DNA from: a virus | Reading direction: 5' to 3' (one strand) | Length of the DNA: 64,000 bases | IMG/VR virus record: IMGVR_UViG_3300035704_000393 | Coordinates: 9,677-73,676 of that record | In this document: positions 1 to 64,000 of the stretch, one piece after another | Layout of the letters: each line of letters opens with the position of its first letter | Position numbering within the stretch: position 1 is the first letter of the stretch | Translations under genes and position numbers: made by a program | Notes under the pieces: model-generated | What the model saw: the letters and a program-made list of their open reading frames with translations, nothing else | Told to the model about the DNA's origin: nothing | Database searches by the model: none

Positions 1-1
1 C

Positions 2-1063
2 GCCGCTGCCGCCGCCGCCGCATCATCAGGCACGCCGATCACGACCGGCTCCCTGGCCGGCGGGACGATCACCCCCGCGGCAGCCGGGTCGCTGCTGGTC
101 GTCGGGGCCTGCATCGGGGCCACTGAGAACGCCTGGCTCCCCGCAGGCGGCGTCGGCACCGACCTGACCCACCAGGACACCACAGACGGCATCCAGTCGT
201 TCAACGGGCACCTGATCGCCGGCCCGCACCCGGCTGCGCCCGGCTGGAAGCCGCTGTCCAACGCCGCCGAGTACTCCTGGGCCGCCCTCGAAGTCCTCGC
301 CGCGGCCCCGCCGTCCATCCCGGTCATCCAGGCGGTCACCGCCCCGAACGCCACGACCGTCACGCTGCCCTACCCGACCCGGGCCGGCTCGGCGCTGATC
401 ATCGGGATCTCCCTCGCCGACGGCGTGAACGCCCCGCCCTCAGTGACCGGCGTCACCACCGATACCGGCACCGCGGCCCTGGCCATCGCCGAGACCACGG
501 TCACGAACACCGCCCAGAACGGTTACTACGCCGCCATCTGGTGGGTGGCCGACTGCCCGGCCGGCACCACCACCGTGACCATCGCCACCACCGCGGGCCT
601 GTCGAACTCGACGGGCTTCTCGGTGGTCGAGGCGCCCGTCACCCTCCTGGACGGCACCAGCGCCGGCGCGGCCAGCGCGAACGCTTGGAACAGCGGCGAC
701 GCGGCCATGTCCTGGCCCGCGGAGCTAGTCGTCGGCGTGATCGGCGGCGGGTTCGGCAACGGCTCCTACTCGTTCCTGACCGGCGCCACCGCCCACCCGG
801 CCACCGGGCTGCTGCTGCTGAACCAGAGCGCCGAAGGTACGGCATACCTGATCACCGGGACCGGCGACGGGGCCACCGCCCAGTTCAAGGGCGCGATCAC
901 CGGCGCCAGCTCCTACAACACGGACTGCGTAGTCGCCACATTCGCGGCGCCCGCCTTCCCCGCCGCCGCAGCCGACCTGCACGACACCGGGCAGGGCTCC
1001 TGGGTCAGCCCCGGCGCGGCCACCGCCGACGACGGCGCGGCGGCCACCTGGGCGGTGACCTGA
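2..1063 (+). CDS. Virion-associated/minor structural protein, 5'-partial (Ala/Thr/Gly-rich beta-sandwich modules)
   Basis: The frame of ORF 425..1063 stays open back to position 2 with high GC3. Composition is typical of actinophage tail/decoration proteins. Confidence 0.55.
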   Translation, partial: AAAAAAASSGTPITTGSLAGGTITPAAAGSLLVVGACIGATENAWLPAGGVGTDLTHQDTTDGIQSFNGHLIAGPHPAAPGWKPLSNAAEYSWAALEVLAAAPPSIPVIQAVTAPNATTVTLPYPTRAGSALIIGISLADGVNAPPSVTGVTTDTGTAALAIAETTVTNTAQNGYYAAIWWVADCPAGTTTVTIATTAGLSNSTGFSVVEAPVTLLDGTSAGAASANAWNSGDAAMSWPAELVVGVIGGGFGNGSYSFLTGATAHPATGLLLLNQSAEGTAYLITGTGDGATAQFKGAITGASSYNTDCVVATFAAPAFPAAAADLHDTGQGSWVSPGAATADDGAAATWAVT

Positions 1064-1064
1064 C

Positions 1065-4000
1065 GTGACGTTCCCGACGATCCCGGACTCCGCATCCGGG
1101 CGGATCATCTTCAGCCTCCAGGCCAACACCACCGCGACCCGCACCTTCCCCAACCTGGGGACGCTGACGAAGAACCCCGGCGACCTGCTCATCGCCATCT
1201 GCGTCTGCTACCAGTCGAGCCTGACCGCGAACGTGTTCTCCGGCTGGGGCACGGGCTGGACCGAGTTCCACGACTCGGCCGGCTCGTCGCTGATGTGCGT
1301 CGGCATGGCGTACAAGTGGTCCACCGGGTCCGAGACCGGCACCTTCTCGGTGACGCAGGGCGGCACGATCACCGGGCACGCCGCGCTGCTCGTCATGTCC
1401 ATCCCCGGCGCGCACGCCACCAGCCCCCCCGAGGCCGGCTCCCGGGCGTCCGGCACCAGCACGGCCGCCGACCCGGCCGCGTTCTCCCCGTCCTGGGGCG
1501 CGGACGACAACCTGTGGATCGCGGTCGGCGGCGCGGGCGAGACCTCCACCACCGGGTCGTTCACCGGGCTGAACACCGCGCCGACGAACTACGCCGGCTA
1601 CTTCGGGACGAACTTCACCTCCGACGTGGTGGGCGGTACCGGGCAGGCGGTCGCGTTCCGGCAGCTCAACGCCGCGTCTGAGGACGTGGCCGGGTTCGGC
1701 GTTGACACGTCCAACGCGCGCAACGCCGCGGTCGTCATCGCGGTCCGCCCGGCCCCCGCCGCCGTCCCGGAGGACAGCCCGGGCCTGGAGGCCAGCGGGT
1801 TCGGCTCGTTCGACGGCATCGCGTCCGGCGACACCATCACCTCGGTCACCGCGACGGTCGGCCAGTGGCAGTCGGCCACCGCCGGCATGAGCGCGCCGAC
1901 CTACGAGCTGTGGGACGGCACCACCGCCCGGATCGGCTCCGCCCAGGCCGGGTCCGTGGCCACCGCCACCACTAACACCGACTCGGTGACCTGGACCGGG
2001 GTCGCCTACGCCCAGCTCGCCGACCTGCGGCTGCGGGTGTACGCCCACTCGGCGTCGGCGCCGTCCGGCACGGTCCAGAACGTTGATTTCGTGGCCTTGT
2101 CGGTCGCCTTCGTGCCGGTTCAGGGCGGCACGGCCGTCACCGCGGGCCTGCCCGCAGGCACCGGGACCGCGCCGCCGTCGGCCGGCCACCTGGCCGCGGC
2201 TCCCGCGGCGGGCGCGCCAGCCGGAGCCGGCACCAGCCCGCAGCCGAACGGATCACCGGCCGGCACGCCAGTCGCGGGCAGCCCGGCAGGCGCCGGGACA
2301 GCACCCCGGCCCGCCCCGGCTGCCGCCGCCGCCGCCGCGGCCGGCCTGCCCGCCGGAGCCGGCGCCAGCCCGCCGCCGCAAGGCCACCCGGCCTCGGCTC
2401 CCGCTCCGCCCGTCCCAGCCGGGACCGGCACCGCGCCGCCGCCGTCCCGCGGTATCACGGTCCAGCCCGGCGCAGCGCAGGGCACCGGCACCGCCAGCTC
2501 GCCGGCACCGGCCGCCGCAGCCGCCGCCGGGGCCGCGCAGGGAACCGGCCAGGCGCCGCGGCCGTCCCCGGCTGCCGCCGTCCGCGCCGGACCCGCCCAG
2601 GCCGCCGGCGCCGCACCCGCAGCGGCCCCCGCGGTCACCGTCAGCGCGGGCCTGGCCGCCGGGACCGGCACGAGCCCGCCGCCCGCCGGGACCGCGGCCA
2701 CCGCACCCGCGCCGCCCGCCCCGGCCGGGACCGGCACGGCGCCGCCGCCGTCGCCGGCCGCCGCAGCCGCGCCAGCGGCCGGACCCGCCCAGGGCGCCGG
2801 GCAGGCGCCGCCGCCATCCCGCGCCGTCACGGCCAGCGCCGGGCTCGCAGCGGGCACCGGGACGGCCCCGCCATCGTCGGCCTCCACGCTGACCGCCGGG
2901 CAGGGCCAGGCTGGCCCGGCCCAGGGCACAGGGCCGGGCCTGCCACCTCAAGGTAGCCCCGCTGCCTCGATCACCGCCCCGCCAGCCCAGGGCGCTGGTA
3001 CGGTACCAGGACCGGTCCTGGCCGTGGCCGTCCGCGCAGCCGCAGCGGCGAGCGGCACCGGCCAGGCACCGGCCCCCGCCGCCGGCGCCGGAACCGTTGC
3101 AGGCGCACCAGCCGGCGCCGGCGCGGCGCCCCGCCCCGCAATCGGCATCGCCGTCCCGGCCGGAGCCGGCCAGGCACCCGGAGCCGGCCAGGCACCCCAG
3201 CCCGCGATCGCCGCGATCGGCAACGGCACCGGCACCGCAGGCCAGGCAGCGGGCGCCGGGACCGCACCAGGACCGGCCCCGTCGCCCGCTGTCCCCGCCG
3301 GCCCAGCAGCCGGGCAGGGCCAGGCCCCGGCCCCGCAGGCAGGCGCCGGAGCGCTCGCCGGCCAGGCCGCCGGAACCGGGACAGCCCCGGGGCCGCAGCC
3401 GGGCGCCACCAAGACTGTCAGCGCAGGGCTGGCAGCCGGCACCGGCCAGGCATCTGCACCGGCCCCAGCCGGTGCCGGGCAGCCCAGCCCAGGCCCCGCG
3501 GCCGGGACCGGGACCGCGCCGCCACCGCAGATCCTCGCGCAGGGCATCGGCCTCGGCCAGCCGCAGGCCGCCCAGGGCGCCGGCCAGGCACCGGCATCCG
3601 CGGCCCAGCCCGCCATCACCGTCCAGCCCGGACCCGCAGCCGGCGCCGGCACGGCCGCAACCCCGGCCAGCGGCGCCGCCGTCCAGGCCGGACCCGCAAG
3701 CTCGGCGGGGCAGGCGCCGCGCCCGGCCGCGGCCCTGGCGCCCGTCGCACCGGCCGCCACCGGAACCGGGCAGGCACCCGGCCCGCAGGTGTCCACCGTC
3801 CCGCAGGCCACCGTCCACCCAGGACCCGCCACCGCGGCCGGGCAGGCGCCCGGACCAGCACCCGCCACGACCGCGGCCGTCCACCCCGGCGCCGCAGCCG
3901 GAACCGGCCAGCCACCCGCCCCGACTACCGCGGGCGCGTTCACCGCCCGCCCAGCCACCGGAACCGGCACCGCGCCGGTCCCCGGTCTGCTCGCCGCCGT

Positions 4001-4388
4001 CGCGCTTCACCCGCTCACGGCGGCCGGTGCCGGCGCAGCCCTCCCGGCGACAGGACAGGGCGCCTACGCCGTCACCGCCGGGCCGGCCAGCAGCCAAGGC
4101 GCCGCGCTGACGGCCGCGCTGACGCTGGCCGCCAGGGCGCACGCACTGGCCGCGCTCGGAACCGGCACCGCCCCGCCACCCGTGGCACGGGCGACGTCAA
4201 CCGTCTCGCTGCTCACCGGCGTGACAGCCCGCCCACCCGAAACCGCCTGGGCCGCCGGGCCGCCAGCCGGCGGCGCCTGGGCGGCACGCGAACCCGCGGC
4301 CAGGTGGGCGGCAAGAAACCCGGCCAGCCGCTGGAGTGCGCGGACAGCGGTCAGCCGGTGGGCGGCCGGACCGCCGAACAGCGAGTAG
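1065..4388 (+). CDS. Large virion protein: N-terminal beta domains, long Ala/Gly/Pro repeat (AG..A.GTG.AP.P) and C-terminal W-x-A repeats
   Basis: 1107-aa ORF. A ~20-aa repeat unit spans ~2130-4190, and the same unit occurs at the start of the tail gene at 50114. Confidence 0.65.
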   Translation: MTFPTIPDSASGRIIFSLQANTTATRTFPNLGTLTKNPGDLLIAICVCYQSSLTANVFSGWGTGWTEFHDSAGSSLMCVGMAYKWSTGSETGTFSVTQGGTITGHAALLVMSIPGAHATSPPEAGSRASGTSTAADPAAFSPSWGADDNLWIAVGGAGETSTTGSFTGLNTAPTNYAGYFGTNFTSDVVGGTGQAVAFRQLNAASEDVAGFGVDTSNARNAAVVIAVRPAPAAVPEDSPGLEASGFGSFDGIASGDTITSVTATVGQWQSATAGMSAPTYELWDGTTARIGSAQAGSVATATTNTDSVTWTGVAYAQLADLRLRVYAHSASAPSGTVQNVDFVALSVAFVPVQGGTAVTAGLPAGTGTAPPSAGHLAAAPAAGAPAGAGTSPQPNGSPAGTPVAGSPAGAGTAPRPAPAAAAAAAAGLPAGAGASPPPQGHPASAPAPPVPAGTGTAPPPSRGITVQPGAAQGTGTASSPAPAAAAAAGAAQGTGQAPRPSPAAAVRAGPAQAAGAAPAAAPAVTVSAGLAAGTGTSPPPAGTAATAPAPPAPAGTGTAPPPSPAAAAAPAAGPAQGAGQAPPPSRAVTASAGLAAGTGTAPPSSASTLTAGQGQAGPAQGTGPGLPPQGSPAASITAPPAQGAGTVPGPVLAVAVRAAAAASGTGQAPAPAAGAGTVAGAPAGAGAAPRPAIGIAVPAGAGQAPGAGQAPQPAIAAIGNGTGTAGQAAGAGTAPGPAPSPAVPAGPAAGQGQAPAPQAGAGALAGQAAGTGTAPGPQPGATKTVSAGLAAGTGQASAPAPAGAGQPSPGPAAGTGTAPPPQILAQGIGLGQPQAAQGAGQAPASAAQPAITVQPGPAAGAGTAATPASGAAVQAGPASSAGQAPRPAAALAPVAPAATGTGQAPGPQVSTVPQATVHPGPATAAGQAPGPAPATTAAVHPGAAAGTGQPPAPTTAGAFTARPATGTGTAPVPGLLAAVALHPLTAAGAGAALPATGQGAYAVTAGPASSQGAALTAALTLAARAHALAALGTGTAPPPVARATSTVSLLTGVTARPPETAWAAGPPAGGAWAAREPAARWAARNPASRWSARTAVSRWAAGPPNSE

Positions 4389-4702
4389 GACCTCCTACGC
4401 GCCACGGCGGTCCGGCCAATCACCTCACCTCAAACCGGACCGGAAAACATGAACGACGGCTTCGCGATGGTCCCGCTCGGCCCGTTCAACGCCGCCGACG
4501 GCCGGTGGTGCTGCGGGCTGCGCTGCACCGGCCGCGTGCCCGGCGTCCCGTGCCCCTACGGGCTCAGGGTCCGCCCGACAGCCAGCAAGGGAGACACGCC
4601 GCGTGCTAGCACTAGCCCAGTGGGTCACGGACTGGCTGAACCGCCGGCGCCGCCGGAACAGGAGGAACCGATGGACACGAGCCCGGACACCTGGACCGCG
4701 CC

Positions 4703-5149
4703 ATAGCCGACCTCTCCTGGGTCACCACCAGGCTCGCCGTCGGCGCCGCCCTGGACGGGGCCGCTGACATCCGCCTGCTGCCCGCAGCCGGGATCACCCA
4801 CTGCGTCGACGTCCGCGCCGAAGCCGACGACACCACCCTCATGACCGCCGCCGGCCTGGCCTACCTGCACCACGGCACCGCAGACGACCTGGTGGACGAC
4901 AAGCCCCCGGAATGGTTCCGGCCCGCCGTCGAGTTCATCCTCGACGCGACCGCCCTGCCCCGGTTCAAGACCCTGATCTACTGCGCCGCCGGCTTGTCCC
5001 GCGCCCCGTCCCTGGCCTACGCCGTCATGCGCGCCCAGGGCTGGCCGGCCGACCTCGCCGAAGCCAAGGTCTGCCTGGCACGGCAGCTCACCGGCCTGAC
5101 CTACAAAGACTCCGCCGACCGGGCCGTGCACCAGCTCGGCTACACCTAA
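4703..5149 (+). CDS. Dual-specificity (CX5R) protein phosphatase; start codon uncertain
   Basis: P-loop YCAAGLSR. In-frame upstream of the annotated ATG (4841) is the DSP-like N-terminus IADLSWVTTRLAVGAALD...GITHCVDVRAE. Confidence 0.8.
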   Translation: MADLSWVTTRLAVGAALDGAADIRLLPAAGITHCVDVRAEADDTTLMTAAGLAYLHHGTADDLVDDKPPEWFRPAVEFILDATALPRFKTLIYCAAGLSRAPSLAYAVMRAQGWPADLAEAKVCLARQLTGLTYKDSADRAVHQLGYT

Positions 5150-5223
5150 GACCCCCCGTTCGCGGCGGGAACACGCGGGGGCGCCCGGGCCTGGCACCTC
5201 CGGCAGGCCCGGCCGCCCCCGCG

Positions 5224-5240
5224 CTAATAAATTTAATAAG
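5224..5240. promoter_or_regulatory. AT-rich element (ctaataaatttaataag), possible promoter or operator
   Basis: Almost pure AT tract in very GC-rich DNA, ~20 bp upstream of a GGAGG RBS. Confidence 0.35.
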
Positions 5241-5260
5241 TCCCAGGTCAGGAGGCCGCC

Positions 5261-5431
5261 GTGGCTCTCATCGTCATCGGGATCATCTGCATCATCCTGG
5301 CCGTCGTCCTCCCGCTGGCCGTGCTGTGGACGATCGGCGTCATCCTGATCGTCATCGGCCTGATCCTGGTCGCCCTGTCGTTCGTGCCGTCCTACTCCGG
5401 CCGCTGGTACGGCCGCCGCCGCTACTGGTGA
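5261..5431 (+). CDS. Small two-TM membrane protein (DUF6131-like), not in ORF track
   Basis: GGAGG RBS plus GTG start; translates to VALIVIGIICIILAVVLPLAVLWTIGVILIVIGLILVALSFVPSYSGRWYGRRRYW. Confidence 0.75.
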   Translation: MALIVIGIICIILAVVLPLAVLWTIGVILIVIGLILVALSFVPSYSGRWYGRRRYW

Positions 5432-5436
5432 CCGCG

Positions 5437-5676
5437 ATGCTCACCGACGATGACCGCCGCGCCCGGTACGCCCGCCAGGCCGGCCCCGGAACCCGGCCGC
5501 TCACCGGCCCGCAGCGCCGCAGGATGAAGCACAAGGCCGCCCGCGCCCGCGACGCCGCACCGCGACGCGACGCCGCCGCCGCCGCCCGCACCGCCCGCGA
5601 CGCCGCCGCCGCGCAGGCCCGCGACGCCGAGCTGCTCGGCCGCAGGCTCCCGCTCCAGCTGCCCCCGCTCGGCTGA
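5437..5676 (+). CDS. Small basic hypothetical protein
   Basis: ATG just after the previous stop; Arg/Ala-rich helix. Confidence 0.45.
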   Translation: MLTDDDRRARYARQAGPGTRPLTGPQRRRMKHKAARARDAAPRRDAAAAARTARDAAAAQARDAELLGRRLPLQLPPLG

Positions 5677-5689
5677 CGGGACGGCCGCG

Positions 5690-5989
5690 GTGCGGATACT
5701 GGCAACCTCCCGGACCTACATGTACATCGAGATCGACCCGCCGCCCGAGATCGGCGACGTCACCCAGTACCCGCCCGAGGCCGCGCTGATCGCCGACAAC
5801 GGAACCGAGCCCGCCGACACCGACTACAGCGCCGCGTCGTGGATCTCCGGCAAGGTCGCCCTGCTCGTCGGACCCGGCGGCAACGGCGCCGTCTCCTACC
5901 CGGCCGGGGACTACTTCGCGTTCGCGCGGATCACCGCCGGCGTCGAGCAGGTCGTGCTCCCCTCCGGCCGGGTCCGCATCGGCCTGTGA
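5690..5989 (+). CDS. Small actinophage virion-type protein (Ig/BppU-like)
   Basis: Pattern LLVGPGG...GDYFAFARITAGVEQVVLPSGRVRI; good codon usage. Confidence 0.55.
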   Translation: MRILATSRTYMYIEIDPPPEIGDVTQYPPEAALIADNGTEPADTDYSAASWISGKVALLVGPGGNGAVSYPAGDYFAFARITAGVEQVVLPSGRVRIGL

Positions 5990-6040
5990 ACACACGGAAG
6001 GCCCGGCCAACCCGCCCCACACCCCCGGCCGGAGGCCGCC

Positions 6041-6334
6041 ATGAAAGTCTTCCGCTACGAGGTCCCGGACGACGACCAGTGGCACGAGATCACCCTGGCC
6101 GGCCCGATCGTGCACACGGCCATCCGCGACGGCGCGTTTCACTTCTGGGCGCTCGCCGGCGCCGGCAGCTCCGCCGCCGCGAAGCTGCGCCTGTTCGGCA
6201 CCGGGGACGAGGTGCCCGAGGACACGATGTACCGGGGCACTGCCATCACCGAGTCGGGGCGGCTGGTCCTGCACCTGTTTGAGGCGGCCTTGATGGCTAA
6301 GGACCAGCGCCGGACTACGGAGACGACGCCGTGA
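6041..6334 (+). CDS. Conserved phage hypothetical protein (DUF7352-like)
   Basis: GGAGG RBS; pattern VFRYEVP...FWAL...FGTGDEVP...YRGTA...LVLHLFE. Confidence 0.6.
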   Translation: MKVFRYEVPDDDQWHEITLAGPIVHTAIRDGAFHFWALAGAGSSAAAKLRLFGTGDEVPEDTMYRGTAITESGRLVLHLFEAALMAKDQRRTTETTP

Positions 6335-6364
6335 CGGCGTAGGTACTAGAACACAAGAGGGACA

Positions 6365-7966
6365 GTGACCGCGTTCGCCCCGACCGACTGGCGGCGGCAC
6401 ACCAGCGAGGCATGCCAGCCCCACCCGCGCACATGGCCCACCCCCGGCGCCCTGGCCCGCGCCCTCGACCACACCACCCGCGACTCCCTCGCGCTCCAGG
6501 TGATCGACCGGGAACTGGTCAAGACAGCCGACCACCAGGTCGACGCCGGCGGCCTGATGATCTTCATGAGCCCCCAGGAAGGAAAGAGCCAGCGGGTCTC
6601 CCGCCGTTTCCCGCTCTGGCTGCTGGCCCACGACCCGTCGCTGCGCATAGCGATCGTCAGTTACGAGCAGGAATCCGCGGTCAGGTGGGGCCGGCAGATC
6701 CTCCGGGACATCCGGAGCGCGGACCCGGCCGTGCTCGACGTCCAGCTGATGGCCGACAGCTCGGCCGCCGGCCGGTGGGACACCCGCGAGGGAGGTGGTG
6801 TCTACTGCGTCGGCGTTGGCGGTGCCTTGACTGGCCGTCCCGTCGACGTGTTACCCCTGCTTATTATTGATGACCCAGTGAAAGGCCGCGAGGAAGCCGA
6901 ATCGGAGATCATCAGGTCCCGCGCCTGGGACTGGTGGGAAAACGTAGCACTCACGAGACTCGCGTCTAACGGCGTGGCGATCCTGATGATGACTCGCTGG
7001 CACGAGATGGACCTGGCCGGCGCCATCCTGGCCCGGCCCTCCCCGATGCAGTGGCGCATCCTGAAGATCCCCGCCATCAGCCACGGCAAAGGCGACCCGC
7101 TCGGCCGCCCCGAAGGCGCCGAGATGCCCTCGGTCCGGGACCGCCCGCCCGGCTACTTCACCCACCGCCGGGCCACGACCACCCCCTACGTCTGGTCCTC
7201 GATCTTCGACCAGCAGCCCACCGCGGCCGTCGGCAACTTCTTCCGCCGCCAGGCGTTCCGCTACTGGCGGACCGTCACCGGGCAGCCCGACCCGGCGCTC
7301 ATCCTCGGCCGGCCCCACATGACCGGCGCGTGGATCGAGCTGGAAGGCCGCCGCCGCGTCGACCTCACCGACCCCGGCGTGTGGCGCTTCGCGACCTGCG
7401 ACGTCGCCGCATCGGAGAAGACCTCCGCGGACTACACGGTGGTCTCGGTGTGGTGCATCGACCGGGAAGGCGACCTGATCCTGCTCGACCGGGCCAGGGG
7501 CCAGATCGAGATGGCCAACCACTTCGACATGGCCAAGCCGCTCCGGGACCGCTGGCACTACGACGTCCTGTACGTCGAGCACTCGTTCTACTCCAAGACC
7601 CTGGTCATCGACGCGCGGACCAACGGCGTCCCGGTAGCCGAAGTCCAGGCGGACACCGACAAGGTGACCCGGGCCATCCCCGCGGCCGGCCGGCTCCACT
7701 CCGGCAAATGCTGGTTCCCCGCAGCCGCGCCCTGGCTCAGCGAGTGGGAAGACGAGCTGGCGTCGTTCCCGCGCGGCGCCCATGACGATCAGGTCGACTG
7801 CTTCTCGTACGCCGCCCGGATCGCCGCCGCGCACTGGACGCCGCCCCCGCCGCCGTCGCGGCCCGCCCCGGTCGGCCCTGACCTGGAGCGCATCGCCAGC
7901 GCCTACGCCGCCGGCACCGGGAACGGCGACCACCACGTCGACATCATGAAACTGCCGCTGGGCTGA
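6365..7966 (+). CDS. terL: Terminase large subunit
   Basis: Walker A variant MSPQEGKS, Walker B LIIDDPVK, MTRWH motif; RNase H-like nuclease motifs CDVAAS, ADYTV and FPRGAHDDQVD. Confidence 0.95.
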   Translation: MTAFAPTDWRRHTSEACQPHPRTWPTPGALARALDHTTRDSLALQVIDRELVKTADHQVDAGGLMIFMSPQEGKSQRVSRRFPLWLLAHDPSLRIAIVSYEQESAVRWGRQILRDIRSADPAVLDVQLMADSSAAGRWDTREGGGVYCVGVGGALTGRPVDVLPLLIIDDPVKGREEAESEIIRSRAWDWWENVALTRLASNGVAILMMTRWHEMDLAGAILARPSPMQWRILKIPAISHGKGDPLGRPEGAEMPSVRDRPPGYFTHRRATTTPYVWSSIFDQQPTAAVGNFFRRQAFRYWRTVTGQPDPALILGRPHMTGAWIELEGRRRVDLTDPGVWRFATCDVAASEKTSADYTVVSVWCIDREGDLILLDRARGQIEMANHFDMAKPLRDRWHYDVLYVEHSFYSKTLVIDARTNGVPVAEVQADTDKVTRAIPAAGRLHSGKCWFPAAAPWLSEWEDELASFPRGAHDDQVDCFSYAARIAAAHWTPPPPPSRPAPVGPDLERIASAYAAGTGNGDHHVDIMKLPLG

Positions 7967-8004
7967 CCGGGATTTTACGAAAAAACGCAACGTAAAAACC
8001 CCGG
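7967..8004. terminator. Imperfect AT-rich hairpin immediately after terL
   Basis: ccgggattttacg ... cgtaaaaaccccgg. Confidence 0.4.
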
Positions 8005-8006
8005 CG

Positions 8007-8650
8007 CGGGGAGGGTAGCTAGTCCTCCCCGGCCGGGCCGTCACCGTACGCGCCCGGTGTCCACGGCGCCAGGACATCAGCGGACCGGGCTCGCGCCTGG
8101 TCACTCTTCACCGGTAGGCCGCGGTAGCTAATCCCCGCAGCCGGCTGCCGGCCTGGACGATCTGAAGTTGTAGGGACCGGCGAGAGGCTGAGGCCACGAC
8201 GTCCCGTGGTCCCCTCCCGGCCGCGCGTCCTGAACGCCGGCCCCAGGTCTGTGTCAGTCAGAGGACCAGAGCGGGGCACCGGCCGGGATTATTGTCAGCT
8301 ACCCTCCCCGGGTCGTGGCCACTCACCGGATGCTCTCACCTATCGTCGTCCCGTTCGCAACGTTCGCTCCCGGTTTCGCTTTCACCGTTCACGCTCCGCA
8401 AGCCTTCGTTCAGGGATCGCCCTCCGCCTGTCGTTGCTCCCAAGTCCATGTTGGGGTCGTGGCGTCTGGGTCGTGGTCGTTAGCCGTCAGGGCTGTTTCA
8501 TAGCGCTACTCTGCGGGCCGGGGCACCTCCGTAGTCCGGTGCCCCGCTCTGGTCCTCTGTTGAGTTGTGACGGCCGGGGCCGGGGGGTTCCTTCAGCGGT
8601 GGTGTCCCGCTGCGGCTGATCCCGGTTCCGGGTTGTTCCCCGGCCGTTCA
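8007..8650. ncRNA. Candidate large structured non-coding element or RNA
   Basis: No credible ORF. Perfect inverted repeats at 8007-8020/8297-8310 (14 bp), 8259-8282/8536-8559 (24 bp), 8570-8579/8638-8647 (10 bp) and 8192-8200/8312-8320 (9 bp). Confidence 0.45.
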
Positions 8651-8970
8651 CTAGGTATAACAAACCACCGCGGATTTAATTCCCGGTGACGGGAGAACAT
8701 TTCCGGCCTGCCCCTGCAAGGCCGGGCTACGACGACCACGCCCAGATCCAGTTCTTCGGCCACCACCGCCACCGGAACCGCAGGCACGGGCACCCCGGCG
8801 CCGAGCACTCAGTCGGCGGCCGGCCCCCCGGCGACCGGTAATGCAGGTGACCCGCCCGGCGATCCCGGCACACGCAGACACGGTTCACGCTCGTCCCCTC
8901 CCTGGCCCGGGATCGTAACGGCCGCCGTGTCCCCCCCGCCGCCGAACCGCTGAAAGAGAAGGGGCTCCCC

Positions 8971-9678
8971 GTGCACGACCCCCTCGTGGTGGCCCACACC
9001 ATCGTCCGGCCCTGGCCGCAGCGCAGCTCCCTGCCCGCCACCGGCAGCAGCGGCGACGGCGTGCGCTGGCAGATCCGCCACCACCACACCTGCACCAGCT
9101 ACTGCCGGGACAACGACCCGCCCCACCGGCCCGGCCCGTTCCCCTGGTGGAAACCCCGCTCCTACCGGCGGTTCTGGCGGCTCGCCGGCCGCGACTGGTA
9201 CTGGCCGCCCCTGGTCACCATCTGGCACTCCGAGCCCGGCGGCGCCGACGCCCTCTCGGTCTGCCAGCGCCGCTACCGCGACTCCCGCGGCCAGTGGCGG
9301 TACTCCAAGGGCTGGAGGTGGCATGTCCACCACTGGCACGTCAAGATCGAGCCGTTCACCACCTGGCGGCGGCGGCTGCTGACCCGCTGCGCCTGGTGCG
9401 GCGGCCGGTCCCGCAAACGCGACGAGGTGAACCACTCGTTTTCCTGGGACGGCCCCCGCACCCGCTGGTGGCAAGGCGAACCGGGCCTCTACCACCGCGA
9501 CTGCTCGTCCGCCGCCTCCGCCCACCGCCAGTGCGGCTGCGCCGAGCCCGCCCCGGCGCACGGCACGTGGGGCCACTGCCTGCGCTGCGACAAGCCCTAC
9601 CCGTACGGCCGCACCCCGGAGCAGCTCGCCGTCATCCGGGCGATGGCCGCCGTTCCCGAGGGCACCCGGCCCGGGTAA
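8971..9678 (+). CDS. Hypothetical Trp/Arg/Cys/His-rich protein (several CxxC, likely Zn-binding)
   Basis: AAGGGG RBS plus GTG; CAWCGG and CLRCDK motifs; high GC3. Confidence 0.65.
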   Translation: MHDPLVVAHTIVRPWPQRSSLPATGSSGDGVRWQIRHHHTCTSYCRDNDPPHRPGPFPWWKPRSYRRFWRLAGRDWYWPPLVTIWHSEPGGADALSVCQRRYRDSRGQWRYSKGWRWHVHHWHVKIEPFTTWRRRLLTRCAWCGGRSRKRDEVNHSFSWDGPRTRWWQGEPGLYHRDCSSAASAHRQCGCAEPAPAHGTWGHCLRCDKPYPYGRTPEQLAVIRAMAAVPEGTRPG

Positions 9679-9858
9679 GCCCGGCGGGGCCAGGCCCGGC
9701 GCACGCCGGCAGGCCCCCCGGCGGCGCGCGGCATGGACGGGACCGCAACGCGCGCCGCCGCTTCCCTCAGCGCCACGCGCAACCGGGCCTGGCTGACCAT
9801 CTCATGCCCCGCCTGTGGAGGCGTCATGCACAGGCTGTGAAGAACCTGTGGAGACCGC

Positions 9859-10536
9859 GTGGACGACGCAACCGCCAGGCCGCTCGTAGCGCTGCTCGCC
9901 GCCGCGATCTTCCACCAGGGGCAGGGCTGGCCGCCCGAGACCCTGATCGCCGACGCGGACCGGTTCCTCGCCTGGCTCACCCCACCCGGCCCGGCCGCAC
10001 ACCTGACCCTCACCGTCGAAGGAGATCCCATGCCGCTGACCATCGACTCGGCAGGCGCCAAGGCCGTCCTGGAGTTCGCCGACCGGGAAGGCGAACCGGT
10101 GAACCCGCCGTCCGGCACCCAGGCCACCGCCACCTCGTCCGACCCCGCCGTGCTGGCCGTCGGCCCCGCCCAGGCCGGCACCGACACGGCCAGCGGCGCG
10201 GCCACCATCGAGTTCCCGCTGACCCCGGCCGGCGCCGGCACCGCGACCCTGACCGTGCACGCCACCGACGCGTCCGGCAACCCGCTGCTCGGCCCGGACG
10301 CCGCCACCCCGATCACCGACGCCGCGCCGGTCAACGTCACCGTCAACCCCGGCGCCGCCGCAACCGAGCGGTTCACCGTCCCGGACGCCGCACCCGGCCC
10401 GGTCGGCGGCGGCCTGGGCTCGGCGACCGCCGCGCAGGGACAGCCCGGCACGGCCCCGCCTGACGCCCAGCCGCCCGGCGACCCGCAGGACGCCGGCCCC
10501 GCCCTCACCCAGCAGGACGGCCAGCCCGGGCAGTGA
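9859..10536 (+). CDS. Ig-like-fold hypothetical protein (possible internal start at 10030)
   Basis: Beta-rich Thr/Ala region ATSSDPAVLAV...GTATLTVHATD; AAGGAG RBS before ATG 10030. Confidence 0.55.
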   Translation: MDDATARPLVALLAAAIFHQGQGWPPETLIADADRFLAWLTPPGPAAHLTLTVEGDPMPLTIDSAGAKAVLEFADREGEPVNPPSGTQATATSSDPAVLAVGPAQAGTDTASGAATIEFPLTPAGAGTATLTVHATDASGNPLLGPDAATPITDAAPVNVTVNPGAAATERFTVPDAAPGPVGGGLGSATAAQGQPGTAPPDAQPPGDPQDAGPALTQQDGQPGQ

Positions 10537-10961
10537 CCAGGATGCAGCAGCACGCCCCGTACCCGGCCGACCTGGCCAGCCTGGTCGACGCGCTCGGGTA
10601 CAAGCCGGACTGGCGGATCTGGCTGTCGGACATGGAACGCGACCCGGGCTGCGGCGGGCTGACCCTGGTCATCCAGCGGCACGGCCCCGACACCTACAAC
10701 CCGGACCAGGCCATGCGGGTCAACCACTACTTCCCGGTGCCCGCCGCGTCCTACAACCGGCGTTCCTGGCAGATGTGGCTGTTCCGCCGGTTCCTCGACG
10801 TCGAGCAGCACGAGGCCGCCGAGTTCTTCCAGATCGGCGGCCACCGCCCCTACGCGCCGGTCCACAAACCAGGCTGGGACCCCTACCTCGTGGCCGAACT
10901 AGCCACTGATGAGGAACGTCGGACGTCGTACCTCGGCGAGCTACAGCCCGACAGTCCGTAA
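10533..10961 (+). CDS. Conserved actinophage hypothetical protein
   Basis: GTGA overlap with the previous stop; pattern LGYKPDW...VEQHEAAEFF...PYAPVH. Confidence 0.65.
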   Translation: MTRMQQHAPYPADLASLVDALGYKPDWRIWLSDMERDPGCGGLTLVIQRHGPDTYNPDQAMRVNHYFPVPAASYNRRSWQMWLFRRFLDVEQHEAAEFFQIGGHRPYAPVHKPGWDPYLVAELATDEERRTSYLGELQPDSP

Positions 10962-11052
10962 ACCTGTTCGATAGACTGGGCAAAAGCGTCCCCGCACCTG
11001 CTGTAACAGGCCGGGGACCGGACGGAACCTACCGACGACTTGAGGTCCCGAC

Positions 11053-11559
11053 TTGCCCGATGCTACGCCTGGCCTATGCCAGTGCGGCTGCGGCCAGCCC
11101 GCGCCGATCGCCCCCCGCAACTACCACGGCCGCGGCATCGTCAAGGGCCAGCCGTTCCGGTACATCCACGGGCACTCGGCCGGCTGGAAAGGCGATGACG
11201 TCGGCTACTACGCGCGGCACGCGTACCTGCGCCGCCACTATCCCAAGACCGGGATCTGCGAGGAATGCCGCAACGAGGCCCGGACCGACTACGCCCTGAT
11301 CCACGACCACCCGCCATCACGTAGCCGCGAAGACTACCGGGAGCTGTGCCGCGCCTGCCACAAGCAATACGACGGCGGCGGCGAGCGCAACTACCGGGCC
11401 AAGCTCACCGACGACGCGGTGAGAGACATCAGGCGCCGCGCGGCCACCGAGACAGTCTCGGCGCTAGCGCGTGAATACGACGTGGCCCGGTCGGCAATCC
11501 AGCGCGTCATTGACGGCCGCGGCTGGCGCCATCTGCTCTATCCGGAGGAACTAGGATGA
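11053..11559 (+). CDS. HNH-type endonuclease with N-terminal CxCGCG module and C-terminal HTH
   Basis: CQCGCG, CEEC...LCRACHKQYD, AKLTDDAVRDIR...LAREYDV. Confidence 0.75.
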   Translation: MPDATPGLCQCGCGQPAPIAPRNYHGRGIVKGQPFRYIHGHSAGWKGDDVGYYARHAYLRRHYPKTGICEECRNEARTDYALIHDHPPSRSREDYRELCRACHKQYDGGGERNYRAKLTDDAVRDIRRRAATETVSALAREYDVARSAIQRVIDGRGWRHLLYPEELG

Positions 11560-11876
11560 CCGCTCAGGTCGAGCTGCCCGGCGTGGGCAAGGCAACGACG
11601 TGCGAAGCCTACGGGACCCACCGGCCGCAGCCTCTCCGGTTCGTTTGGCATCACGTCTTGCCGCAAGCATGCGGTGGTAAGACGGAACGTGACAACCTGG
11701 TATCTCTCTGCGACGGGTGTCACTATTCCTGCCATGTCATCATGTGGTTGTTCGGCCACGGCGGCCTGCTCGGCGGGACCCCGCACGGCACCAAGGGGCA
11801 GCGGGCGATCGCCCAGCGCGGCTACGACGAGGCGCTCGCCGCGGGCACCGCGGACAAGATCCCGAAGGAAGCCTGA
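11556..11876 (+). CDS. HNH endonuclease
   Basis: HHVLPQACGG...NLVSLCDGCH; ATGA coupling. Confidence 0.8.
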   Translation: MTAQVELPGVGKATTCEAYGTHRPQPLRFVWHHVLPQACGGKTERDNLVSLCDGCHYSCHVIMWLFGHGGLLGGTPHGTKGQRAIAQRGYDEALAAGTADKIPKEA

Positions 11877-11998
11877 CCGGCCTGCACCGCAGGCCCGGCC
11901 CGGCCCGGCGGAAGATGCTATCTCGAAGTTCCGGGCCTCGGTCTCGGGACGTGCCCGTAGGAGCCAGAGGCGAGCGGCGCCACCAGGTAGCGTACCGC

Positions 11999-12283
11999 TT
12001 ACGGCCCGTTACCGCCAGGGGCCGGGCGGCGCCACGCGAGCCAGGCCGGCAACCGCCCGCCGCGGGGCCGGCACGGCCCGGCCTGGTCCGAGCCGCCGCA
12101 CACGAACCCCCGGTACTCGCAGCCGGTACCGGTGCGCAGCACGACGGCCCGGTAGCCGCACTGGCGGCCGGCCGGGCACGGGCTCCGCGCGCCGATCCGG
12201 GTGACCGCGGCTCCCTCGACCATGAGGAACTCCGGGCTCACGTCGGCCTTGGCAAGCTCAGCGCTCAGGTTCACGGGCGTCAC
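11999..12283 (-). CDS. Small Cys-rich hypothetical protein
   Basis: GTG with a GGGAG RBS inside ORF 11999..12751; four Cys residues. Confidence 0.35.
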   Translation of the reverse strand: MTPVNLSAELAKADVSPEFLMVEGAAVTRIGARSPCPAGRQCGYRAVVLRTGTGCEYRGFVCGGSDQAGPCRPRGGRLPAWLAWRRPAPGGNGP

Positions 12284-12769
12284 GCTCCCGTCAACCCCCC
12301 CGAGATGTTGTGGGACTGCCGTAAACCGTACTACGGCGCGGGGACGGCAGGCGTGACAACCGCGGGGTTTCGCGAGCCGGGCCGGCGGCGGGCCGGCAGG
12401 AAAGCCAGCCCGCCGCCGCACGGTTCCTCCGGGCCGACCTGCCGGGTCAGCCGTATAGGTGCGTGAACTCCGCGTCGTACTCGTGCATCGCCCGTCCTCC
12501 CATCTGGCCTGTCCGGCCCTGGCCGCCGGAGGCCGGGGCCGGACACCGGCACCGTAACAGCGCCAACCCGCGGCGGTCAACACGTCACCCTCCGTGACAG
12601 CCGTCGGTTCGCGATAACAGCCCGGGACCAGGCGCGGATGCAGGGTAAACCCAGGCCCGGGGCCGGCAGCGGCGCGGTGACACGCCAGCGAGCGGTGAAA
12701 CTTGCATCGCCCGGCCCAGTGGATTACGGTAACTGCGACCCTACCGCGCACAGAAGGTCACAGACCGTA

Positions 12770-13612
12770 ATGGCCGCCGAAAACTCGTCCGCCCGCCTGC
12801 TCGGCGCCGAGCTGCGCGGCTGGCGCGACCGCCGCGGCCTGACCGGCGATGCCGTCGCCGGCCGCCTCAGATGGTCCCCGTCCAAGGTCTCCCGCGGCGA
12901 GACAGCCACCACCCGGCTGATCCGCGCGGCCGACCTGGACAAGCTCATCGTCCTCTACCGGATACCGCCCGAGGACGCCGACCGGCTCCGCGGGCTGCGC
13001 GAAGCCGCCGCCGACGGCCTGGACATGACCGGCCCGGGCCAGGACCCCCGCATCGCCGAGCTGCTCATCTGGGCGCCCGACGTGTTCCCCTCTGCGTTCC
13101 GCACCGAGCTGTACGCCCGAGCCCTGATCCGGGCGATGCGCCGCATCCGCCGCTACACCCCGTCCGAGATCAAGGCGGAGATCACCGCCGACCGCGACCT
13201 GCAAGCCCGGCTCCGCGGCGACCGGGCCGCGGACAACGACGGCGACCCGCTGCCCCGGCTGCCCGTGACCTGCGTCCTGGACGAAGCCGTGCTGACCCGC
13301 CGCCGCGGCGCCACCTCGGTCATGGAAGGCCAGCTCGGCCGGCTCGAAGAGATGGCCCGCCTCGGCGGCGTGGAGATCCACGTCCTGCCGCTGGAGGCAG
13401 ACGGCCCCACCAGTGCCCCGTTCGCCCTGCACGGCTACGACGACGAATCCGCCGATACCGTCCTGCTCACCAGCCCGTCCGGGACCGAGTACGTCACCGA
13501 CGAGAAAGCCGTCACCAGTTACCGGTTCCTGCACGAGGACCTGGTAGGCGCCGCCGCCGACGTCGAAGAGACACTCGCCATCATCAAGCAGGCGAGAGGC
13601 CGGTGGGAATGA
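12770..13612 (+). CDS. XRE-family HTH regulator with DUF5753 domain (Streptomyces WhiJ/Scr1-like)
   Basis: LGAELRGWRDRRGLT...WSPSKVSRGE; RTELYARAL, VLDEAVL...VMEGQLGRL...IHVLP. Confidence 0.85.
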   Translation: MAAENSSARLLGAELRGWRDRRGLTGDAVAGRLRWSPSKVSRGETATTRLIRAADLDKLIVLYRIPPEDADRLRGLREAAADGLDMTGPGQDPRIAELLIWAPDVFPSAFRTELYARALIRAMRRIRRYTPSEIKAEITADRDLQARLRGDRAADNDGDPLPRLPVTCVLDEAVLTRRRGATSVMEGQLGRLEEMARLGGVEIHVLPLEADGPTSAPFALHGYDDESADTVLLTSPSGTEYVTDEKAVTSYRFLHEDLVGAAADVEETLAIIKQARGRWE

Positions 13613-14268
13613 CCCCGATCGTCACCGAGATCCGCGAAGGCGCCGTGATCACCGGCTGGGAAGTAATCCGCACCGGGCTGCGCCAGAGCGGCCAGCCCGC
13701 GGCCCGGTGCCGCTGCCCGGAATGCCAGGCCCAGCGGGTCATCCGGACCAGCACCCTGCGCGGCGGAGGCACCCGCCCCTGCCGGCACCGCAAGCCCGGC
13801 CGGGCGGCCCGCCGCGGCCTCGTCCGGCCGCCGCTGGGACGACCCGGCCCGTCCCGAATCCACGCCTGGGCCACCCAGCACGCCGCCGGCCGGACCTTCA
13901 CCACCGCCGAAGCCGCCTCCGCACTGGACATGAGCCGGCCCGCCGCCGCCCAGCACATCGGCGACCTGATCGAGGCCGGACACCTCGTCACCGTCCGGTA
14001 CGCCTGCTACGCGCTGCCCGGCGCCGGCCCGTTCCCGCCGGCAGACCAGGCCGACCGGGAGAAGATCACCCTGTTCCTCGCCGCCGACGGCGGCGGCGCG
14101 TTCGCAGAGATCCGCGCCGCCACCGGGTACAGCTCCAGCCAGCTGACCGCCCTGCTCACGAAGATGGCCGACGACAGGCAGGTGATCCGCCTCGATGAGG
14201 GCCGCGGCGGGTTCTACCTGCTGCCCGGCCAGGAACCCGGCCAGGTCCTCGACATGCCCGGGACATGA
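13609..14268 (+). CDS. DNA-binding protein (Cys-rich N-terminus plus tandem winged HTH)
   Basis: ATGA coupling; CRCPEC; FTTAEAASALDMSRPAAAQHIGDLIEAG; EIRAATGYSSSQL. Confidence 0.6.
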   Translation: MTPIVTEIREGAVITGWEVIRTGLRQSGQPAARCRCPECQAQRVIRTSTLRGGGTRPCRHRKPGRAARRGLVRPPLGRPGPSRIHAWATQHAAGRTFTTAEAASALDMSRPAAAQHIGDLIEAGHLVTVRYACYALPGAGPFPPADQADREKITLFLAADGGGAFAEIRAATGYSSSQLTALLTKMADDRQVIRLDEGRGGFYLLPGQEPGQVLDMPGT

Positions 14269-14486
14269 AACCGCCGCCGACCGGTCCCGAACCCGAGCCG
14301 CTCCGCGGGCTGGCCGGGTTCCTCGGCCTGATGTTCGCGATGTGGGCGTTCGTCGTCGCCGCGACCCTCGCCGGCACCCACCACCTGTGGCCCGTCATGG
14401 GCGTCTGCGCCGCCGGGGCGGCCTGGTCACCGTTCGCCATGTACCAGCACGCCCGCCGCACCGACTCCCGCAACCCTCCCGGGTAA
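14265..14486 (+). CDS. Small two-TM membrane protein
   Basis: ATGA coupling; two hydrophobic segments. Confidence 0.55.
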   Translation: MKPPPTGPEPEPLRGLAGFLGLMFAMWAFVVAATLAGTHHLWPVMGVCAAGAAWSPFAMYQHARRTDSRNPPG

Positions 14487-14729
14487 CGCGCGAGCCGCCC
14501 TGATCATGTCGACGCACCACGCCCCCGACACCCGGCCGATCCGCCCGCAGCCCCGGCACTGCCACGCGTCCAGCTCGACCGCGAGGTCGCCCACCCCGTC
14601 ACAGCCCGGGTGGGCCACGCCGATCGCGGCCTGACCCGGCCCCGGGTAGACGGCACCGCCCGGCGGGATGACCAGCTCGCACTCGTCCCCGCCGATCGGG
14701 TCCGTGAACGCGTGCCGCGCCTCAGCCAC
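14427..14729 (-). CDS. Hypothetical Zn-ribbon protein
   Basis: HPGC...CRGCG; coupled to the upstream minus-strand gene. Confidence 0.5.
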   Translation of the reverse strand: MAEARHAFTDPIGGDECELVIPPGGAVYPGPGQAAIGVAHPGCDGVGDLAVELDAWQCRGCGRIGRVSGAWCVDMIRAARALPGRVAGVGAAGVLVHGER

Positions 14730-15174
14730 CCTCGGGCTCGGGCTCGGGGTCGTGCTCCAGCGCGCCGACCGGAATCCCGAACACCACCGGCCCGTGCGGC
14801 TGCTCGTACACCGGAACGTGCCCCGTGGTCAGCTCCAGCGTCCCGGCCTCGACCCAGAACCGCTCGCCCGCCTCGATGTCCCGCGGCCGGACCCCCGGCG
14901 CCGGCGTGTTGAAGTCCCTGCCCACCGGCCCGGACGTCCGCACCCTGGTGAAATCAGCCATCACGGCCACCCCTCCGGGCGGGCACCCTCGGCCCGCGCC
15001 GCCCGCAGCGTAACCCGGCCCCGGCCCGGCCGTCCGCCGTTTCCCGCGATAGCACCTCCCGCCGCCGTCCAGCAGCGCCAGGGCCAGCAGGATCAGCCCG
15101 ATAACCACGGTCGCCGCGGTGACGATGACCACCTGGCCCACCGTGTCGCCCCACCACCGGTCGCCGTAGCTCAC
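14722..15174 (-). CDS. Hypothetical protein (N-terminal TM; possible second start near 14961)
   Basis: Hydrophobic N-terminus; GGAGG before the internal MADFTR. Confidence 0.45.
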   Translation of the reverse strand: MSYGDRWWGDTVGQVVIVTAATVVIGLILLALALLDGGGRCYRGKRRTAGPGPGYAAGGAGRGCPPGGVAVMADFTRVRTSGPVGRDFNTPAPGVRPRDIEAGERFWVEAGTLELTTGHVPVYEQPHGPVVFGIPVGALEHDPEPEPEGG

Positions 15175-15284
15175 CGCCGCGACCGCCTGAGCAGCTCCGC
15201 GGCCAGCACCACGATCAGCAGCGGCAAGCAGACCAGCGCCCCGGCTGCGAACCCGGCGGCCAGCATGAACAGCGAATCGGTCAC
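15171..15284 (-). CDS. Small single-TM protein
   Basis: GTGA-coupled; TDSLFMLAAGFAAGALVCLPLLIVVLAAELLRRSRR. Confidence 0.5.
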   Translation of the reverse strand: MTDSLFMLAAGFAAGALVCLPLLIVVLAAELLRRSRR

Positions 15285-15403
15285 CAGGCCCTCACCTGGC
15301 CGTAGACAATCAGCTGGAGCACGGCCAGCGCCGCCGCGAACAGTACCGCGGCGACCACCAGGATGGCCAGCTCGATCAGCCGCATCCGCCACCACCGGCT
15401 CAC
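15281..15403 (-). CDS. Small single-TM protein
   Basis: GTGA-coupled; SRWWRMRLIELAILVVAAVLFAAALAVLQLIVYGQVRAW. Confidence 0.5.
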   Translation of the reverse strand: MSRWWRMRLIELAILVVAAVLFAAALAVLQLIVYGQVRAW

Positions 15404-15837
15404 GGCCCGGCCCCGCTGAAACTCCAGCCGCGGTTCAGCGCGTACGGGTACGGGCAGTCGTCGCCGTGGCCGCACCCCTGGATCTGCCGCCGCCACTCCG
15501 CCCGGGCCGCGACCGCCGCCGCGGGCCGCGGACCGTCTGGCATCCCCGGCAGCGCCTGCTCGAAGTCGAGCACCACCAGCTCCGGCGGACCCGGATACTC
15601 GTCCGGGTCGTAGTACTCGTGCAGCTCCCCGAACGGCCCGCCGGTCAGCACGCAGTGCACGTACGGCCGGCCGGGCCGCAGCGGCGGCCAGAACCGGGGC
15701 CGCCGCGCCCCGTGCGCGTTGACCCCGCCGGCGCCCTGCTCGACGCAGGCCGCCCGGACCTGCCAGATGATCTCGCCGCGTGAGCCCAGCAGCTGCCACA
15801 CCCCGGCGTCCCGGTCCAGGACCCATCCCTTATCCAC
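15400..15837 (-). CDS. Hypothetical protein
   Basis: 3' part of ORF 15400..16197 with high GC3; first gene of the antisense mini-operon. Confidence 0.5.
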   Translation of the reverse strand: MDKGWVLDRDAGVWQLLGSRGEIIWQVRAACVEQGAGGVNAHGARRPRFWPPLRPGRPYVHCVLTGGPFGELHEYYDPDEYPGPPELVVLDFEQALPGMPDGPRPAAAVAARAEWRRQIQGCGHGDDCPYPYALNRGWSFSGAGP

Positions 15838-15865
15838 GGCGGCATCGTAGCGGAAGGAGGCGGTC

Positions 15866-18800
15866 ATGCCGGCCCGAACGCGGATGAACGGCGTGCCGAC
15901 CACCCCCGTCGGCCGCCCCGATGTGGTCTGGGGGCTCCCCGGGCAAGGGGGATTGCTCACCGAATGGGCCGAGACAGTTCCGGATCTGACGTGGCCGGAA
16001 TCAATCCGGACATACGGGAGAATGCGCCGGGACAGCAAAATAGCAGCCGTTCTCAGCGCATTCTTCATGCCCATTCTCCGCACAAACTGGGCGGTCGACC
16101 CGGAAGGCGTCACCAAGGCTAAGGCGGTCGACCTGGTAGCCGCGGACCTGGGCCTGCCCGTGCTCGGCCAGAAGGGGCCGCCGCCCGCGATGGCCACCGT
16201 GCCCGGGTTCCACTGGGGCGAGCACCTGCGGCTGGCGCTGCTGCACTACATCTACGGGTTTTTCCCCTTCGAGCGCTGGTACAACGCCAAGTCCAAGGAC
16301 GGCCTGACCCATCTGGCCGGCCTGGACGAGCGGCTGCCGCACACCATCGCGCTGATCGACCTGGCCGACAACGGGCAGATCAAGTCGGTTACGCAGAACA
16401 CCCAGCTGAACCCGCTTACCGCTAACCGCCTTTTGTGGTACGTGAATGAGCGCGAAGGCGCGAACTGGGCGGGCGTGTCAATGCTCCGCGCGGCCTATAC
16501 CCCGTGGGTTCTCAAGCACGAGACAATGCGCGTTCATGCCACCAGCATCCGCCGGTGGGGAATGGGAATGCCGGTCGTCAAGGCGCCCCCCGGCGGCACC
16601 CCCGGCCAGGTCTCCCAGGCGCAGCAGCTCGCCTCGGGGATGCGGGCCGGGGACACCGCCGGCGTCGGCCTGCCCGACGGGTTCAGCGTCGAGATCGCCG
16701 GGATGACCGGCTCCGTGCCCGACGCGCTCGGGTTCCTGAACTACTGCGACCAGCAGATCGCCTCCGCGGCGCTGGCCGTCTTCCTGGAACTCGGCCTGTC
16801 CTCCGGCGGCGCCCGCGCCCTCGGCGACACGTTCCTGGACATGTTCCTGCTGTCGCTCCAGGCAGCCGCTGACGCGATCGCCGACACCATCTCGTACGGC
16901 GTGCCCGCCATGCCGGGCATCGCCCGGGCGCTGACCGACATCAACTTCGGCGAAGACGAGCCGTGCCCGCGGATCGTCGCGACCGACGTCGGCGACCGGC
17001 ACGAGATCACCGCCACCGCGATCCAGCAGCTCGTCATGTGCGGCGCCGTCCAGCCCGACGACGGCCTGGAAGCGTTCATCCGGCAGGCGTGGGACTTCCC
17101 CGCCCGGACCACCCCGCGGACCCCCCCGGCACCGCCCAAGGCCCCCGGGGCGCCCGGCGGCCCGCCGAACCCGGCCGCGCCGTCCAGCCCGAATCCGGCC
17201 GCGCCCGGCCCGCAGCCCGGCGCGCCCCGGCCGCTCACCGGCCCGCCCGGCCGCCGCGGCGGGCAGCCCGCCACCGGCCCGGCCCGCTCTGCCGGCGGAC
17301 CGACAGCAGCCGCCGGCGTGGAAGCAAGCGCCGGCGGCGGCCTGCGACGCCCTCTGACGGAGCTGGAGGCCGCCGCCGGGCTCGACCCCGAAGCCATGCG
17401 CGCCGACCTGGAAACCGCCACCAGCCGGGTACTCGGCCAGTGGGGGTCCGTGCTCCGCGCGCAGCGCGCCGACCTCGCCGACCAGGTAGCCGCCGCCGTC
17501 GATGACGGGCAGCTGCACCAGCTCGCCGCCCTCCAGGCCCCGTCCGGCGACGCCGCCGACGTGCTGTACCGGGCGATGGCCGCAGTCGCCGCCCGCGCCG
17601 CCGGCCGGATGGTCGCCGAAGCGGCCGGGCAGGGCGTCACCATCAACCTGGCCGACGTCGCCATCAACCACCCCCGGCTCCGGCAGCTCGCCACGGCCCG
17701 GGCCTTGATGGCCGGCCAGACGCTGGCCACCGCCGCGTCCCGCCGTGCCCTCCAGGTCGTCACCGCCACGGCAGGCACCGACGCCGCCCGCGAAGTCACC
17801 GCTGTCCTGGCCGGCCTGTCACCCAAGCCGCTGGCCGACCAGCTGACGGCCGCGATGCACTCCGCCGCCAACGAGGCCCGCTTCGCCGTGCTCGACGCCG
17901 GCCCCGGCGCCACCTACACCGCCACCGAGCTGGCCGACGACCCGAACTGCTGCCAGCCCTGCCACGACGTCGACGGCCACCAGTTCGCCAGCCTCGCGGA
18001 TGCGCGAGCGTCCTACGCCAACGGCGCCTACATCCACTGCCTCGGCGGGCTCCGCTGCCGCGGCACCGTCGTCGCGTCCTGGCCCGAGGAAGGCGGGCAG
18101 CCCGCCGAGCCCGGCTGGCCGCACAACCTGACCCCGCCGCCCGACCTCACCATCGGCCCGGGCGTGGCCGCCGGGTTCGACCCCGGCGAGCGACGCGACC
18201 CGCACACCGGCCAGTGGACCGGAGAAGGCGGCAGCACGGCCCGCACCCTGACCCGCAAGGGCCACGGGAAGCTATCCGCCGTCGACCGGCTCGGCGCCAT
18301 CCGCGCCGACGGCACCTTTGAGCCCATCACCGCCGCCGAAGGCGCCCGCGGCGACTCCCGGCCCGTGTCGATGGCGGAGTTCCAGCGGCTCGCCGCCGAA
18401 GGCCGCGAGAAGCTCGCCCGGTTCCGCGCCGAGTCCGCCGCACCCGCCGGCCTGGACGCCAAATGGGACACGATCAAGAACGACGCGTGGGCCGAGGTGC
18501 AGAAGCCCTGGGGCGGCGCCACCATCGACGCGCACACCGGCGAGCCCCTCCAGACCGCCGCCGCGCGGTACGCGCTCACCGTCAAACCGGTCGACCTGGA
18601 CCCGGTGTCGGTCCCGGAGAAGGCGTCCGAGGCCCAGTTCAAGGCCGCGATGGACGAAGCCCGGCGGCGGTTCGCCGACCAGCTCGCCGCCCGGCAGGCA
18701 TACCTCGGCGTGTTCCACGACGACGACCAGGGCCGCATCGACATCGACCCCACCCTCGTGGTCGACAACCTGCACGACGTCGAGACCATCGGCGCGTTCA

Positions 18801-21800
18801 CCCACGCCATCGGCGGCGCGTACAACTTCGCCGACGGCAACGGCTACTGGCCACCGCACGTCGCCGAGCAGGCCGGGCTCGCCCCGGCCGCCGCCGCCAA
18901 GGACGACGAGCAGGGCAAGCCGGTCCCGTTCAAGGGACCCGGCCAGTGGCGCACCCAGGCCGACAAGGCCCGCCGCGACGCCCTCAAACGGCTCCAGGAG
19001 CAAGGCGGCAGCGACGAGCACGCCGGGCCGGACACCACCACGGCCACCGCGGTCCGCATCGACGTCACCCTCAACCCCGGACACGACCTGCCGGACTGGC
19101 ACCAGCCCGACCACGGCACCCTGGCCTCCGCCCAGGACGAAATCGGCAGGCTCCGCGACTGGCCGGGCGGCGGCGCGGCGATCCGCGAGGTGGTGGTCCG
19201 CCCAAAAGGTGAAGCCGCCCACGCGGCGGCCGACACCCCAGGCGGGGCCTGGACGGTCCGCTACGTCTTCGCCCGCTCCCGGCCGGCGTTCGACCCCCGC
19301 GAGGCCCGCGACACCGCCGGCCGGTGGACCAGCACCGGCCTCAAAGAGGCCCTCCGCCTGCCCGGCGCCCACCGCATCGACGCCGCCGACCAGCCCGGCC
19401 ACGCCATCATCGCGTTCGGCGACCCGGCCACCGCCCGCCACGTGGTCACCTACGTGCCCGGCGTCGGCGACGACAAGGGCCTGCCCGGCGAGGCCCGCCG
19501 CGCGCTGGCCACCAGGCGCGCCGCCGACGCCGAACACAAGGGCGACTCGGCCGTCATCCTCTGGCAGGGCTACCACCGGCCCGGCAGCTTGCACGACGCA
19601 CTGTCCAAGACCGACGCCCTCGGCGGCGCCCCCGGCCTGGCCGCCTTCGAGCAGCACCTACGGCAGATCAACCCGTCCGCACACCAGACGGTCATCGGCC
19701 ACTCCTACGGGTCCGTCGTCGCCGGCGAAGCCGCCCGCCTGCACCACATGCGCCCCGACGACCTGGTATTCGTCGGCAGCCCCGGCACGACCGCCCGCAC
19801 GGTCACCGACCTGGGTATGGACCCACGGCACGTGTGGGCCGGGGCACACACCCAGGACCCCGTAGCCCGCCTCGCCCCGGTCCTGTCCGAGGACTTCCAC
19901 GGCAGCCCCACCAGCCTGGACTACGGCGCCCAGCCGTTCGCCGCCGACACACCCGGCCAGGAGTTCCCCGGCGTCTTCCACGGCGCCGCGCACTCGTCCT
20001 ACTGGTCCGGCACGAGCCAGGCCCTGCCGAACATGGCGGCGATCGCCGCCGGAGACTACGGCAAGGTACTCCGCAAACGACCCGCCCCGGTCACTGTCTC
20101 GGCCAGCCACGCCGAAGCCGCCACCCTAGTCACCGCCGCACTCCGCCAGGATGACGCCGCCCCTGTCGCGGCCGGCTCCGACTTCGACCTGAAGCACCCC
20201 CGCGGCTACCACGGCCGGTTCGGCCACGGCGTAGGACCGCCCCGCAAGACCCGCATCCCCGCCGGCCTGGACAGCGGCGACCGCAAGATGATCGCCGACC
20301 AGCTCACCGCCTGGGCCAAGGCAGAGAAGGACGACAGCCTCAAAACCGCCCTGGGCATGGTCGCCACGAGCTACGCGGACGGCGACTACCCCGGCGCCGC
20401 CTACCGCCTCCGCCTCGCCGCGGACCGCGCCGCCCAGCTCGGTCGCCCCCTCGACCACGACCAGATGAACACCATCGCCGGGCTGATCGGCAAGCTCGGC
20501 ACCGGCGGCGGCGGCGAAGGCTACCCCGGCCAGCACCGAGACCAGATCAGCAGCCACTGGCGGGCCGAAACCGACCCCGAAGCCAAACAGCACCTCAACG
20601 TGGCCGGCGCCGCCTACGGCAACAACCAGTACGACCAGGCCGCCGACGAACTCCGCGAGGCCGCCGGCCGCGTCGGCCCCCTCGGCCGCACCGCCGACCG
20701 GGACACCTACCTCGCCCTGGCCGACGCGATCGAGCAAGAAGGCCAGGACAACGGCATCAGCCACGCCGCCCAGCTGCTCACAGCCATCGGCACCGAAACC
20801 GACGCCACCAACGTCGGAACCATCGCCGACCAGCTCAGCTACGCGCACCGCGTCATCGAAGCCGCCCACCAGGGCACCCGGTGGCGTTCCCAGGCCGCCG
20901 GGTACCTCCGCCAGGCCGCCGACCTCGCCCGCGCCACGGGAGACAGCCAGGCCGCCAACCGGTACGAGAACCTCGCCCACCGGGCAACACACCTGCCCGA
21001 CGAGCAGGCACCCGGCGACCGCGACGTCACGGCCCTGCTCGCCAGGGCCGCACCCGACGTCCCGGAGCTGCTCGGCGGCGGCGACCAGCGGTGGAACGGC
21101 CGGCTCGGCACGTTCACCAAGACCGACCAGCCCGACTACCTCGGGTTCACCTACCCCGACGGGCACATCGAGTTCCGCACCGACGTCGTAAACGGCCTGC
21201 TCGACGCCCAGGCCCACCCCGGCAAGGTAATGCCCGAACCCGACAACCTCGACGTCGTGCTCCACGAGCTGATCCACGACACCACCGGCGGTCGCACCGA
21301 GCAGGACAAGAAAGACTGGGCCGCGCTGCCCCCCGCCGAGCAGAACGCCCTGGGCGGCATCCACGAGATGGATCAGCACGACGACCCGTCCGGCCGCGGC
21401 AACCCGATCGCCCGCGCCCCCAGCCAGATCCAGCGGGTCCACCTGTGGATCACCAAGGCGCAACTCGACTCGCTCGTGTCCCGCGGGCTGATGGAGAAAA
21501 CCGGCACCAGCAGCGGCGGCGGGGACGGCTCGCTGGAGCCCGACATCCGGCTGGCAGGCAAAGCCCTCCGGATCATGCCCCATGCCGACAGCGCCGCCGA
21601 CGGCGACGCTTACACCTCCGTGACCGGCCACGACATCGAGGAAGGGTTCACCGAGCTGGGCTCCACCCAGCACATGGAGCAATTCGCCAAGGACCAGGGA
21701 TTCGCCCAGGTGATGACCCCGCGGCTATCCGTCGCGCCGCTGGGCACCCCGCCCACCGAGAAGCAGGTCCTCGACGTCCAGGACGACCTGAAAACCCTGT

Positions 21801-24800
21801 ACGACGACGCCGGGAAGGTCGGCGGCCAGCCCGGGTCGCTGGAAGCCTACGTCACGCTCAGCAACGCCATCCACGAGATGGAGTCGATGACCGGCCCGGA
21901 CGCTGACACCACCGCCTACGCCGGGTACCTCGCCCAGGCCGCCCGCACCCAGCCAGACCCCCTCATCCGCAGGCGGATCAACGACCTGATGACCCGGCTC
22001 GGCATCACCGGCGGCGGCACCGTCGACAACCCGGCTTACGACCGGGCTGTCACCCGGCTGATCGGCGACCTCCAGAAGCAGTGGGCCAAGCTGTCCGGCG
22101 ACCAGCGCCCGCCCTACCAGCAGGCCGCCGAGCACCTCGGCGGCATGATCGAGGACCTCAAAGCCGACCACGCCCAGCTGGCCGCCTACGACTTCACCGG
22201 CCGCGACTTCTCCACCACCGGGCACGCGCTGGCCGAAATCCAGCACCTGGGCGACCCCGGCCTGGCCAAGTGGGCCATCAAGATGAAAGCCCAGGCGGCC
22301 AAGGCCCAGCAGATCCCGGCGGCCCGGCACGACACCGTACCCGAGTACGCCCACGGGCTCGCCGCCCCCGCCAAACTCGCCTCCAGCGGGTCGTGGGGCC
22401 ACTACCCGATCCTGACCGCCAACGCCCAGCAATGGGTCCAGTCGATCGCCCGCAGCGAACACAAAACCGGGCTCGGCAAGCAGGGCACAGCCGGGTACAA
22501 GCGGACCGTCGAGCTGGCCGACGAGATCAACCGGGAAGGAACCGCCGGGAAGATCACCGCGATGGCCCGCCAGGTCCTCCGCAACCAGGGCATCGACCCC
22601 GACACCGCCGACCCCTCCGTGCTCGCCGACGTCCGCGACGAGATCATCGCCACCTACGGCGACCCAAGCTCGGCCGGGCACGGCGCCGCCGCCGCCTACA
22701 AAGCCGCCCGCCGGGTCGCTAGGCAGCGGCAGCAGGGATACCAGCGGCAAGGCGGCACGATGGTCAAATTCGGCGCCGCCGCCGACGACGCCGACGACGA
22801 GGACGCCCAGCCGCCCGTCAGCGCCACGCTGACCCCGGCCGGCGCGCAGGCCGAACGGATCAGGGCCTGGGCCTGGCACGACCCCGGCGCCCGCCTCGAC
22901 CAGGCCAGGGCGCAGGTCCGCCAGCTCGCCGAGCAGACCACCGACCCGGCCGCCCTGCGCCAGGTCCAGGACGCCGGCCGCAGCCTGGCCACCCTCGCCG
23001 CCCTCCGGCAGCCCGCCGCCGGCCCCGCCGCGGCGTTCCGCCCGGACGAGGCGCGCGACCCGCACACCGGCAAATGGACGGGCGGCCCCGGCAGCACCGT
23101 CACCGCCCGCGAGCGTGTCACCGGCGCTAACGGCGCAGTACAGCCATCCCTGACCACCGCCCAGCAGCAGCACCTGGCGGCAGCCGCCAGGGCCGCGAAA
23201 AAGACCATGACACCCGCCCAGCGGCACGCCGTCGAGCAGTGGACCAGCGCCCGCGGCATGGTGCACCGTATCCAGGCCGGCCAGGTCTCCGACGCCACCG
23301 CCACCGCGTTCGACCAGGCCATGCACGCCGCCCCGAAAGTCGACGGCCTGGTCTACCGCGGAGTGCTGCCCGGCAGCCACGGCGCCCAGGTCGCCGAGCA
23401 CCTGACCCCGGGCGACATGCTGACCATAGACAAGCCGGTATCGACCTCGGCCGACCCCCGGCAGGCGGTCTCATTCGGCAACGACCTGTACGAAATCGAC
23501 TCGCCAGCGGCGGCCTACGTCTCCGGCGTCGCCCCCGGCTACGCCTACGAGAAAGAAGCCGTCCTGGCCCCCGGCCGGTACCAGGTCGTCAGCACGGAAA
23601 CCGGCAAGATCAACTACCTCAGCGTCCGCAAGACCGGTCCCGTCCGCATCATCCGGCTCCGCGACGTCACCACCGGCGACCGGACCTGGCGGCCATCCGC
23701 CACCGCAGCCACCCCGGCCGCCGCGGCGCCGCCCGGCGGCGAGGACAACCGGGCGCACCGGTTCCTGGACGGCGCCGGCACCGGCGAGTTCACCCCGGCC
23801 GGCACCCTCGCCGCAGCCGGCGTGGTGACCGCAGACTCCGACTTCGAGCGCAAGCACCCCCGCAGGCCCGACGGGAAGTTCGGCCACGGCCCCGGCGGAA
23901 CCGTCCGGCCCGACAACGACCAGCTGATCACCGACAGCCTGTACCGCCTGTACCAGGCCGAGCAGGACCCCGACGCCCGCGCCGCCGTCCAGCAAGCCGG
24001 CCGCGCCTACGCCGACCACGACCTGCCCGCCGCCGCCCGCGCGCTCCGCGACGCAGCAGGCCACGCCACCAACCCCGGGATCTACACCTACCTCGCCGGC
24101 CGCGTCGAGGACCGCCACGCCGCCCAGGCCAGCGAACCCGCCAGGGCGATCGCCGTCGCCGGCCCGGCCGCCAGGGCCACCGCCGCGGCCCTGGACAAGG
24201 CCCTGGCGTCCGGCGGGGAACACGACACCAGGCCCGGCGAGGACCTCCCGGCAGGCTCCGACGAGCGGCGCTTCTTCGGGAACACCGCCGACACGGCCAT
24301 CGTCACCTACGCCGACGGGTCCAAGTGGGTCCGCAAACGCGGCAACCGCCTGCACCCCTTCACCAACGATGACGTCAACCACGAAGTCGCCTACGCCCGC
24401 GTCGCCCGCGCGCTCGGCATCCCCGCCCCCATCGCCATCAAGCACACCGGCCCCGACGGCCGGCCCGAACTGTACGAGCCGTTCGTCACCGGCGGCATCC
24501 CCGCGATCGAATGGACCGGCGGCCTCGACCCGACCGAAGGCGACGACCCCGAACCCGGCCGCGACCCCGCCCAGCTGTACGACACCCGCGAAGGCCGCAT
24601 GATCGGCCTGGCCGACTCGATCGCCGGAACCTCCGAACGGCACCTCGGGAACTGGCTCGTCGTCCACGACGCCGCCGGCGACCACCCCGTCCCGATCGAC
24701 AACAACGACGCCACCTTCGGCCCCGTGTTCGGGTCGATCACCCCGTTCGCCGACTTCGACCCGCCCCAGCTCGCCGCCGAAACCGACGCCGACGAGTGGG

Positions 24801-24922
24801 CACAGTGGCAGGCCGGCCTGGAGGCCCTGCAACCCGAGTTCGCCCAGCTCGGCATGACCACCGAATGGCGCAACGTGATGAGCAACTACACCGAGGCCAA
24901 ACGCCAGGCAGGCGAGACATGA
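15866..24922 (+). CDS. Giant portal-MuF-effector polyprotein (3018 aa): DUF935-type portal, MuF-like Cys domain, unknown domain, alpha/beta hydrolase, helical repeats, HExxH peptidase, R-S-E ADP-ribosyltransferase, PI3K/HipA-like kinase
   Basis: AAGGAGG RBS. Portal: MRRDSKIAAVL, GVSMLRAAY, RWGMGMPV. MuF-like: DPNCCQPC...CLGGLRCRG. Hydrolase: GHSYG (19697). Peptidase: HELIH (21263) and EEGFTE. ART: YRG (23354), STS (23441), EKE (23549). Kinase-like: ERHLGN (24635) and IDN. Confidence 0.85.
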   Translation: MPARTRMNGVPTTPVGRPDVVWGLPGQGGLLTEWAETVPDLTWPESIRTYGRMRRDSKIAAVLSAFFMPILRTNWAVDPEGVTKAKAVDLVAADLGLPVLGQKGPPPAMATVPGFHWGEHLRLALLHYIYGFFPFERWYNAKSKDGLTHLAGLDERLPHTIALIDLADNGQIKSVTQNTQLNPLTANRLLWYVNEREGANWAGVSMLRAAYTPWVLKHETMRVHATSIRRWGMGMPVVKAPPGGTPGQVSQAQQLASGMRAGDTAGVGLPDGFSVEIAGMTGSVPDALGFLNYCDQQIASAALAVFLELGLSSGGARALGDTFLDMFLLSLQAAADAIADTISYGVPAMPGIARALTDINFGEDEPCPRIVATDVGDRHEITATAIQQLVMCGAVQPDDGLEAFIRQAWDFPARTTPRTPPAPPKAPGAPGGPPNPAAPSSPNPAAPGPQPGAPRPLTGPPGRRGGQPATGPARSAGGPTAAAGVEASAGGGLRRPLTELEAAAGLDPEAMRADLETATSRVLGQWGSVLRAQRADLADQVAAAVDDGQLHQLAALQAPSGDAADVLYRAMAAVAARAAGRMVAEAAGQGVTINLADVAINHPRLRQLATARALMAGQTLATAASRRALQVVTATAGTDAAREVTAVLAGLSPKPLADQLTAAMHSAANEARFAVLDAGPGATYTATELADDPNCCQPCHDVDGHQFASLADARASYANGAYIHCLGGLRCRGTVVASWPEEGGQPAEPGWPHNLTPPPDLTIGPGVAAGFDPGERRDPHTGQWTGEGGSTARTLTRKGHGKLSAVDRLGAIRADGTFEPITAAEGARGDSRPVSMAEFQRLAAEGREKLARFRAESAAPAGLDAKWDTIKNDAWAEVQKPWGGATIDAHTGEPLQTAAARYALTVKPVDLDPVSVPEKASEAQFKAAMDEARRRFADQLAARQAYLGVFHDDDQGRIDIDPTLVVDNLHDVETIGAFTHAIGGAYNFADGNGYWPPHVAEQAGLAPAAAAKDDEQGKPVPFKGPGQWRTQADKARRDALKRLQEQGGSDEHAGPDTTTATAVRIDVTLNPGHDLPDWHQPDHGTLASAQDEIGRLRDWPGGGAAIREVVVRPKGEAAHAAADTPGGAWTVRYVFARSRPAFDPREARDTAGRWTSTGLKEALRLPGAHRIDAADQPGHAIIAFGDPATARHVVTYVPGVGDDKGLPGEARRALATRRAADAEHKGDSAVILWQGYHRPGSLHDALSKTDALGGAPGLAAFEQHLRQINPSAHQTVIGHSYGSVVAGEAARLHHMRPDDLVFVGSPGTTARTVTDLGMDPRHVWAGAHTQDPVARLAPVLSEDFHGSPTSLDYGAQPFAADTPGQEFPGVFHGAAHSSYWSGTSQALPNMAAIAAGDYGKVLRKRPAPVTVSASHAEAATLVTAALRQDDAAPVAAGSDFDLKHPRGYHGRFGHGVGPPRKTRIPAGLDSGDRKMIADQLTAWAKAEKDDSLKTALGMVATSYADGDYPGAAYRLRLAADRAAQLGRPLDHDQMNTIAGLIGKLGTGGGGEGYPGQHRDQISSHWRAETDPEAKQHLNVAGAAYGNNQYDQAADELREAAGRVGPLGRTADRDTYLALADAIEQEGQDNGISHAAQLLTAIGTETDATNVGTIADQLSYAHRVIEAAHQGTRWRSQAAGYLRQAADLARATGDSQAANRYENLAHRATHLPDEQAPGDRDVTALLARAAPDVPELLGGGDQRWNGRLGTFTKTDQPDYLGFTYPDGHIEFRTDVVNGLLDAQAHPGKVMPEPDNLDVVLHELIHDTTGGRTEQDKKDWAALPPAEQNALGGIHEMDQHDDPSGRGNPIARAPSQIQRVHLWITKAQLDSLVSRGLMEKTGTSSGGGDGSLEPDIRLAGKALRIMPHADSAADGDAYTSVTGHDIEEGFTELGSTQHMEQFAKDQGFAQVMTPRLSVAPLGTPPTEKQVLDVQDDLKTLYDDAGKVGGQPGSLEAYVTLSNAIHEMESMTGPDADTTAYAGYLAQAARTQPDPLIRRRINDLMTRLGITGGGTVDNPAYDRAVTRLIGDLQKQWAKLSGDQRPPYQQAAEHLGGMIEDLKADHAQLAAYDFTGRDFSTTGHALAEIQHLGDPGLAKWAIKMKAQAAKAQQIPAARHDTVPEYAHGLAAPAKLASSGSWGHYPILTANAQQWVQSIARSEHKTGLGKQGTAGYKRTVELADEINREGTAGKITAMARQVLRNQGIDPDTADPSVLADVRDEIIATYGDPSSAGHGAAAAYKAARRVARQRQQGYQRQGGTMVKFGAAADDADDEDAQPPVSATLTPAGAQAERIRAWAWHDPGARLDQARAQVRQLAEQTTDPAALRQVQDAGRSLATLAALRQPAAGPAAAFRPDEARDPHTGKWTGGPGSTVTARERVTGANGAVQPSLTTAQQQHLAAAARAAKKTMTPAQRHAVEQWTSARGMVHRIQAGQVSDATATAFDQAMHAAPKVDGLVYRGVLPGSHGAQVAEHLTPGDMLTIDKPVSTSADPRQAVSFGNDLYEIDSPAAAYVSGVAPGYAYEKEAVLAPGRYQVVSTETGKINYLSVRKTGPVRIIRLRDVTTGDRTWRPSATAATPAAAAPPGGEDNRAHRFLDGAGTGEFTPAGTLAAAGVVTADSDFERKHPRRPDGKFGHGPGGTVRPDNDQLITDSLYRLYQAEQDPDARAAVQQAGRAYADHDLPAAARALRDAAGHATNPGIYTYLAGRVEDRHAAQASEPARAIAVAGPAARATAAALDKALASGGEHDTRPGEDLPAGSDERRFFGNTADTAIVTYADGSKWVRKRGNRLHPFTNDDVNHEVAYARVARALGIPAPIAIKHTGPDGRPELYEPFVTGGIPAIEWTGGLDPTEGDDPEPGRDPAQLYDTREGRMIGLADSIAGTSERHLGNWLVVHDAAGDHPVPIDNNDATFGPVFGSITPFADFDPPQLAAETDADEWAQWQAGLEALQPEFAQLGMTTEWRNVMSNYTEAKRQAGET

Positions 24923-26571
24923 CGACCCTCGCCGTGTACTCCGCCACCCGCCTCCTGGGCGAGATCACCCTCGACGGCAAGAGGCTGACCGGTTCCACCC
25001 CCGCGCTGCAAAACGTCGCCGACGTCGTAGCCCAGCGGGCCGGCGGCGACGTCGCCAAGGCATACGCCGCGCTGACCGGCTGGACCAACGGCTACCTCAC
25101 CATCACCACCGCCCCGGCCGCGGCAGGCGGCGGAGCACAGGCCGCGGCCTGGGACCCGGCCAAACACCGGCGCAAAAACAGAGGCCAGCCCGGCGGCGGC
25201 GAGTTCACCGACACGGACGGCGCCGGCCTGCCGCCGGTCCCCGACCTGTCCAAGATGAGCCGCGACCAGCTCATCACCCTGCTAGCCGACCAAGCCGGGT
25301 GGGTTGTCGACCATAATCTCGGCGGCCACCCGGAAGCCAGGGAACGGCTCCGCGCGATACGAGACGCGCTGCACGCCGGACCCGCCGGCCAGGCGCCCGG
25401 CGGCCCCCGGCCAGGCACCCCCGAGGCGCTGCTCGCCAGCATGACCGGGAACTACGACATCGAACCCGGCGTGCCCGCCGCGCAGAAACAGCACATCGCC
25501 GCCGCGCTCGCCCGGCTCCCCGCCCCGGTCCGCCAGGACATCAAGAACTACGGGACGATGCGGCAGGTCTCCATCCGCCAGCACAACTGGCAGACCGAGG
25601 CCCCCGAAGGCACCGTCACCGCGATCGGCAGCTACAACACGGACAGCCGCACCCTGACGATCTCCGCCGACTCCGGGGACGCAGCCCAGACAGCGGTCCA
25701 CGAATCGCTGCACGCCTGGGACCGGGGACCAACCGGCGCCCCCGGCCGGTTCTCCCGCCAGCCAGACTTCACCGCGATCGCCGGCCTGATCCGCGACGCC
25801 GCCCGCCGCCACCCCCGGCTGGCCGACCCGCACTACGCACCGGCCGGCGCCCCGCCCGGCCGCCTGGGCCAGCGGCTGCTCGACGCGGGCAACGCGGAGA
25901 TGTTCGCCGAACTCGGCGCCGACTACCTCGCCGGCTACCCGTACAACCTCCATGACCGGGGCTCGGCGACCGGGGCGCTGCCCCCGCCCATCCGCGCCAG
26001 ACTGGACGCCTACTACACCGGCGTCTTCCACATCCCCCGCAAGCCCGCCCGGCGCACGACAGCCGCCGCGGCGGACGCCGCCGACCTGACGGCCCTGTCC
26101 TGCGTCAGGACAACCAACCCGCCCAGCTGGCTCTTTACCACCGCCGACGGCACGGCAGTCAGCCCCGAGACCGGCGAGCCCGCAGCGCCCGGCGCTGCCG
26201 CCGCGGCATCCCGGACCGACGAAGCCCGCGGCCCGGATGGCCGGTGGATAGGCGGCGACGCTCACGGCCGGTTCTTCCACGGCACCCGGGCCACCTACGA
26301 ACCAGGCCGGGTGCTCAGCGGCCAAGTGCACTACTACACCGGGTACCGGCCCCAGGCGGCGAGCTACGCCCAGGGCGCCACACAGCACGGCCCGGCCCGC
26401 GTCTACCAGGTCGAGCCCATCGAGGGCCACGAACGCGACCCGGAGTATCCCGACACCGGCGAGAAGGTCCAGTGGCCGCCGGGCGGCGCGTGGCGAGCCC
26501 GCAAGGTCCGCGTGATCCGCGAGGTCAGCCACTCGGAGATGCCCCAGCCGGAGGACACCCCCGCGGTTTAG
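24919..26571 (+). CDS. Head-cargo polyprotein 2 (550 aa): lethal-factor-like HExxH metallopeptidase plus Arr-like ADP-ribosyltransferase
   Basis: ATGA overlap with the portal stop. GSYN...HESLH...EMFAE; FFHGT...YYT...ASYA...RVYQVEP...ERDPE...VRVIREV. Confidence 0.75.
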   Translation: MTTLAVYSATRLLGEITLDGKRLTGSTPALQNVADVVAQRAGGDVAKAYAALTGWTNGYLTITTAPAAAGGGAQAAAWDPAKHRRKNRGQPGGGEFTDTDGAGLPPVPDLSKMSRDQLITLLADQAGWVVDHNLGGHPEARERLRAIRDALHAGPAGQAPGGPRPGTPEALLASMTGNYDIEPGVPAAQKQHIAAALARLPAPVRQDIKNYGTMRQVSIRQHNWQTEAPEGTVTAIGSYNTDSRTLTISADSGDAAQTAVHESLHAWDRGPTGAPGRFSRQPDFTAIAGLIRDAARRHPRLADPHYAPAGAPPGRLGQRLLDAGNAEMFAELGADYLAGYPYNLHDRGSATGALPPPIRARLDAYYTGVFHIPRKPARRTTAAAADAADLTALSCVRTTNPPSWLFTTADGTAVSPETGEPAAPGAAAAASRTDEARGPDGRWIGGDAHGRFFHGTRATYEPGRVLSGQVHYYTGYRPQAASYAQGATQHGPARVYQVEPIEGHERDPEYPDTGEKVQWPPGGAWRARKVRVIREVSHSEMPQPEDTPAV

Positions 26572-26762
26572 TCCTCGGCCTGGCGGAACAGGGTCCCCAC
26601 GCCGCCGTCCCCGGGCGGATTATCTCCCCCGCGGACGTCCCGCTGGTCCAGCTCCAGGCAGGTCACGCAGACGAACCCCCGGTAGAACGGCTTCCAGAAG
26701 CCCACCCCGGCGCAGCCAGGACGCCGCCTCCGGCACTCGCCAGCTACCTGCTCGATGAACAT
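26568..26762 (-). CDS. Small antisense Cys-containing protein
   Basis: Fills the only gap in the head module; CxxC; stop overlaps the preceding stop. Confidence 0.35.
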   Translation of the reverse strand: MFIEQVAGECRRRRPGCAGVGFWKPFYRGFVCVTCLELDQRDVRGGDNPPGDGGVGTLFRQAED

Positions 26763-26809
26763 GCCTCAGCTTAAACCGCCGGGGCCGAAGCGCACACGGG
26801 AGGCCGCTG

Positions 26810-29800
26810 GTGCCCTACACCACCGCTGGCGGCTGGGCCAGCCTCGACCTGGCCGGCCCGCCGCCCGACCTCACCGGGTGGCTAACCGGCGCCGCCGCGA
26901 TACCCGGCAGGCCCTGGCACGTGGTGATCGAGAACCACCCCGGCTGCACGCCCGACAAGCCGCATGGCATCGTGGCCGGCGGCGAGCGGCTGCTCGCCTG
27001 CCACGCCACCCCCGAAGAGGCCCGGGCGATCGCCGAGAAGCTCGACCTGTCCGAACCATCCGGCGTCGGCGACAGCAGCACCGGCGGGACCAGCGCGGCG
27101 TTCGACCCGGCCAGGCACCCGCGGATCGAGCACGGCCACGGCGGCGGCGAGTTCACCCACAACCCGTTCGGCATCCCCGCGCCGACCCCCGGCACCGCCG
27201 GGCACCTGCACGACGGGATCACCGACCCGCCCCCGTCTCAGGCGCTGAAAATGAAGGGCGCGTTCACCCTCGCCGGCCTCGGCCCGGACGACAAGCTGCT
27301 CGGCAAGGTCAACGCCAAGCTCACCCGGCCGCTGATGGGCGCCGGCCCGAACAAGGGGAAAGTCCGCCGCCCCGCCGTCCCGCCCTACCGGCAGTCCGTC
27401 ACGAAAACCTCCGCCGCGATGATGGCCCTGATCGAACAGCAGGGCACCCTCGAAGAGGGCAAGAAGTGGTACCCCGACGAGCACGAGATGAACCACCGCC
27501 GGGCGCTGGCCTACCACGTCCCGATCGACCGCGCGATCGGCGTCGAAGCCGCCACCTGCCCCCGCGTCCAGTGGATCATCAACCAGCGGGTCACCAACGA
27601 GCTGCTGGACGAGGTACCCAAAGCCGGCCGCACCATCGAGAAGATCAAGATCGCCCACCACTTCGGCGGCGGCGTCATGGCCAGCTTCCGCGACGAGGGC
27701 GTCGACATCATCCTGAACGGCGACGTCGACCACGTGCTCGGCGGCACCAAACGCCGCAACTTCTACAACAACATCATGTGGCCCGGGCAGACCGATTCGG
27801 TCACCGTCGACACGTGGATGCTCCAGGCCCTCAAGCCGCTCGGCCTGAACGACCAGCAGGCAATGGCGCTCGGCGAGCAGTCCGTGGCCGGGCTGGCCGA
27901 CGGGCTCGGCAAGGTCATCGTCGCCGACGCGCTCCGCGACGCCACCGCCCGCTACCGCGCGCAGGGCGTCGACATCACCCCCGACGGCGTGCAGGCCGCC
28001 GCCTGGATCGCGATCCAGAAGCAGCTCGGCCTGTCCGACCCCTCCGCCCACGACAACCCCCGCGACACCGCCTACATGCTGCACGCCGCGTTCCGCAGCG
28101 AGCTGCACCCCCGCACCGGCAAGGGCCAGAAGGGCGCCGGCGAGTTCGCCAGGCTGGAGCTAGGCGGCGGCGGCAGGCACACCGGCCCGGGCTCGTTTGA
28201 GCACATCCGCTCGATCGAGCACCTCGCCGACGAGATCGACACCGCCAACCTGGCCGGCGGCGGCGGCCGGTCCGAGACCGCAGCCGCGCTGCGGAACGTG
28301 GCCCGGCACGTCGGCCTGCGGCAGGTCGACGTGGCCAGGCAGCACATGGCGGTCGCCCTGGCCGCCGCGAAACGCGACAAGCTAGGCGACCTCCAGATGC
28401 GCGACCTGCGCGCCATTGCCGCAAGCCTGGACAACATCCCCAAGGGCACCTACCCCGAGCCCGGGTTCGGCGAGCGCGCCAAGGACGAGGAAGCGCCCCC
28501 GTCGATCCAGCGGCACCGCCGCCAGGGGCCGGGCTACTTCCCCTCCCGGGTCCACCAGGCGGCAGCCCAGCCGGACCCGGACGACGACGGCGGCGAGCTG
28601 ACCGACGACCAGTGGGACGCCGAGCTGCTGCTCCAGTACCTGGAGTGGCTCGCCGAAGCGGTCCCCGGCGGCGTCGACCTCGGCTCGCCCGGCTCCGCCC
28701 GCCTCACCGGCGGGCTGGCCGCGGACAACCCGGCCGCCTGGAAACTCGCCCTCGCAGACCCACGTTTCGGGAGGCTCGGCATGACCACCGCCCAGGCCAG
28801 GCAGGCCGCCCGCGGCACCGCGCCGCCACCGCCAGCCGCACCGCAGGCCGCCTGGAACCCGCTGAGGCACCCGCGTAACAAGCAAGGCGAATGGACCGCG
28901 GACGGCGCCGCCAAAGACATCGCGACGTCGGCGAAGTCCGTACACCCGAACGTCTGGAACATGGGCGGGGGCGGCGCCGTCGACGCCCTGCACCGCGGCG
29001 ACCTGCGCGAAGCCCAGGCCAACCTGGCCCGCGCCCGCGACTTCGCCGCGCTCACCCACCGCGACCAGGACCAGGCGGTGATGCAACGGCACCTCGATGC
29101 CGTCACCGAGCACCTCAAGACACCCGCCCAGCGGGTCGCCGAGATGGAGCAGGCAGACAAGCCGCTGATCAACCGGGCCGAGGTCACCGCCGAGCCGAAC
29201 TACCCCGGGTCGGCCGCCAAGAATGTCCACGACAGCGACGGCAACCTCGTCGGCATGGTGTTCCCGCACCCGGACGGCAAGGGCGGCTACCAGGCCACCG
29301 ACGATCAGGGCGCCAAGATCGGACTAGACCGGATGCCAAGTGAGGACGCGGCTATCGGCGAGGTGGTCGCCGAGCGGAACCGCAAGCAGCTGACCGCCGC
29401 CGCCGCCAGCCAGCCCGCCGGCCCGGTCACCGTCCGGGAGAACCACCCGGAATGCCCGGCGCACGCCCCGCACGGCACCGTCGACTCCCGCACCGGCGAG
29501 CTGGTCATGTGCCACCGCACCAAGGACCAGGCCCAGGACCTGGCGCTCACCCTGAATTTCCCCGACGCCACCCCGGTCACGCCCGGCGCCGTCATGCAGG
29601 TCGGTGCGGCCAAGGGCGGCTTCCGGGAGGACCTGCACCCGCGCCGCGGACGCGGCAAGGGCGGCGGGGAGTTCGCCCCCAAGGGCCAGGGCGGCGGGCA
29701 GCCCGCCAGCCAGCGCACCCTCCAGCGGCGGCGGCAGGCCGAGGTCCGGCGGCACCCCGGCAGCCCGCCGGCCAGGCCCGGGCAGCCCCCGCCCGGCGCC

Positions 29801-30181
29801 GCTGGGATGATGGCCGCCCCGCAGGCCCAGCTTGCCGCAGCCGACCTGTCCCGGCTGATCAGCGATCAGGTCGCCCAGGCCACCGACCGGCTCTCCCGCG
29901 AACAGCACGAGCAGCTCCGCGAGGTCAGGGCCGAACTGGAGCGCAGCCAGGCCGAGCTGGCCGAGCTGCACAAGACCGAAGCCAAAACAGAGGAAGCGGC
30001 CAAGGAAAAAGGCAAGACCGTCCGCAAGCTGATCCACCACGTCCTCGCCCTGGCGGCCGTCGCTGTCCTGACGTTCATCGGGGTCAAGACCGGCAACCTG
30101 GAGAACCCGATGTTCGCTGGCCTGGCCGCCACCGGCCCCCTGTTCCTCCAGGAGGCCCTCGACGCGGTGAAGCGGGTCTGA
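26810..30181 (+). CDS. Head-cargo polyprotein 3 (1123 aa): duplicated ENHPxC...CH mini-domain, HhH-glycosylase-like (DUF7178-like) domain, coiled coil, C-terminal TM hairpin
   Basis: GGGAGG RBS plus GTG; GKKWY...AATCPRVQW...KRRNFYNNI...VTVDTWM...TPDGVQAAAW; four tag motifs. Confidence 0.7.
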   Translation: MPYTTAGGWASLDLAGPPPDLTGWLTGAAAIPGRPWHVVIENHPGCTPDKPHGIVAGGERLLACHATPEEARAIAEKLDLSEPSGVGDSSTGGTSAAFDPARHPRIEHGHGGGEFTHNPFGIPAPTPGTAGHLHDGITDPPPSQALKMKGAFTLAGLGPDDKLLGKVNAKLTRPLMGAGPNKGKVRRPAVPPYRQSVTKTSAAMMALIEQQGTLEEGKKWYPDEHEMNHRRALAYHVPIDRAIGVEAATCPRVQWIINQRVTNELLDEVPKAGRTIEKIKIAHHFGGGVMASFRDEGVDIILNGDVDHVLGGTKRRNFYNNIMWPGQTDSVTVDTWMLQALKPLGLNDQQAMALGEQSVAGLADGLGKVIVADALRDATARYRAQGVDITPDGVQAAAWIAIQKQLGLSDPSAHDNPRDTAYMLHAAFRSELHPRTGKGQKGAGEFARLELGGGGRHTGPGSFEHIRSIEHLADEIDTANLAGGGGRSETAAALRNVARHVGLRQVDVARQHMAVALAAAKRDKLGDLQMRDLRAIAASLDNIPKGTYPEPGFGERAKDEEAPPSIQRHRRQGPGYFPSRVHQAAAQPDPDDDGGELTDDQWDAELLLQYLEWLAEAVPGGVDLGSPGSARLTGGLAADNPAAWKLALADPRFGRLGMTTAQARQAARGTAPPPPAAPQAAWNPLRHPRNKQGEWTADGAAKDIATSAKSVHPNVWNMGGGGAVDALHRGDLREAQANLARARDFAALTHRDQDQAVMQRHLDAVTEHLKTPAQRVAEMEQADKPLINRAEVTAEPNYPGSAAKNVHDSDGNLVGMVFPHPDGKGGYQATDDQGAKIGLDRMPSEDAAIGEVVAERNRKQLTAAAASQPAGPVTVRENHPECPAHAPHGTVDSRTGELVMCHRTKDQAQDLALTLNFPDATPVTPGAVMQVGAAKGGFREDLHPRRGRGKGGGEFAPKGQGGGQPASQRTLQRRRQAEVRRHPGSPPARPGQPPPGAAGMMAAPQAQLAAADLSRLISDQVAQATDRLSREQHEQLREVRAELERSQAELAELHKTEAKTEEAAKEKGKTVRKLIHHVLALAAVAVLTFIGVKTGNLENPMFAGLAATGPLFLQEALDAVKRV

Positions 30182-33100
30182 TGGCCGCCGCACCGCCCCC
30201 GGCCGACCAGGCGAAGGCCGCGGCGGGACTCCTGAAGCTGTTCACCGGCGCAGGCGCCAGCCAGGCCGACGCGCAGGCCGCCGCCGACCACTACGTCGCC
30301 GCAGCCGAGAAGATGATCACCTCCGGCGACTACGCGCTCCCGGCTGGCGGTGCCAGCACCGCCGCGGCCTGGAACCCGGCCGCGCACCCGCGCGCCCCGG
30401 CCGGCGGCCCGGCCGGCGGTCAGTTCGCCCCCGGCGGCACCGGAGCGGCGCCGACCAACGCCAAGCCGGTCGGCGAGGGCGCCAAGGGGCCGCAGGTCCG
30501 CCAGCTCCAGGCCCGCCTCAAGGCGCTCGGCTACAACATCGCCGTCGACGGCATCTTCGGCCCGCAAACCCTCGCCGCGGTCAGGCAGTTCCAGGCCAGC
30601 CACCTGGACGCCAACGGCAAGCAGCTGAAAGAAGACGGCCTGGTCGGCCCCCTGACGACCAGCGCGCTCCGGCAGAAAACCCCCGCCAAGTCCGGCGCCA
30701 AGGGCCGGACCTCCAAGACCGGCGGCACCACGAAGACGAGGACGACGCCGAAGCCCGGGACCGCCAGGACGACCACAGGCAAGAAGACCACAGGCAAGAA
30801 GTCCCCCACCACGGCCAGAGCGATCACCCGGGGCAAGGCGCAGATCGCCAAGACCGCCAAGACGAAGACGACCAGCCCGGCCACGACCGGCGTGGCCGCC
30901 AACGACGTCCCCGGGTCGGTCACCAAGCCGCAGCAGGCCGCGGTCACCAACGAGCTGACGCTCCGCAAGATCCCCCCGGCCCAGGCCCAGGCGTTCAAAG
31001 CCGACCTGACCCGCCTGTCCCGCAACGACGCCACCGCGCTGCTGGCCTACATCCGGAACACCTACACCTTCGCCAGCGCACCCTCCGGCGACGTGTCGGC
31101 GCTGTCCGGCTTTGACGAGAACGAGACCCGCGACACCCACGGCCGGTGGACTACCGCCGAAGGCGGCCCCGGCTCCCCGGCCGCCCGGCTCCACGGCAAG
31201 CAGGTGCGCGGCCACACCCCCGAAGGCAACGACGTCCGCGGCCGGTACGACCACAACACCAAGGAAGTCCTTGACCGGTTCGGCGGCCGGCACAAGGTCA
31301 CCCGGGTCCGGGAAGAAGACCCGGTGTCCGCCGCTGGCGGCCAGTCCAACCGGGGTAACGCCGAGACCCTGCACCGCTACTGGGGCACCGGTGAAGGCGC
31401 CGCGAAGATCCGGTGGGGCACTGACGGGGACCACATGCGGTGCGTCCGCCAGCTCATGGAGCACGGCCACTTCACCGAAGAACAGGCCCACGGCTACTGC
31501 AACTTGATGGAAAAGCGGGTCACCGGCGAATACCCCGCCCAGCACGCCCACCGGGAGAAGGCCGCCGCCGGTGACACCCCGGCCGGCCTGCCCGCGCTGG
31601 TCACCATCCCCGGCGTGGACATCCTCGCGGCCGGCACCTGGGCCTTGTCGACCGGCAGGCAGACGTTCACCGCCGCCGACCTCCAGTCCGCCATCGACGC
31701 GTCCGAATGCCCCGCCGTCGGGCAGCCGGTGATCAAGATCGGCCACCTGGACCCGCGGTTCGCGCCGCAGCCCGAGCACGACGGCGAACCCGCCATCGGC
31801 CGGGTGATGAACCTGCGGCTGTCCGGCAACGGCGCCAAGATCGTCGGCGACCTGGCCGGGATGCCCGGCTGGCTCGCCGGCATCGCAGCGTCCGCCTTCC
31901 CCCGCCGCAGCGTGGAGGGCAAATACAGGTTCAGGTGCCAAATCGGGCATCAGCACCCCTTCGTGCTGACCGGCCTCGCCCTACTGGGCGTCACCCCACC
32001 CGGCGTCGGCGTGCTATCCGGCCTGCCGGACGTCGCAACCCTTTACGGCCTCACCGCCGCTGCCGCGCAGGCGGGCCAGGCGTGGCGCACCGAGCAGGAC
32101 CAGGAAGGAACCGTGATGGCCGTCACCGAAGAGGATGTCCGGCGGCAGTACTACGCCACCGCCGGCGCTCCCCAGTCTTGGTGGATCACCGAACTCCAGA
32201 TGTTCCCGCCGCAGCTGATCGTCGCCGACGAGCAGTCCGGCAAGATCTACCGCGTCGGATACCGCATCGACGGGTCCGCCGTCGCGTTCGACCAGGCCCA
32301 GGAGGTGGCCTCCTACGCCGACGTCGCCGCTGCCCGCGGCACCGGCCCGGTCGTCGCCTACGCCTCCGCGGCCGACTCCCGGGCCGTGATCCTGGCCGCC
32401 TGGGACGGCGCCGCAGCGGTCCGCCAGCTCGGCGACAACCCCTCCAGCGGCACGCTCAGGGCCATGTTCGCGATCCCCGGCACAACCAAGTCCGACAGCT
32501 CCCTGCCCCACCACGACGTGTCCGGCGGGAAGGTCGGCGCGGCCAACCCGGACGCCTGCTCCGCCGCGATCGCCGCGCTGAACGGCGGCCGGGGCGGCAT
32601 GAAGGGCGTCTCCGCGTCGCAGGCCAAGGCCGCCTACAGCCACCTGGCCTCACACCTGCGCACCGCCGGCCGGACCCCGCCCGACTTCTCCGGCGCCCAG
32701 GACGGCGACGGCGACGGCGTGGACTGGCAGACCGAGCCGGCCGAGCAGATCGGCTGGCAGTTCGCCTACATCGCCGCGACCTACGGCGGGCAGGACCCGC
32801 CCGGCGCAGAACCGGACGGCGGCCAGGAGCCCGGCACCGAACTGGAGCCGGGCTCTCTTGCTGCCCGGTGGCAGCGGCTCCTGGAGATCCGCGCCGCGGC
32901 CACCGACACCGACGCCGACGACACGGTGCAGGGCCTGGTCGCCAGCCTCGACGCCACCCTCGACCAGGCCGCCGCCCTGGCCGGCCAGGTCGACCCCAAG
33001 GCGGTCCCCGAAGCCGCCGGGCAGGTCCTCGCCCTCGTCGTCGCGGCGGAGGCCCTGGTCGACCAGCTGATGGACAAGCTCGGCATCTACGACCCCGACG

Positions 33101-33945
33101 ACACCGACAGCGACACCAGCGCCGCCGCCGAGCCCGACGAGGACGGCGGCGAGGGCGTGGCCGCAGCCGGGGACACGGTGCACGAGCCGATCCACGGCAA
33201 CTTCGACGGGTCCCACTCCCACCCGCACCGCGCGTACGGCACGCAGGGCTCCGACGAGACCCACGAGCACAAGCACACCCACTCCGGCGACGGCCGGCAC
33301 GATCACGCGCACGCAGAAACCCAAGCCGCAGCAGACGCGGCGGCCACCCAAGAAGAAGGGAACCCGGGCATGGGCTACGAGTTCACGACAGCACAGATGG
33401 CCGCGATCCGTGCGCGGCTCGGCAAGCAGGAAGGAGAGGAAGTCGCCGCCGGCGACATCGCCGCCGTGTTCGGCGCGCCGCAGCCCCCGTGGCCGGTCCA
33501 GGCCGCCGCGGCAGGCACCAGCGGCGACGGCCCGGTCGAGGTCCCGGTCATCGCCGACGGCGTGCACCTGGTCGAGGCCAACATCCTCCGCAAGTACCAG
33601 GAGGAAGCCCTCGCCGGCCAGCGGGCCGTCCGCGCCATGCACGTCGCCCAGCGCGACGGCATCCTCGCCGCGGCGATCAAGGACGGCAAGTTCGCGCAGT
33701 CCCGGCTGGAGCACTTCCAGACGCTGTGGGACCGGGACCCGGACGGCACCCGCAAGCTCGTCGCCAGCCTCGCCGGCGGGCTGGTCCCGATGGCCGCGGT
33801 GGGGTCCAACGGCGACTGGGCCAGCGACCCGGACATGCCCGGCGACTTCGACGCGCAGAGGGCGTACCGGGACCTGTACCCGGAAGACACGCAGGGCGGC
33901 GTCAGCCCCGCTCCGGGCGTGAGGGGCGGCGCCTACAGTGGCTGA
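30181..33945 (+). CDS. Prohead protease/scaffold polyprotein (1254 aa): PG-binding domain, Lys/Thr-rich segment, Mu gpI-like protease, His-rich loop, C-terminal scaffold
   Basis: TGATG overlap. PG-binding: VRQLQARL...VDGIFGPQTLAAVRQFQ...DGLVGPLT. Protease: VIKIGH...GEPAIGRV...FPRRSVEG...LTGLALLGVTPP. Scaffold: AAIKDGKF. Confidence 0.8.
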   Translation: MAAAPPPADQAKAAAGLLKLFTGAGASQADAQAAADHYVAAAEKMITSGDYALPAGGASTAAAWNPAAHPRAPAGGPAGGQFAPGGTGAAPTNAKPVGEGAKGPQVRQLQARLKALGYNIAVDGIFGPQTLAAVRQFQASHLDANGKQLKEDGLVGPLTTSALRQKTPAKSGAKGRTSKTGGTTKTRTTPKPGTARTTTGKKTTGKKSPTTARAITRGKAQIAKTAKTKTTSPATTGVAANDVPGSVTKPQQAAVTNELTLRKIPPAQAQAFKADLTRLSRNDATALLAYIRNTYTFASAPSGDVSALSGFDENETRDTHGRWTTAEGGPGSPAARLHGKQVRGHTPEGNDVRGRYDHNTKEVLDRFGGRHKVTRVREEDPVSAAGGQSNRGNAETLHRYWGTGEGAAKIRWGTDGDHMRCVRQLMEHGHFTEEQAHGYCNLMEKRVTGEYPAQHAHREKAAAGDTPAGLPALVTIPGVDILAAGTWALSTGRQTFTAADLQSAIDASECPAVGQPVIKIGHLDPRFAPQPEHDGEPAIGRVMNLRLSGNGAKIVGDLAGMPGWLAGIAASAFPRRSVEGKYRFRCQIGHQHPFVLTGLALLGVTPPGVGVLSGLPDVATLYGLTAAAAQAGQAWRTEQDQEGTVMAVTEEDVRRQYYATAGAPQSWWITELQMFPPQLIVADEQSGKIYRVGYRIDGSAVAFDQAQEVASYADVAAARGTGPVVAYASAADSRAVILAAWDGAAAVRQLGDNPSSGTLRAMFAIPGTTKSDSSLPHHDVSGGKVGAANPDACSAAIAALNGGRGGMKGVSASQAKAAYSHLASHLRTAGRTPPDFSGAQDGDGDGVDWQTEPAEQIGWQFAYIAATYGGQDPPGAEPDGGQEPGTELEPGSLAARWQRLLEIRAAATDTDADDTVQGLVASLDATLDQAAALAGQVDPKAVPEAAGQVLALVVAAEALVDQLMDKLGIYDPDDTDSDTSAAAEPDEDGGEGVAAAGDTVHEPIHGNFDGSHSHPHRAYGTQGSDETHEHKHTHSGDGRHDHAHAETQAAADAAATQEEGNPGMGYEFTTAQMAAIRARLGKQEGEEVAAGDIAAVFGAPQPPWPVQAAAAGTSGDGPVEVPVIADGVHLVEANILRKYQEEALAGQRAVRAMHVAQRDGILAAAIKDGKFAQSRLEHFQTLWDRDPDGTRKLVASLAGGLVPMAAVGSNGDWASDPDMPGDFDAQRAYRDLYPEDTQGGVSPAPGVRGGAYSG

Positions 33946-34315
33946 CTACGCCCCCGTCTACGGCCGGCCCCAGCAGGTCAGCTTCACCGCGGGCGCGGCC
34001 ATCACCGGCGGCCAGCTGCTGTCGTTCTCGGCTGCCGACACCGTGATACCGGCCGCGAACAACGCCGCCAACTACGCGGGCGTCGCCGGCCACGACGCGG
34101 CCTCCGGCGCCCCGGTCACCGTGCTGATGGGTTCCGGTGTCGTGCACGAGACGCTGGCCACCGCCGCCACCGCGGCCGGCGCGCTCGTGTTCGCCGGGTC
34201 GGCAACCGCCGGCCAGCTCGGCGCCACCAGCACCGGCTACGGCGCGGTCGGCGTGGCCGTCCGCGCCACCGCAGGCGCCAACGGGCTGCTGCGGTGGAAG
34301 GCCCTGGTGGGGTGA
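33938..34315 (+). CDS. Capsid decoration/cement protein (DUF2190-like), copy 1
   Basis: MADYxPxY...TAGAAITGGQL...GVAGHDAASGAPVTV; position between scaffold and capsid. Confidence 0.8.
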   Translation: MADYAPVYGRPQQVSFTAGAAITGGQLLSFSAADTVIPAANNAANYAGVAGHDAASGAPVTVLMGSGVVHETLATAATAAGALVFAGSATAGQLGATSTGYGAVGVAVRATAGANGLLRWKALVG

Positions 34316-34318
34316 GCC

Positions 34319-34693
34319 GTGGCCGACTACGAAGCGACATACGGCCGCCCGCAGCACCTCCAGGCCACGGCCGGGGCAGCCATCACCGGCGGGCAGGTGC
34401 TCGTCTACTCCGCCGCTGACACGGTGATCCCGGCCGCCGGGGCCTCGTCCGCGTTCGCCGGCGTGGCCGGCCACGACGCGGCGAACGGCGCCCCGGTCAC
34501 CATCCTGGCGGGCTCGGGGATCGTGCACGAGACCCAGACCACCGCCGCGGCGGTCGCCGTCGGGGCGCTGATCCAGTCCGCCGCAGGGGGCCTGGTAACC
34601 GGCGGCGCCGCGGCCGGCGCTGAGATCGGCGTCGCGATCCGGGCGGTGTCAGGTTCCGGCGGGGTCCTCCGCTGGAAGTCCACCAGGGGCTAG
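34319..34693 (+). CDS. Capsid decoration/cement protein, copy 2
   Basis: Close paralog of copy 1. Confidence 0.8.
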   Translation: MADYEATYGRPQHLQATAGAAITGGQVLVYSAADTVIPAAGASSAFAGVAGHDAANGAPVTILAGSGIVHETQTTAAAVAVGALIQSAAGGLVTGGAAAGAEIGVAIRAVSGSGGVLRWKSTRG

Positions 34694-34697
34694 GCCG

Positions 34698-35417
34698 GTG
34701 GCTGACTACGCGCCGGCCTACGGCCGGCCGCAGGACGTTACCTTCACCGCCGACGCCACCATCACCGGCGGGCAGCTGCTGTATTTCAGTGCGGCTGACC
34801 GGGTATCGCCGACCACCGGGCCGACCGCCGCGTTCGCCGGGATCGCCGGTCACGACGCCACGCCCGGCGCTCCGGTCACGGTGCTCGCCGGCTCCGGTGT
34901 CGTGCACGAGACACCCACGGCCGCGCAGCTGAACGCGCCGGCCCAGCCCGTCCCGACCACGGCCGCGGCCGGCGGCACAGTCGCGGACGGCACCTACAAG
35001 GTGGCGGTCTCCTACGTCACCGCCTCCGGTGAGACCACCGCCTCAACCCAGGGCACGATCGTGACGGCGGGCGGCGGCACGTCCACGATCACCGTCCCCT
35101 CACCCTCGGCGCAGCCCGGCGCGACCGGGTGGTTCGCCTACGTCTCCCAGGCTGGCGGCTCCACCCTGACCCGCCAGCAGGCCCCCGGAGCGCCGACGAA
35201 CATCGGCACCGGCCTGACCCTGACCGCGCCGCCCACCTCGGGCGGCGCCCAGCCGCCCGCGGGCAACACGACCGGGATCACCCCCGGCGAGCTTGTCTCG
35301 GCCGCAGCCAGCGGCCAGATCGCCGGCACCACCGCAGCCGGGATGGACATCGGCGTCGCCATCCGCGCCAGCCCCGCAGCCGGCGGGCTCGTCCGGTGGA
35401 AAACCACCCGCGGCTAG
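34698..35417 (+). CDS. Capsid decoration/cement protein, copy 3, with inserted FN3/Ig-like domain
   Basis: Paralogous N- and C-termini flank a ~115-aa insert (GGTVADGTYKVAVSYVTASGET...GATGWFAYVS). Confidence 0.8.
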   Translation: MADYAPAYGRPQDVTFTADATITGGQLLYFSAADRVSPTTGPTAAFAGIAGHDATPGAPVTVLAGSGVVHETPTAAQLNAPAQPVPTTAAAGGTVADGTYKVAVSYVTASGETTASTQGTIVTAGGGTSTITVPSPSAQPGATGWFAYVSQAGGSTLTRQQAPGAPTNIGTGLTLTAPPTSGGAQPPAGNTTGITPGELVSAAASGQIAGTTAAGMDIGVAIRASPAAGGLVRWKTTRG

Positions 35418-35527
35418 CGCCGGGACCCCCCGGGCTACATGGATACCCGGGCGCCCCGGCTGGGGCGCAAGCGCCATGCTCGCCGCTCACCCGTAACCCC
35501 GAACCCTAGCAAGCCGCGGGAGGCCCG

Positions 35528-35929
35528 GTGCCCGACTACACGCCGGTATTCCTCCCCGGCCTGACCATCACCCTCATCGCCGCCGCCGGCCTGACCGGCG
35601 GCGACCCGGTGGAAGTCGGCGGGTCCGGAACCGTCCAGAAGGTCACCGCCGCCGGGTCGATGCGGTACGTCGGCATTGCCGCCCACGACGCCATCGCCGG
35701 CTACCAGGTCACCGTGATCCTCGACCGGGCGGTGCACGAGGGCGCCGCCGACGGACCCATCAACGCCGGCGACCAGCTCGCCGCCTCACCCAGAGCCGGC
35801 CACCAGGTCACCCAGCTGCCCGCCGCGCTCACCGCCGCCGCGGCGGACGTCAACCTGGCCCGCGCCGTCATCGGCGTGGCCCTGACCTCCGCGGCCGACG
35901 GCACCACCGTCCGCTGGATGCAGCGGTAA
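35528..35929 (+). CDS. Capsid decoration/cement protein, copy 4 (divergent)
   Basis: GGGAGG RBS; MPDYTPVF...LTGGDPV...GIAAHDA...IGVALTSAADG. Confidence 0.8.
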   Translation: MPDYTPVFLPGLTITLIAAAGLTGGDPVEVGGSGTVQKVTAAGSMRYVGIAAHDAIAGYQVTVILDRAVHEGAADGPINAGDQLAASPRAGHQVTQLPAALTAAAADVNLARAVIGVALTSAADGTTVRWMQR

Positions 35930-36045
35930 CCCCCCACCCGCACAACGAGCCAACCACAGGCCCGCCCGGGCCTGCGGGCTGCACTGATACCCCACCGCGC
36001 CGGGGGTCGGCAGGCACATTCCCTCACGAAAGGAAATGACGGGAA

Positions 36046-36987
36046 ATGCCCCACATTTATCCTCCGGCTGCGCCGACTCTTTCCGGCGACATTCTCACCA
36101 TCAGCCGTTTCCTGAACAGCCCCGCGCTGGTTCAGAGGCGGCTTCGGACAATCGCCGAGGCGCGATTCATCGCGGACAGCATTTTGTCCGGCAGGTACGA
36201 GACGAGTGGGGGCGCTTTGCTTTATGAGCAGACCGAATCCATTTACACCAGTAAGCCGCCCGAGGCGGTAAATGCGGGTGCAGAATACCCGCGTTCGCCG
36301 GCGGCTCCCGGTCCCGCGGCATTGGCGGGAATTACAAAATGGGGCCAGGATGTGCCCATTACCGATGAGCATGTTCACCGGTACGGGAGAAGGGCAGTGG
36401 ATGTCGCGCTGCTCAAGATCGTGAACTTCCTCGTCAAGCAGGTCGACACCACCGCCCTGGTGGCCATCGGCGCGGCCATCCCCGTCGGCAACCAGATCGC
36501 CGCCACGGCCGGATGGGACACCCCCGCGTCGTCCAACATTCTGTTTGACCTGATGAGGGCCAAGGCGCAGATCGAGCAGTTCGACCAGGGATACACCGCG
36601 GACACGGTGATCACCACCGACCTCGGCGTCGCCCGGATCGTCGCCGACCGGAACATCATCGCCGGACTGGCCCGCGAGGGCGCGACCACGGTCACCTCAT
36701 CGGGTGAGCTGCGGGAAATCGGCGGCCTGCGGATCATGGCCACCAATAATATCCCCGCCCTGTCCAGCTATAAGGCGTTCGTGGTCGACTCCACCATGCT
36801 CGGCGGCCTCGCATACGAAAGGCTGGAAAGCCCGGAATACGCCGGCGATCCTGCCAACGGCGTGGAGTCCTGGACCCGCCGCGACCCGTCCGCAAATGAC
36901 CAGTGGCTGGTCCGCGGAAGGCGCCCTGTCGTGCCGATCATTCAGGAGCCGAACGCGGCCGTCGCCATTACCGGCACCACCGGCTGA
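36046..36987 (+). CDS. Major capsid protein
   Basis: 313 aa; YPPAAPTLSGDILTISRFLNSP, GAEYP, KWGQDVPITDE, PIIQEPNAAVAITG; position in the head module. Confidence 0.9.
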   Translation: MPHIYPPAAPTLSGDILTISRFLNSPALVQRRLRTIAEARFIADSILSGRYETSGGALLYEQTESIYTSKPPEAVNAGAEYPRSPAAPGPAALAGITKWGQDVPITDEHVHRYGRRAVDVALLKIVNFLVKQVDTTALVAIGAAIPVGNQIAATAGWDTPASSNILFDLMRAKAQIEQFDQGYTADTVITTDLGVARIVADRNIIAGLAREGATTVTSSGELREIGGLRIMATNNIPALSSYKAFVVDSTMLGGLAYERLESPEYAGDPANGVESWTRRDPSANDQWLVRGRRPVVPIIQEPNAAVAITGTTG

Positions 36988-37058
36988 ACCACCCGGGAAA
37001 GCCACCCGGATAAGTCCCCGAAAAGGAATCTAATTCCCGCAGGAAAGGTATATCAGCC

Positions 37059-37796
37059 ATGCCAGCAATGGATCAGGTGGCCTGGGCGAACGCCAATGTC
37101 ACCGTCGGCGGCGACACCACGCCGTACGCCCGCGGCGCGCTGCTGCCCGAGCCGACCAGCCCCGAGGAAGCCGCCGAGCGGTCTACGCTACGGCTGATCG
37201 GCGCGATCCGCAGCGTCGAGGTCGTCTACACGGCGGAGGAACTCGCCGAGCAGGCCCGGGCGCGCGGCCAGGCATCCGCGGCCCGCGAAGCCGCCCTGGA
37301 CGTCGACCCGGCGGCCCCGCTGGGCCAGCAGGTCGCCGGCTCGGCCCAGTCCGGGCCGCCCACCCTGGTCGAGCCGTCCGGGTCGCCCGTCGTCATCGGC
37401 GACGAGGACCTGCGCTCCGAGCACCAGCGGCAGCAGCGCGACGCCCAGCAGCGGGCCGACCAGGCCCAGGGCAAGCCGCCGGCCACGAACGCGACCAAGC
37501 AAGCCTGGGTCGACCACGCCGTCAGGCAGGGCGCCGACCGCGACGAGGCCGAGGGCCTGACCCGCGACCAGCTCCGCGAGCGGTACCGGGCACCGGACGA
37601 GACCGACACCGGGCCGCCCACCGCGATGGACCAGGCGGGCGCCGCCCAGTTCGCCGACAAGCAGGCCCGGGAGCAGGGCAGCCAGGCCCAGGCAGCCCAG
37701 CAGCAGGGCCAGGCCGCCGAGAAGCAGGGGCAGGCGGGCCAGCAGCAGGGTCAGGGAAGCCGGCCGTCCGGGGCGAAGCCCGGCGCCTCGGGCTGA
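37059..37796 (+). CDS. Capsid-adjacent protein with HeH/Rho-N-like motif and Gln-rich tail
   Basis: PATNATKQAWVDHAVRQG...AEGLTRDQLRERY. Confidence 0.6.
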   Translation: MPAMDQVAWANANVTVGGDTTPYARGALLPEPTSPEEAAERSTLRLIGAIRSVEVVYTAEELAEQARARGQASAAREAALDVDPAAPLGQQVAGSAQSGPPTLVEPSGSPVVIGDEDLRSEHQRQQRDAQQRADQAQGKPPATNATKQAWVDHAVRQGADRDEAEGLTRDQLRERYRAPDETDTGPPTAMDQAGAAQFADKQAREQGSQAQAAQQQGQAAEKQGQAGQQQGQGSRPSGAKPGASG

Positions 37797-37799
37797 CCA

Positions 37800-38306
37800 G
37801 TGGCCGAGTCATGGCAGCCCGCGCTCGATGACGTGGGCCGGCTGATCCCCACCAGGACCCGTGACGCGGCAGACCCGGGCTCGGACGAGATGCTCGGCAC
37901 GTTCACCACCACCACCACGCCGTCCGCCGACCAGGCCCAGGCCATGATCGACGCCGCAGTGCGCGACGTGGTGTCCCAGACCGGGCCGATCGACGCCTAC
38001 CACGACGTCGAGCTGACCGATGCCGCGCGGAACGCCGCCGCCTGGCGGGCCGCCGCCGACATCGAGCTGAGCTACCCCAACAGGGACGCCGACGTGCAGG
38101 TGTACGAGGCGCTCGACGCCCGGGCCAAGTACGAGATGACCGTCGTGCTGCGCCGCCTCCAGATCCAGGGCGAGGGCGCCCCGGAGGCGGTGCCGTTCTG
38201 GTCCGCGCCCGACCCGCCGCCGTATGCCGACGCCGACCCGGGCGACTACACCCGCCCGCTCGGCGTGTGGTACTGGGGCGGCGTCGACCCCGGCCCGATC
38301 CTGTGA
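37800..38306 (+). CDS. Head-to-tail adaptor
   Basis: WQPALDDVGRLIPTRT...GTFTTTTTPSADQAQAMI; position. Confidence 0.7.
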   Translation: MAESWQPALDDVGRLIPTRTRDAADPGSDEMLGTFTTTTTPSADQAQAMIDAAVRDVVSQTGPIDAYHDVELTDAARNAAAWRAAADIELSYPNRDADVQVYEALDARAKYEMTVVLRRLQIQGEGAPEAVPFWSAPDPPPYADADPGDYTRPLGVWYWGGVDPGPIL

Positions 38307-38626
38307 CCGTCGCGCTGCTGGTCGCCGCGTACTACTGCCGGCGGTGCGACGTGGCCGGCCGGACCGCTGAGACCCAGCCCGGCCGGGCGGAGTGCTGGTG
38401 CTGCGGCCAGCCCGCGACCATCACCGCCCGCGTCACCCCTACCGCGAACGCGTGGCCTGCGGTGATGCCAGGGGTCTTATACAAACGCGACCAGAAACGA
38501 GGCACCCGATGGCGCGAGTCCAGGTGTACTGGGACGACGCCGCGATCAAGCTCGCCACCGCCCAGCCCGGCGGCCCCGTCGACCGGGCCATGTCCCGGCT
38601 GGCCGACGAGGCGATGGCCGTCATGA
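38303..38626 (+). CDS. Small Zn-ribbon protein (3' end overlaps the next gene)
   Basis: GTGA-coupled; CRRCD...CWCCG. Confidence 0.35.
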   Translation: MTVALLVAAYYCRRCDVAGRTAETQPGRAECWCCGQPATITARVTPTANAWPAVMPGVLYKRDQKRGTRWRESRCTGTTPRSSSPPPSPAAPSTGPCPGWPTRRWPS

Positions 38627-38979
38627 AGCAGCTCGCCCCCGTCTACGCCGGCCCCGAACGCGGACCCCGGCCCGGCCACCCGCGGCAGCGAGCCCGCCGC
38701 TCCGGCACCCTCCGCGCCTCGATCCGCAAATTCAGGCAGCAGGACGGCTCCTACCTGATCGGCCCCACCGACCAGGTGGCCCCCGGCACGTTCCTGGGCG
38801 CCCTGATCGAGCACGGCACCCCGCCGCACTACATCCGGTCGACCGGCCGGTGGCCCCTGTACAACGCCGCGACCGGCCGGGCGTTCGGCCGCCTGGTCCG
38901 CCACCCCGGCACCCGCCCGCACCCCTTCATCAAGCCCGCGGCCCGCTCCCTGAACGGCCGCACCATCCACATCAGCTGA
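38509..38979 (+). CDS. Neck/tail-completion protein (HK97 gp10-like)
   Basis: SGTLRASI...IEHGTPPHYI...VRHPGTRPHPFIKPA. Confidence 0.8.
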   Translation: MARVQVYWDDAAIKLATAQPGGPVDRAMSRLADEAMAVMKQLAPVYAGPERGPRPGHPRQRARRSGTLRASIRKFRQQDGSYLIGPTDQVAPGTFLGALIEHGTPPHYIRSTGRWPLYNAATGRAFGRLVRHPGTRPHPFIKPAARSLNGRTIHIS

Positions 38980-39043
38980 CCAGCCCCCTGCCCCCTCCCG
39001 CCCAGCACCGTCATGCTCACCGCGCACCCCTGGAGGCCCGGCC

Positions 39044-40894
39044 ATGCCCGCAGCCAACCCCGACATGACCCGCCGCAACCTGCTCCGCCTCGGCCTCGGC
39101 GCCGCCGGCACCGTCGTCCTGCTCCGCGGCGGCGGACGCGCCCTCGCCGGACCCGCCTCGGCCGCCGTCGGCGCCACCCCCGTCCCCGGCCAGGACGGCG
39201 ACCTGGCCATGTTCGGCCGCATGTTCCCCAAGCTCAAGCCCTTCACCCCGGACACCAGCCTGCCCGCCGCCCTGTCCGACCTGGCCGCCCTGTCCGACGC
39301 CATGCTCCAGCCCGGCGGCCGGTTCGACACCACCCACGGCGCCGCCTACACCTACCTCGGCCAGTTCATCGACCACGACATCACCCTCGACCTCCAGCCC
39401 CAGCCGTCCGCGTTCTTCTCCTTCGCCCAGCCCAACGCCCGGTCCCCGCTGCTCGACCCCGGCGGCAACGTCGTGTTCGACTTCGAGTCCAAGAAGCTGA
39501 ACCTCTCGCAGATATACGGCGGCGGGCCGGGGATCTCCCCGCAGCTGTACGCCGCCGACGGGCTCCACTTCCTGATCCCGAAGAACGTCAACGGCGTGGT
39601 CGACCTGCCCCGCCGCGCCGACGGCAGCGCCATCCTCGTGGAAACGCGGAACGACGAGAACCAGATCCTGAGCCAGCTTCACGTGGCCATGCTCAGCTTC
39701 CACAACAACCTGGTCGACGCGCTCGGCATCCGCAACTTCACCCGGGCGATGAACACGGTGATCAAGTACTACCAGTGGGTCATCCTGCACGACTTCCTGC
39801 CGCTGTTCTGCGGCCAGGCCACCGTCGACGCGCTGCTGGCAGGGAAGGGCAAGGTCTACGACCCCGGCGCCGAGGTGCGCAAGCCGATCATGCCGGTCGA
39901 GTTCTCCACCGCCGCCTACCGGTTCGGTCACTCGATCATCAGGAACGCCTACTCGATGAACCCGGTCATCTCGCCGAACAACCGCAACGCCCGCAACACC
40001 CTGTTCGCCGGCGTCGGCGGCGCCACCGGCCCGGCCGGCGGGACCGGCACCGCGCTGACTCCCGTCGGGGACCTGCACGGCGGCTACCCCTTGACGCTCG
40101 ACCACCAGATCGACTGGCGGAACTTCCACGAGGACCTGTTCGACCCGGCCGTGCCCGGCGCGTCCCTCCAGGTCCTCAAGCAGCCCGGCGCCGACGGGCT
40201 CGGCATGATCGGCCAGTCCATGTTCGGCCAGCCCCCCGGCGCCCCCGCCGTCGGCAACGGCGCCGGCATGCCGATCGGCGGCCCCGCCGGGGTCCAGCCG
40301 GCCGGCTCCAACTCCGTCCAGTACCGGGACTTCGTGCGCGGCCACTTCTACCTGCTGCCCTCCGGGCAGGACGTCGCCGCCGCCTACGGCCTGACCCCCA
40401 TCCCGCCCGGCACCGCGATCCCCGCCTCGATCCCCGGCTTCGGCCAGGGCACCCCGCTGTTCTTCTACGTCCTCTACGAGGCATTCGTGCAGAACCAGGG
40501 CTCGCCCTCGGCCGACAACTTCGACAACACCGGGACGAACGCCGACTTCACCAACGTGCTGCTGGGTCCGGTCGGCGCCCGGATCGTCGCGGACGTGCTG
40601 CTGCGGCTGATGAAGATCAACGCCAACGGCGTGTTCTCCGGCGGGTTCTCACCGGCCCCGCCGATCGCCCCGGCCCCCGGCCAGTTCGGCCTCGCCGACC
40701 TGCTCCGGTTCGCCGGCGTGGTCCCGTCCGGCGCCAGCCCGGCGCCCGCGCTCGGCCAGAACGCCGGCCCGCAGCCCAGCACCGCCAGCCCGAGCCCCAG
40801 CGCGACCAGCCCCGGCCCGGCCGCCACGACCCCGAGCCCGTCCCCCAGCCCGAGCGTGACCGGGACGCCGAGCCCGTCACCGACCGGCACCTGA
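39044..40894 (+). CDS. Tat-exported heme peroxidase (peroxidase-cyclooxygenase / An_peroxidase family)
   Basis: Tat signal TRRNLLRLGLG; YTYLGQFIDHD, RNDEN, PVEFSTAAYRFGHS, LPSGQ, TPLFFYVLYEA, LGPVGARIVA; Pro/Ser/Thr tail. Confidence 0.9.
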   Translation: MPAANPDMTRRNLLRLGLGAAGTVVLLRGGGRALAGPASAAVGATPVPGQDGDLAMFGRMFPKLKPFTPDTSLPAALSDLAALSDAMLQPGGRFDTTHGAAYTYLGQFIDHDITLDLQPQPSAFFSFAQPNARSPLLDPGGNVVFDFESKKLNLSQIYGGGPGISPQLYAADGLHFLIPKNVNGVVDLPRRADGSAILVETRNDENQILSQLHVAMLSFHNNLVDALGIRNFTRAMNTVIKYYQWVILHDFLPLFCGQATVDALLAGKGKVYDPGAEVRKPIMPVEFSTAAYRFGHSIIRNAYSMNPVISPNNRNARNTLFAGVGGATGPAGGTGTALTPVGDLHGGYPLTLDHQIDWRNFHEDLFDPAVPGASLQVLKQPGADGLGMIGQSMFGQPPGAPAVGNGAGMPIGGPAGVQPAGSNSVQYRDFVRGHFYLLPSGQDVAAAYGLTPIPPGTAIPASIPGFGQGTPLFFYVLYEAFVQNQGSPSADNFDNTGTNADFTNVLLGPVGARIVADVLLRLMKINANGVFSGGFSPAPPIAPAPGQFGLADLLRFAGVVPSGASPAPALGQNAGPQPSTASPSPSATSPGPAATTPSPSPSPSVTGTPSPSPTGT

Positions 40895-40913
40895 CCCGGA
40901 AGGTGGTGCGGCC

Positions 40914-41351
40914 GTGGCCGTCTCCGCGTCGACCGCGATCCGCGACTGGATCAACGCCCGGCCCGGCCTGACCGGTAAAGGGAACCCGCTGGCCCGCGGT
41001 GCCTACCTCGACGGCGAGGCCATCCGGTCTCCCGCCCACGGCGCCTACGCCCTGATCGTCCGGGACCCCGGCGTCAGCGCCACGGCCACCGCCGAGGACT
41101 ACGCCGTGTCCCTGGCCCGGATCACCGCGCACGTCAAGGCCGGCACCATCCAGTCCGCCGAAACCGCCGCGGGTGCCCTGTGCGACGCCTTCCAGGCGCT
41201 CACCGGCTGCCCCGAGCCGTGCGGCGACACCGGCGTCATGGTCCTGGTCGCCGACAACTTCGCCGAGCCCGGCTACGTCCCGATGCCCGGCACCGGCGGC
41301 GAGCAGCACGAGTTCACCTGCGGAGCAACCTTCATGCTCACCGCCCGATAA
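40914..41351 (+). CDS. Tail terminator-like protein
   Basis: 145 aa; size, beta-rich pattern and position before the tail tube. Confidence 0.55.
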   Translation: MAVSASTAIRDWINARPGLTGKGNPLARGAYLDGEAIRSPAHGAYALIVRDPGVSATATAEDYAVSLARITAHVKAGTIQSAETAAGALCDAFQALTGCPEPCGDTGVMVLVADNFAEPGYVPMPGTGGEQHEFTCGATFMLTAR

Positions 41352-41387
41352 GCCGCGCGCCCAACCATCCAGGGAGGCCCACCGCCT

Positions 41388-41723
41388 ATGGCTGCACGCA
41401 CCCCGGACGTGGTGACCCGGGCCGGGGCCACGCCCACCGTCATCAGTCCCCCGACGAACGGGGACACGTTCCCGGCCGGCCCGAGCACCTATCTCCGGCT
41501 CACCACCACCGGCACCGTCGTCACGGTGACCATCACGCCACCCGCCGCCGGCGGCCCGCTGGGCCTGAGCGTCTCCGCGTACACGTTCACGATGCCCGCC
41601 ACCGGGACCAGGGAGATCGGGCCGTTCCCCGCCTACCCATTCGCCGACCAGAACGGAAACGTCACCATGACCTTCTCGGTCACCACCGGGCTGTCCCTCG
41701 AAGTCAAGAACTACGCGGGGTGA
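41388..41723 (+). CDS. Small virion structural protein
   Basis: GGGAGG RBS; NGDTFP...TMPATGTREIGPFP...F.DQNG. Confidence 0.6.
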   Translation: MAARTPDVVTRAGATPTVISPPTNGDTFPAGPSTYLRLTTTGTVVTVTITPPAAGGPLGLSVSAYTFTMPATGTREIGPFPAYPFADQNGNVTMTFSVTTGLSLEVKNYAG

Positions 41724-42160
41724 CCGTGATGGCACAGTCACGCCAGGCCCAGGGCAAGGCCAACCCGGACGCCCCCGACGTCGACGCCGAGCAGGCCGAA
41801 GCCGGCCCGCCCGCCGACCATGCCGCTGACCCCGAACCCGAACCCGCCGCCGCGCCCGAGCCCGGCGGCGACACGACCGCAGGGCCGGTCACCGCGCAGG
41901 GCGGCCAGGTGCGCGGCGGGCGCCTCGCCGACCTCGCCCAGCCGTCCGCGATGCCCGAGGGCGTGCCCTACGCGATCGCCCGCGAGCCGCTGTTCATCGT
42001 CAACCCCGAGGCCGCGGCGGCCCCGGTGCGGGCCTTCAACGCCGGCGACCGGGTGCCCGCCGAACTGGTCGAGAAGTTCGGCTGGCATTCGCTGACCGAC
42101 CTACCCGAGTGGGCAACCGCGCCGCCCGCTCCCGCACCTGACAGCGAGGGAGCAGAATAA
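41720..42160 (+). CDS. Hypothetical protein (acidic N-terminus; RAFNAGDRVP...VEKFGW)
   Basis: GTGA-coupled (or ATG 41729); 3' part of ORF 41180..42160. Confidence 0.55.
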   Translation: MTVMAQSRQAQGKANPDAPDVDAEQAEAGPPADHAADPEPEPAAAPEPGGDTTAGPVTAQGGQVRGGRLADLAQPSAMPEGVPYAIAREPLFIVNPEAAAAPVRAFNAGDRVPAELVEKFGWHSLTDLPEWATAPPAPAPDSEGAE

Positions 42161-42163
42161 CCA

Positions 42164-42721
42164 ATGGCACGCGGTAATGCGTCAGCTCTCGGCCTCGGCC
42201 CGGGCTATTTGTATTTCGCACCCCTGGGCACATCCGAGCCCGTCGACCTGACAACCCCGTGGGCGACAGTTTCCGCTTCCTGGGTTGCGGTCGGATATAC
42301 GGAAGACGGCTCGGAGCTGTCCTACAACCCGTCCACTTCGCCGGTGGACGTGGCCGAGGAACTGGACCACCTCCAGGTCGTGACCACCGGCCGGGACTCG
42401 TCCGTGCAGTTCTCCATGTCGCAGATCACCAACACGAACATGAAGCTCGCATTCAATGGCGGGGTGATCACGGCGGGCACCGGAATTGTCACATTCGAGC
42501 CGCCGGACCTGGGCACGGAAGTGCGGACAATGCTCGGCTTTGAAAGCGAGGACCACACCGAGAGGTGGGTTTACCGGCAGGCATACCAGACCGGGACAAT
42601 TACCCTTGCCAGGCGCAAGGGCGCGACGAATGCGACGATCGCCGCGCAATTCTCCCTGGAAAAGCCGGCGACCGGCTCGCGGCTATTCAAGGCGATATTC
42701 CAGACGCCGCTGAGGACCTGA
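42164..42721 (+). CDS. Major tail (tube) protein
   Basis: GPGYLYFAPLGT...W..VGYTEDGSELSY...VDVAEELD. Confidence 0.9.
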   Translation: MARGNASALGLGPGYLYFAPLGTSEPVDLTTPWATVSASWVAVGYTEDGSELSYNPSTSPVDVAEELDHLQVVTTGRDSSVQFSMSQITNTNMKLAFNGGVITAGTGIVTFEPPDLGTEVRTMLGFESEDHTERWVYRQAYQTGTITLARRKGATNATIAAQFSLEKPATGSRLFKAIFQTPLRT

Positions 42722-42746
42722 CCTGGCCGCTCCGCCGTGACCTGCC

Positions 42747-42890
42747 GTGCCTGCCGTCTACTTCTGCTGGGTCTGCGGCCAGCTCTGGGACCGGTCCCTG
42801 GGCGCCATGCCGCACTACGAGACCGGCCGGCCCGTGCACTTCTGCTCCCGCGCGCACCGCGACGAGTACGAGTGGCTCGCCAGCCAGTAA
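42747..42890 (+). CDS. 47-aa TRASH/YHS-like metal-binding protein, not in ORF track
   Basis: VPAVYFCWVCGQLWDRSLGAMPHYETGRPVHFCSRAHRDEYEWLASQ*; high GC3; fills the gap. Confidence 0.55.
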   Translation: MPAVYFCWVCGQLWDRSLGAMPHYETGRPVHFCSRAHRDEYEWLASQ

Positions 42891-42924
42891 CCCCCCGAAA
42901 CCAGGAAAGAGGCATACCCGCGCC

Positions 42925-43644
42925 ATGCCCAAGAGCTACACCAGCAACGCCGCTCCCGACGGTGACCCGGCCCTCATCTCCACCGAGGGCGTCAGCTTCG
43001 ACCTGGACGGCGTGACCTTCACCCTGCACGGCGAGATGGACGAGAACGACCTGGTGGACCTGGCCGTGCCGCTGATGGACGCCCAGGAGGGGTTCCTCGA
43101 CCCGGAGGCCCTCGCCGCGGTCGGCAGATTCTACAAGCTGATCATGGGCGACGAGACGTACCGGGCGTTCCAGGCCCACCGGCGCCGCCACCGCACCCCG
43201 CCGCCGGTCATCGCCGAGATCATGATGGACCTGCTCCAGGAGATCACCGCCCGCCCCCCGGTCAGGTCCTCGCCCTCGTCGGCTGGGCCGGCGAGAACCG
43301 GGGACTCGTCGCCGGCCGGCTCACCCTCGCCCGTCTTGCCGGCTACCAGGCCGCTGATGGGCGCCCAGGAGATCATGGCGGAGCTGGCCGCACAGCAGCC
43401 CCCGGTGCGGGCAGCGAGGTCCCCGGCCGGGCCGGCGCTGGACCCGGAGGGCATCATCCCGCCGGACTGGGCGGACGACGTGGACGTGGTGCTGGCACCG
43501 CCGCCCGCCCAGGTCCCGGCGGCGATGGTACGGCCCGACGCCGCAGCGGGGACGCACCGGACGATCAACCTTGGCCGGCCCGGCCCGCCGGCGGTCCGCC
43601 CGCTGACCCCGGACGAGCAGGCCCGGCTGGCCGCGGCCAGCTGA
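42925..43644 (+). CDS. Tail assembly chaperone
   Basis: Between tail tube and TMP; VSFDLDGVTF...RPPVRSSPSSAG. Confidence 0.7.
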   Translation: MPKSYTSNAAPDGDPALISTEGVSFDLDGVTFTLHGEMDENDLVDLAVPLMDAQEGFLDPEALAAVGRFYKLIMGDETYRAFQAHRRRHRTPPPVIAEIMMDLLQEITARPPVRSSPSSAGPARTGDSSPAGSPSPVLPATRPLMGAQEIMAELAAQQPPVRAARSPAGPALDPEGIIPPDWADDVDVVLAPPPAQVPAAMVRPDAAAGTHRTINLGRPGPPAVRPLTPDEQARLAAAS

Positions 43645-43940
43645 GCGCCCGCGCCTGGCTCGACTGCGTGTACTGCATCTGGCTGGACGAGACCCGGGCA
43701 CGCGCCGCCCTCCAGCTCGCCCACGCCACGTGGGCGCAAGCCGCGTCCGCGGCCGGCGCTAAGTCTCACGAGATCGGCGACTGGGACGACCCGGCCGACG
43801 TCCTGGACGACATCGAGGACACCGCCGGGACCGGCCGCGCAGCCGACCCGGCCGCCCGCGCCGAGCAGATCCGCGCGTTCCTGGCCACCGCCGGCCAGGC
43901 CGCTGACGCCACCATGACCGCACCCCGGAGGGAGGGCTAA
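43641..43940 (+). CDS. Tail assembly chaperone, second part (start uncertain)
   Basis: The frame is open upstream of GTG 43668 (LSARAWLDCVYCIWL); lies directly before the TMP. Confidence 0.55.
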   Translation: MSARAWLDCVYCIWLDETRARAALQLAHATWAQAASAAGAKSHEIGDWDDPADVLDDIEDTAGTGRAADPAARAEQIRAFLATAGQAADATMTAPRREG

Positions 43941-43943
43941 CGC

Positions 43944-46900
43944 GTGCCACCGCCGGCGGACGGCTGGGCCAGGGCCATGATGGAGCTGGTCCTGCACGTC
44001 AACAAGGACCAGGCCCAGCGCGACATCAACAGCCTCGACGGCGGGCCGGCTGGCCGCAAGACCGGGCAGCAGTTCGGGCAGTCGTTCAGCCGCGAGCAGC
44101 TGACCCGGATGAACGCCGGCATGGACCGGTTCGGCAGCGACGCGGCCCGGTCATCCGACCGCGCCGGGCAGCAGTCCGGCCGCAGCTTCGGGTCCGCCTT
44201 CAGCGCGCTCACCCGCGGCGTCCTCACCTCGTTCTTCACCCGGGACGCCGCCGAGGGGATACGCGCCGCCGAGCGGTCCGGCGACGACACCGGCACCCAC
44301 TTCGCGTCCGCGTTCGGGCAGCTCACCAAGGGCATCGTCAGCTCGTTCTTCACCGGCGCGGCGGCCAGCGTGGCGGCCCGCCACGCAGCCGACTCGGGCA
44401 GCAGCTCCGGCCGCGGCTGGGGCGCGGCGTTCAGCCGCGACGCGACCTCCGCGGTCAGCGGCTTCCACAACCGGATGAAAGCCGACTCCGCCCGGGCCGG
44501 CACCGACGCGGGCACCGAAGCCGGCCGCGGGTTCGGCGCCGCGTTCCTCAACCTCACCCGCGGCCTGCTCGGCCGCGCCGACCTCGGCCGCGTCAACCTG
44601 ACCGGCGCCGGCGGCGGGGAACGCGGCCTGCTCGGCGGCATCGGCCCTGGCATCCTGGGCCTGTCCACCCGGACCGCCGGGATCGTCGGCCTCGGCGGCG
44701 CCGCGCTCGGCGCGGTCCCCGCCCTGGCCGCCGGCGGGCTCGGCGCGGGCGTCGCCGCCGGCGGAGCCGGCGCCCTGGCCGCCGGGTTCGGCATCGTCCA
44801 GTCCCAGGTCACCGACGCGATGAAGGCCCGGACCCAGGCCCAGCAGGCCGTCAAGAGCGCGACCACCCCCGCGCAGCAGCAAGCCGCCCAGGCCAAGCTC
44901 ACCCAGGCCAACGCCCAGATCAGGCAGCTCTCCCCCGCGCTCCAGTCCATCATCGCGTCCGAGACCAAGATCCAGGACACGTGGGAAAAGTTCGCCAAGG
45001 GCCTGGCCCCGCTGGTCGCCGGCCCGCTCGCGCAGGTCGCCCGGCTGTTCACCTCCCTGACCCCCGTCCTGCACCAGTTCTTCGCCGCCGCGGCCACCCT
45101 GGCCCAGCCGCTGATCGGCGGCCTCGCGAACCTCGCCCGGCAGGTGCTGCCGCTGCTCGGCGACGCGTTCCGCGCCGCCGCGCCGCTGCTGCGCCCGGTC
45201 CTGGACGGGCTGACCGGGATCATCACCGGGCTGCTGCCCGGCCTGATCGCCCTGCTGCACGCGGCCGGGCCGGCGGTGGAGGCGCTGTTCGGCGGGCTGG
45301 CCCGGCTGGGCACCAGCCTGGGCGACATGTTCGCCCTGTTCACGCCCGTGGTCACGGCGTCCGCCCAGATCCTCGGCTCGCTATTCAGCGTGATCAACTC
45401 GCTACTGCCTGTCATCGCGCAGCTCGCTGGCGTTTTCGCCGTCGCGCTGGCCCCGGTATTCTCCCAGTTCGCCGGGATCGTCGTCTCCCTGCTGCCGTTC
45501 CTGGTCACCCTCGGCCGGATCGTCGCCTCCCTGGCGGGCGCCATCCTCGGCGACCTGGTAGCCGCCTTCGGCGCCGTCGCCGCCCTGTTCCGCACCATAG
45601 GTCCCGCCCTTAACACCTTCGCCAAGGCCATCTCCGGTGTCTTCACCGTGCTGGAAAACTCGGGTGTCTTCGCGGTCCTCGGCGATGCCGTCGAGCAGCT
45701 GGCCAAGCCGCTGGGCGCCCTGATCGTCGCGCTGGTCCGCGGGCTCACCCCGATCATCCCGCCCATCGTCGGCCTGATCGCCCGGCTGGCCGCCATTTTG
45801 ACCGCCGGCCTGGCCAAGGCCATCGCCGCGCTGCTGCCGCCGCTGACCCTGCTGGTCAATAACGTCCTGGCCGCCCTCATCCCTCTCCTGCCAGTCGTCA
45901 TCCCGCTGCTGACCGTGTTCACGCAGATTTTCACGCTCGTCCTCGTCCGGGTCATCACCGACCTGGCCAAGGCCCTCAACGAGGTCTTCAACGTCGTCCT
46001 CACCCCCGGCGTGCTCCGCGCCGTCGCCGTCGGCATCACCGCGATCTGGCTGGCCTTCAAGCTGTTCGGCCTGTACAGCCTGGTCACCAACCCGATCGGC
46101 CTGATCATCGTCGCGATCGGCCTGCTCGTCGTCGGCATCGTAGAACTCGCCACCCACTGGCACCAGGTGTGGACGGCGATCACGGCGGCAGCCCAGGCCA
46201 CCGGCCGGTTCTTCACCAGCCTGTACCGCAACCAGATCGTCCAGGACATCCTCGCCGTCTGGTCCCTCGGCCTGATCCCCCTGGCCCAGCACTGGACCCA
46301 GGTCTGGGCCGCCATCTCCAGGACGGCCGTCGCCACCTGGCACGCCATCTACGGGGCTGTCCTGGCCCCGCTGATCAGCTGGTTCACGGTCTCCCTGCCG
46401 CACGGCCTCGGAGTGGCCACCAACCACGTGCACCAGTGGTGGTCCGACGTCGCCAACGCGTTCTCCGGCGGCTACCACACCGTGTTCAACAACACGCTGG
46501 CCCCGTTCATCCGGTTCTTCACCACCACCATCCCGCAGATTTTCGCCTCGTCGCTAGCCGGAGCCCGGCAGTGGTGGGCCAACATCGGCGGCGCCTTCCG
46601 CTCCGGGTGGAACGCGGTATGGAACAACGTCATCGTCCCGATGCGCAACCTGTTCACCCGGGACCTGCCCAGCTGGTTCTCCACTGCGGTCTCCGCGGTC
46701 GGCCGGTTCTGGTCCAACATCTATAACTCGATCCGCGGGCCGGTCGTCCGGGTGGTCGACACCGTGCTCAACGGCATCATCAGCGTCTTCGACTGGATCA
46801 CCAGCCACGTCGGCCTCGGGAAGCCGATCAAGCCCATCCACCCGTTCGGCCTCGCCGCCGGCGGCAAGGTCGGCAAGGTCCTGTCCGGCACCGGCCCGAC

Positions 46901-48326
46901 CGCCGACGACGTGATCGTCCGGGTCTCCCGGGATGAGACCGTCGTGTCCGCAGCGGACTCGGCGGTGCTGGCCCCGGCGTTCGCCGCGCTCGGCATCCCC
47001 GGCTACCAGGCTGGCGGGAAGGTCGGGCAGAACCCGCCGGTCTCGGCGGCGCAGGCGCGCTTCGGTCCCAGCGTCAACGCCGGCGGGCCAGCGCTCGGCC
47101 CGCTGTCCGGGATACTCCACAAGGCCGCCGACGTCGTGAAGATCACCGCGGCGTTCGCCACCCAGAACGCCAAGGCGCTCAGCAACGCGTTCTCCGACCT
47201 GCTCGGCGTCGGCTCCGGCGCGACCGGGGTCCTCGGGCAGATCCTCACCGCCGTCCCCAAGACACTGGTCAAGGACCTGGTGGGCTGGCTGATCGGCCAG
47301 GGCGGCGCGTCCGGCTCCGCGATCGCCGACTACGCCATGACCTTCCTCGGGAAGATCCCGTACACCTGGGGCGGCGCGACCCTCACAGCCGCCGACTGCT
47401 CCGGATTCGTCCAGGCGATCTACAAGCACTTCGGTATCCAGGCGCCCCGCACGTCCGAGGAACAGGGCGCGTGGGTCAAACGGACCGGCCCGCAGCCCGG
47501 TGGCCTGGCCTTTTACCACTCGCCGCCGGGTGGAGCCGACCCGGGACATGTTGCTATTGTGCGTAATGCGCTCCAGGTGATCAGCCAGGGCGGCGGCATG
47601 GGGCCGCAGCTGATGAACATCCACGCGATGCCGCTGCTGTGGACCGGCATCCCGCCGGGCGGGCTCGGCGCGGCGAACAAGGGCGGCCTCTACCTCGGCC
47701 CGGGCGGCTCCTACCAGAACGATATCCAGACCGTGCTCCGGTCGCTGGGCCTGCCGCTGACGCTGACCCGCAACTGGCTCCAGCAGATCCAGACAGAATC
47801 AGGCGGGTCGCTCACCGCGGTGAACAGGACCGACGCGAACGCCCGGGCCGGCCATCCCAGCGTCGGACTGCTTCAGCTAGTACCTTCGACTTTTGCCGCC
47901 TACGCTGGGCCTTACCGCAACGCCCAGCCGCTCGTGAACTACGGCGGCGGCCCGGTCTCCCTCAACGCGATGGCCCAGATTTACGCCGCGATCCACTACG
48001 CCAACGCGGTCTACCACGGCGCCGCGATGGACCAGATCATCGGCCACGGCCACGGCTACGCCAACGGCGGCTGGGTCAACGAGCCCGTCACCGGCGTCGG
48101 CAAGTACTCCCGGGCGCTGTACCACTTCGCCGAGTCCGGCCCCGAGTACGTCATGCCCGAAGGCCAGGTCCGCGGCGGCGACGGCACCGCGGCGCTGGCC
48201 GGCCGCCTCGACCGGGTGATCGCCCTGCTCGACGCCGCCCCCGCCCGGACCAGCGCCGGCGTCGCGCAGGCCGTGACCGCGCCGCAGCGGACCCTGGCCA
48301 CCGCCGCCCGGATCGGCGCCCGGTGA
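43944..48326 (+). CDS. Tape measure protein with C-terminal NlpC/P60 and lytic transglycosylase domains
   Basis: Amphipathic/Trp repeats; PYTWGG...DCSGFV...GHVAIV; TESGG...GLLQLVPSTF. Confidence 0.92.
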   Translation: MPPPADGWARAMMELVLHVNKDQAQRDINSLDGGPAGRKTGQQFGQSFSREQLTRMNAGMDRFGSDAARSSDRAGQQSGRSFGSAFSALTRGVLTSFFTRDAAEGIRAAERSGDDTGTHFASAFGQLTKGIVSSFFTGAAASVAARHAADSGSSSGRGWGAAFSRDATSAVSGFHNRMKADSARAGTDAGTEAGRGFGAAFLNLTRGLLGRADLGRVNLTGAGGGERGLLGGIGPGILGLSTRTAGIVGLGGAALGAVPALAAGGLGAGVAAGGAGALAAGFGIVQSQVTDAMKARTQAQQAVKSATTPAQQQAAQAKLTQANAQIRQLSPALQSIIASETKIQDTWEKFAKGLAPLVAGPLAQVARLFTSLTPVLHQFFAAAATLAQPLIGGLANLARQVLPLLGDAFRAAAPLLRPVLDGLTGIITGLLPGLIALLHAAGPAVEALFGGLARLGTSLGDMFALFTPVVTASAQILGSLFSVINSLLPVIAQLAGVFAVALAPVFSQFAGIVVSLLPFLVTLGRIVASLAGAILGDLVAAFGAVAALFRTIGPALNTFAKAISGVFTVLENSGVFAVLGDAVEQLAKPLGALIVALVRGLTPIIPPIVGLIARLAAILTAGLAKAIAALLPPLTLLVNNVLAALIPLLPVVIPLLTVFTQIFTLVLVRVITDLAKALNEVFNVVLTPGVLRAVAVGITAIWLAFKLFGLYSLVTNPIGLIIVAIGLLVVGIVELATHWHQVWTAITAAAQATGRFFTSLYRNQIVQDILAVWSLGLIPLAQHWTQVWAAISRTAVATWHAIYGAVLAPLISWFTVSLPHGLGVATNHVHQWWSDVANAFSGGYHTVFNNTLAPFIRFFTTTIPQIFASSLAGARQWWANIGGAFRSGWNAVWNNVIVPMRNLFTRDLPSWFSTAVSAVGRFWSNIYNSIRGPVVRVVDTVLNGIISVFDWITSHVGLGKPIKPIHPFGLAAGGKVGKVLSGTGPTADDVIVRVSRDETVVSAADSAVLAPAFAALGIPGYQAGGKVGQNPPVSAAQARFGPSVNAGGPALGPLSGILHKAADVVKITAAFATQNAKALSNAFSDLLGVGSGATGVLGQILTAVPKTLVKDLVGWLIGQGGASGSAIADYAMTFLGKIPYTWGGATLTAADCSGFVQAIYKHFGIQAPRTSEEQGAWVKRTGPQPGGLAFYHSPPGGADPGHVAIVRNALQVISQGGGMGPQLMNIHAMPLLWTGIPPGGLGAANKGGLYLGPGGSYQNDIQTVLRSLGLPLTLTRNWLQQIQTESGGSLTAVNRTDANARAGHPSVGLLQLVPSTFAAYAGPYRNAQPLVNYGGGPVSLNAMAQIYAAIHYANAVYHGAAMDQIIGHGHGYANGGWVNEPVTGVGKYSRALYHFAESGPEYVMPEGQVRGGDGTAALAGRLDRVIALLDAAPARTSAGVAQAVTAPQRTLATAARIGAR

Positions 48327-48367
48327 GCCGAGATCGCCCTTTGACCTGACCGGGAGGTAGCGCTGCC

Positions 48368-50110
48368 GTGTCGGTGACAACCGAGCTGTTCGCCAACCCG
48401 GCCACGGCTAACCCCGTCGTCACCAGCGGCGGGTCGACCACCCCGGTCTCCGGTACGTCGGAGTCCTGGACGGTCACCGGCCTGGCCGCGTTCCCCGCCG
48501 TCTCCAGCGCGGCGACCACGCCGACGTACTGCCGGTGCTGCGACCCGGCCCAGCCGTCCGAGGTCCTGTGGATCACCAACATCTCCGGGACCACGGCGAC
48601 AGTCACCCGCGGCGCCGAGGGCAGCACCACCGTCAACCACGGCACCGGCTTCGCCCTGGAGCTGCTCATCACCGCCGGCGGGCTCGGGAACTTCACCCAG
48701 GGCTGGCCCGGCCTGATCAGCACCCTGGTCGCCAAGTCGGCCGCGTACACCGCGACCGCCGCAGACAACGTGATCGTCTGCAACTCGACCACGGCCGCGT
48801 TCACGGTCACCCTGCCCACCGCGGTGGGCGCGCTCGGCCGCACCTACACGGTCAAGAAAACCGACAGCTCAGCGAACGCGGTCACCGTCGACCCGAATGG
48901 CGCCCAGACCGTCGACGGCGCGGCCACCTACACGCTGGCCAAGCAGTGGCAGTCGGTCACGGTCGTCTCAGACGGCGCCAACTGGCAGATCGCCGGGAAC
49001 TCCCTGGCCCTCGACACCACGAGCACGGACATCCAGCCGCTCGGCACCCAGGCCGCCGGCGCGCAGGGCATGGCCGCCGACGCCAAGCACGTCCACGCGA
49101 TGCCCCGGCATGACCAGCTGCTCGCCCCGACCGGCGCGGTCGCCTGGGGCAGCCAGAAAATCACCGGCCTCGCGAATGGCAGCTCGGCCAGCGACGCGGC
49201 GGCGTTCGGGCAGCTCCCCTCCATCGCCGGCCTGGCCGCGCTGTCCGGGGCCACATTCACCGGCCCGGTCACGGTCACCTCGCTGACCACCGAGACCACC
49301 AGCGTGACCAGTAACTACAGCGCCGGCTCGGGGGACTCGGTGATCCTGGCCGACGCGACCAGCGCGGCGTTCACGGTCACCCTGCCGACCGCCGCCGGGG
49401 TCGCCGGCCTGGCCTACACGATCAAGAAGACCGACTCCAGCGCGAACGTCGTCTCCGTCGTCTGCACCGGGGCGCAGACCATCGACGGGACCGCCGCCTA
49501 CGCCCTGACCGCCCGCGCCTGGGTCGAGGTCGTCTCCGACGGCACCAACTGGCAGGTGACCGCCGAACCGGACCGCACCGTCATCGACATGACCTCGGTC
49601 TCGATGACGACCCAGACGCTGCCGACCGCGATGTCTCAGGTGATGAGCATCATCGCGAACGAGGCCCGGGCCGGCATGGAATTCGAGATCGAGATCGACG
49701 GGGTTATCACCGCGCCGACCTCGGGCACCGGCCTGCCGGCGTTCACGTTCGGGCTCTACGTCGACGGGACCAGCACGCAGATCGGGGATAACACCGGGCT
49801 GGGCGGGGTGTACCTGACCCCGGTCGGCTCGACGTTCTCCTTCACGATCTGCTACCGGGCGCAGATCCTGGTTGTCGGCTCGTCCGGGACATGCACCGTC
49901 GTCTCAGCCGGCACCTCCCAGAGCCGCGGCTCTAACGCCGGGAACACCGGCCCGCAGGCGTCCGTCGCGCTCGGGTCCAACCACAACGGCGCCGCGACGC
50001 TCCACACCAACTCCGCGCACACGCTGCGGATCTGCGCCGCGTGGGGCTCCACCACGGCCACCGGCCACCATGCGGGCACCAACCGGACCCGGATGACCCG
50101 GCGGTACTGA
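48368..50110 (+). CDS. Minor tail/fiber protein with internal duplicated domain
   Basis: AAFTVTLPTA...YT.KKTDSSAN...GAQT.DG.A.Y.L...VVSDG.NWQ occurs twice; VTRGAEGST. Confidence 0.75.
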   Translation: MSVTTELFANPATANPVVTSGGSTTPVSGTSESWTVTGLAAFPAVSSAATTPTYCRCCDPAQPSEVLWITNISGTTATVTRGAEGSTTVNHGTGFALELLITAGGLGNFTQGWPGLISTLVAKSAAYTATAADNVIVCNSTTAAFTVTLPTAVGALGRTYTVKKTDSSANAVTVDPNGAQTVDGAATYTLAKQWQSVTVVSDGANWQIAGNSLALDTTSTDIQPLGTQAAGAQGMAADAKHVHAMPRHDQLLAPTGAVAWGSQKITGLANGSSASDAAAFGQLPSIAGLAALSGATFTGPVTVTSLTTETTSVTSNYSAGSGDSVILADATSAAFTVTLPTAAGVAGLAYTIKKTDSSANVVSVVCTGAQTIDGTAAYALTARAWVEVVSDGTNWQVTAEPDRTVIDMTSVSMTTQTLPTAMSQVMSIIANEARAGMEFEIEIDGVITAPTSGTGLPAFTFGLYVDGTSTQIGDNTGLGGVYLTPVGSTFSFTICYRAQILVVGSSGTCTVVSAGTSQSRGSNAGNTGPQASVALGSNHNGAATLHTNSAHTLRICAAWGSTTATGHHAGTNRTRMTRRY

Positions 50111-50113
50111 GGC

Positions 50114-53100
50114 ATGGCCGCGCTGACCGACGCGGTACCCGGCCGGGCCGTCCAAGGACTCACCAGCCCCGGCCGGCTCGCCCCGTCCGCCCCCGCCACC
50201 GTCACAGCCGGCCTGGCCGCCGGAACCGGAACCGCGCCAGCCCCGTCCTCCGCACCCGCCGGCGGACCGCCGGCGGGCTCGCCCGCGGGCTCCGGCACAG
50301 CACCCCCGCCCGCCGCGCAGGCAGCCTTCACGGTCACAGCCGGCGCCCCGGCGGGCTCGGGCACAGCACCCCGGCCGTCCCTCGCGGTCCAGGTCCTGGC
50401 CGGCGCCGCGCAGGGCACCGGAACCGCCCCGGAACCGTCCGCAGCCACCGCGGTATCCGGAACCGGCCACGCCGGGCAGGCCGCCGGGACCGGCCAGGCA
50501 CCCGCCCCGGCCGGCCAGCCGGCCAGCAGCCAGCACCCCGGCTGCCCCGCCGGAACCGGAACCGCGCCGGCGCCGTCGATCGCGACGGCCGCCGCGGGTT
50601 CCGGCCAGCCCGGCCCGGCCGCCGGCACCGGGCAGGCCAGCCCGCCGGCCGCCACGGCCGCCAGCAGGCCAGCCCCGCCCGCGCCCGCCGGGACCGGCAC
50701 GGCGCCCCAGCCCGCAGCTGCGGGCGTCACCGCCGTCACCGTCACGGCCGGCCTGGCCGCCGGAGCCGGGTTCGCGCAACCCCCCGCCCTCTACACCGGC
50801 CAGGCCCGCGCCGGGCTCGCCGCCGGGACCGGTACCGCGCCCCAGCCCGCCGTGCTGGCCTACTCGGAGGTGGCAGGACTCTTGACCGACAGCCTCGTGA
50901 TCGGCGGCGCCATCGAGCTGCTCGGCGGCGGCGTCGCAAGTACCCTGCCGCAATGCGCCGGCGCGATCTTCCGCCTCGGCCGCGGCTACGACCTCGGATC
51001 ACCCCAGCCCGTCGTGGACCTGCTCACCACCCTCATGGGCGACGGCTCCCGGCCCACCGGGTGGCGGTACGACAACCGCACCGTGACCCTCCCGGTGACC
51101 ATCGTCGTGCCGTCCACCGGCGACCTGCCCGGCGACCGGCTCACCCTGGCCGGCGCCCGCGAGCTGCTGCTCGAAGTCATCGCCGCCGACGAGTTCACCC
51201 TCACCTGGGCGCCCGACGGGCAGAACAACCAGCTCAACCTGGTCTGGGACTGCTTCCGGGCGCACGCCGCCACCGTCATCCACGACGTGCTCATGGCCCG
51301 GCAGCTGGTCTCCGAGCTGACCATCACCTTCGACGCCCTGCCCTACGGCCGCAGCGACACCGCGGTCGCGCTCGCGTTCGACTCCCCCGTAGTCGGGCAG
51401 GCCCCGCCGCTCGGCCCGGTCACCATTGACGACTACACCACGGTCGCCAGCCTCACCCAGGGCACCGCCGGCGGCACGTCGTACGACACGGCCGCGGCCA
51501 GCCCCGCGCCGGCCGCCTGGTGGAGGCTGGAGGACACGGCCGGCTCGGCCACGGCCGCCGACTCATCCGGCGGCGGCCACGCCGGCACCGCCACGAACGT
51601 GACCTTCGGCACCGCCTCCGGCGGCAACGCCCCGGCCGCCACCGCCGCGTCGTTCAACGGGACCAGCTCCCGGATCACCAGCACCTACAACCCGTCCGGC
51701 GGCGGCGCCTGGACGGTGCAGGCGTGGGTCAACCTGCAAGGCTCCGTGCCGCGCGGCAACCCGCGGATCATCTCCAACAGCCACACCGACGTCGCCGGGG
51801 ACCGCAAGGGCTTCGAGCTGCTCCTGGCCAACGGCCGCTGGCCGCAGGTCTGGTTCGGCAACGGCGTGTCCTCAGCCGGGGCCAAGGCCCCCGCACCCAT
51901 CCCGCTCAGCGGCTGGGTGTACCTCGTCGGCACCTGGGACGGCGCCACCATCCGGCTCTACGTGCAGAACACCCTGGCCGCCACCGCCTTCCTGAACGGC
52001 ACCCTCGCCGCCGGCGCCGCGAACACGGCCATCGGGTACAACCCGACCAACTCACTCGACTGGATGGACGGCCTGGTCAGCGAGGCAGCCGTCACCGCCG
52101 CCACGCTGACCACCGGGCAGATCGCCGCGAACTACCAGGCCGGCCAGCCGTGGTGGTCCCAGGCGACGGTCACCGCCCTGTACTCCACCTCGGCCCAGTG
52201 GCACCACGACGTCGCCGGCGCCTACCAGCCGCTCCAGTACACCCGCACCCTGCCCGCCCAGGTCAACCTGACCGGCTACGGCAAGATCCTGTTCTGGCTC
52301 GGCCTGGCCCAGGACACCACCGAGTACTGGCGGCCGAAAACCCCGGTCACCGTGCTGCTCATCCTGACCGACGCGCTCGGCCAGACCCTGAAGTTCTCCA
52401 CCCGCACGCCCAGCTACGCCTCCAAGAACACAGCCTGGCCGGTGTGGAACCAGATCACCCTGACCATCCCGCAGGGGCGGGCGTTCGCCTATGACCAGGT
52501 GGTCTCCTACCAGATCACCGCGTACAACGAGGTGCACCAGGGCGGGGCGCTGGAACTGGACGCGGCCGGGTTCCTGTCCGGCCTGACCGCCGCCGTCATC
52601 GCCAGCCCCAAGAGGCCGGCGAGCATCAGGGGCGGCACCTACGTGCTGTATGACGTCGAAGGGTCGGCGCCGGCGCCGCTGAACGTGCACTGCCAGCTCG
52701 GCCTCGTCACGCAGACACCCTCCACCCAGGTCATCACGCTGCCCGGCACCCCCGGCACGGTCAGCCAGTACACCGCGCCGCCGGAGAACCCGTCCTGGCT
52801 GCTGGGCGACAGCAACGACTTCGAGGGCGGCACGACCGGCGGCTGGGTCGGCGTCAGCGACGGCGCCGCGGCGAACGCCACCATCGCCGCATCCACGACG
52901 CAGGTGCTCTCCGGCACCTACTCCATGTCGATGACCCCGGTCTCCGGCGGCTCCAGCATGACCGCCGCGGCCTCGACCATCGCCAACGTCGGCAGCCAGG
53001 GCGTGCCCGCCAGCGCGGGGGACCGGATCGCCGTCCGGGCCTGGATGCGCGCCGGCACCACCGGCCGGAACGTGACAGTCGGCGCTGAGTTCTTCAACGC

Positions 53101-54658
53101 CTCGGGCACCAGCCTGGGCACCGTGTCGCTCGGCGCGATCGCGGACAACAACTCGTCCTGGACGAAAATCGACGGGCGGGTCACCGCGCCGGCGAACTCG
53201 GCCAACGCCCGGCTGGTCGTCACCGTGGCCACCCCGGCCGCGGGTGAGATCCACTACCTGGACGCCCCCTACCTGGCCTACGCGATCCAGGCCCAGGTCG
53301 TCACCCGGGCAGCCGGCGGCGGCGGCGGCTCGGTCGTCTACAAGGCCGGCGGCGGCGGCGGCGGCGCGGGCGAGATCGCGTGGGAAACCAACCTCGACCT
53401 GACCCCGGCCGCGAACCACGCCTACTCGATCGGCGCCGGCGGCCAGAAGGGCGCCGACCCGACCAACGGCGCGCCCGGCGGCGACTCCTACTTCACCGGC
53501 ACGACCACCACGGTGCGGGCGCACGGCGGCGGAGCCGGCCTCGGCCGGAAGACCGCGAACGGCAACGGAGCGGGCGGTTCCGGCGGGTCCGGGAGCACGA
53601 ACGGCCACCACTTCTCCGGGGGCTCGGGCTCGGCGGGGGACTACACCCAGGATGAGGGCGGCGGCGGCGGAGGCTCGCCCGGCGACGGCGGGTCCGGCGG
53701 AAACGCGGGCTCGGGCGGCCAGCATGTCCCGGGCGCGGCCGGCGCGGCCGGCGCGCTCGGCCTGCCCGGCGCGCCCGGCGGCGGCGGCTACGGCGGCCTG
53801 GCGGTCGGCGCGGCCTACAAGAGCGGCGACGGCACCCGCGGGAACACGCCCGGCGCGGGCGGCGGCGGCGCCGGGTCGAGCGCGGCGCTGCGCGGCGGCG
53901 GGTTCGGCGGCAGCGGCACCATCCGGCTCCAGATCACCACCTACTCCAGCTCGCCCGCGTTCGGCGCGCTGGTCGTGCACCGGCCCAGCACCCGGACCCC
54001 GATCCTGGCCAAGCCCGTCCTGGACATCGGCGGCGGCGGCGACCCGCCGGACGGCCGGGAATACACCATCGCCCAGGTCGACGGGCAGAACGCCCGGTAC
54101 GCCGGCACCTACACCGTCATCCTGGCCAACTTCTCCTGGGACGGCACCGCCGCGCGGACGGTCACCGCGACAATCCGCCAGTACACCAGCGGCGGCGCCG
54201 CCTCGGCCGCGGCCACGCTGACCGCCACGGTCACCCCCGCCCAGGTGACCAACGGCCTGGTCGTGCTCGGCGAGGTCACCCTTCCCGTCACCGACATGGC
54301 CGCCGACAACACCGACGCGTTCTTCACCGTGGCCGTGACCAGCAGCGACACCCTGGACAGGTTCACCGACCTGCTGCTGCTCGACTCCCAGGGCGTCACC
54401 TTCGTCGTCAACCTTCCGTCCGGCGGGTTCTCCGACTACTGGGTGGACGCACCCGACGCCAACGCCGACTTCGGCCGTGTCCTCGGCTCGCTGACCGACC
54501 GGTCCGCGGCCGTGTCCGTGCTCGGCAGCACCTTCGCCTCCGGCGGCCCGCTGCGGGTCGACCCGGGCGACAACCTGCTCACCGTCTTCTCCCCCGCCGG
54601 GATGCCGGCGCTGGAGGCGTCCTACTTCCCGCGCTGGTGGCACGAAAGGCTGGCCTGA
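50114..54658 (+). CDS. Multidomain tail protein (A/G/P repeats, Dit-like, LamG-like, CBM-like, Gly-rich)
   Basis: AWWRLED...WVYLVGTWDGATIRLYV (LamG); DFEGGTTGGW...YLD (CBM-like); GGGGGG repeats. Confidence 0.8.
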   Translation: MAALTDAVPGRAVQGLTSPGRLAPSAPATVTAGLAAGTGTAPAPSSAPAGGPPAGSPAGSGTAPPPAAQAAFTVTAGAPAGSGTAPRPSLAVQVLAGAAQGTGTAPEPSAATAVSGTGHAGQAAGTGQAPAPAGQPASSQHPGCPAGTGTAPAPSIATAAAGSGQPGPAAGTGQASPPAATAASRPAPPAPAGTGTAPQPAAAGVTAVTVTAGLAAGAGFAQPPALYTGQARAGLAAGTGTAPQPAVLAYSEVAGLLTDSLVIGGAIELLGGGVASTLPQCAGAIFRLGRGYDLGSPQPVVDLLTTLMGDGSRPTGWRYDNRTVTLPVTIVVPSTGDLPGDRLTLAGARELLLEVIAADEFTLTWAPDGQNNQLNLVWDCFRAHAATVIHDVLMARQLVSELTITFDALPYGRSDTAVALAFDSPVVGQAPPLGPVTIDDYTTVASLTQGTAGGTSYDTAAASPAPAAWWRLEDTAGSATAADSSGGGHAGTATNVTFGTASGGNAPAATAASFNGTSSRITSTYNPSGGGAWTVQAWVNLQGSVPRGNPRIISNSHTDVAGDRKGFELLLANGRWPQVWFGNGVSSAGAKAPAPIPLSGWVYLVGTWDGATIRLYVQNTLAATAFLNGTLAAGAANTAIGYNPTNSLDWMDGLVSEAAVTAATLTTGQIAANYQAGQPWWSQATVTALYSTSAQWHHDVAGAYQPLQYTRTLPAQVNLTGYGKILFWLGLAQDTTEYWRPKTPVTVLLILTDALGQTLKFSTRTPSYASKNTAWPVWNQITLTIPQGRAFAYDQVVSYQITAYNEVHQGGALELDAAGFLSGLTAAVIASPKRPASIRGGTYVLYDVEGSAPAPLNVHCQLGLVTQTPSTQVITLPGTPGTVSQYTAPPENPSWLLGDSNDFEGGTTGGWVGVSDGAAANATIAASTTQVLSGTYSMSMTPVSGGSSMTAAASTIANVGSQGVPASAGDRIAVRAWMRAGTTGRNVTVGAEFFNASGTSLGTVSLGAIADNNSSWTKIDGRVTAPANSANARLVVTVATPAAGEIHYLDAPYLAYAIQAQVVTRAAGGGGGSVVYKAGGGGGGAGEIAWETNLDLTPAANHAYSIGAGGQKGADPTNGAPGGDSYFTGTTTTVRAHGGGAGLGRKTANGNGAGGSGGSGSTNGHHFSGGSGSAGDYTQDEGGGGGGSPGDGGSGGNAGSGGQHVPGAAGAAGALGLPGAPGGGGYGGLAVGAAYKSGDGTRGNTPGAGGGGAGSSAALRGGGFGGSGTIRLQITTYSSSPAFGALVVHRPSTRTPILAKPVLDIGGGGDPPDGREYTIAQVDGQNARYAGTYTVILANFSWDGTAARTVTATIRQYTSGGAASAAATLTATVTPAQVTNGLVVLGEVTLPVTDMAADNTDAFFTVAVTSSDTLDRFTDLLLLDSQGVTFVVNLPSGGFSDYWVDAPDANADFGRVLGSLTDRSAAVSVLGSTFASGGPLRVDPGDNLLTVFSPAGMPALEASYFPRWWHERLA

Positions 54659-55762
54659 ATGGACGGCGCCCCGCCAGCCGGCCACGGCTACGCCCAGGTC
54701 TGCACCCTCAACCCGGACGGCTCGGGCGTGGCCTGGCTCGGCCGGATCGGCCACGTCAACGGCCTGTCGTGGACCGACACCGTACCCGGCGGCAACGAGC
54801 AGCTCCAGGCCACCCTCCAGATCGACCCCCGCTACCGCACCACCGCGCTCAACCCGGGCCGGCTCGTCCGCGCCTACAAGGGCGGCTCCGTCCAATTCGA
54901 GGGCATCCTGGACGAGCCCGTCCCCGGCAGCTCGGGGTTCCAGCTCACCGCCGCCGGCGCCGGCACCTGGGGCGGCCGGTACCAGGCCATCTACAGCACG
55001 TGGACCGCCACCGACATCCTCACCCAGGCGATCAGCCGCGGCCTGCGCTGGGTCCTCGGCTCGATCGGCTCCGGCTACCTGGCCCAGCAGTACGACTCCG
55101 GCTCCCAAACCGTCCAGGACTTCCTCACCGGCTACACCTCCCCCGGCTCGGCCACCTGGCGGGTGCACCGCACCTTCGCCGGCAACCAGATCGACATCTA
55201 CCCGCTCCCCGCCACCCCGACCCGCATCCTGATCGCCACCGTGCCCGCCGCGCGGACCCTGGCCGGCTATTACAACGCGATCTGGATCAGGTACCAGAAC
55301 AACGCCCCGGCGGCCGGATCGAACACCAGCCCGACCTTCGCCGTCACCTCGGTCACGAACGCCGCGAGCATCGCCAAGCACGGCCGGCAGGAAACCTACT
55401 GGGACCTGTCCAGCGCCGGGTTCCTGACCACGGCCGCCGCCCAGGCGTACGGCAATAACGCGCTCGCCAAGTACCAGGCCGCCTCGTGGGCCGGCCCCTT
55501 CCAGGTCGCGCCCGGCCAGTACCGCACGATGGGCGGCGCGCCGGTCGACCTGGGCACCGAGCACGCCGGGGAAGTCGCCCGGCTCGTCCTCGCGGACGGC
55601 CCCTACGGCGGCGAGGTGAACCCGGCACCGCCGGTCCAGTTCCTCGTCGGCAAATACGAATACCACGACACCGACGGCTCGGCGGTCGTCACCCCCTACC
55701 AGTACTGGGCCTCCGACCTGTCCGGGATGATCCAGTCGCTCACCCCGATCTCCACACCCTGA
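54659..55762 (+). CDS. Minor tail protein (hub/Tal-like)
   Basis: LSWTDTVPGG...GRLVRAYKGG..QFEGILDEP...SIAKHGRQE. Confidence 0.7.
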   Translation: MDGAPPAGHGYAQVCTLNPDGSGVAWLGRIGHVNGLSWTDTVPGGNEQLQATLQIDPRYRTTALNPGRLVRAYKGGSVQFEGILDEPVPGSSGFQLTAAGAGTWGGRYQAIYSTWTATDILTQAISRGLRWVLGSIGSGYLAQQYDSGSQTVQDFLTGYTSPGSATWRVHRTFAGNQIDIYPLPATPTRILIATVPAARTLAGYYNAIWIRYQNNAPAAGSNTSPTFAVTSVTNAASIAKHGRQETYWDLSSAGFLTTAAAQAYGNNALAKYQAASWAGPFQVAPGQYRTMGGAPVDLGTEHAGEVARLVLADGPYGGEVNPAPPVQFLVGKYEYHDTDGSAVVTPYQYWASDLSGMIQSLTPISTP

Positions 55763-55774
55763 CCGGGAGGCCGC

Positions 55775-56332
55775 GTGCTGCACACCGTGCTAGCCGGCTG
55801 GGCCGCGCTGATCGCCGCCGCGTTCTGGCCCGCCGCCGCGCTGACCTGCGCGCTGCTGCTGCTCACCGTGCTCGCCCGCACCGTCCAGGCGTCACCGAAG
55901 TCCTACGCCAACGAGGCCCGGATCGGCGCCCTGGAAACCGGCTACCTGCCCGCCGCGATCCAGCCCGGCTCCGTCCCGCCGGTCCCCGAGACCTGGCACG
56001 ACCTCCCCTCCGGGATCAACGGGTGGGGGCTCGGCACCGGCGGGTGGAAGAAATACCGGCTGCTGGCCGAGGGGTCCGTCGAGATCACGATCTCGCTGCG
56101 GCTGATCGGCACCAAGGCCGACGGCACCCAGCTTTTCCCGGCCGGCTCCCTGCCGTCCGGCTACCAGCCGAACCAGGCCAAGCGGCTGGGCTGCTCCACC
56201 ACGAACAACGCCCTGTCCGCGAACTCCACGGCCTGGATCGGGGTCCTGTCGGACGGGTCCTTCAACATCTCCGGCGTCAACGGCACCATCGACCAGGTTG
56301 ACCTGCACGCCACCCTGCCGCTACCCACCTGA
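55775..56332 (+). CDS. Tail fiber-like C-terminal domain preceded by a hydrophobic segment
   Basis: TWHDL...NGW...YRL...G.VEI...LPSGYQP; GGGAGG RBS. Confidence 0.6.
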   Translation: MLHTVLAGWAALIAAAFWPAAALTCALLLLTVLARTVQASPKSYANEARIGALETGYLPAAIQPGSVPPVPETWHDLPSGINGWGLGTGGWKKYRLLAEGSVEITISLRLIGTKADGTQLFPAGSLPSGYQPNQAKRLGCSTTNNALSANSTAWIGVLSDGSFNISGVNGTIDQVDLHATLPLPT

Positions 56333-56348
56333 CCAGGAGGCCCCCGCA

Positions 56349-56666
56349 ATGTGGTACGGCGACAACCCCGGGCTGATCGCCCAGCGGATGAAGGACATCT
56401 GCACCCGGCTGCTGGTGATCGAGGAAGCCGAGCGGGAATACGAATGGCTGGCCGCCCAGGCCGACGCCGACCTGCTCGACGTCTCCGCCGGCGGGAACAT
56501 GAACGGCGGCTTCACCGCCGACCAGCTCTCCCGCGCCCGGGGCGCGTTCGCGGACCTGCACGCCCTGTGGCTGCTCGTCCACGACTTCCCCGCCCCCGCC
56601 AGCTACAACATCACCGGCCAGTACGACTTCCTCAACAACGCGAGGCATATTATCGCCGGGCAGTAA
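56349..56666 (+). CDS. Hypothetical protein
   Basis: AGGAGG RBS before ATG 56349. Confidence 0.6.
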   Translation: MWYGDNPGLIAQRMKDICTRLLVIEEAEREYEWLAAQADADLLDVSAGGNMNGGFTADQLSRARGAFADLHALWLLVHDFPAPASYNITGQYDFLNNARHIIAGQ

Positions 56667-56711
56667 ATAAGGGGGGAAGATGTTACGGGAGGACCGGAAG
56701 GGAGGCTCCCG

Positions 56712-57026
56712 TTGGCGATCCCCGCGTCCCCTAAAAGGACCCTGCCCGCGGCGGCGCTCATCGCCGCGGCCGGGCTGATCATCGCCGTAGCCCGGCTCAG
56801 CTTGCAGCTGTCCGGGAACCGGGTACCGCTCTGGCTGGACTGGGCGTGCCTGTCCCTGTGGCTGCTCGCGCTCGCCCTGCTGACCGCGGCCCGCCGGCAG
56901 GAACACCGGGCTACTGGCGCACCGGGATGCCGTAGACGTGCCCCCAGTGGATCAGCGACGGCGCCGCCGGCGGCAGCGGGTCCGGGCAGCCCTGCCCCGC
57001 GTAGGCATCCCGAGCCCCGGCGATGA
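56712..57026 (+). CDS. Two-TM membrane protein
   Basis: GGGAGG RBS plus TTG; two hydrophobic helices; 3' end overlaps the convergent gene. Confidence 0.45.
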   Translation: MAIPASPKRTLPAAALIAAAGLIIAVARLSLQLSGNRVPLWLDWACLSLWLLALALLTAARRQEHRATGAPGCRRRAPSGSATAPPAAAGPGSPAPRRHPEPRR

Positions 57027-57339
57027 ACGTGACCGCCAGCCTCGACGGCTTAGTCGCCGGCGGGGTCGCCGTCAGCGGGATGGACGTCAGCGCCCCGTAG
57101 AACCGGCACGACGCCCGGACCTCGGCCTGCTGCTGGAAGTACAGGAACGCCAGGACAGCCAGCCCCACCGTGACCAGCAGCGCGTACGCGGTCAGCGTGA
57201 TCCACCGGGCGCGGTGCAGCGGCTGGAGCTGCTCGAAGAGGTTCTGGTCGATCTCCGAGACCGGGCGGGGCTCCCCGTCCGGGCGGTGCCCCGGCACCGG
57301 GACGCCCGGCGCCGCGGCTGGTTCGTCCGGCTGGCTCAT
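56911..57339 (-). CDS. Membrane protein (single TM; lysis-accessory-like)
   Basis: GGAGG RBS and ATGA coupling; TM followed by a two-Cys periplasmic part. Confidence 0.6.
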   Translation of the reverse strand: MSQPDEPAAAPGVPVPGHRPDGEPRPVSEIDQNLFEQLQPLHRARWITLTAYALLVTVGLAVLAFLYFQQQAEVRASCRFYGALTSIPLTATPPATKPSRLAVTFIAGARDAYAGQGCPDPLPPAAPSLIHWGHVYGIPVRQ

Positions 57340-57794
57340 CGTCCTGCCTCCAGGCCGTCGTCAAGGTGGCGGCTGATCCGGTCCATCACCCGGCCGCAGT
57401 TATCAGCCAGGTCGCCCAGTTTGCCGAGCCCTGAGCTGATCACCTCGGCGTTGCGGCGGATCTCGGTGCGGGTGTCGGCGGCCAGCGCGAGCATCTCGGC
57501 GGTACGCCGCTCCAGCGTGTCCCACGCCCGCGCGCCGGTCACCGTGTCCTGCAAGACACCGACCCGGCCGATCAGGTCGGCGATCTTCTCATCCCGCATC
57601 GACAGCTGACGGTGCAGGTCGGCGTTCTCCACGTCCTGCGCCTTGGATTTGGCCTCCCACGCGCTGGCCGTGTCCCGGTACACCTGCGTGGATACCGACC
57701 GCTTCCCGACCCGCCACGACGCGAACAGGGCAACGAAGGTCAGCGCCAGGCCGACCACGGCCACGATGGCGCTGATGTTGCCCGAGTTAAACAC
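57336..57794 (-). CDS. Membrane protein with coiled coil (holin/lysis-accessory-like)
   Basis: GGAGGG RBS plus GTG 57794; N-terminal TM then heptads. Confidence 0.6.
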   Translation of the reverse strand: MFNSGNISAIVAVVGLALTFVALFASWRVGKRSVSTQVYRDTASAWEAKSKAQDVENADLHRQLSMRDEKIADLIGRVGVLQDTVTGARAWDTLERRTAEMLALAADTRTEIRRNAEVISSGLGKLGDLADNCGRVMDRISRHLDDGLEAGR

Positions 57795-57896
57795 GAGGGC
57801 GCAACCCTCCAGCCTCAAACAAAGGCCGGGAGTGCGCGCCCGGGACGGCAACCCCGCGCGCCGTCACTGCCTACAGTACCGGGAAGCGAGGCCGCG

Positions 57897-58433
57897 GTGA
57901 CATCAGACAAGCCAGCCGAACAAAAACCCCCACACTGGGACCGGCTGGCGATGGACACCCGCACCTGCCTCGACCTGCTCGGCGACGACCCCCCGGCCTG
58001 CCTGCTCGGCGGCGCCGGCGGGAACTGCCACCCGGCCGACCAGCACGCGGCGGCGAACCTGGGCGCCCTGCGCGCCCTGGTCCAGGACCTCATCCTGCGG
58101 CTGCGCCCCGAGGACGCCCAAGCCGTGTGGGAAGGGCACCGGGGCGCCGACGAGGCCCTGCACGGCGGTGTCCACACCCGCCAGAGACAACCCGGGCAGC
58201 CGCCCGCCCGGCGGCCACCAGCCCACCCGGCACCACCCGGGACGCCCCCCGCCTTAAAGGAGGCCGCACCATGCCGATGCCGCGCCCTGGCACGGACTTC
58301 GACCCCGGCGAGCACCCGCCCGCCCCGGACGACCACCCCGCCTTCACCGCCGCCGCCCTGCCGTCCAGCACCCTGTGGGGGCTCGACTACGCCTGGGAAC
58401 GCGACACGCCCGCCCAGATCGCCGCGCTGCTGA
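57897..58433 (+). CDS. Hypothetical protein (3' end overlaps the endolysin; extent uncertain)
   Basis: GAGG RBS plus GTG; coding-like to ~58190. Confidence 0.4.
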   Translation: MTSDKPAEQKPPHWDRLAMDTRTCLDLLGDDPPACLLGGAGGNCHPADQHAAANLGALRALVQDLILRLRPEDAQAVWEGHRGADEALHGGVHTRQRQPGQPPARRPPAHPAPPGTPPALKEAAPCRCRALARTSTPASTRPPRTTTPPSPPPPCRPAPCGGSTTPGNATRPPRSPRC

Positions 58434-59299
58434 AGGCCAACCAGGCCCGCTTCGCCTGCCGCTACATCAACGACGCGGTGCCCGGCGGCAAGGGCATGAT
58501 GCCCGCCGAAGCGCAGGCGCTGGCCCGCGCCGGCATCATCATCGGGCCGGTCTGGGAAACCACCGGCACCGACTTCACCGGGGGCCGCAACGCCGGGCTC
58601 GCCGACGGCCGGGCCGCCGCCGCCGCGCTGCACCGCTACGGAGCACCCGCCGGCACCGTGTGCTGGTTCGCGATCGACACCGACACCAGCAACCACGCCG
58701 CCGTCAACGACTACCTGCGCGGCGCCAAGGCCGCCACCGGCCAGTACATCGCCCAGCTCTACGGCTCCTACGGCGTGGTCGAGGCCGCCGCCGCGGCCGG
58801 CCTCGGCTCCTGGCACTGGCAGACCTACGCCTGGTCCGCCGGGAAGCTCTCCCGCCACGCCCTGCTCTACCAGTACCAGAACGCCGTCATGATCGGCGGC
58901 ATCAGCATGGACCGGGACCGCACCGTGCAGGCGATGGCCGGCCCGTGGGCACACCCCGCCAGCGCACCCGCCCCGAAGCCGCCGACACCCAAGCCGGCGC
59001 CCGCCCCGGCCGACGCGCCGGCGTTCCCCTACCCGGCCGGCCACTACCTCGGCAAGACCTCACCCGACCCGGACTGCCACTCCGGCGCCACTTCCGCCGA
59101 CCAGCCCCACGTGCTCCGCTGGCAAGCCCAGATGGCCGGCCGCGGCTGGACCATCACCGCCGACGGCCGGTTCGGCAACCAGTCCGACACCGTGGCCCGG
59201 GCGTTCCAGGCCGAGAAGCACCTCGCCGTCGACGGCCGCGTCGGCACCGCCACCTGGGCCGCCTCCTGGACCGCGCCTCTCACCGGCCCGGGCACCTGA
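58271..59299 (+). CDS. Endolysin: DUF1906/Rv2525c-like glycoside hydrolase plus PG-binding domain
   Basis: AAGGAGG RBS; GLDY...FACRY...VWET...FAIDTD...LYG...WQTYAWS; ADGRFG...FQAEKHLAVDGRVG. Confidence 0.9.
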   Translation: MPMPRPGTDFDPGEHPPAPDDHPAFTAAALPSSTLWGLDYAWERDTPAQIAALLKANQARFACRYINDAVPGGKGMMPAEAQALARAGIIIGPVWETTGTDFTGGRNAGLADGRAAAAALHRYGAPAGTVCWFAIDTDTSNHAAVNDYLRGAKAATGQYIAQLYGSYGVVEAAAAAGLGSWHWQTYAWSAGKLSRHALLYQYQNAVMIGGISMDRDRTVQAMAGPWAHPASAPAPKPPTPKPAPAPADAPAFPYPAGHYLGKTSPDPDCHSGATSADQPHVLRWQAQMAGRGWTITADGRFGNQSDTVARAFQAEKHLAVDGRVGTATWAASWTAPLTGPGT

Positions 59300-59841
59300 T
59301 GCCCGCGCCGGCCGTCCAGCCCGGCGACGTCCTGGCCATCCGCACCGGCGGGTGGCAAGGCCGGTGGATCAGGTTCGGCTCCGCCATCACCGACCAGCCC
59401 AACCTGTCCAACCACATCGCCGTCGCCCACCACACCGACGCCAAAGGCACCCTGTGGGTGATCGAGGGCCGCCCCGGCGGCGCCGGGTGGCGCGACGCCA
59501 CCGCCTACCTCAAATCCCCCGGGCTGCTCACCAACGCCGCCCAGCCCAAGACCGGCGCCCAGCGCAACCAGGTCACCACCATCATGCAAACGCTCATCGG
59601 CACCGGCTACGACTGGGACGCCATCGCCGCCGACGCCTTCCGCGACCTCGGCTGGCACCTGCCCGGCTGGGACCCCACCTGGCACGGAACCGTCCCCGCC
59701 CACGTCGTCTGCTCCAGCCTGGCCGCCTACGGCTACGAGAAGGCCGAACTCGCCCGGCCGCCCGGCCAGCGCGGCTGCCAGCCCTCGGACTGGGATACCT
59801 TCATCCTGCGGCGCGGCTGGGAACTCGGAGCCCGCCGGTGA
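59299..59841 (+). CDS. Permuted papain-like NlpC/P60 amidase (YiiX/YebB-like)
   Basis: QPGDVL...NHIAV...VIEG...GTGYDW...VVCSSLA. Confidence 0.8.
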   Translation: MPAPAVQPGDVLAIRTGGWQGRWIRFGSAITDQPNLSNHIAVAHHTDAKGTLWVIEGRPGGAGWRDATAYLKSPGLLTNAAQPKTGAQRNQVTTIMQTLIGTGYDWDAIAADAFRDLGWHLPGWDPTWHGTVPAHVVCSSLAAYGYEKAELARPPGQRGCQPSDWDTFILRRGWELGARR

Positions 59842-60119
59842 ACGCGATCACCCGGTGGGCCGCCACCCACCGCAAGGCCCTCGTCGCCGCGTTCGGCGTG
59901 GCCGTCACCCTCGCCGCCGGGGTCTGGGGCACCGGCAACAAATGGGTCGCGCTGGCCGTCCTCATCGCCACCGTCCTCGGCGTCAACCAGGTCCCCAACC
60001 AGGCCGCCACCACGCCCGCCGAGCCCGCGCCGTACCCGCCGCCGCCGGCGCCCGGCCCGCACCGGCCCAGCGCCCCACTGGCCGGCGACGGCACCCCGGG
60101 ACCGGAGCCGAAGGATTAG
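59838..60119 (+). CDS. Holin
   Basis: HRKALVAA, two TMs, LGVNQVPN; follows the lysins. Confidence 0.8.
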   Translation: MNAITRWAATHRKALVAAFGVAVTLAAGVWGTGNKWVALAVLIATVLGVNQVPNQAATTPAEPAPYPPPPAPGPHRPSAPLAGDGTPGPEPKD

Positions 60120-60334
60120 CGGGGGCCGGCTCCGCCCCCGGTGACCTGTAGGAAACCGACCATAATCGCGCAGCCCGCCGGCACGCCAGAGGAACCCGTA
60201 ACCGTCAGCCCGGGACCCGCGCCGCCACCACGGCGCATCACAGCACGCAGCCGACTAACGCCAATCACCTGACCACCAGGCACATAGGTGTTATCGTCCG
60301 GTGATGTGTCCGCACTGACCCCGTTACAACGCGC

Positions 60335-60368
60335 CGCTGCCCTGAACCCCGCCAGGCTCAGGGCAGCG
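60335..60368. promoter_or_regulatory. 11-bp perfect stem-loop in the leader of the LysM-Rpf gene
   Basis: cgctgccctga (60335-60345) / tcagggcagcg (60358-60368). Confidence 0.4.
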
Positions 60369-60417
60369 CAATACCCCGCACGAATCCGCTGGAATGGACC
60401 GAAAGGGCTCAGACGAA

Positions 60418-61164
60418 GTGTATCTTGCCGAGGGCCTGACGGCACTAGCCGTTCTGGCCGCACCAACCCACCATCCACCCGTCGTCACCGTCCACGCAGG
60501 CGACACCCTCACCCAGCTCGCCGCGGAGAACTGCCCGTCCGCCGCCTACTACCCCGGCCTGGCCCGAGCCTCCGGCATCCGCAACCCCGACATGATCGAG
60601 CCCGGCGAGCGCGTCACCGTCGTCTGCTCGACCACCGGGCCGCACTCCCCCGTCGCCGCCACCCTCACCAGCTCAACCGGCCGCCGCGGCCACCGGTACG
60701 CCGGAAGGCACGCCCGCGCCCGCGCCAGCACCAGCAGGTACGGCGGGCACCACGACCAGTGGGACGGGCACCACGACCAGTGCGGCGACGGCGACGGCGA
60801 CGGGATGGATATGCCCTGCTCGGTGCTGCACCACGGCAACAGCACCGGCAGCAGCGCCGGCGGCTACCAAGGACGCCACCGCGTCACAGCCGCCGCGGCC
60901 AGCGGCGGCGGCAGCAGCGTCACCCCCGGCAGCAGCTTCGAGGCATGCGTCATCTCCCGCGAATCCGGCGGCAACGCCCAGGTCATGAACGCCAGTCAGC
61001 ATTGGGGACTCTATCAATTCAGCGAGTCGACCTGGGAAGCGTACGGGGGCAGCGCGGCCGACTTTGGCCGCGCCTCGGCGTCTGTCCAAAGACGAGTCTT
61101 CCTCAACGCCATCGCCCAGGGCGGCCAGTCCAACTGGAGCCCCTACGATGGGTGCTTACGGTGA
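60418..61164 (+). CDS. LysM plus Rpf-like lytic transglycosylase (secreted)
   Basis: VTVHAGDTLTQLA...IRNPDMIEPGERV; CVISRESGGN...GLYQFSESTW...W...C. Confidence 0.85.
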   Translation: MYLAEGLTALAVLAAPTHHPPVVTVHAGDTLTQLAAENCPSAAYYPGLARASGIRNPDMIEPGERVTVVCSTTGPHSPVAATLTSSTGRRGHRYAGRHARARASTSRYGGHHDQWDGHHDQCGDGDGDGMDMPCSVLHHGNSTGSSAGGYQGRHRVTAAAASGGGSSVTPGSSFEACVISRESGGNAQVMNASQHWGLYQFSESTWEAYGGSAADFGRASASVQRRVFLNAIAQGGQSNWSPYDGCLR

Positions 61165-61196
61165 TCAGACCACCGTAGTGGTCGATACAATGGAGT

Positions 61197-61754
61197 ATGG
61201 GCAAAGCAAGGCAGTTCGTCAAAGTCGGCCAGCCGTTCGACAAGCTGACCGTCACCGACCCCGACACCCGCAAGGGCGAGGCACGCGCCGCGTTGTGCGA
61301 CTGTTCGTGTGGCACGACCGGGGTCCTCGTCCGGATCAATCACCTGACGTCAGGCCGCGTGCGGTCATGCGGCTGCATCCGGCGCGATCAGGTCGCCGAG
61401 CGGAACCGGGCCACCGCCAGGCGGGCCGGGGCGACTACGCACCCGCTGTGGCCTCACTGGGCTGCCATGATGAACCGCTGCTTCAATCCGGCGGCCGGGA
61501 ACTATCAGTGGTACGGCGGCGCCGACCCGGCCGTCACCGTCTGCCGAGAGTGGGCAGAGGACCCCTGGGCGTTCATCCGGTACGTCGAGCGCGAGCTTGG
61601 CCCGCGGCCGTCGGCGAAGCACTCGATCGACCGCGAGCGCGGCGCCAGCTACGAACCCGGGAAGGTCCGCTGGGCGGACCCGATCGAGCAGGCGCGCAAC
61701 CGGCGGCCGTATGGCACCGGCTCATCTGGCCCGCGATCGCGACGATCATCGTAG
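61197..61754 (+). CDS. Free-standing HNH homing endonuclease-like protein
   Basis: CDCSCG...LTSGRVRSCGC...WAAMMNRC...YGG...VCREW...HSIDR...YEPGKVRWA...QARNRR. Confidence 0.85.
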   Translation: MGKARQFVKVGQPFDKLTVTDPDTRKGEARAALCDCSCGTTGVLVRINHLTSGRVRSCGCIRRDQVAERNRATARRAGATTHPLWPHWAAMMNRCFNPAAGNYQWYGGADPAVTVCREWAEDPWAFIRYVERELGPRPSAKHSIDRERGASYEPGKVRWADPIEQARNRRPYGTGSSGPRSRRSS

Positions 61755-62176
61755 TCACCGCGGGACTCGCCGCGCCGGCCGCCACCGCCCAGCCAGCACG
61801 CAGCCCGGCCGACCTGGCCGGAGCGGCGCTCAACTGGGCCGAGGGCCACGCGCTCGGCCACCCCTACCAGTGGGCCGGCTCCGGTCCTGGCGGGTACGAC
61901 TGCTCCGGCCTGGTCATGGCCGCCTACGGCCACGCTGATGGCATCTGGCTGCCGCACTCCACCTACTTGATGCTCGCCAGCGGTCACCTGCGCCAGGTCC
62001 CCATCGGCTCGGCGCCGCGCGGCGCCCTGCTGTTCTTCGGCCCGGGCCACGTCGAGCTGAACACCAAGTGGCACGACACCTCGTTCGGCGCCCAGCAGAC
62101 CGGAACGCTGGTCGGCTGGCACCGCTGGTTCCCCGGCTCCTACGAGCCCACCGCGGCCTACGTCGTCGTCGGCTGA
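61709..62176 (+). CDS. Secreted NlpC/P60 peptidase (start uncertain)
   Basis: Signal-peptide-like WPAIATIIVVTAGLAAPAATA; GHPYQWAG...YDCSGLV...GHVEL. Confidence 0.8.
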   Translation, partial: VWHRLIWPAIATIIVVTAGLAAPAATAQPARSPADLAGAALNWAEGHALGHPYQWAGSGPGGYDCSGLVMAAYGHADGIWLPHSTYLMLASGHLRQVPIGSAPRGALLFFGPGHVELNTKWHDTSFGAQQTGTLVGWHRWFPGSYEPTAAYVVVG

Positions 62177-62177
62177 G

Positions 62178-62209
62178 ACCCCCGGGGGGCTACCACCTCC
62201 CCCGGGGAC
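62178..62209. terminator. GC-rich hairpin after the NlpC/P60 gene, in the convergent interval
   Basis: ccccggggggg ... tcccccgggga. Confidence 0.4.
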
Positions 62210-62332
62210 CTCGCCTGGGCTCGGCGCGCCCTGCCAGCAGAACGGCGGGGTACGCATCGGGCCTAGGAACCCCTGTTACCCCGCCTGACTGGCAGGCTAC
62301 ACCGGTCACGCCGGAAGGCGGCGCGGTAGTTC

Positions 62333-62578
62333 CTACGGTACCGGCGGCCCGGAGCCCGGATCTGCGACATTTTCCGCAATCGCCCACCGCCACACCTTCC
62401 GCGGCGGCTCCTGATAACGGCGGACCGTCCCGTCACGCGTCCGGGCCTGGTCGAGCAGCCAGAACACGATCTGCTTGTTGGCCTCCAGCCGGATCGCCAT
62501 CTGCCCGGCGGTCGTGCCCGGGTGCTCAGTCAGATCCGCCATGATCCGGTCGCTCAGGTCCGGCTGCTTCCCGGTCAC
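62333..62578 (-). CDS. Winged-HTH protein
   Basis: IMADLTEHPGTTAGQMAIRL...VWRW. Confidence 0.6.
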   Translation of the reverse strand: MTGKQPDLSDRIMADLTEHPGTTAGQMAIRLEANKQIVFWLLDQARTRDGTVRRYQEPPRKVWRWAIAENVADPGSGPPVP

Positions 62579-62958
62579 CGCGAGCTGGACGGCCGGCCCG
62601 CGCGGTTACTGATCGGACCCAGGGTCGCCTGCCGGGTCGCCGGCTGACCCGGGCGCGCTCTGGTCGGCGCGGACCCGTCGAGCGCCGCCAGGCTCCGCTC
62701 ATACCGCTGGTCGATGTCGGCCAGCAGGGCGGCGAGCCGGCCGCACTCGCCGTCCAGCCTGGCCGCGTGCGGGCTGCCTGCCTCGCGCAGCTCGCCGGCG
62801 AGCCTCTTCAGCCTGGCTGTGTGCACGGTCGCCGCCTCGCGCAGCTCGGCCGCGTGCGCCTGCTCGACCCGCAGCCGGGCGGCCTGCCTGCTGCCGAGCC
62901 CGCGGGTACCCCGCCCCCGCCTCTCACGCTCCGTCACGTCCGCACTGCTGTTAGTCAT
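62575..62958 (-). CDS. Hypothetical helical protein
   Basis: GTGA-coupled to the HTH gene; coiled-coil composition. Confidence 0.5.
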   Translation of the reverse strand: MTNSSADVTERERRGRGTRGLGSRQAARLRVEQAHAAELREAATVHTARLKRLAGELREAGSPHAARLDGECGRLAALLADIDQRYERSLAALDGSAPTRARPGQPATRQATLGPISNRAGRPSSSR

Positions 62959-62986
62959 GCCGCGAACCTACCATCTGGAGGCAGCT

Positions 62987-64000
62987 TTGACCACGCCCCA
63001 CGCCGGCCGCCACCTCGGCCGCAACCCCGCCGACCCGGCCCGCCTCGCCCGCACCGTGAAGCTCCGCTTCACCGGCACCCTGCCGCCGCACCCGATCAGC
63101 GCCGACCACCTGACCAGCGTCCCCCGCTGGATGCTCGGCGGCAACGACCGGTTCGGGACCTGCGGCCCGACCTACGTGGCCAACTCGGCGGTGCTGACCT
63201 GGCACTGGCTCAAAGGCGAAGAGATCACCGTCCCCGACGACGCGATCTGGGACCTCTACCGGCGGTCCGGCAACCCGAACTTCAACCCCCAGACCGACGC
63301 CGACGACAACGGCGTCGACATGACCGTCATGCTGTCCGCCCTGGTCAAAGGCGGCATCACGATCACCCACGCCAACGGGACCACCGAGACCATCAAGCCG
63401 CTGGCCTTCGCCCAGCACGCCACCGACATCGACACGGTACGCGCCGTCACCTCGATTTTCGGCCACGACGGGTTCGGCCTCGACCTTGACCAGGCACAGC
63501 AGGCCCAGACCGACCGCGGCCTGTGGGACTACGCGCCCTCCGGCCCGTGGGGCGGCCACGCCGTCCTCGGCGGCTCCTACACCTCAGCCGCCGGCGCCGG
63601 GCAGCGCGACGAGTCCGTCGTCACCTGGGCCGAAGTCTGCGGCACCACCGACTCGTTCCTGTCCCACCAGCTGTCCGAGGCGTACGTCATCGTCTGGGCA
63701 CCGGTGTGGGACCACCCCGCCTTCCAGGCCGGCGTCGACCAGGCCGCGCTAGCCGCCGACTACCAGGCCGTAACCGGCCGCCCGTTCCCGGCCCCCGCGC
63801 CGGTGCCACCGCCACCGCCACCGCCACCACCGCCGCCGGTGCCGGGGACCATCCGCATCGACCCGGCCGACACCGCGCTCGACCACGCCATCCCCACGTC
63901 CTGGCTGCACGGCCGCCACATCGGCGACGCCGGCCGGGTCGCCGGCGCGATCCACACCTGGCGCACCGCCAAGGGCTTCCCAGATCAGCAGCACGGCTAA
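62987..64000 (+). CDS. Papain-like (C1-related) cysteine peptidase with poly-Pro linker
   Basis: GGAGG RBS plus TTG; WMLGGNDRFGTC...DNG...WGGHAV...VVTW. Confidence 0.75.
   Translation: MTTPHAGRHLGRNPADPARLARTVKLRFTGTLPPHPISADHLTSVPRWMLGGNDRFGTCGPTYVANSAVLTWHWLKGEEITVPDDAIWDLYRRSGNPNFNPQTDADDNGVDMTVMLSALVKGGITITHANGTTETIKPLAFAQHATDIDTVRAVTSIFGHDGFGLDLDQAQQAQTDRGLWDYAPSGPWGGHAVLGGSYTSAAGAGQRDESVVTWAEVCGTTDSFLSHQLSEAYVIVWAPVWDHPAFQAGVDQAALAADYQAVTGRPFPAPAPVPPPPPPPPPPPVPGTIRIDPADTALDHAIPTSWLHGRHIGDAGRVAGAIHTWRTAKGFPDQQHG

Follow-up and report, generated by a model that had tools for sequence, protein, structure and literature searches.

Why would a phage put more than 13 kb of enzyme genes between its portal and its head protease? 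The interval is normally short, as the first-pass annotation of this DNA had noted. In Gordonia phage Vasanti and Rathayibacter phage NCPPB3778, whose portals are 39-40% identical to the one studied here, the protease gene lies directly 3' of the portal gene. The same is true of L011, the closest metagenomic relative. In the prophage described here, carried by a high-GC bacterium, ~16 kb of enzyme cargo lies between the two genes (~13.4 kb for the array proper, 18176-31590), and one short peptide recurs throughout it. The annotation had read this peptide as a reiterated tag that opens cargo modules. We argue that the tag is real, since its position on the N-terminal side of modules and the comparative evidence both support it.

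Layout of the locus

The window, by which we mean the whole 64-kb stretch of DNA analysed, has TerL upstream of the array, with scaffold-like genes and the major head protein downstream (Table 1). The interval holds four ORFs, translationally coupled or adjacent, whose reported sizes are borne out by our ORF calls. They are phage-type polyvalent proteins: a portal and MuF-like fusion, ~15 cargo modules, a head protease and a scaffold. We read the region as an array of cargo set off by headers within polyvalent head proteins of a phage, where header is our term for the repeated peptide. The ORFs had been described as filling the space from portal to protease. The long cargo array is there, but it stops near 31590 and not at 33945, since the protease and the scaffold are themselves parts of ORF4. 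A chimeric assembly had been named as what would undo the whole proposal. It is ruled out: the exact ORF3 protein is recorded from 2 contigs and relatives of ORF1 and ORF3 (60-81% identical) are present on others, so the region is not an artefact.

The portal matches Portal_Mu (PF06074, ORF1 residues 48-394, E 2e-38) and phrog_113 (E 5e-71). The ORF4 protease is of the phrog_3894 type found in actinophages. This is the layout of a Mu-like head module, in which a Mu-type portal comes first and then a protease that has a scaffold part at its C-terminus; phage Mu itself has no header. The domain fused to the portal has a Cys/His pattern that resembles MuF by eye. ORF1 residues 450-775 give no match to PF04233 in Pfam or TIGR01641 in NCBIfam at E <= 1, and residues 683-738 match phrog_595 weakly (E 7e-4). 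We therefore call the domain MuF-like and do not assign it to the MuF / SPP1 gp7 head morphogenesis family.

Table 1. Features of the head-gene interval, positions counted from the first letter of the window
Feature	Position	Strand	Description
ORF1	15866..24922	+	3018 aa; portal and MuF-like domain, followed by six header-led cargo modules
Portal and MuF-like core	15893..18082	+	ORF1 residues 10-739; common to relative L011 (56% identity)
Header 1	18176..18220	+	E class; start of cargo array
Cargo module A	18221..19288	+	conserved domain of unknown function and small second domain
Header 2	19289..19330	+	E class
Abhydrolase_8 (alpha/beta hydrolase) in cargo module 2	19394..19879	+	E 8e-31
Header 3	20183..20224	+	H class
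Large cargo module after header 3	20225..23035	+	mostly helical; 60% identical in relative P0022
Header 4	23036..23080	+	E class
ART-like cargo module	23081..23842	+	local profile search
Header 5	23843..23884	+	H class
Kinase-like cargo module	23885..24919	+	weak PI3/PI4-kinase-like match (E 0.009, below curated cut-off); 59% identical in P0022
ORF2	24919..26571	+	550 aa; ATG overlaps ORF1 stop; short N-terminal stub, header 6, H-E-x-x-H-x-x-D module, header 7, Arr-like ADP-ribosyltransferase
Header 6	25150..25209	+	long H form
Header 7	26209..26247	+	degenerate E class; first aromatic lost
Arr-like ADP-ribosyltransferase of ORF2	26272..26529	+	Arr-ms E 9e-5, just under cut-off
ORF3	26810..30181	+	1123 aa; Cys/His stub, headers 8-11 with modules
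Header 8	27101..27157	+	long H form
DUF7178 in ORF3	27446..28024	+	between headers 8 and 9
Header 9	28091..28150	+	long H form; left edge of cassette missing in relative P0157
Header 10	28853..28897	+	H class; left edge of second cassette missing in P0157
Header 11	29621..29677	+	long H form; conserved in P0157
Predicted membrane helix of ORF3 (one)	~30029-30085	+	after header 11, with coiled coil
ORF4	30181..33945	+	1254 aa; ATG overlaps ORF3 stop; stub, header 12, peptidoglycan-binding domain, header 13, phrog_6439 domain, protease, scaffold-like C-terminus
Header 12	30370..30429	+	long H form
Peptidoglycan-binding domain of ORF4	30487..30669	+	PG_binding_1
Header 13	31111..31152	+	E class; last header, ~160 residues before protease domain
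Head maturation protease	31591..32406	+	ORF4 residues 471-742; phrog_3894 E 1e-81
Scaffold-like C-terminus of ORF4	33337..33837	+	scaffold-type matches at residues 1053-1219
Major head protein	36046..36987	+	phrog_1650 E 7e-69; without header

Headers and modules

All 13 reported copies of the motif translate as first written, and all fall within the four ORFs. Twelve are clean; the degenerate one at 26209 is present, but its start is one residue before the quoted one. We ran a regular expression for the two motif forms, with its first position loosened, over the six frames of the window. It recovered the 12 clean copies in the four ORFs and gave one extra match, a false one due to the loosening, and no further true copy. 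In 2000 composition-preserving shuffles of the 5945 residues the mean was 0.02 matches and the maximum 1. The two forms of the family are [FY]-D-P-x-[EQ]-P-R-D-x-x-G-[RK]-W-T and [WF]-[DS]-E-x-x-H-P-R-[DG]-x-x-G-[RK]-[FW], and they mix within single proteins. A cargo cassette is a header of 14-20 residues, usually a Gly-rich flexible stretch, and then the module. Within this genome it is the peptide that is conserved, since the DNA copies of the header share only 60-84% identity over 38-95 nt. The headers lie in predicted flexible linkers. AlphaFold gives them low confidence (pLDDT 31-55) next to a confident module core, and models an isolated header as a small turn (core pLDDT ~85).

Module types include an esterase-like hydrolase, a kinase-like domain and two ADP-ribosyltransferase-like domains, as well as DUF7178, a peptidoglycan binder and a protein with a membrane helix. 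Module A is found ~47% identical in other viral contigs, where it also has a header in front; it has no Pfam, NCBIfam, PDB sequence or fold match. The large helical module, which matches no Pfam or NCBIfam family, contains an H-E-x-x-H motif (21263-21277, ORF1 residue 1800), and ORF2 has H-E-x-x-H-x-x-D at 25699-25722 (residue 261). The ART-like module of ORF1 is linked by local profile search to repeated modules of the giant header proteins P0008 and P0009, and PF18760 itself gives no match. In ORF3, header 9 is followed by a module and header 10 by a module with a second Cys/His domain. No cognate immunity gene was identified, only a putative 64-aa antisense ORF after ORF2. Domain profile searches found no portal, MuF, protease or scaffold domain in ORF2 or ORF3. 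Apart from the header, these two proteins appear to have no element in common with the anchored cargo.

Gain, loss and exchange of cassettes

The relatives show how the array changes. The portal-MuF-like protein of L011 is 56% identical to the ORF1 core and ends 32 residues past it, and the protease-scaffold gene follows directly. L011 has neither cargo nor header. Header 1 of ORF1 lies ~30 residues past the end of that same core. The ancestral layout was probably a portal-MuF-like fusion gene directly followed by a protease-scaffold gene, with the cargo inserted later. Relative P0157 is without exactly two cassettes, header 9 with its module and header 10 with its module. In P0022 an Arr-like module, a different ART type, replaces the one between headers 4 and 5 of ORF1. 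Its header is of the ORF1 header-4 type, not the type found before the Arr-like module of ORF2. Insertions, deletions and swaps between relatives start at or inside headers.

One can imagine from this that the header is mainly an evolutionary joint, a demarcation peptide for in-frame cassette recombination with little role in assembly. The edges at headers and the header-4 type kept with the swapped P0022 module are what such a joint would leave. However, DNA copies as divergent and short as these are a poor substrate for homologous recombination, and the peptide is kept across low-GC and high-GC lineages that use different codons. Recombination alone does not explain the strict N-side polarity either, or the use of the header at the start of single-module proteins. 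We consider this explanation very unlikely. The V-E-N-N motif of CdiA is a demarcation motif of this sort, found once, before the C-terminal toxin of secreted proteins. V-E-N-N type motifs share with the header a short conserved peptide at the boundary of module exchange, but the header is reiterated and tied to phage head genes.

The header family across phages

The header is not private to this prophage. A profile search of 1.84 billion proteins gave 294 multi-copy protein clusters at E <= 1e-3, and proteins of the wider family carry up to 19 copies. A narrow DNA pattern in which only 9 residues are specified hits at least 120 IMG/VR viral contigs. Almost all of these also carry the unspecified parts, an aromatic before the pattern and a T with a run of Gly behind it. 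Of 149 proteins, 80 have their first header no more than 50 residues from the protein start, and only 6 have their last one no more than 45 residues from the protein end. The median spacing from header to header is 223 residues. Dozens of proteins begin with a header 0-10 residues after the Met.

The genomic context is that of head genes. In 12 near-complete viral genomes, 43 of the 47 header matches have a marker for MuF or protease on their own strand at a distance of 15 kb or less. The survey of carriers covered annotated families, and many carrier ORFs are without annotation. Those with one are nearly all head or polyvalent proteins or enzyme effectors, so in this set the proposed confinement to head-module genes holds, as head-gene products and effectors. 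The recurrent architecture is an anchor (portal, MuF or protease), then a header, then cargo. In Nocardia phage P3.1 the header is at the N-terminus of an annotated capsid maturation protease. The head proteins themselves vary. Carriers have different portal families (Portal_Mu, Phage_portal_3) and at least three protease-type families: Peptidase_S78, DUF2213 and the phrog_3894 type of this prophage. Among 11 complete carrier genomes, 3 have Peptidase_S78, 4 have DUF2213 and 4 have neither, and PF04233 MuF is detected in 6 only.

An Ala-rich linker had been reported before most copies. That is true in the window, but in the wider family Ala accounts for only 29% at the position before the first aromatic. 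The Ala context is a feature of the high-GC lineage and not of the motif family. A putative cut after these linkers by the Mu-like protease, releasing about a dozen modules for packaging and ejection, had been proposed as well; the comparison supports the tag but not this part of the proposal. The statement that no description of a repeated cargo tag was known agrees with our searches, which found no describing paper, Pfam or NCBIfam family, or PDB chain for the header. It is apparently a widespread, undescribed label of phage head-gene proteins.

What the header may do

We favour a putative portable header for both loading and processing of capsid cargo, and from sequence comparison and models we would call the chances about even. 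It would be a short linear signal displayed in flexible linkers, and some core part of the head-assembly machinery would recognise it in trans. The header would bring free cargo proteins, such as the products of ORF2 and ORF3, into the prohead. It would also mark the linkers where cargo tethered to the portal-MuF or protease-scaffold protein is released, cut by the head protease or by the embedded H-E-x-x-H domains. The released pieces would leave with the DNA at infection. It must be noted that cargo already fused to portal or scaffold would not need a loading tag of its own, which counts against loading. It also counts against this reading that no candidate partner is as conserved as the header. 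A pure cut site or a role after injection fits the same distribution, since the genes of injected cargo lie among head genes in any case.

A pure cut site would make the header the recognition or cleavage site of a polyprotein-processing protease and give it no part in loading. Either the head maturation protease or the embedded zincin-like domains would then do the cutting. Such H-E-x-x-H domains have been proposed as the processing enzymes of polyvalent proteins, and an Asp three residues after the motif, as in ORF2, is described for phage-type polyvalent metallopeptidases (Iyer et al. 2017, PMC5512222). Portal-fused cargo needs release before ejection, the array ends in a protease, H-E-x-x-H occurs in both ORF1 and ORF2, and flexible linkers are accessible to proteases. 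However, a header right behind the Met leaves nothing upstream to remove, so an upstream cut is not its general purpose. The protease-type families of carriers are unrelated, which argues against one protease specificity recognising it. Neither H-E-x-x-H module matches a peptidase family in Pfam or NCBIfam, and the boundary between the portal and the MuF-like domain has no header. Known head-protease sites are as short as L-x-E for T4 gp21 and A-x-E for the phiKZ type, and 14 conserved positions are far above that need. We think a pure cut site is unlikely.

A role after injection, in the host cell or during tail passage, is another route to the same pattern. The header could be a docking peptide for a conserved host factor, or a signal for unfolding and refolding or for translocation. 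Its restriction to head genes would then merely reflect where injected cargo is encoded. Conservation across very different hosts and head-protein families does fit a universal partner better than a fast-evolving capsid protein, and the header is exposed and flexible. But it is also found before or after proteins that do not leave the head (portal cores, the P3.1 protease). One host target is hard to imagine for esterase, peptidoglycan binder, kinase-like and ART-like cargo alike. This makes a post-injection role quite improbable.

The loading and processing header can be taken further. It may be a near-universal cargo-loading peptide, read by a conserved prohead feature in many unrelated tailed-phage lineages, which we offer tentatively as possible but doubtful. 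The feature would be the HK97-fold shell interior, the portal crown or the protease fold, and the two header classes might address different fates or readers. Encapsulins have a short conserved cargo-loading peptide on a flexible linker that brings cargo of many kinds into a shell of the HK97 fold. Divergence of the shells has left this peptide conserved, so a conserved tag with a diverged reader is possible. However, its sequence is different, it is usually a single C-terminal copy, and no DNA is packaged or ejected.

Comparison with known phage systems

The capsid targeting sequence of T4 is a short peptide N-terminal to unrelated cargo (internal proteins, Alt) encoded with the head genes. 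It loads this cargo into the prohead and is tied to processing by the head protease. There is a single copy, at the extreme N-terminus, which binds to the scaffold core, can load foreign proteins by itself and is cut off by gp21 at L-x-E. The header is likewise a short peptide on the N-terminal side of head-gene cargo. However, its sequence is unrelated, it recurs inside proteins in up to 19 copies, and in the window too the majority of copies are internal, so it is not a single N-terminal leader of the T4 type. It is also conserved across many phage lineages and protease families, the protease here being of the phrog_3894 type.

Phage-type polyvalent proteins are giant head-module proteins with many unrelated effector domains behind a portal, MuF or head protease. 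These domains include ARTs, Nudix, InPase and peptidoglycan-directed ones, and are predicted to be packaged and injected (PMC5512222; PMC9503650). ORF1-ORF4 share with them the unrelated effector-type domains in large polypeptides, encoded among portal-terminase head genes and fused to portal and head protease. They differ in that the cargo is spread over four ORFs, portal-fused at one end and with protease-scaffold at the other, and in that a single conserved peptide stands at the head of every cargo unit. The text of neither paper has a repeated header or linker motif. A zincin-like metallopeptidase domain is frequent in polyvalent proteins, though not obligatory; ORF1 and ORF2 have H-E-x-x-H motifs but give no peptidase match in Pfam or NCBIfam.

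MuF polymorphic toxins of temperate phages join a MuF head domain to swappable C-terminal toxic or enzymatic domains in prophages, with one variable tip and an immunity gene (Jamet et al. 2017, PMC5576092). The text of that paper has no mention of a motif, linker or cleavage. With ~15 modules, no Pfam MuF match and no immunity gene identified, the array does not belong to this class.

Significance

Anti-defence and takeover enzymes are thought to be delivered together with the phage DNA as parts of polyvalent and MuF-fused head proteins. To our knowledge, how cargo enters the head, is separated and exits is known only for T4, P1 and a few giant phages. What is new here is that the motif is not private to one phage, that it is on the N-side of modules in flexible linkers with cassette edges at the motif, and that the closest relative is without both cargo and motif. 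From the comparison one can also see in what way arrays of this kind evolve: header-plus-module cassettes are gained, lost and exchanged. A strongly conserved header common to hundreds of these proteins makes the cargo question directly testable. The header is also an easy sequence mark by which to find injected cargo in metagenomes, family-less modules like module A and DUF7178 among it. Should the header alone be enough for loading, it would offer a general means of packing phage particles with proteins. If the near-universal reading is true, a tag of 14 residues would be all that any protein needs to enter capsids and be injected.

Four large ORFs and their headers

The first-pass annotation proposed a tag-and-cleave capsid cargo system built from four large ORFs and 13 copies of one short motif, and translation confirms both the ORFs and the positions of the copies. 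The motif opens cargo modules and is called the header here. Searched with a pattern for both of its forms, the ORFs yield 12 clean copies. Shuffled sequence gives a mean of 0.02 matches, and a six-frame scan of the 64-kb window gives one extra match, a false one due to the loosened first position of the pattern. Together these rule out chance and low complexity as the origin of the motif. Recent DNA duplication of the tag is ruled out too. The header DNA copies are just 60-84% identical, so the conserved thing is the peptide and not a DNA repeat. A chimeric assembly is also ruled out.

The source provirus record is 73.7 kb long, has 73% G+C and is an estimated 94% complete. Judging from sequence its host is probably an actinobacterium, since the portal and protease resemble those of Gordonia, Arthrobacter, Corynebacterium and Rhodococcus phages (36-45% identity). 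The portal-to-protease interval is truly expanded, as was claimed, because relatives with portals 39-63% identical have the protease gene directly 3' of the portal gene. The cargo does not run to 33945, however. ORF4 itself includes the protease, at residues 471-742, and its C-terminus is scaffold-like, so the cargo ends near 31590.

Features of the head region and its surroundings
Feature	Position	Strand	Remarks
G+C-rich stretch	2001-4000		83% G+C, well over window mean; within 1107-aa ORF (1065-4388)
terL	6365-7966		Start of head region
Other genes	7967-15865		~7.9 kb between terL and portal, unusual in a head module; ORFs of 438, 465 and 371 aa match no PHROG or give just a weak MarR-like hit
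ORF1	15866-24922	+	
ORF2	24919-26571	+	
ORF3	26810-30181	+	
ORF4	30181-33945	+	
Headers 1-13	18176, 19289, 20183, 23036, 23843, 25150, 26209, 27101, 28091, 28853, 29621, 30370, 31111	+	
Module A	18221-19288	+	Cargo domain
Helical unit, ~55 residues	20267-20692, 23900-24085	+	ORF1 residues ~1468-1609 (two copies, after H-class header 3) and ~2680-2740 (one, after header 5)
Small open frame	26568-26762	-	64 aa, four Cys; nearly fills ORF2-ORF3 gap
Small Cys/His-containing domain	26885-27064, 29402-29584	+	ORF3 residues ~26-85 and ~865-925; 36% identity; each just 5' of a header
His-rich acidic stretch	33181-33276	+	ORF4 residues ~1000-1035, scaffold-like part; two H-E-x-x-H strings
Four small tandem phrog_673 paralogs	33938-35929		Annotated head scaffolding protein; 125, 124, 239 and 133 aa; ~110-residue insertion in the third
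Major head protein	36046-36987		Followed by connector gene

Relatives have one to three phrog_673 copies: three in L011 (the closest metagenomic relative), two in L121 and one in Gordonia phage Vasanti.

Architecture and cargo

The architecture of ORF1-ORF4 is that of phage-type polyvalent proteins (PMC5512222). The N-terminal part of ORF1 is a Mu-type portal (PF06074, E 2e-38); a Pro-rich linker and a MuF-like domain come next. This domain has a Cys/His pattern resembling MuF and a weak match to phrog_595 only, with none to the Pfam or NCBIfam MuF models; the coordinates of the Cys/His patterns, and those of the predicted membrane helix in ORF3, derive from alignments. Recognisable cargo comprises Abhydrolase_8, an Arr-like ADP-ribosyltransferase, DUF7178, PG_binding_1 and a weak PI3/PI4-kinase-like match. 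Local profile search also ties another ART-like module to the modules that recur in other header proteins. Most of the remaining modules have no family in Pfam or NCBIfam. There are two H-E-x-x-H modules, one with a downstream Asp as described for phage polyvalent metallopeptidases, and neither matches a peptidase family. The His-rich stretch in ORF4 is probably low-complexity metal-binding sequence and not a peptidase. The small frame between ORF2 and ORF3 could be an immunity or regulatory gene, because ORF2 ends in the Arr-like ADP-ribosyltransferase.

Module A is about 47% identical between unrelated contigs (L034, L066, L073, L130). It lies behind a header in every contig that has it, is the last part of the ORF in those contigs, and is often in one ORF with DUF7178. 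Its AlphaFold model, from 5 sequences, has a core pLDDT of 62-90. It matches nothing in Pfam, NCBIfam, PDB sequences or a fold search, where the best Z was 4.7, on a small second domain. For the DUF7178 cassette, a search for homologs of shorter length returned one fragment.

The header family

A profile built from eight short header copies was searched against 1.84 billion representative proteins. It found 294 proteins at E <= 1e-3, all multi-copy, with up to 19 headers in a protein of 7334 residues and 17 in one of 5313; these counts are raw and ignore relatedness. By composition many carriers are not from high-GC organisms. There are two main forms, [FY]-D-P-x-[EQ]-P-R-D-x-x-G-[RK]-W-T and [WF]-[DS]-E-x-x-H-P-R-[DG]-x-x-G-[RK]-[FW], which occur together in 31 of 149 proteins. 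They co-vary at several positions, and the E/Q-versus-H position against the final aromatic has an odds ratio of 38 with phylogeny ignored. The H-class copies do not support a pairing in which the two aromatics compensate each other in size (p = 0.22). Five copies in the window have a third form, a longer version of the H form into which a Gly-rich loop is inserted; actinobacterial relatives keep it, often at protein residues 10-21.

A DNA pattern for D-P-x-E-P-R-D-x-x-G-x-W occurs in at least 120 IMG/VR contigs. Just before the pattern nearly all the listed contigs have the expected aromatic, and just after it a T and a run of Gly, although the pattern specifies neither. Each of the 131 carrier frames among the listed matches is a long ORF, with a median length of 559 residues. 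A tblastn search of cultured phages with short peptides gave 11 records. In header-rich proteins no Pfam or NCBIfam family matches the header, and a 67-sequence header profile found no PDB chain at E <= 10.

Genes that carry the header

It is worth considering which genes carry the header. Context statistics here are based on annotated families and marker distance. Pfam and PHROG tallies (33, 79 and 59 carrier proteins) contain ART-PolyVal, Alt-like ARTs, MuF, portal, head maturation protease, minor and major head proteins, Acb1, Nudix, InPase, Zeta toxin, topoisomerase IB and DUF7178. Tail, lysis and replication families are absent from the most frequent annotated families in these tallies. 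Individual carriers run from anchor to header to cargo. Portal_Mu or Phage_portal_3 is followed by a header and then InPase or ART, MuF by a header and cargo, and a DUF2213 or S78 domain by a header and more modules. Among cultured or curated phages, Xanthomonas PhiXhv-5, Faecalibacterium FP_Brigit and a Helicobacter prophage have annotated portal proteins whose C-terminal extension includes the header. In Nocardia phage P3.1 the header starts at residue 6 of the annotated capsid maturation protease, and Pseudomonas phage Orimi01 is another cultured carrier. None of the individual cases examined has a header ahead of the major capsid protein; the PHROG tallies do include 'major head protein' matches. 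No header was found in phage Mu.

Confinement to head-module genes had been proposed as a check. Scanning all six frames of 12 near-complete viral genomes with the profile gave 47 header matches, and for 43 of them a MuF or protease marker lies on the same strand no more than 15 kb away. All 7 matches in the window's own record fall within the four ORFs.

Position and structure of the header

In 80 of 149 multi-copy proteins the first header is within 50 residues of the start, and nearly all of these begin with Met. Several have only 0-5 residues ahead of the header. Only 6 of the 149 have their last header within 45 residues of the C-terminus, and headers are spaced by a median of 223 residues. 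On its N-terminal side the header has a small residue and a segment that is weakly hydrophobic, and on its C-terminal side a Gly-rich stretch. AlphaFold models a 100-sequence header alignment as a compact turn with one beta bridge (core pLDDT ~85). Its model of ORF1 residues 760-1160 has a confident module core, and the two headers next to it are in linkers of low confidence (pLDDT 31-55). From this polarity, flanking context and predicted linker placement, the header looks like an exposed short linear motif belonging to the module after it.

One can imagine a scenario where the header is a cut site only. We consider this unlikely. So many proteins begin with a header that a pure upstream cut site does not fit them well.

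Evolution of the array

The portal-MuF-like protein of L011 is 56% identical to ORF1 residues 10-739. It ends 32 residues later, has neither cargo nor header, and is followed by a protease-scaffold gene. Header 1 is about 30 residues past the end of this shared core, which implies that the cargo array was inserted and has a header at its start. P0157, a relative of ORF3, is 71-76% identical to parts of it and has a header 9 residues after Met. It is without ORF3 residues 428-584 and 679-864, and the first of these gaps starts at header 9, the second four residues ahead of header 10. P0157 also has the Cys/His domain. P0022 is 60% identical to ORF1 and has an Arr-like module between headers 4 and 5; here that module is in ORF2, and ORF1 holds another ART-like module between the same headers. 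P0022 also has the helical unit. The header could be a recombination joint between such modules, which we regard as very improbable.

What the header may do

The packaging and injection of enzymes fused to portal, MuF or protease is a published idea (PMC5512222, PMC9503650). The polyvalent-protein framework and capsid-targeting peptides are already known. We found no description of the header in open-access main-text literature, Pfam, NCBIfam or PDB sequences.

Portal-fused cargo would have to be released by proteolysis near the headers, a step required by logic. Candidates for carrying it out are the head protease and the two H-E-x-x-H modules. It is unlikely that a single protease specificity reads the header, because the carriers differ. 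Among 11 complete carrier genomes, S78 is found in 3, DUF2213 in 4 and neither in 4, and the window phage has a phrog_3894 type. A single protease family as reader is thus unsupported. It must be noted that a phrog_3894 search matched nothing, the controls included. MuF is a candidate universal partner: PF04233 is found in 6 of the 11, by an insensitive model that misses the window's own MuF-like domain.

The chief problem is that no likely partner is as well conserved as the header. This leaves room for a host-directed or translocation role, or for a conserved structural pocket as the reader. We think it distinctly unlikely that the header acts after injection.

We put the chances at about even that this is a loading-and-processing header. 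A putative loading role is suggested because the anchor-less ORF2 and ORF3 share only the header with anchored cargo, and by the precedent of capsid targeting in T4.

Follow-up and report, generated by a model that had tools for sequence, protein, structure and literature searches.

The locus raises the question of whether one open reading frame of 9057 nt in a phage genome encodes a single protein joining the portal to a chain of enzymes and, if so, how such a chain might be used by the virion. The frame, whose product is referred to as P0001, lies in the window, i.e., the whole 64,000-nt stretch of a 73.7-kb provirus that was analysed.

15866-24922, + strand: whole ORF of 3018 aa (P0001), in a single frame
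15852-15860, + strand: Shine-Dalgarno GGAAGGAGG, 5 nt before the ATG at 15866, a strong ribosome-binding site

One uninterrupted frame from portal to cargo had been claimed in an initial annotation, with a hidden stop codon as the event that would undo it. No internal stop was found across the 3018 codons of the ORF (+ strand), the codon bias was of coding type over its full length, and the in-frame GC3 stayed between 0.87 and 0.97 for every 300-nt interval from 16100 to 24799, the pattern shifting in two intervals, one spanning the ORF start and one spanning its 3' end. This continuity argues against a hidden frameshift. The start at ATG 15866 is supported by the homologue P0003, whose 85% identity to P0001 runs from residue 1, and the TGA stop shares bases with the start codon of the following gene (ATGA). 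The whole 9057 nt was recovered with 0 differences and 0 gaps in Logan contigs from two soil metagenome runs, which are possibly the very source of the analysed DNA. A third sample, for which no contig piece was listed over some of 17252-17847, covered most of the ORF and displayed substitutions and one in-frame 3-nt deletion, without any frame-breaking change. P0001 is confirmed as a genuine single gene product frame of 3018 residues, the check for a hidden stop being negative. No RNA was found among the sequencing runs listed for the sequence. Apparent “joints” in the comparison of reads with the ORF were taken as spurious, their sides being only 20-28 nt long with 90% likeness in metagenomes, and candidate internal repeats of 85 aa were dropped, as blastp shows no internal repeats in P0001. 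Paralogues of its modules were not found elsewhere in the 64-kb window, and an NCBIfam search added nothing further for the giant protein.

The first third of the protein is organised as follows.

15866-17110, + strand: Mu-type portal domain (aa 1-415; Pfam PF06074 and PF21919, PHROG 113)
17111-17347, + strand: Pro/Gly/Ala-rich linker (aa 416-494), opening with a C7 run at 17121-17127
17348-18100, + strand: MuF domain (aa 495-745; CxxC, aa 696-699; RCRG, aa 730-733)
18236-19051, + strand: module A (aa 791-1062, core 816-1040), a conserved alpha/beta domain
19052-19279, + strand: small beta-rich spacer (aa 1063-1138), where the chassis ends and the variable part starts

The assignment of the N-terminus to a portal, made earlier from the sequence, held against family models as well as solved portal chains. 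Indeed, PF06074 (Portal_Mu) matched aa 48-394 with an E-value of 2.4e-38 and 132.8 bits (cut-off 23.9), the alignment spanning positions 2-323 of the 336 in the model; PF21919 matched the same domain, PHROG 113 matched the N-terminus (E 4.8e-71), and the solved portals 9c39 (E 8.1e-10) and G20c/P23-45 (about 1e-7) were retrieved. A search of the provirus DNA, estimated by CheckV to be 94% complete, returned P0001 as the sole Portal_Mu match in the 73.7 kb, with no PF04860 portal match and no second MuF. The Pro-rich linker and the MuF domain follow in frame with the portal, more than 2,200 aa follow the MuF domain, and the Cys-rich MuF-like region placed earlier at 17340-18085 agrees with the limits given above. 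By tblastn, the MuF segment aligned with genes for portal-adjacent MuF-like minor capsid proteins of Arthrobacter phages. In the corresponding alignment (A1), identities ranged from 26 to 50%, with C202, C205, C231 and R236-C-R-G (alignment numbering) invariant; PF04233 (Phage_Mu_F) matched seven of its nine members (best E 1.4e-4) and gave no match at E <= 1 on the segment of P0001 itself, and the MuF profile had no meaningful match in the PDB.

Module A, of about 250 residues, has at least 349 homologues with 45-66% identity in many architectures. Its AlphaFold2 model has a core pLDDT above 90 and gave no Foldseek match in the PDB (best VIA Z 4.0), nor did single-sequence phmmer against the PDB yield anything useful. 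Its structural neighbours are uncharacterized phage proteins only, the ESM Atlas returned nothing but viral clusters without names, scoring at most 0.80, and a tblastn search of 50,697 deposited phage records was negative. The portal-MuF-A part (residues 1-1062) is common to P0003 and P0137 at 62-68% identity, and different cargo follows this part among the relatives. A portal-MuF with 53% identity, but with no cargo, is present in Nonomuraea sp. SYSU D8015. Judged by this conservation, module A is part of a portal-MuF-A chassis and not variable cargo.

Beyond the MuF domain, the modules are bordered by a tag of about 20 residues, F-D-P-x-E-x-R-D-x-x-G-K/R-W/F followed by a Gly-rich stretch (broader form F-D/N-P-x-E/Q-P-R-D-x-x-G-R/K-W/F), of which P0001 carries five copies.

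18167-18235, + strand: tag J1 (aa 768-790)
19280-19345, + strand: tag J2 (aa 1139-1160)
20171-20245, + strand: tag J3 (aa 1436-1460), in the form KHPR..G.FGHG
23027-23101, + strand: tag J4 (aa 2388-2412)
23828-23905, + strand: tag J5 (aa 2655-2680)

The tag was counted 166 times among 258 related proteins, 94 of which carry it, whereas shuffled sequences gave 14 instances, and about 30 Met-initiated free-standing relatives bear it inside their first 13-32 residues. Edges of homology blocks, both between P0001 and P0004 and between P0003 and P0004, are no more than about 45 residues away from a tag. Sequence comparison suggests that the cargo evolved by cassette exchange at the common tag; because the DNA of the tag copies is only 71-84% alike over 25-95 nt, these copies would be poor substrates for homologous recombination. 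Upstream of the tags no specific protease site was identified, the stretches there being simply Ala/Gly-rich. A literature search using the tag as a motif string retrieved no paper, which is weak evidence that it is undescribed.

The initial annotation had counted at least five cargo domains. The multi-enzyme nature of the cargo was upheld, but the count was reduced to four tagged cassettes, since the first module after MuF belongs to the chassis kept by P0003 and P0137. The cargo is best described, from profile and fold comparisons, as hydrolase, zincin-like, ADP-ribosyltransferase (ART) and kinase-like cassettes, to which helical spacers and a winged-helix insert are added.

19346-20155, + strand: module B, predicted alpha/beta hydrolase (Abhydrolase_8), with GHSYG at aa 1278-1282
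20246-23020, + strand: module C, helical units then a zincin-like domain (aa 1461-2385), assigned by conserved motifs and fold comparison
21263-21277, + strand: HELIH (HExxH) of module C
about 21293-21589, + strand: winged-helix insert of module C
21632-21661, + strand: IEEGFTELG..QH of module C
23102-23785, + strand: module D, predicted R-S-ExE mono-ADP-ribosyltransferase (R2498, S2526-T-S2528, E2562-x-E2564)
23906-24919, + strand: module E, helical unit and PI3/4-kinase-like domain (K2824, ERHLGNW 2924-2930, ID 2944-2945)

Module B is matched by PF06259 (E 8.9e-33; 113.9 bits for a cut-off of 20.5) and its G-x-S-x-G nucleophile elbow is present as GHSYG. In module C (AlphaFold2 pLDDT 78.5), HELIH and IEEGFTELG are kept in every homologue covering them. 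Foldseek gave no match to this module in the PDB; VIA aligned 190-210 residues of the zincin-like domain with catalytic domains of M1 gluzincin aminopeptidases at a middling Z of 8.2-8.7, and the insert with MarR/TubR winged helices at a Z of about 8.4. Module D had no match in Pfam, and for modules D and E useful PDB matches came from profiles alone, single-sequence phmmer having been unproductive. The profile of module D retrieved the solved ARTs Vis (E 9.3e-9), Vip2 (1.8e-4), Tre1 (3e-3) and ExoS (0.024), and Y-R2498-G, S2526-T-S and E2562-K-E2564 are invariant or nearly so in 20 homologues. Module E, with about 100 homologues, matched the Pfam PI3_PI4_kinase family weakly (E 0.01, below cut-off), and its profile matched the type II PI4-kinase PI4K2B (E 2e-5) in an alignment that spans the catalytic loop. 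The kinase motifs K2824, R2925-H, N2929 and I2944-D are present, but the catalytic-loop Asp, kept by at least 90% of homologues, is replaced by Glu (E2924), as also in P0004. Because of this replacement, the kinase-like domain may be weak or inactive.

The relatives indicate that these parts occur both fused and apart. P0003 is a fused portal-MuF-A-cargo-kinase frame with 68% identity over residues 1-1062 and has the C-terminal module in common with P0001. A split relative consists of a portal-MuF-A protein (P0137) and a separate cargo protein of 1897 aa (P0004), the records of which give the same longest contig, 19,220; scans of metagenome contigs with P0004 and P0137 as queries gave no match. 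From this split form, tethering would not be required and the fusion in P0001 could be recent. Module C also exists as a separate protein of 610 aa (P0254), whose record gives the same longest contig as that of P0003, 162,882. Only two other long relatives of P0001 were found in a set of 5.8 billion proteins.

The gene lies in a head operon (6365-37000), on the same strand as genes for TerL, scaffold-like proteins, the major capsid protein and the tape measure protein, and two further tagged genes follow.

24919-26571, + strand: translationally coupled gene of 550 aa, with a tag from about 26200 and a C-terminal Arr-like ADP-ribosyltransferase
30364-30435, + strand: tag variant AWNPAAHPR...GGQF ahead of PG_binding_1, in a head-region protein of 1254 aa (30181-33945)

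The Arr-like module, which is encoded here in the next gene, lies within the giant protein in P0004; the first 430 aa of the 24919-26571 product had no family match. A phage head protease, with the 30181-33945 product as the candidate, is indicated by a PHROG label only, and such labels also fall on MuF proteins. The phage is probably a temperate siphovirus-like prophage of a high-GC soil bacterium, the host probably being an actinomycete.

How these parts could work together can then be considered. It seems probable, with moderate confidence, that P0001 is a polyvalent protein anchored through its portal, which brings effectors into the head and is likely cut at its junctions before delivery. 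At the vertex where DNA is packaged, the N-terminal 415 residues would assemble into the portal ring. The C-termini of portals face the capsid interior, so the linker, the MuF domain, module A and the four cassettes would hang as a chain inside the procapsid. From portal stoichiometry, up to 12 copies of each enzyme could be present at the vertex. As the tag is both the start of a cassette and the leader of free-standing cargo, the giant protein looks like a series of tagged head-cargo genes joined end to end onto the conserved chassis. Delivery would require cleavage, since an enzyme that stays tethered is unable to pass out through the portal channel. The chain would most likely be cut within the head at or near the tag junctions, either by the phage head protease or by the zincin-like module of P0001 itself, and the freed hydrolase, ADP-ribosyltransferase and kinase-like enzymes would accompany the DNA on ejection and target the cell that has just been infected. 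This reading draws on the intact frame, the sole portal match in a head operon, the recurrence of the tag, the homology-block edges near tags and the published fusions of effectors to portal or MuF. Against it stand the lack of an identified protease site upstream of the tags, the head protease being labelled by PHROG only, the middling zincin fold match, the Glu in the kinase-like catalytic loop and the split relative.

Alternatively, the chain could stay uncleaved, the enzymes acting while tethered, in the producer cell before assembly, or after lysis as a MuF-type toxin on competitors, with no injection. The lack of an identified cut site favours this explanation, an R-S-ExE ART together with an Arr-like ART would suit a toxin role, and fusions of MuF with toxins in temperate phages were reportedly proposed by Jamet in 2017 to be interbacterial toxins. 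However, the tag is also found at the front of free-standing proteins and of modules encoded by other head-region genes, which points to a shared handling step and not to a passive linker; in addition, a conserved zincin-like module lies within the chain and no cognate immunity gene was recognised directly downstream of P0001. Permanent tethering is hence regarded as unlikely.

The two other explanations concern the frame itself. Ribosomal frameshifting at the C7 run (17121-17127) or at a CCCAAAA heptamer (19201-19207) could yield mostly a short portal or a portal-MuF-A protein, so that the 3018-aa form would be minor and few cargo chains would enter each head. A -1 slip at the heptamer meets a stop after one codon, at a place about 50 residues past the ends of P0136 and P0137, for which chance was roughly estimated at 4%. 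Nevertheless, no stable structure is found downstream of CCCAAAA (z = 0.58) and runs of C are unsurprising where DNA of 73% GC encodes a linker rich in Pro, which makes such a slip improbable. That the fusion is an accident, either of a decaying prophage having lost its stops or of an assembly joining separate genes, could be proposed on the grounds that the record is a metagenome provirus and that one relative has the chain as two ORFs. This is very improbable given the uniform GC3, the intact catalytic motifs, the identical contigs in two assemblies with only substitutions and a 3-nt in-frame deletion in the third sample, and the retention of the fused frame by P0003 at 68% identity.

If the loading of effectors by a portal-anchored chain is true, a defined dose of several host-modifying enzymes would be guaranteed per particle through a protein that no head can lack, and head cargo would be seen to evolve through cassette swaps at a shared tag. 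Both this tag and module A would then provide handles to find head-packaged effectors in metagenomes and could perhaps be useful for loading foreign proteins into capsids. A more comprehensive proposal can be put forward only tentatively: the tag might be a general, undescribed address label for head-borne proteins that may mark processing sites, the giant protein a loader of fixed stoichiometry (12 subunits, each with one copy of swappable tagged effectors), and module A and the zincin-like module the docking and release machinery. For annotation purposes, the gene can be described as encoding a portal-MuF polyvalent protein, the ART, hydrolase, zincin-like and kinase-like parts being predicted virion-borne effectors.

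Among known systems, phage T4 packages Alt, an ART, and other internal proteins into its head and injects them into the host; a short N-terminal capsid targeting sequence (CTS) directs cargo into the prohead and is removed by the head protease gp21. P0001 would resemble this system through head-packaged enzymes, including an ART, with a short N-terminal peptide, and through a putative processing step, whereas the CTS and the tag have no sequence similarity and T4 lacks the covalent link between portal and cargo that exists here. The MuF polymorphic toxins of temperate phages, said to have been described by Jamet in 2017 in prophages, reportedly carry a single toxin-type domain after MuF at the C-terminus, variable in kind and in some cases an ART, and are accompanied by a cognate immunity gene. 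In contrast, P0001 has four cassettes, a portal fused in front and no recognised immunity gene. Arthrobacter phages such as Colucci (MF185718; gp4 and gp5) encode proteins that align with aa 11-741 at 35-37% identity, their order and post-terminase position being the same; portal and MuF are two genes without tagged cargo in these phages and one fused frame here. Finally, P0001 belongs, as a very large case, to the known “polyvalent protein” theme of phages and conjugative elements and not to a new kind of system, its hydrolase, zincin-like, ART and kinase-like modules providing at least two effector-type domains in the context of virion genes. The extreme size claimed initially holds within the actinobacterial set surveyed, where the longest of nine Mu-type portal frames in 401 genomes reaches 1058 aa, but portal/MuF fusions, as well as polyvalent proteins with as many as 15 domains, are already reported in the passages covered from the study of such proteins (Iyer 2017, PMC5512222), and fusions of ARTs to MuF or portal are a published precedent. 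As described in those passages, these proteins share with P0001 several effector domains per chain, a location beside portal-terminase genes, MuF/portal fusions, ART, peptidase and hydrolase domains, and extensive domain mosaicism, and their metallopeptidase domains were proposed to carry out self-processing (PMC5512222). The same passages do not mention the junction tag or module A, and the word “linker” has 0 occurrences in the whole paper. The portal fusions that they present are simple (portal-MuF-PBECR or 2H; PMC5512222), whereas here the sole portal is continued by about 2,600 residues.

Because the window has a G+C content of 73%, long ORFs are common by chance in it. The ORF at 15866-24922 (+) is not one of them. 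It translates into 3018 residues with zero internal stops, and GC3 in its own frame is 0.87-0.97 in all 300-nt windows from 16100 to 24799, the pattern shifting in windows that straddle either end of the ORF. A frameshift or a joining of unrelated frames would disrupt this signal along the gene. All 9057 nt were recovered with 0 differences in Logan contigs of two soil-metagenome runs, which may be the source of the record and hence not independent. In a third sample, in which most of the ORF was covered, nothing was found but substitutions and one in-frame 3-nt deletion. Together with the single open frame and the steady GC3, this bears out the in-frame fusion of a portal to MuF and cargo domains claimed in the initial annotation, and the hidden stop codon that was named there as its refutation is without support. 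Besides, an RBS-like GGAAGGAGG lies 5 nt upstream of the ATG at 15866 and P0003, a homologue from a different assembly, is 85% identical starting at residue 1. Hence P0002, a database gene call starting 52 codons downstream, is probably too short. The stop codon and the ATG of the following gene overlap as ATGA. The protein, encoded on the + strand, is organized as follows.

aa 1-415, portal (Pfam Portal_Mu, E 2.4e-38; PHROG 113, E 4.8e-71; solved portal chains, E 8e-10)
aa 416-494, Pro-, Gly- and Ala-rich linker
aa 495-745, MuF, by homology to Arthrobacter phage MuF-like proteins and alignment
aa ~768-790, 1139-1160, 1436-1460, 2388-2412 and 2655-2680, five copies (J1-J5) of one shared peptide, the junction tag
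aa 791-1062, module A, a conserved domain with an AF2 model
between J2 and J3, module B, Abhydrolase_8 (E 8.9e-33, GHSYG present)
aa 1461-2385, module C, helical units followed by HELIH, then IEEGFTELG..QH
between J4 and J5, module D, R-S-ExE ADP-ribosyltransferase (R2498, S2526-T-S, E2562-x-E2564)
C-terminal to J5, module E, PI3/4-kinase-like

The N-terminus, initially annotated as a portal, was recognized as such by Pfam, PHROG and the solved chains alike. Using tblastn, aa 11-741 mapped onto two adjoining Arthrobacter phage genes annotated as portal and MuF-like minor capsid protein. The motif CxxC...C...RCRG was invariant across nine aligned MuF segments, seven of which matched Pfam Phage_Mu_F; the window's own MuF segment gave no hit to this family. 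In the closest portals whose DNA was available (53-66% identity), portal and MuF form one frame of ~670-770 aa that stops without cargo, while at 42% portal identity or less, MuF is a separate ORF in the loci where it was found. Among longer relatives, P0003 (1853 aa) shares 68% identity over residues 1-1062 and P0137 (1132 aa) 62% over residues 1-1061, and the alignments of P0136, P0139 and P0250 reach ~1036-1045. From these alignment ends, portal-MuF-A is the conserved unit and the variable part begins past approximately residue 1062.

Module A has at least 349 homologues (45-66% identity). Its AF2 model is confident (core pLDDT > 90), and no solved structure was matched using Foldseek, the best Z score being 4.0, with VIA; its BFVD neighbours were uncharacterized phage proteins only, and BLAST against deposited phage genomes gave no match. 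Partner domains of its core (18311-18985) include portal, MuF, DUF7178, ParB, zeta toxin, PemK and Arr, and in viral contigs it often directly precedes module-C-like sequence. DUF7178 (PF23802), a frequent companion of module A in relatives, is present in the 1123-aa protein encoded at 26810-30181, in which neither module A nor a recognisable tag was seen.

The five tags partition the protein C-terminal to MuF, their aligned consensus being A-L-A-F/W-D/N-P-x-E/Q-P-R-D/G-x-x-G-R/K-W/F-T-x-G-G-G. In the 258 related proteins gathered in this analysis, a loose tag pattern occurred 166 times, in 94 proteins, against 14 times in shuffled sequences; 20 proteins carried three to five copies, and in ~30 Met-starting proteins the tag stood as a leader at residues 13-32. 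A literature search using the motif string found no paper. Edges of homology blocks coincide with tags, as illustrated by a 1015-residue block that stops exactly at G-K-W-T-G-G of J4. P0004, a cargo protein of 1897 aa, shows the order ART-like, X, module C (60% identical), Arr-like and kinase-like. Its longest recorded contig has the same length (19,220) as that of P0137, so that both are probably on one contig, where the chain would be split over two ORFs. Module C also stands alone as P0254 (610 aa), whose longest recorded contig has the same length (162,882) as that of P0003. In P0004 the Arr-like module lies inside the protein, whereas here it closes the next gene, preceded by a tag. This 550-aa gene (24919-26571), ATGA-coupled to the giant ORF, starts with ~430 aa matching no family; a single junction tag follows, and the C-terminus is an Arr-like domain of the rifampin-ADP-ribosyltransferase type (Pfam Arr-ms, E 9e-5, slightly under cut-off).

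Regarding the cargo, IEEGFTELG..QH of module C lies ~120 residues after HELIH, and both are kept in all homologues spanning them. A winged helix separates them in the AF2 model (pLDDT 78.5), and the parts flanking it align to M1 gluzincin catalytic domains (Z 8.2-8.7), a resemblance which is suggestive, not proof, of a zincin-like module. The catalytic residues of module D are conserved among 20 homologues, and its profile matched the arginine-specific toxin Vis (E 9.3e-9) as well as Vip2, Tre1 and ExoS among solved structures. Module E forms the C-terminal end of all three long relatives and its profile matched PI4K type II (E 2e-5), the alignment running through DRHxGNW and IDxG. Here the catalytic loop reads ERHLGNW (24632-24655), Glu replacing the Asp of at least 90% of 44 homologues, as also in the kinase-like module of P0004; its activity may be altered or lost.

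The provirus containing the window (IMG/VR, 73.7 kb, CheckV completeness 94%) is that of a siphovirus-like, temperate phage. The following features precede the giant ORF.

6365-7966 (+), TerL
12638-13612, PHROG 9908 DNA-binding protein
13603-14268, MarR-like regulator
15281-15826, divergent ORF of 181 aa

The strand of the giant ORF also carries three large genes following it, together with genes for scaffold-like, major capsid, connector and tape measure (1460 aa) proteins. The ~8 kb between TerL and portal (7966-15866), which holds the last three features listed, is an unusual insertion at this position. Upstream, 2000-4400 is of low complexity (83% G+C, Pro/Ala/Gly-rich), with degenerate 60-nt tandem repeats and long ORFs on either strand. 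The giant ORF gave the only Portal_Mu match, and neither a PF04860 portal nor a second MuF was found in the provirus record. The closest portals come from uncultured viral contigs at 70-76% G+C and one Nonomuraea prophage, pointing to a probable actinomycete host. In the head region, a 1254-aa protein (30181-33945) carries a tag variant, AWNPAAHPR...GGQF (30364-30435), ahead of PG_binding_1. It strongly matches PHROG 3894 and 2976 ('head maturation protease') with no Pfam counterpart, and could serve as head protease, as an ejected lysin-like protein, or in both roles.

The architecture, families, tag positions and cassette exchange are observed, and a mechanism can be proposed from them. Portal C-termini (the crown) point inward, into the capsid, and the MuF protein gp7 of SPP1 is bound to the portal within the head; hence the appended chain should sit inside the procapsid. 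Twelve chains of ~2,600 residues, roughly estimated at ~3.4 MDa and ~4,000 nm3, would take ~3% of the volume of ~70 kb DNA, which is physically feasible. Since the portal remains in the head, the enzymes would have to be freed from it before acting in the next host, and cleavage near the tags would be the most economical reading. The cutter could be the part of 30181-33945 that PHROG labels as head protease, or module C. Self-processing by metallopeptidase domains of polyvalent proteins was proposed by Iyer et al. (2017; PMC5512222).

Alternatively, the enzymes could stay uncleaved, either tethered or released at lysis as a toxin, like MuF polymorphic toxins. Recoding could also yield mostly short products through a -1 slip at CCCAAAA (19201-19207). 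This heptamer is in frame at aa 1113 and the slip would read AGG TGA, stopping after one codon, near where relatives end, with a portal-MuF-A product similar to P0136 and P0137; the chance of such a coincidence is ~4% by rough estimate. However, no stable structure was found downstream (z = 0.58). An accidental or artefactual fusion is at odds with the codon bias, the intact motifs, its presence in three samples and the existence of a fused relative.

Portal-fused and MuF-fused effectors have already been published (Iyer et al., 2017; PMC5512222), as have polyvalent proteins with 2-15 domains, MuF-ART fusions and ARTs packaged in heads. In Arthrobacter phages, portal and MuF-like protein are encoded by two adjacent genes, whereas they share one frame in the giant ORF. 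In a sample of 401 actinobacterial genomes, 9 Mu-type portal frames were present, with a maximum length of 1058 aa, and a search of 5.8 billion proteins, restricted by word sharing, gave only two other long relatives. Compared with these systems, what stands out is the size of the sole portal gene, the clear tag-delimited cassettes and module A.

Follow-up and report, generated by a model that had tools for sequence, protein, structure and literature searches.

A predicted exported heme peroxidase encoded among the virion genes of soil phages belongs to a phage lineage that appears to move as a single-gene cassette

The 64,000-nucleotide stretch of viral DNA analysed here (the window; positions 9,677 to 73,676 of IMG/VR record IMGVR_UViG_3300035704_000393) carries a heme peroxidase gene within its virion operon, with relatives at similar places in other phages, including unrelated ones. 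In our judgement it is fairly probable that the enzyme is expressed late and exported, with its site of action at the host envelope or beyond it, and that it represents a phage lineage moving as a cassette into fixed slots.

The peroxidase gene (39044..40894, + strand) is, as first described, an intact open reading frame specifying 616 amino acids plus a stop codon; a GGAGG ribosome-binding site (39032..39036, + strand) lies 7 nt upstream of its ATG. The surrounding genes are all co-oriented with it, at intergenic distances of 64 nt upstream and 19 nt downstream, which confirms the tight spacing reported in the preliminary description. That description also placed the gene between the neck and tail-terminator genes. 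The first part stands: the upstream neighbour (38392..38979, + strand) encodes a Neck1/tail-completion protein (phrog_5, E = 9.3e-13), 54% identical to its orthologue at L176, an independent contig. The tail-terminator label of the downstream neighbour (40914..41351, + strand; 145 aa) is weaker and orthologue-based; its product gave no match of its own, and the L174 orthologue reaches phrog_123 only at E = 0.026. In L176, DNA orthologous to 40914..41351 is likewise found directly 3′ of the peroxidase gene. The host element is a 73.7-kb soil provirus, classed as such within a 162-kb contig. Its DNA is 72% GC, and the GC3 of the peroxidase reading frame is 0.98. The capsid resembles those of Gordonia, Mycobacterium and Arthrobacter phages and a DUF5753/HTH_31 regulator was found; the host was presumably a member of the Actinomycetota, as judged solely from the GC content, the capsid similarity, this regulator and the atlas taxa.

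The product had been taken for a complete enzyme of the peroxidase-cyclooxygenase superfamily. Fold and motifs, as far as sequence and a predicted model can tell, both agree with this. The Pfam model PF03098 (An_peroxidase) matched above its gathering cutoff (42.1 bits versus 25 bits, E = 5.7e-11), over residues 199–306 only, and is present in all but 2 of the 120 top homologues listed. The fold of the whole domain was recognised with a predicted model in which pLDDT is <60 over half of the length. By VIA alignment, the peroxidase-cyclooxygenase fold covers residues 47–562 (39182..40729, + strand), with Z scores of 15.9 to 8s6c (376 aligned residues, rmsd 4.2), 15.2 to myeloperoxidase (MPO) and 14.8 to DdPoxA; Foldseek returned 18 chains at a probability of 1.00 (E = 6e-8 to 8e-4), and an atlas comparison gave a TM of 0.66 over residues 36–566. 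alpha-DOX and COX scored lower in Foldseek (E = 0.03–1.2, versus 6e-8 to 1e-4 for peroxidases) and were nearly tied by VIA (Z of 13–14). Profile alignment located all the expected motifs in intact form, namely the distal GQFIDHD (residues 106–112, with Q107, D110, H111 and D112; 39359..39379, + strand), RNDEN (residues 202–206, with the catalytic Arg202 and Glu205, and with Asn206; 39647..39661, + strand) and YRFGHS (residues 292–297, with His296 as the proximal heme ligand; 39917..39934, + strand). Residues Q107/D110/H111, R202/E205 and H296 align with MPO Q91/D94/H95, R239/E242 and H336, respectively, and are invariant across 20 aligned homologues. The product would be expected to bind heme.

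According to PMC4420034, the ester bonds to the heme are formed by the distal Asp and a helix Glu (-X-R-X-X-E-). Both are kept here, D110 and E205 matching MPO D94 and E242 and being invariant in the 20 sequences, while the position of Met243, which provides the sulfonium link in MPO, is occupied by Asn206, so that the enzyme is not of the myeloperoxidase type in this respect. The retention of both heme-ester residues together with the absence of the MPO-type Met leads us to expect a lactoperoxidase-like chemistry. Chloride oxidation is unlikely because Asn206 stands where MPO has its sulfonium-forming Met; the predicted donors should be Br–, I–, SCN– or phenolics rather than Cl–.

A Tat-type signal peptide can be read directly at residues 1–35 (39044..39148, + strand), with cleavage probably occurring after A35. 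Its parts are T9-R-R-N-L-L-R15, a Gly/Ala-rich h-region (LGLGAAGTVVLL), RGGGR and A33-L-A35. R10 and R11 are kept in at least 90% of the 20 aligned homologues, and 79 of the 120 top homologues have a Tat-like motif. The twin-arginine signal noted in the preliminary description thus held up on reading, although the Pfam model PF10518 (TAT_signal), which aligned over its full length to residues 7–26, remained below threshold (14.6 bits versus a cutoff of 22.7). PF10518 is listed on 11% of one near atlas cluster, and an NCBIfam search of the 39044..40894 product gave no match. All 20 viral-clade copies read carry leaders, be it of the Tat type (subclades A and B) or of the Sec type (subclade C, L193 and L195). 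Among the about 50 genes called in the window, a Tat-like N-terminus was seen only in the peroxidase, which would probably leave the cell by this route. Tat export of the phage endolysin was also considered and was dropped, as its called start has no Tat-like N-terminus.

At its other end the protein has a variable Pro/Ser/Thr-rich tail (residues 579–616; 40778..40891, + strand), delimited by alignment and by the point at which DNA homology with other subclade-A genes ends, at 40776/40777, just before it. The pLDDT of the tail is <50 in the predicted model. The earlier suggestion that the tail reflects a lost C-terminal domain found no support: the 50 closest homologues reach 628 aa at most, and a search for longer relatives, in itself weak evidence, found only one (1232 aa, 31% identity). 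Of the 120 top homologues, 9 have such a tail, which is thus an optional and variable extension. As for a glycosylated tether, the other suggestion made, O-mannosylation is possible for Tat-exported actinobacterial proteins (PMC11727336).

Enzymes of this kind had been described as not typical of phages, and a search of viral databases had been proposed. The search bore the statement out. No tblastn match was obtained in 50,697 GenBank phage records, PHROGs held no family matching the peroxidase, and the sole match in BFVD was the heme peroxidase of a giant virus (Orpheovirus IHUMI-LCC2, E = 1.3e-4). IMG/VR contained relatives at 34 loci, 20 of them distinct. A head, connector/neck or tail PHROG gene was present within five called genes at 14 of the 20 distinct viral loci, and at the remaining six (L003, L186, L187, L192, L193 and L198) no structural neighbour was seen; the association with structural modules is inflated by ascertainment, because the recognition of contigs for IMG/VR depends in large part on such genes. 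Chromosomal homologues are surrounded by ordinary cell genes (Pfam control, 18 loci), and a phmmer search with 40 phage structural proteins against 80 genome loci, of limited sensitivity, found none. Secreted homologues occur in 41 of 401 sampled Actinomycetota genomes, and about 80 clusters of database homologues are at least 40% identical to the phage protein. Metagenome and genome scans gave, among the matches listed, relatives 30–41% identical, plus two loci already known. No RNA run containing the sequence was listed for 38300–41700.

The phylogeny that had likewise been proposed, built here with cellular homologues, showed an all-viral clade of 17 rows (SH-aLRT 95), apart from the chromosomal copies, within a 24-row clade (SH-aLRT 99) that includes 4 cellular rows. 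The tree obtained with FastTree agrees as to the viral clade. The viral label changes 3 times on the tree, compared to a mean of 17.8 after shuffling, and none of 500 shuffles gave a value that low. Four chromosomal copies with cellular neighbours (L023, L030, L034 and L045) are nested in the phage clade, which indicates transfer of the gene into or out of chromosomes as well. By the ∼40% identity of the subclades to each other, the gene appears to be old in phages, and the substitution pattern points clearly to purifying selection (dN/dS of 0.27–0.58 in 25 of 25 pairs). Taken together, the sequence relationships place 39044..40894 in what appears to be a phage-specific peroxidase lineage, rather than as a one-off capture.

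Comparisons between loci separated the history of the gene from that of its surroundings. The window and L176 have capsids 82% identical and an identical slot, but peroxidases just 42% identical. Similar values were obtained for L007 and L177 (head decoration protein 86%, peroxidase 39%) and for L004 and L182 (connector 66%, peroxidase 41%). The reverse is seen between the window and L006, whose peroxidases are 83% identical while their structural genes are unrelated. DNA homology to L003, L004, L006 and L007 is confined to the stretch from 39053–39062 through 40776–40777. The gene also differs in presence or position between collinear relatives: Gordonia phage Kiko, a related, cultured phage, has no peroxidase gene between its connector and major tail genes, and in L174 the gene lies one gene earlier than in the window and L176. 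These observations are best described by a single-gene cassette that is apparently swapped between unrelated phages, in a lineage that is nearly confined to phages.

In the mechanism that we favour, the gene would be part of late transcription, along with the virion genes; its product would take up heme as it folds in the cytoplasm and would then leave through the Tat system of the host. It would consume H2O2 in the cell envelope, and outside the cell after lysis, oxidising small donors. The lineage would be kept by tailed phages of high-GC soil bacteria, each backbone holding a fixed slot in its head-neck-tail operon and the cassette moving between backbones. The type of peroxidase would then track something besides the backbone, the host or niche being the simplest candidate; since type is independent of backbone, the function under selection is probably tied to the host surface, or to the immediate surroundings at virion release. 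Candidate benefits, at the level of conjecture, are the removal of peroxide or the production of an oxidant that alters the envelope; the preliminary description had put forward oxidative protection and halide or lipid oxidation as possible roles. A bolder proposal, which we advance tentatively and hold to be rather improbable, is that tailed phages of soil Actinomycetota keep exported peroxidases of their own in the late programme, extracellular peroxide chemistry being a step of the life cycle. Its targets would be the host surface or the released particles, and it might take the form of oxidative receptor destruction, a superinfection block, an oxidative weakening of envelope or matrix that aids egress, or the cross-linking and protection of particles. 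An enzyme type matched to the host would, under this proposal, explain a slot that is kept while its allele is exchanged.

The gene could alternatively be a lysogenic-conversion gene, that is, a classical moron expressed by the resident prophage to the benefit of the lysogen, which we regard as unlikely. The enzyme might then act as an envelope antioxidant, for which prophage-encoded periplasmic Cu,Zn superoxide dismutase is a precedent, or as a source of antimicrobial hypohalite or hypothiocyanite directed against competitors or grazers. Such a gene would agree with the classification of the record as a provirus and with the frequency of secreted homologues on actinobacterial chromosomes; the lack of a tie between peroxidase type and backbone would fit host adaptation, and DdPoxA, a structural neighbour, is described as part of antibacterial defence. 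It is harder to reconcile with the arrangement of the locus. A scan of both ends of the gene, weak since its consensus is unsuited to 72% GC hosts, detected 0 promoter-like sites and no terminator, though an internal promoter may be active in lysogeny. In other loci, stop and start codons overlap with those of the flanking genes (TGATG in L176; ATGA in L185 and L186), leaving no space for an autonomous unit, and in L183 the gaps are 3 and 8 nt. In addition, the 9.7 kb to the left of the window contain no recognisable integrase or repressor (11 ORFs, no Pfam matches), and in composition the gene is no different from its flanks.

That the gene repeatedly adjoins capsid, decoration, portal, protease and neck genes across different backbones might also suggest an enzyme directed at the virion, either carried by the particles or acting on them after release, for example through dityrosine or sulfilimine-type cross-links that harden capsids or tails. 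Extracellular matrices are cross-linked by peroxidasin. The existence of superfamily members of this kind (PMC3533774) lends the idea some plausibility, but all copies carry a cleavable export signal, whereas virion assembly is cytoplasmic; the association with structural modules is partly due to ascertainment, and Pfam and PHROG searches revealed no docking or structural domain. We consider this very unlikely. Least probable of all, and largely refuted, is that a host gene was misattributed to the phage through a chimera or an error in the provirus boundary, or that the gene is a decaying, functionless passenger. Chimeras do occur in metagenome assemblies, and Logan unitigs end inside the gene at 39350–39378; at this break, however, they overlap by 29 nt, on the conserved motif coding for GQFIDHD, where there is a depth spike from other organisms. 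Contigs of 9.4 kb and 24.5 kb from two runs span both gene junctions with 0 differences, identical neighbours flank the peroxidase on both sides in L176, and several metagenomes hold identical copies of loci. An assembly chimera at the junctions, which the preliminary description had named as grounds for dropping its reading, is thus unlikely. Decay is at odds with the intact reading frame, the complete set of catalytic residues and a dN/dS of <1.

A phage-borne, exported peroxidase expressed late remains our preferred reading. Phage accessory genes and the peroxidase superfamily were known already; what is new is the phage lineage and the cassette pattern. No account was found, in the literature searched, of secreted heme peroxidases that form a phage-specific lineage, are located within virion operons and pass between phages as a cassette; the Psh preprint, whose subject is other than phage-encoded peroxidases, names PF03098 only as a domain fused to DUF4214. 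If the enzyme is active, extracellular oxidative chemistry would join the effects of phages on soil hosts and their surroundings. It would also offer a way into the physiology of a family of bacterial peroxidases, the role of which is stated to be unknown in PMC4420034. Finally, a conserved slot with swapped alleles offers a clean case for the drivers of gene-level mosaicism in phages.

Among known systems, the short peroxidases of bacteria and protists (Cyanobacterium TDX16, 8s6c; DdPoxA, 6erc) are likewise single-domain, secreted proteins of the same fold, sharing the distal Q-x-x-D-H-D, the R-x-x-E and the proximal His. The candidate groups are LspPOX (Family 6) and the 'short peroxicins' (Family 5) of Zamocky et al. 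2015. The phage protein is just 15–18% identical to the solved structures, has three low-confidence insertions and the Pro/Ser/Thr tail and, in contrast to the short peroxidases, is phage-encoded and lies in a viral clade. Its fold, catalytic His and Arg, and heme-ester Asp and Glu align with those of lactoperoxidase and myeloperoxidase, from which it differs in having Asn206 and a Tat leader, in having no propeptide, and in its bacterial or phage origin. MopA proteins are large, carry Ca-binding repeats and use type I secretion, and differ from the phage peroxidase in these three respects, the comparison being by description only. These Mn(II)-oxidising 'animal heme peroxidases' likewise belong to the superfamily and are secreted by bacteria, their oxidative role being extracellular (PMC8218464, citing Anderson et al. 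2009). Among viral proteins, the fold was otherwise found only in the Orpheovirus IHUMI-LCC2 enzyme matched in BFVD and in those of the GVMAG contigs L199 and L200 (27% identity), which come from giant viruses of eukaryotes with 25% GC and fall outside the phage clade, where their branches are very long. As to gene organisation, lom and bor of lambda and prophage sodC are morons, or lysogenic-conversion genes, located in late operons. Like these, the peroxidase is an exported non-structural protein encoded between virion genes in a temperate phage, and is absent at the corresponding place in Kiko. Unlike these, it showed no autonomous promoter or terminator and is translationally coupled to its neighbours, and, instead of occurring sporadically, it has a conserved slot in which one allele takes the place of another.

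The peroxidase gene was found exactly where the preliminary description placed it, at 39044..40894 on the + strand; it encodes 616 amino acids and carries all three catalytic motifs ascribed to it, GQFIDHD at residues 106–112, RNDEN at 202–206 and RFGHS within YRFGHS at 292–297. A GGAGG was read in the sequence 7 nt 5′ of the ATG, and the GC3 of 0.98 in DNA of 72% GC is the codon signature of a true gene. The IMG/VR record (73,676 bp, provirus class, CheckV estimate 94%), of which the window represents bases 9677–73676, was excised as a provirus from a longer, presumably bacterial, contig, since a protein identical to the peroxidase (P0121) is recorded on a contig of 162,454 bp. Sampled words of the stretch 38300–41700 were present in three soil-metagenome runs at fractions of 0.99, 0.99 and 0.80, the first two of which may represent the source sample. 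In run X1, a 9,366-bp contig spans positions 38300–39378 and a 24,485-bp contig 39350–41700, with 0 differences in either, and run X2 gave the same result with contigs of 9,674 and 10,386 bp; both junctions of the gene are therefore bridged. The contigs break at one place only, the GQFIDHD-coding motif, where they overlap by 29 nt; in four soil runs depth rose two- to ten-fold over this stretch (39326–39439), its words being shared by many other organisms in these soils, and the unitigs broke there. L176, an independent viral contig from another data set, has the peroxidase flanked by the same neighbours on both sides. An assembly chimera at the junctions, proposed earlier as what would undo the finding, is thus contradicted by both runs and by L176, and an artefact is a scarcely credible source of the arrangement.

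The window runs, from its 5′ end, through terminase (large subunit, 6365–7966), a 3018-aa portal fusion (15866–24922), a DUF7178 protein, a protease with a peptidoglycan-binding domain, four cement-like genes (33938–35929), the major capsid protein (36046–36987; phrog_1650, E 6.5e-69), the head-tail connector (37059–37796; phrog_2322), an unknown gene and Neck1/tail completion (38392–38979; phrog_5), which lies directly 5′ of the peroxidase. Directly 3′ are an unknown 145-aa gene, a tail protein (phrog_16194), the major tail protein (42164–42721), the tape measure protein (43944–48326) with minor tail genes behind it, and the endolysin (58127–59299). The placement between neck and tail-terminator genes thus stood on its upstream side; downstream, the tail-terminator label of the 145-aa gene is weak, its basis being position and a weak match of the L174 orthologue (phrog_123, E 0.026). 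In Gordonia phage Kiko, the closest cultured phage by capsid (48%), only genes of 290–400 bp lie between the connector and major tail genes.

Several other features of the window were recorded. The cement-like genes, consecutive and co-oriented (125, 124, 239 and 133 aa), match Phage_cement_2/phrog_673; they are a tandem array of related proteins resembling decoration or scaffold proteins, directly 5′ of the capsid gene. ORFs 26810–30181 (1123 aa) and 29452–33945 (1497 aa; a peptidoglycan-binding domain and two head-maturation-protease matches, phrog_3894 and phrog_2976) overlap by ∼730 nt in different frames, which could reflect a miscalled start or else a programmed frameshift or fusion. A 686-aa ORF (24511–26571) overlapping the 3′ end of the portal fusion has a match to the rifampin ADP-ribosyltransferase Arr-ms below threshold (E 1.6e-4, 22.2 versus 25 bits). 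The endolysin combines an Rv2525c-like glycoside-hydrolase domain with PG_binding_1, and a separate protein (60394–61164) with a transglycosylase-like domain also matches LysM weakly; neither has a Tat-like N-terminus at its called start. Where the provirus record ends on the right, a tRNA-Asp (GTC; 63260–63340, − strand) lies within an open-ended + strand ORF (62714–64000). The tRNA is a possible marker of the attachment site; alternatively, the ORF could be spurious.

The family is a large one: of 8,000 candidates scored in the database search, 3,266 proteins had E ≤ 0.001, with ∼50 clusters 59–90% identical and a further group at 40–45%, nearly all metagenomic. The view that such enzymes are not typical phage genes was borne out: tblastn of 50,697 GenBank phage records gave no relative, no PHROGs family matches, and the single BFVD match at E ≤ 0.001 is a giant-virus haem peroxidase. 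That protein, from Orpheovirus, falls outside the phage clade on a long branch, as do L199 and L200 (GVMAG contigs of 25% GC encoding a 697-aa homologue, 27% identical). In IMG/VR, the viral search that had been suggested found relatives at 7 loci with the single protein and at 34 with a profile (37 of 107 pattern matches confirmed). Genes in these loci were called by a GC3 heuristic, and up to five per side annotated with PHROGs, L196, L199/L200, L201, L202, L203 and L189 being left out. With these heuristic calls, a head, connector or tail gene lay within five genes of the peroxidase in 14 of 20 distinct viral loci. The peroxidase stands between Neck1 and tail genes in the window, after capsid, connector and Neck1 and before the 145-aa gene in L176, and one gene earlier, after capsid and ahead of Neck1, in L174. 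It follows a head-tail adaptor in L006 (major tail protein and tape measure further on), portal, protease and head decoration in L007, the tail terminator in L175, and tail genes and a phosphodiesterase in L195; it lies between head decoration and capsid in L177, between terminase–portal and protease–capsid in L197, between terminase–portal and a virion protein in L183, between terminase and portal–protease in L190, and between a peptidase and the capsid in L185. In L004 (portal, protease, connector upstream) and L182 (capsid, connector upstream), a glycosyltransferase and an epimerase come after it. No structural gene lay within five genes in L003, L186, L187, L192, L193 or L198, L186 being syntenic with L185. 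Structural genes take up a large part of a phage genome and are the main means by which viral contigs are recognised, so the count of 14 speaks for phage ownership and not for a specific link with morphogenesis. The glycosyltransferase (phrog_14945/phrog_2170) and nucleotide-sugar epimerase (phrog_540) genes that follow the peroxidase within the structural modules of three backbones (L004 9764–11516, L182 7055–9907, L197 15029–16912) add to the non-structural cargo and may serve to glycosylate virion or exported proteins.

A FastTree phylogeny was built from 169 distinct peroxidase domains, with 23 viral, 79 genome and 67 metagenome rows (sequences <380 aa dropped). In it, 21 viral rows out of 23 grouped in a single clade; the viral label required 5 changes, compared with 21.9 on average after shuffling, and 0 of 500 shuffles reached so few. 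IQ-TREE (LG+C20+F+G4, short search) was run on 61 rows, without the long branches L199 and L201 and without cellular rows outside a 74-row clade except 12 outgroups. Its supports are SH-like values from a quick search without bootstrap, rooted on outgroup rows themselves not monophyletic; on this scale a 24-row clade (20 viral, 4 cellular) received SH-aLRT 99 and a 17-row all-viral clade inside it 95, with 3 label changes versus 17.8 shuffled. Set against cellular, including actinobacterial, homologues, as the preliminary description had proposed, the phage copies thus form a lineage, its all-viral clade comprising subclades A (SH-aLRT 100; window, L006, L003, L004, L007), B (99; L174–L177, L182, L197) and C (100; L183, L185–L187, L190, L198). 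Among the matches listed, the best in species-representative genomes were 30–36% identical. At least 41 of 401 sampled Actinomycetota genomes, three of the 41 unpublished, had a match at E ≤ 1e-20, the number being a minimum since the initial screen was stricter; none of these matches exceeded 48% local identity. Phmmer of 40 phage structural proteins gave no match in 80 genome loci. Among 134 neighbours of 18 genome loci, of which seven (L023, L030, L034, L045, L011, L038, L052) fall within or next to the phage clade, Pfam identified transporters, regulators and dehydrogenases, a transposase adjoining L023 and a DNA methylase near L045, and no capsid, portal, terminase or tail family. The family is therefore mainly chromosomal, with one lineage in phages; a few chromosomal copies either descend from the phage lineage or gave rise to it. 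At two chromosomal loci, Actinocorallia libanotica has a second An_peroxidase gene (L066 6641–9697, − strand; 1018 aa, E 1.4e-93) adjoining the family member, and Kocuria oceani a multicopper oxidase and an S26 signal peptidase (L014 7187–9568) immediately 5′ of its peroxidase, which may form a secreted oxidative gene cluster.

The most informative result was the mosaicism. The window and L176 share capsid (82%), Neck1 (54%) and gene-3 (64%), and in the same slot carry peroxidases only 42% identical (A versus B); L007 and L177 (head decoration 86%, phrog_3842 protein 73%) differ likewise (39%), as do L004 and L182 (connector 66%, peroxidase 41%). Conversely, the window and L006, on different backbones with no common adaptor or tail tube and only part of the tape measure in common (47%), have peroxidases 83% identical, and those of subclade B (77–82%) occur on four backbones. 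DNA homology of the window to L003, L004, L006 and L007 begins at 39053–39062 and stops at 40776–40777 (73–83% nt identity); it takes in the ORF without its first few codons and its Pro/Ser/Thr tail, and there is none in the flanks. L176 matches on both flanks. Since alike backbones differ in peroxidase and unlike ones share a type, the slot is kept per backbone and the allele exchanged singly across backbones.

The gene is constrained: dN/dS (NG86) was 0.27–0.58 in 25 of 25 within-subclade pairs, upper estimates because the extreme GC3 bias probably depresses dS. Signal peptides (of Tat type in subclades A and B, of Sec type in subclade C, L193 and L195) and the three motifs (RDDEN in L007) are kept in all 20 viral-clade copies read. 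In the window protein, T-R-R-N-L-L-R (residues 9–15) is followed by LGLGAAGTVVLL, RGGGR and A-L-A35; R10 and R11 are kept in ≥90% of a 20-sequence alignment, Tat-like motifs were seen in 79 of the 120 best database homologues, and a crude screen of ∼50 called window genes found no other such N-terminus. The twin-arginine signal claimed earlier is thus well supported by motif and conservation, and Tat export is predicted on that basis; curated models did not endorse it, Pfam TAT_signal aligning full-length at 14.6 bits (cutoff 22.7) and NCBIfam giving no match. The Pro/Ser/Thr tail begins at 40777, where inter-phage homology stops, differs among proteins in both length and sequence, and is present in 9 of the 120 top homologues. 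It had been read as the trace of a lost C-terminal domain or as a glycosylated tether. The lost domain is unsupported, since the 50 closest homologues are all ≤628 aa and the search turned up a single longer relative (31% identity); O-glycosylation of the tail is possible (PMC11727336).

The gaps to the neighbouring genes are short (64 and 19 nt in the window; 3 and 8 nt in L183) or replaced by overlaps (TGATG in L176, ATGA in L185 and L186), a spacing that argues for co-transcription with the late genes. A scan ill-suited to high-GC hosts found no promoter-like site or flanking terminator. The phages own an intact, constrained, signal-bearing peroxidase gene packed into late operons. Expression in lysogeny, to the benefit of the host, is an unlikely alternative, and action of the peroxidase on virions a very improbable one. 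On the most likely reading, the enzyme would be made late in infection, loaded with heme and exported by Tat, and would act in the envelope and, post-lysis, extracellularly, oxidising halide, pseudohalide or phenolic donors with H2O2; peroxide removal and oxidant production are about equally likely as its role. The decoupling of peroxidase type from backbone suggests matching to host or niche, and therefore a target at the host surface or in its immediate surroundings. In one ESM Atlas cluster the domain is fused to LysM, which shows that peptidoglycan can serve as an anchor for cellular relatives. The literature searched, with subscription journals outside its scope, yielded no account of peroxidase-cyclooxygenase superfamily members encoded by phages; the Psh preprint names PF03098 as a domain fused to DUF4214 and does not deal with phage-encoded peroxidases.

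Compared with known enzymes, the protein is a divergent member of PF03098, since the Pfam An_peroxidase match (42.1 bits, cutoff 25; E 5.7e-11) is confined to residues 199–306. A 20-homologue profile found the cyanobacterial peroxidase 8s6c and myeloperoxidases (MPO) among PDB entries at E 4e-5 to 6e-4. It aligned GQFIDHD with MPO GQLLDHD, and the R-x-x-E helix through YRFGH with TRSSEM...FRYGH, and the single-sequence search agreed. The AlphaFold2 model (pTM 0.67, mean pLDDT 59.9) has a confident helical core and low-confidence stretches at residues 1–52, 298–349, 373–422, 489–502 and 562–613. Foldseek matched it to peroxidase-cyclooxygenase structures only (E 6e-8 for 8s6c, 9e-6 for MPO, 1.5e-5 for Dictyostelium DdPoxA), and VIA-align gave Z 15.9, 15.2 and 14.8, respectively (376–391 residues aligned, model 47–562). 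Cyclooxygenases and alpha-dioxygenases were nearly level by Z (13–14), although far weaker in Foldseek (E 0.03–1.2). With the ESM Atlas model, TM was 0.66 against actinobacterial An_peroxidase clusters and 0.60 against a ShK-peroxidase cluster from nematodes. In 6azp_A numbering, Q107/D110/H111 correspond to Q91/D94/H95, R202/E205 to R239/E242, N206 to M243 and H296 to H336; all are invariant across the 20-sequence alignment except N206, at the MPO-specific position. The enzyme keeps both heme-ester residues and has Asn in place of the MPO Met; from what is established for the family (in part PMC4420034), its chemistry is predicted to be lactoperoxidase-like and not myeloperoxidase-like.
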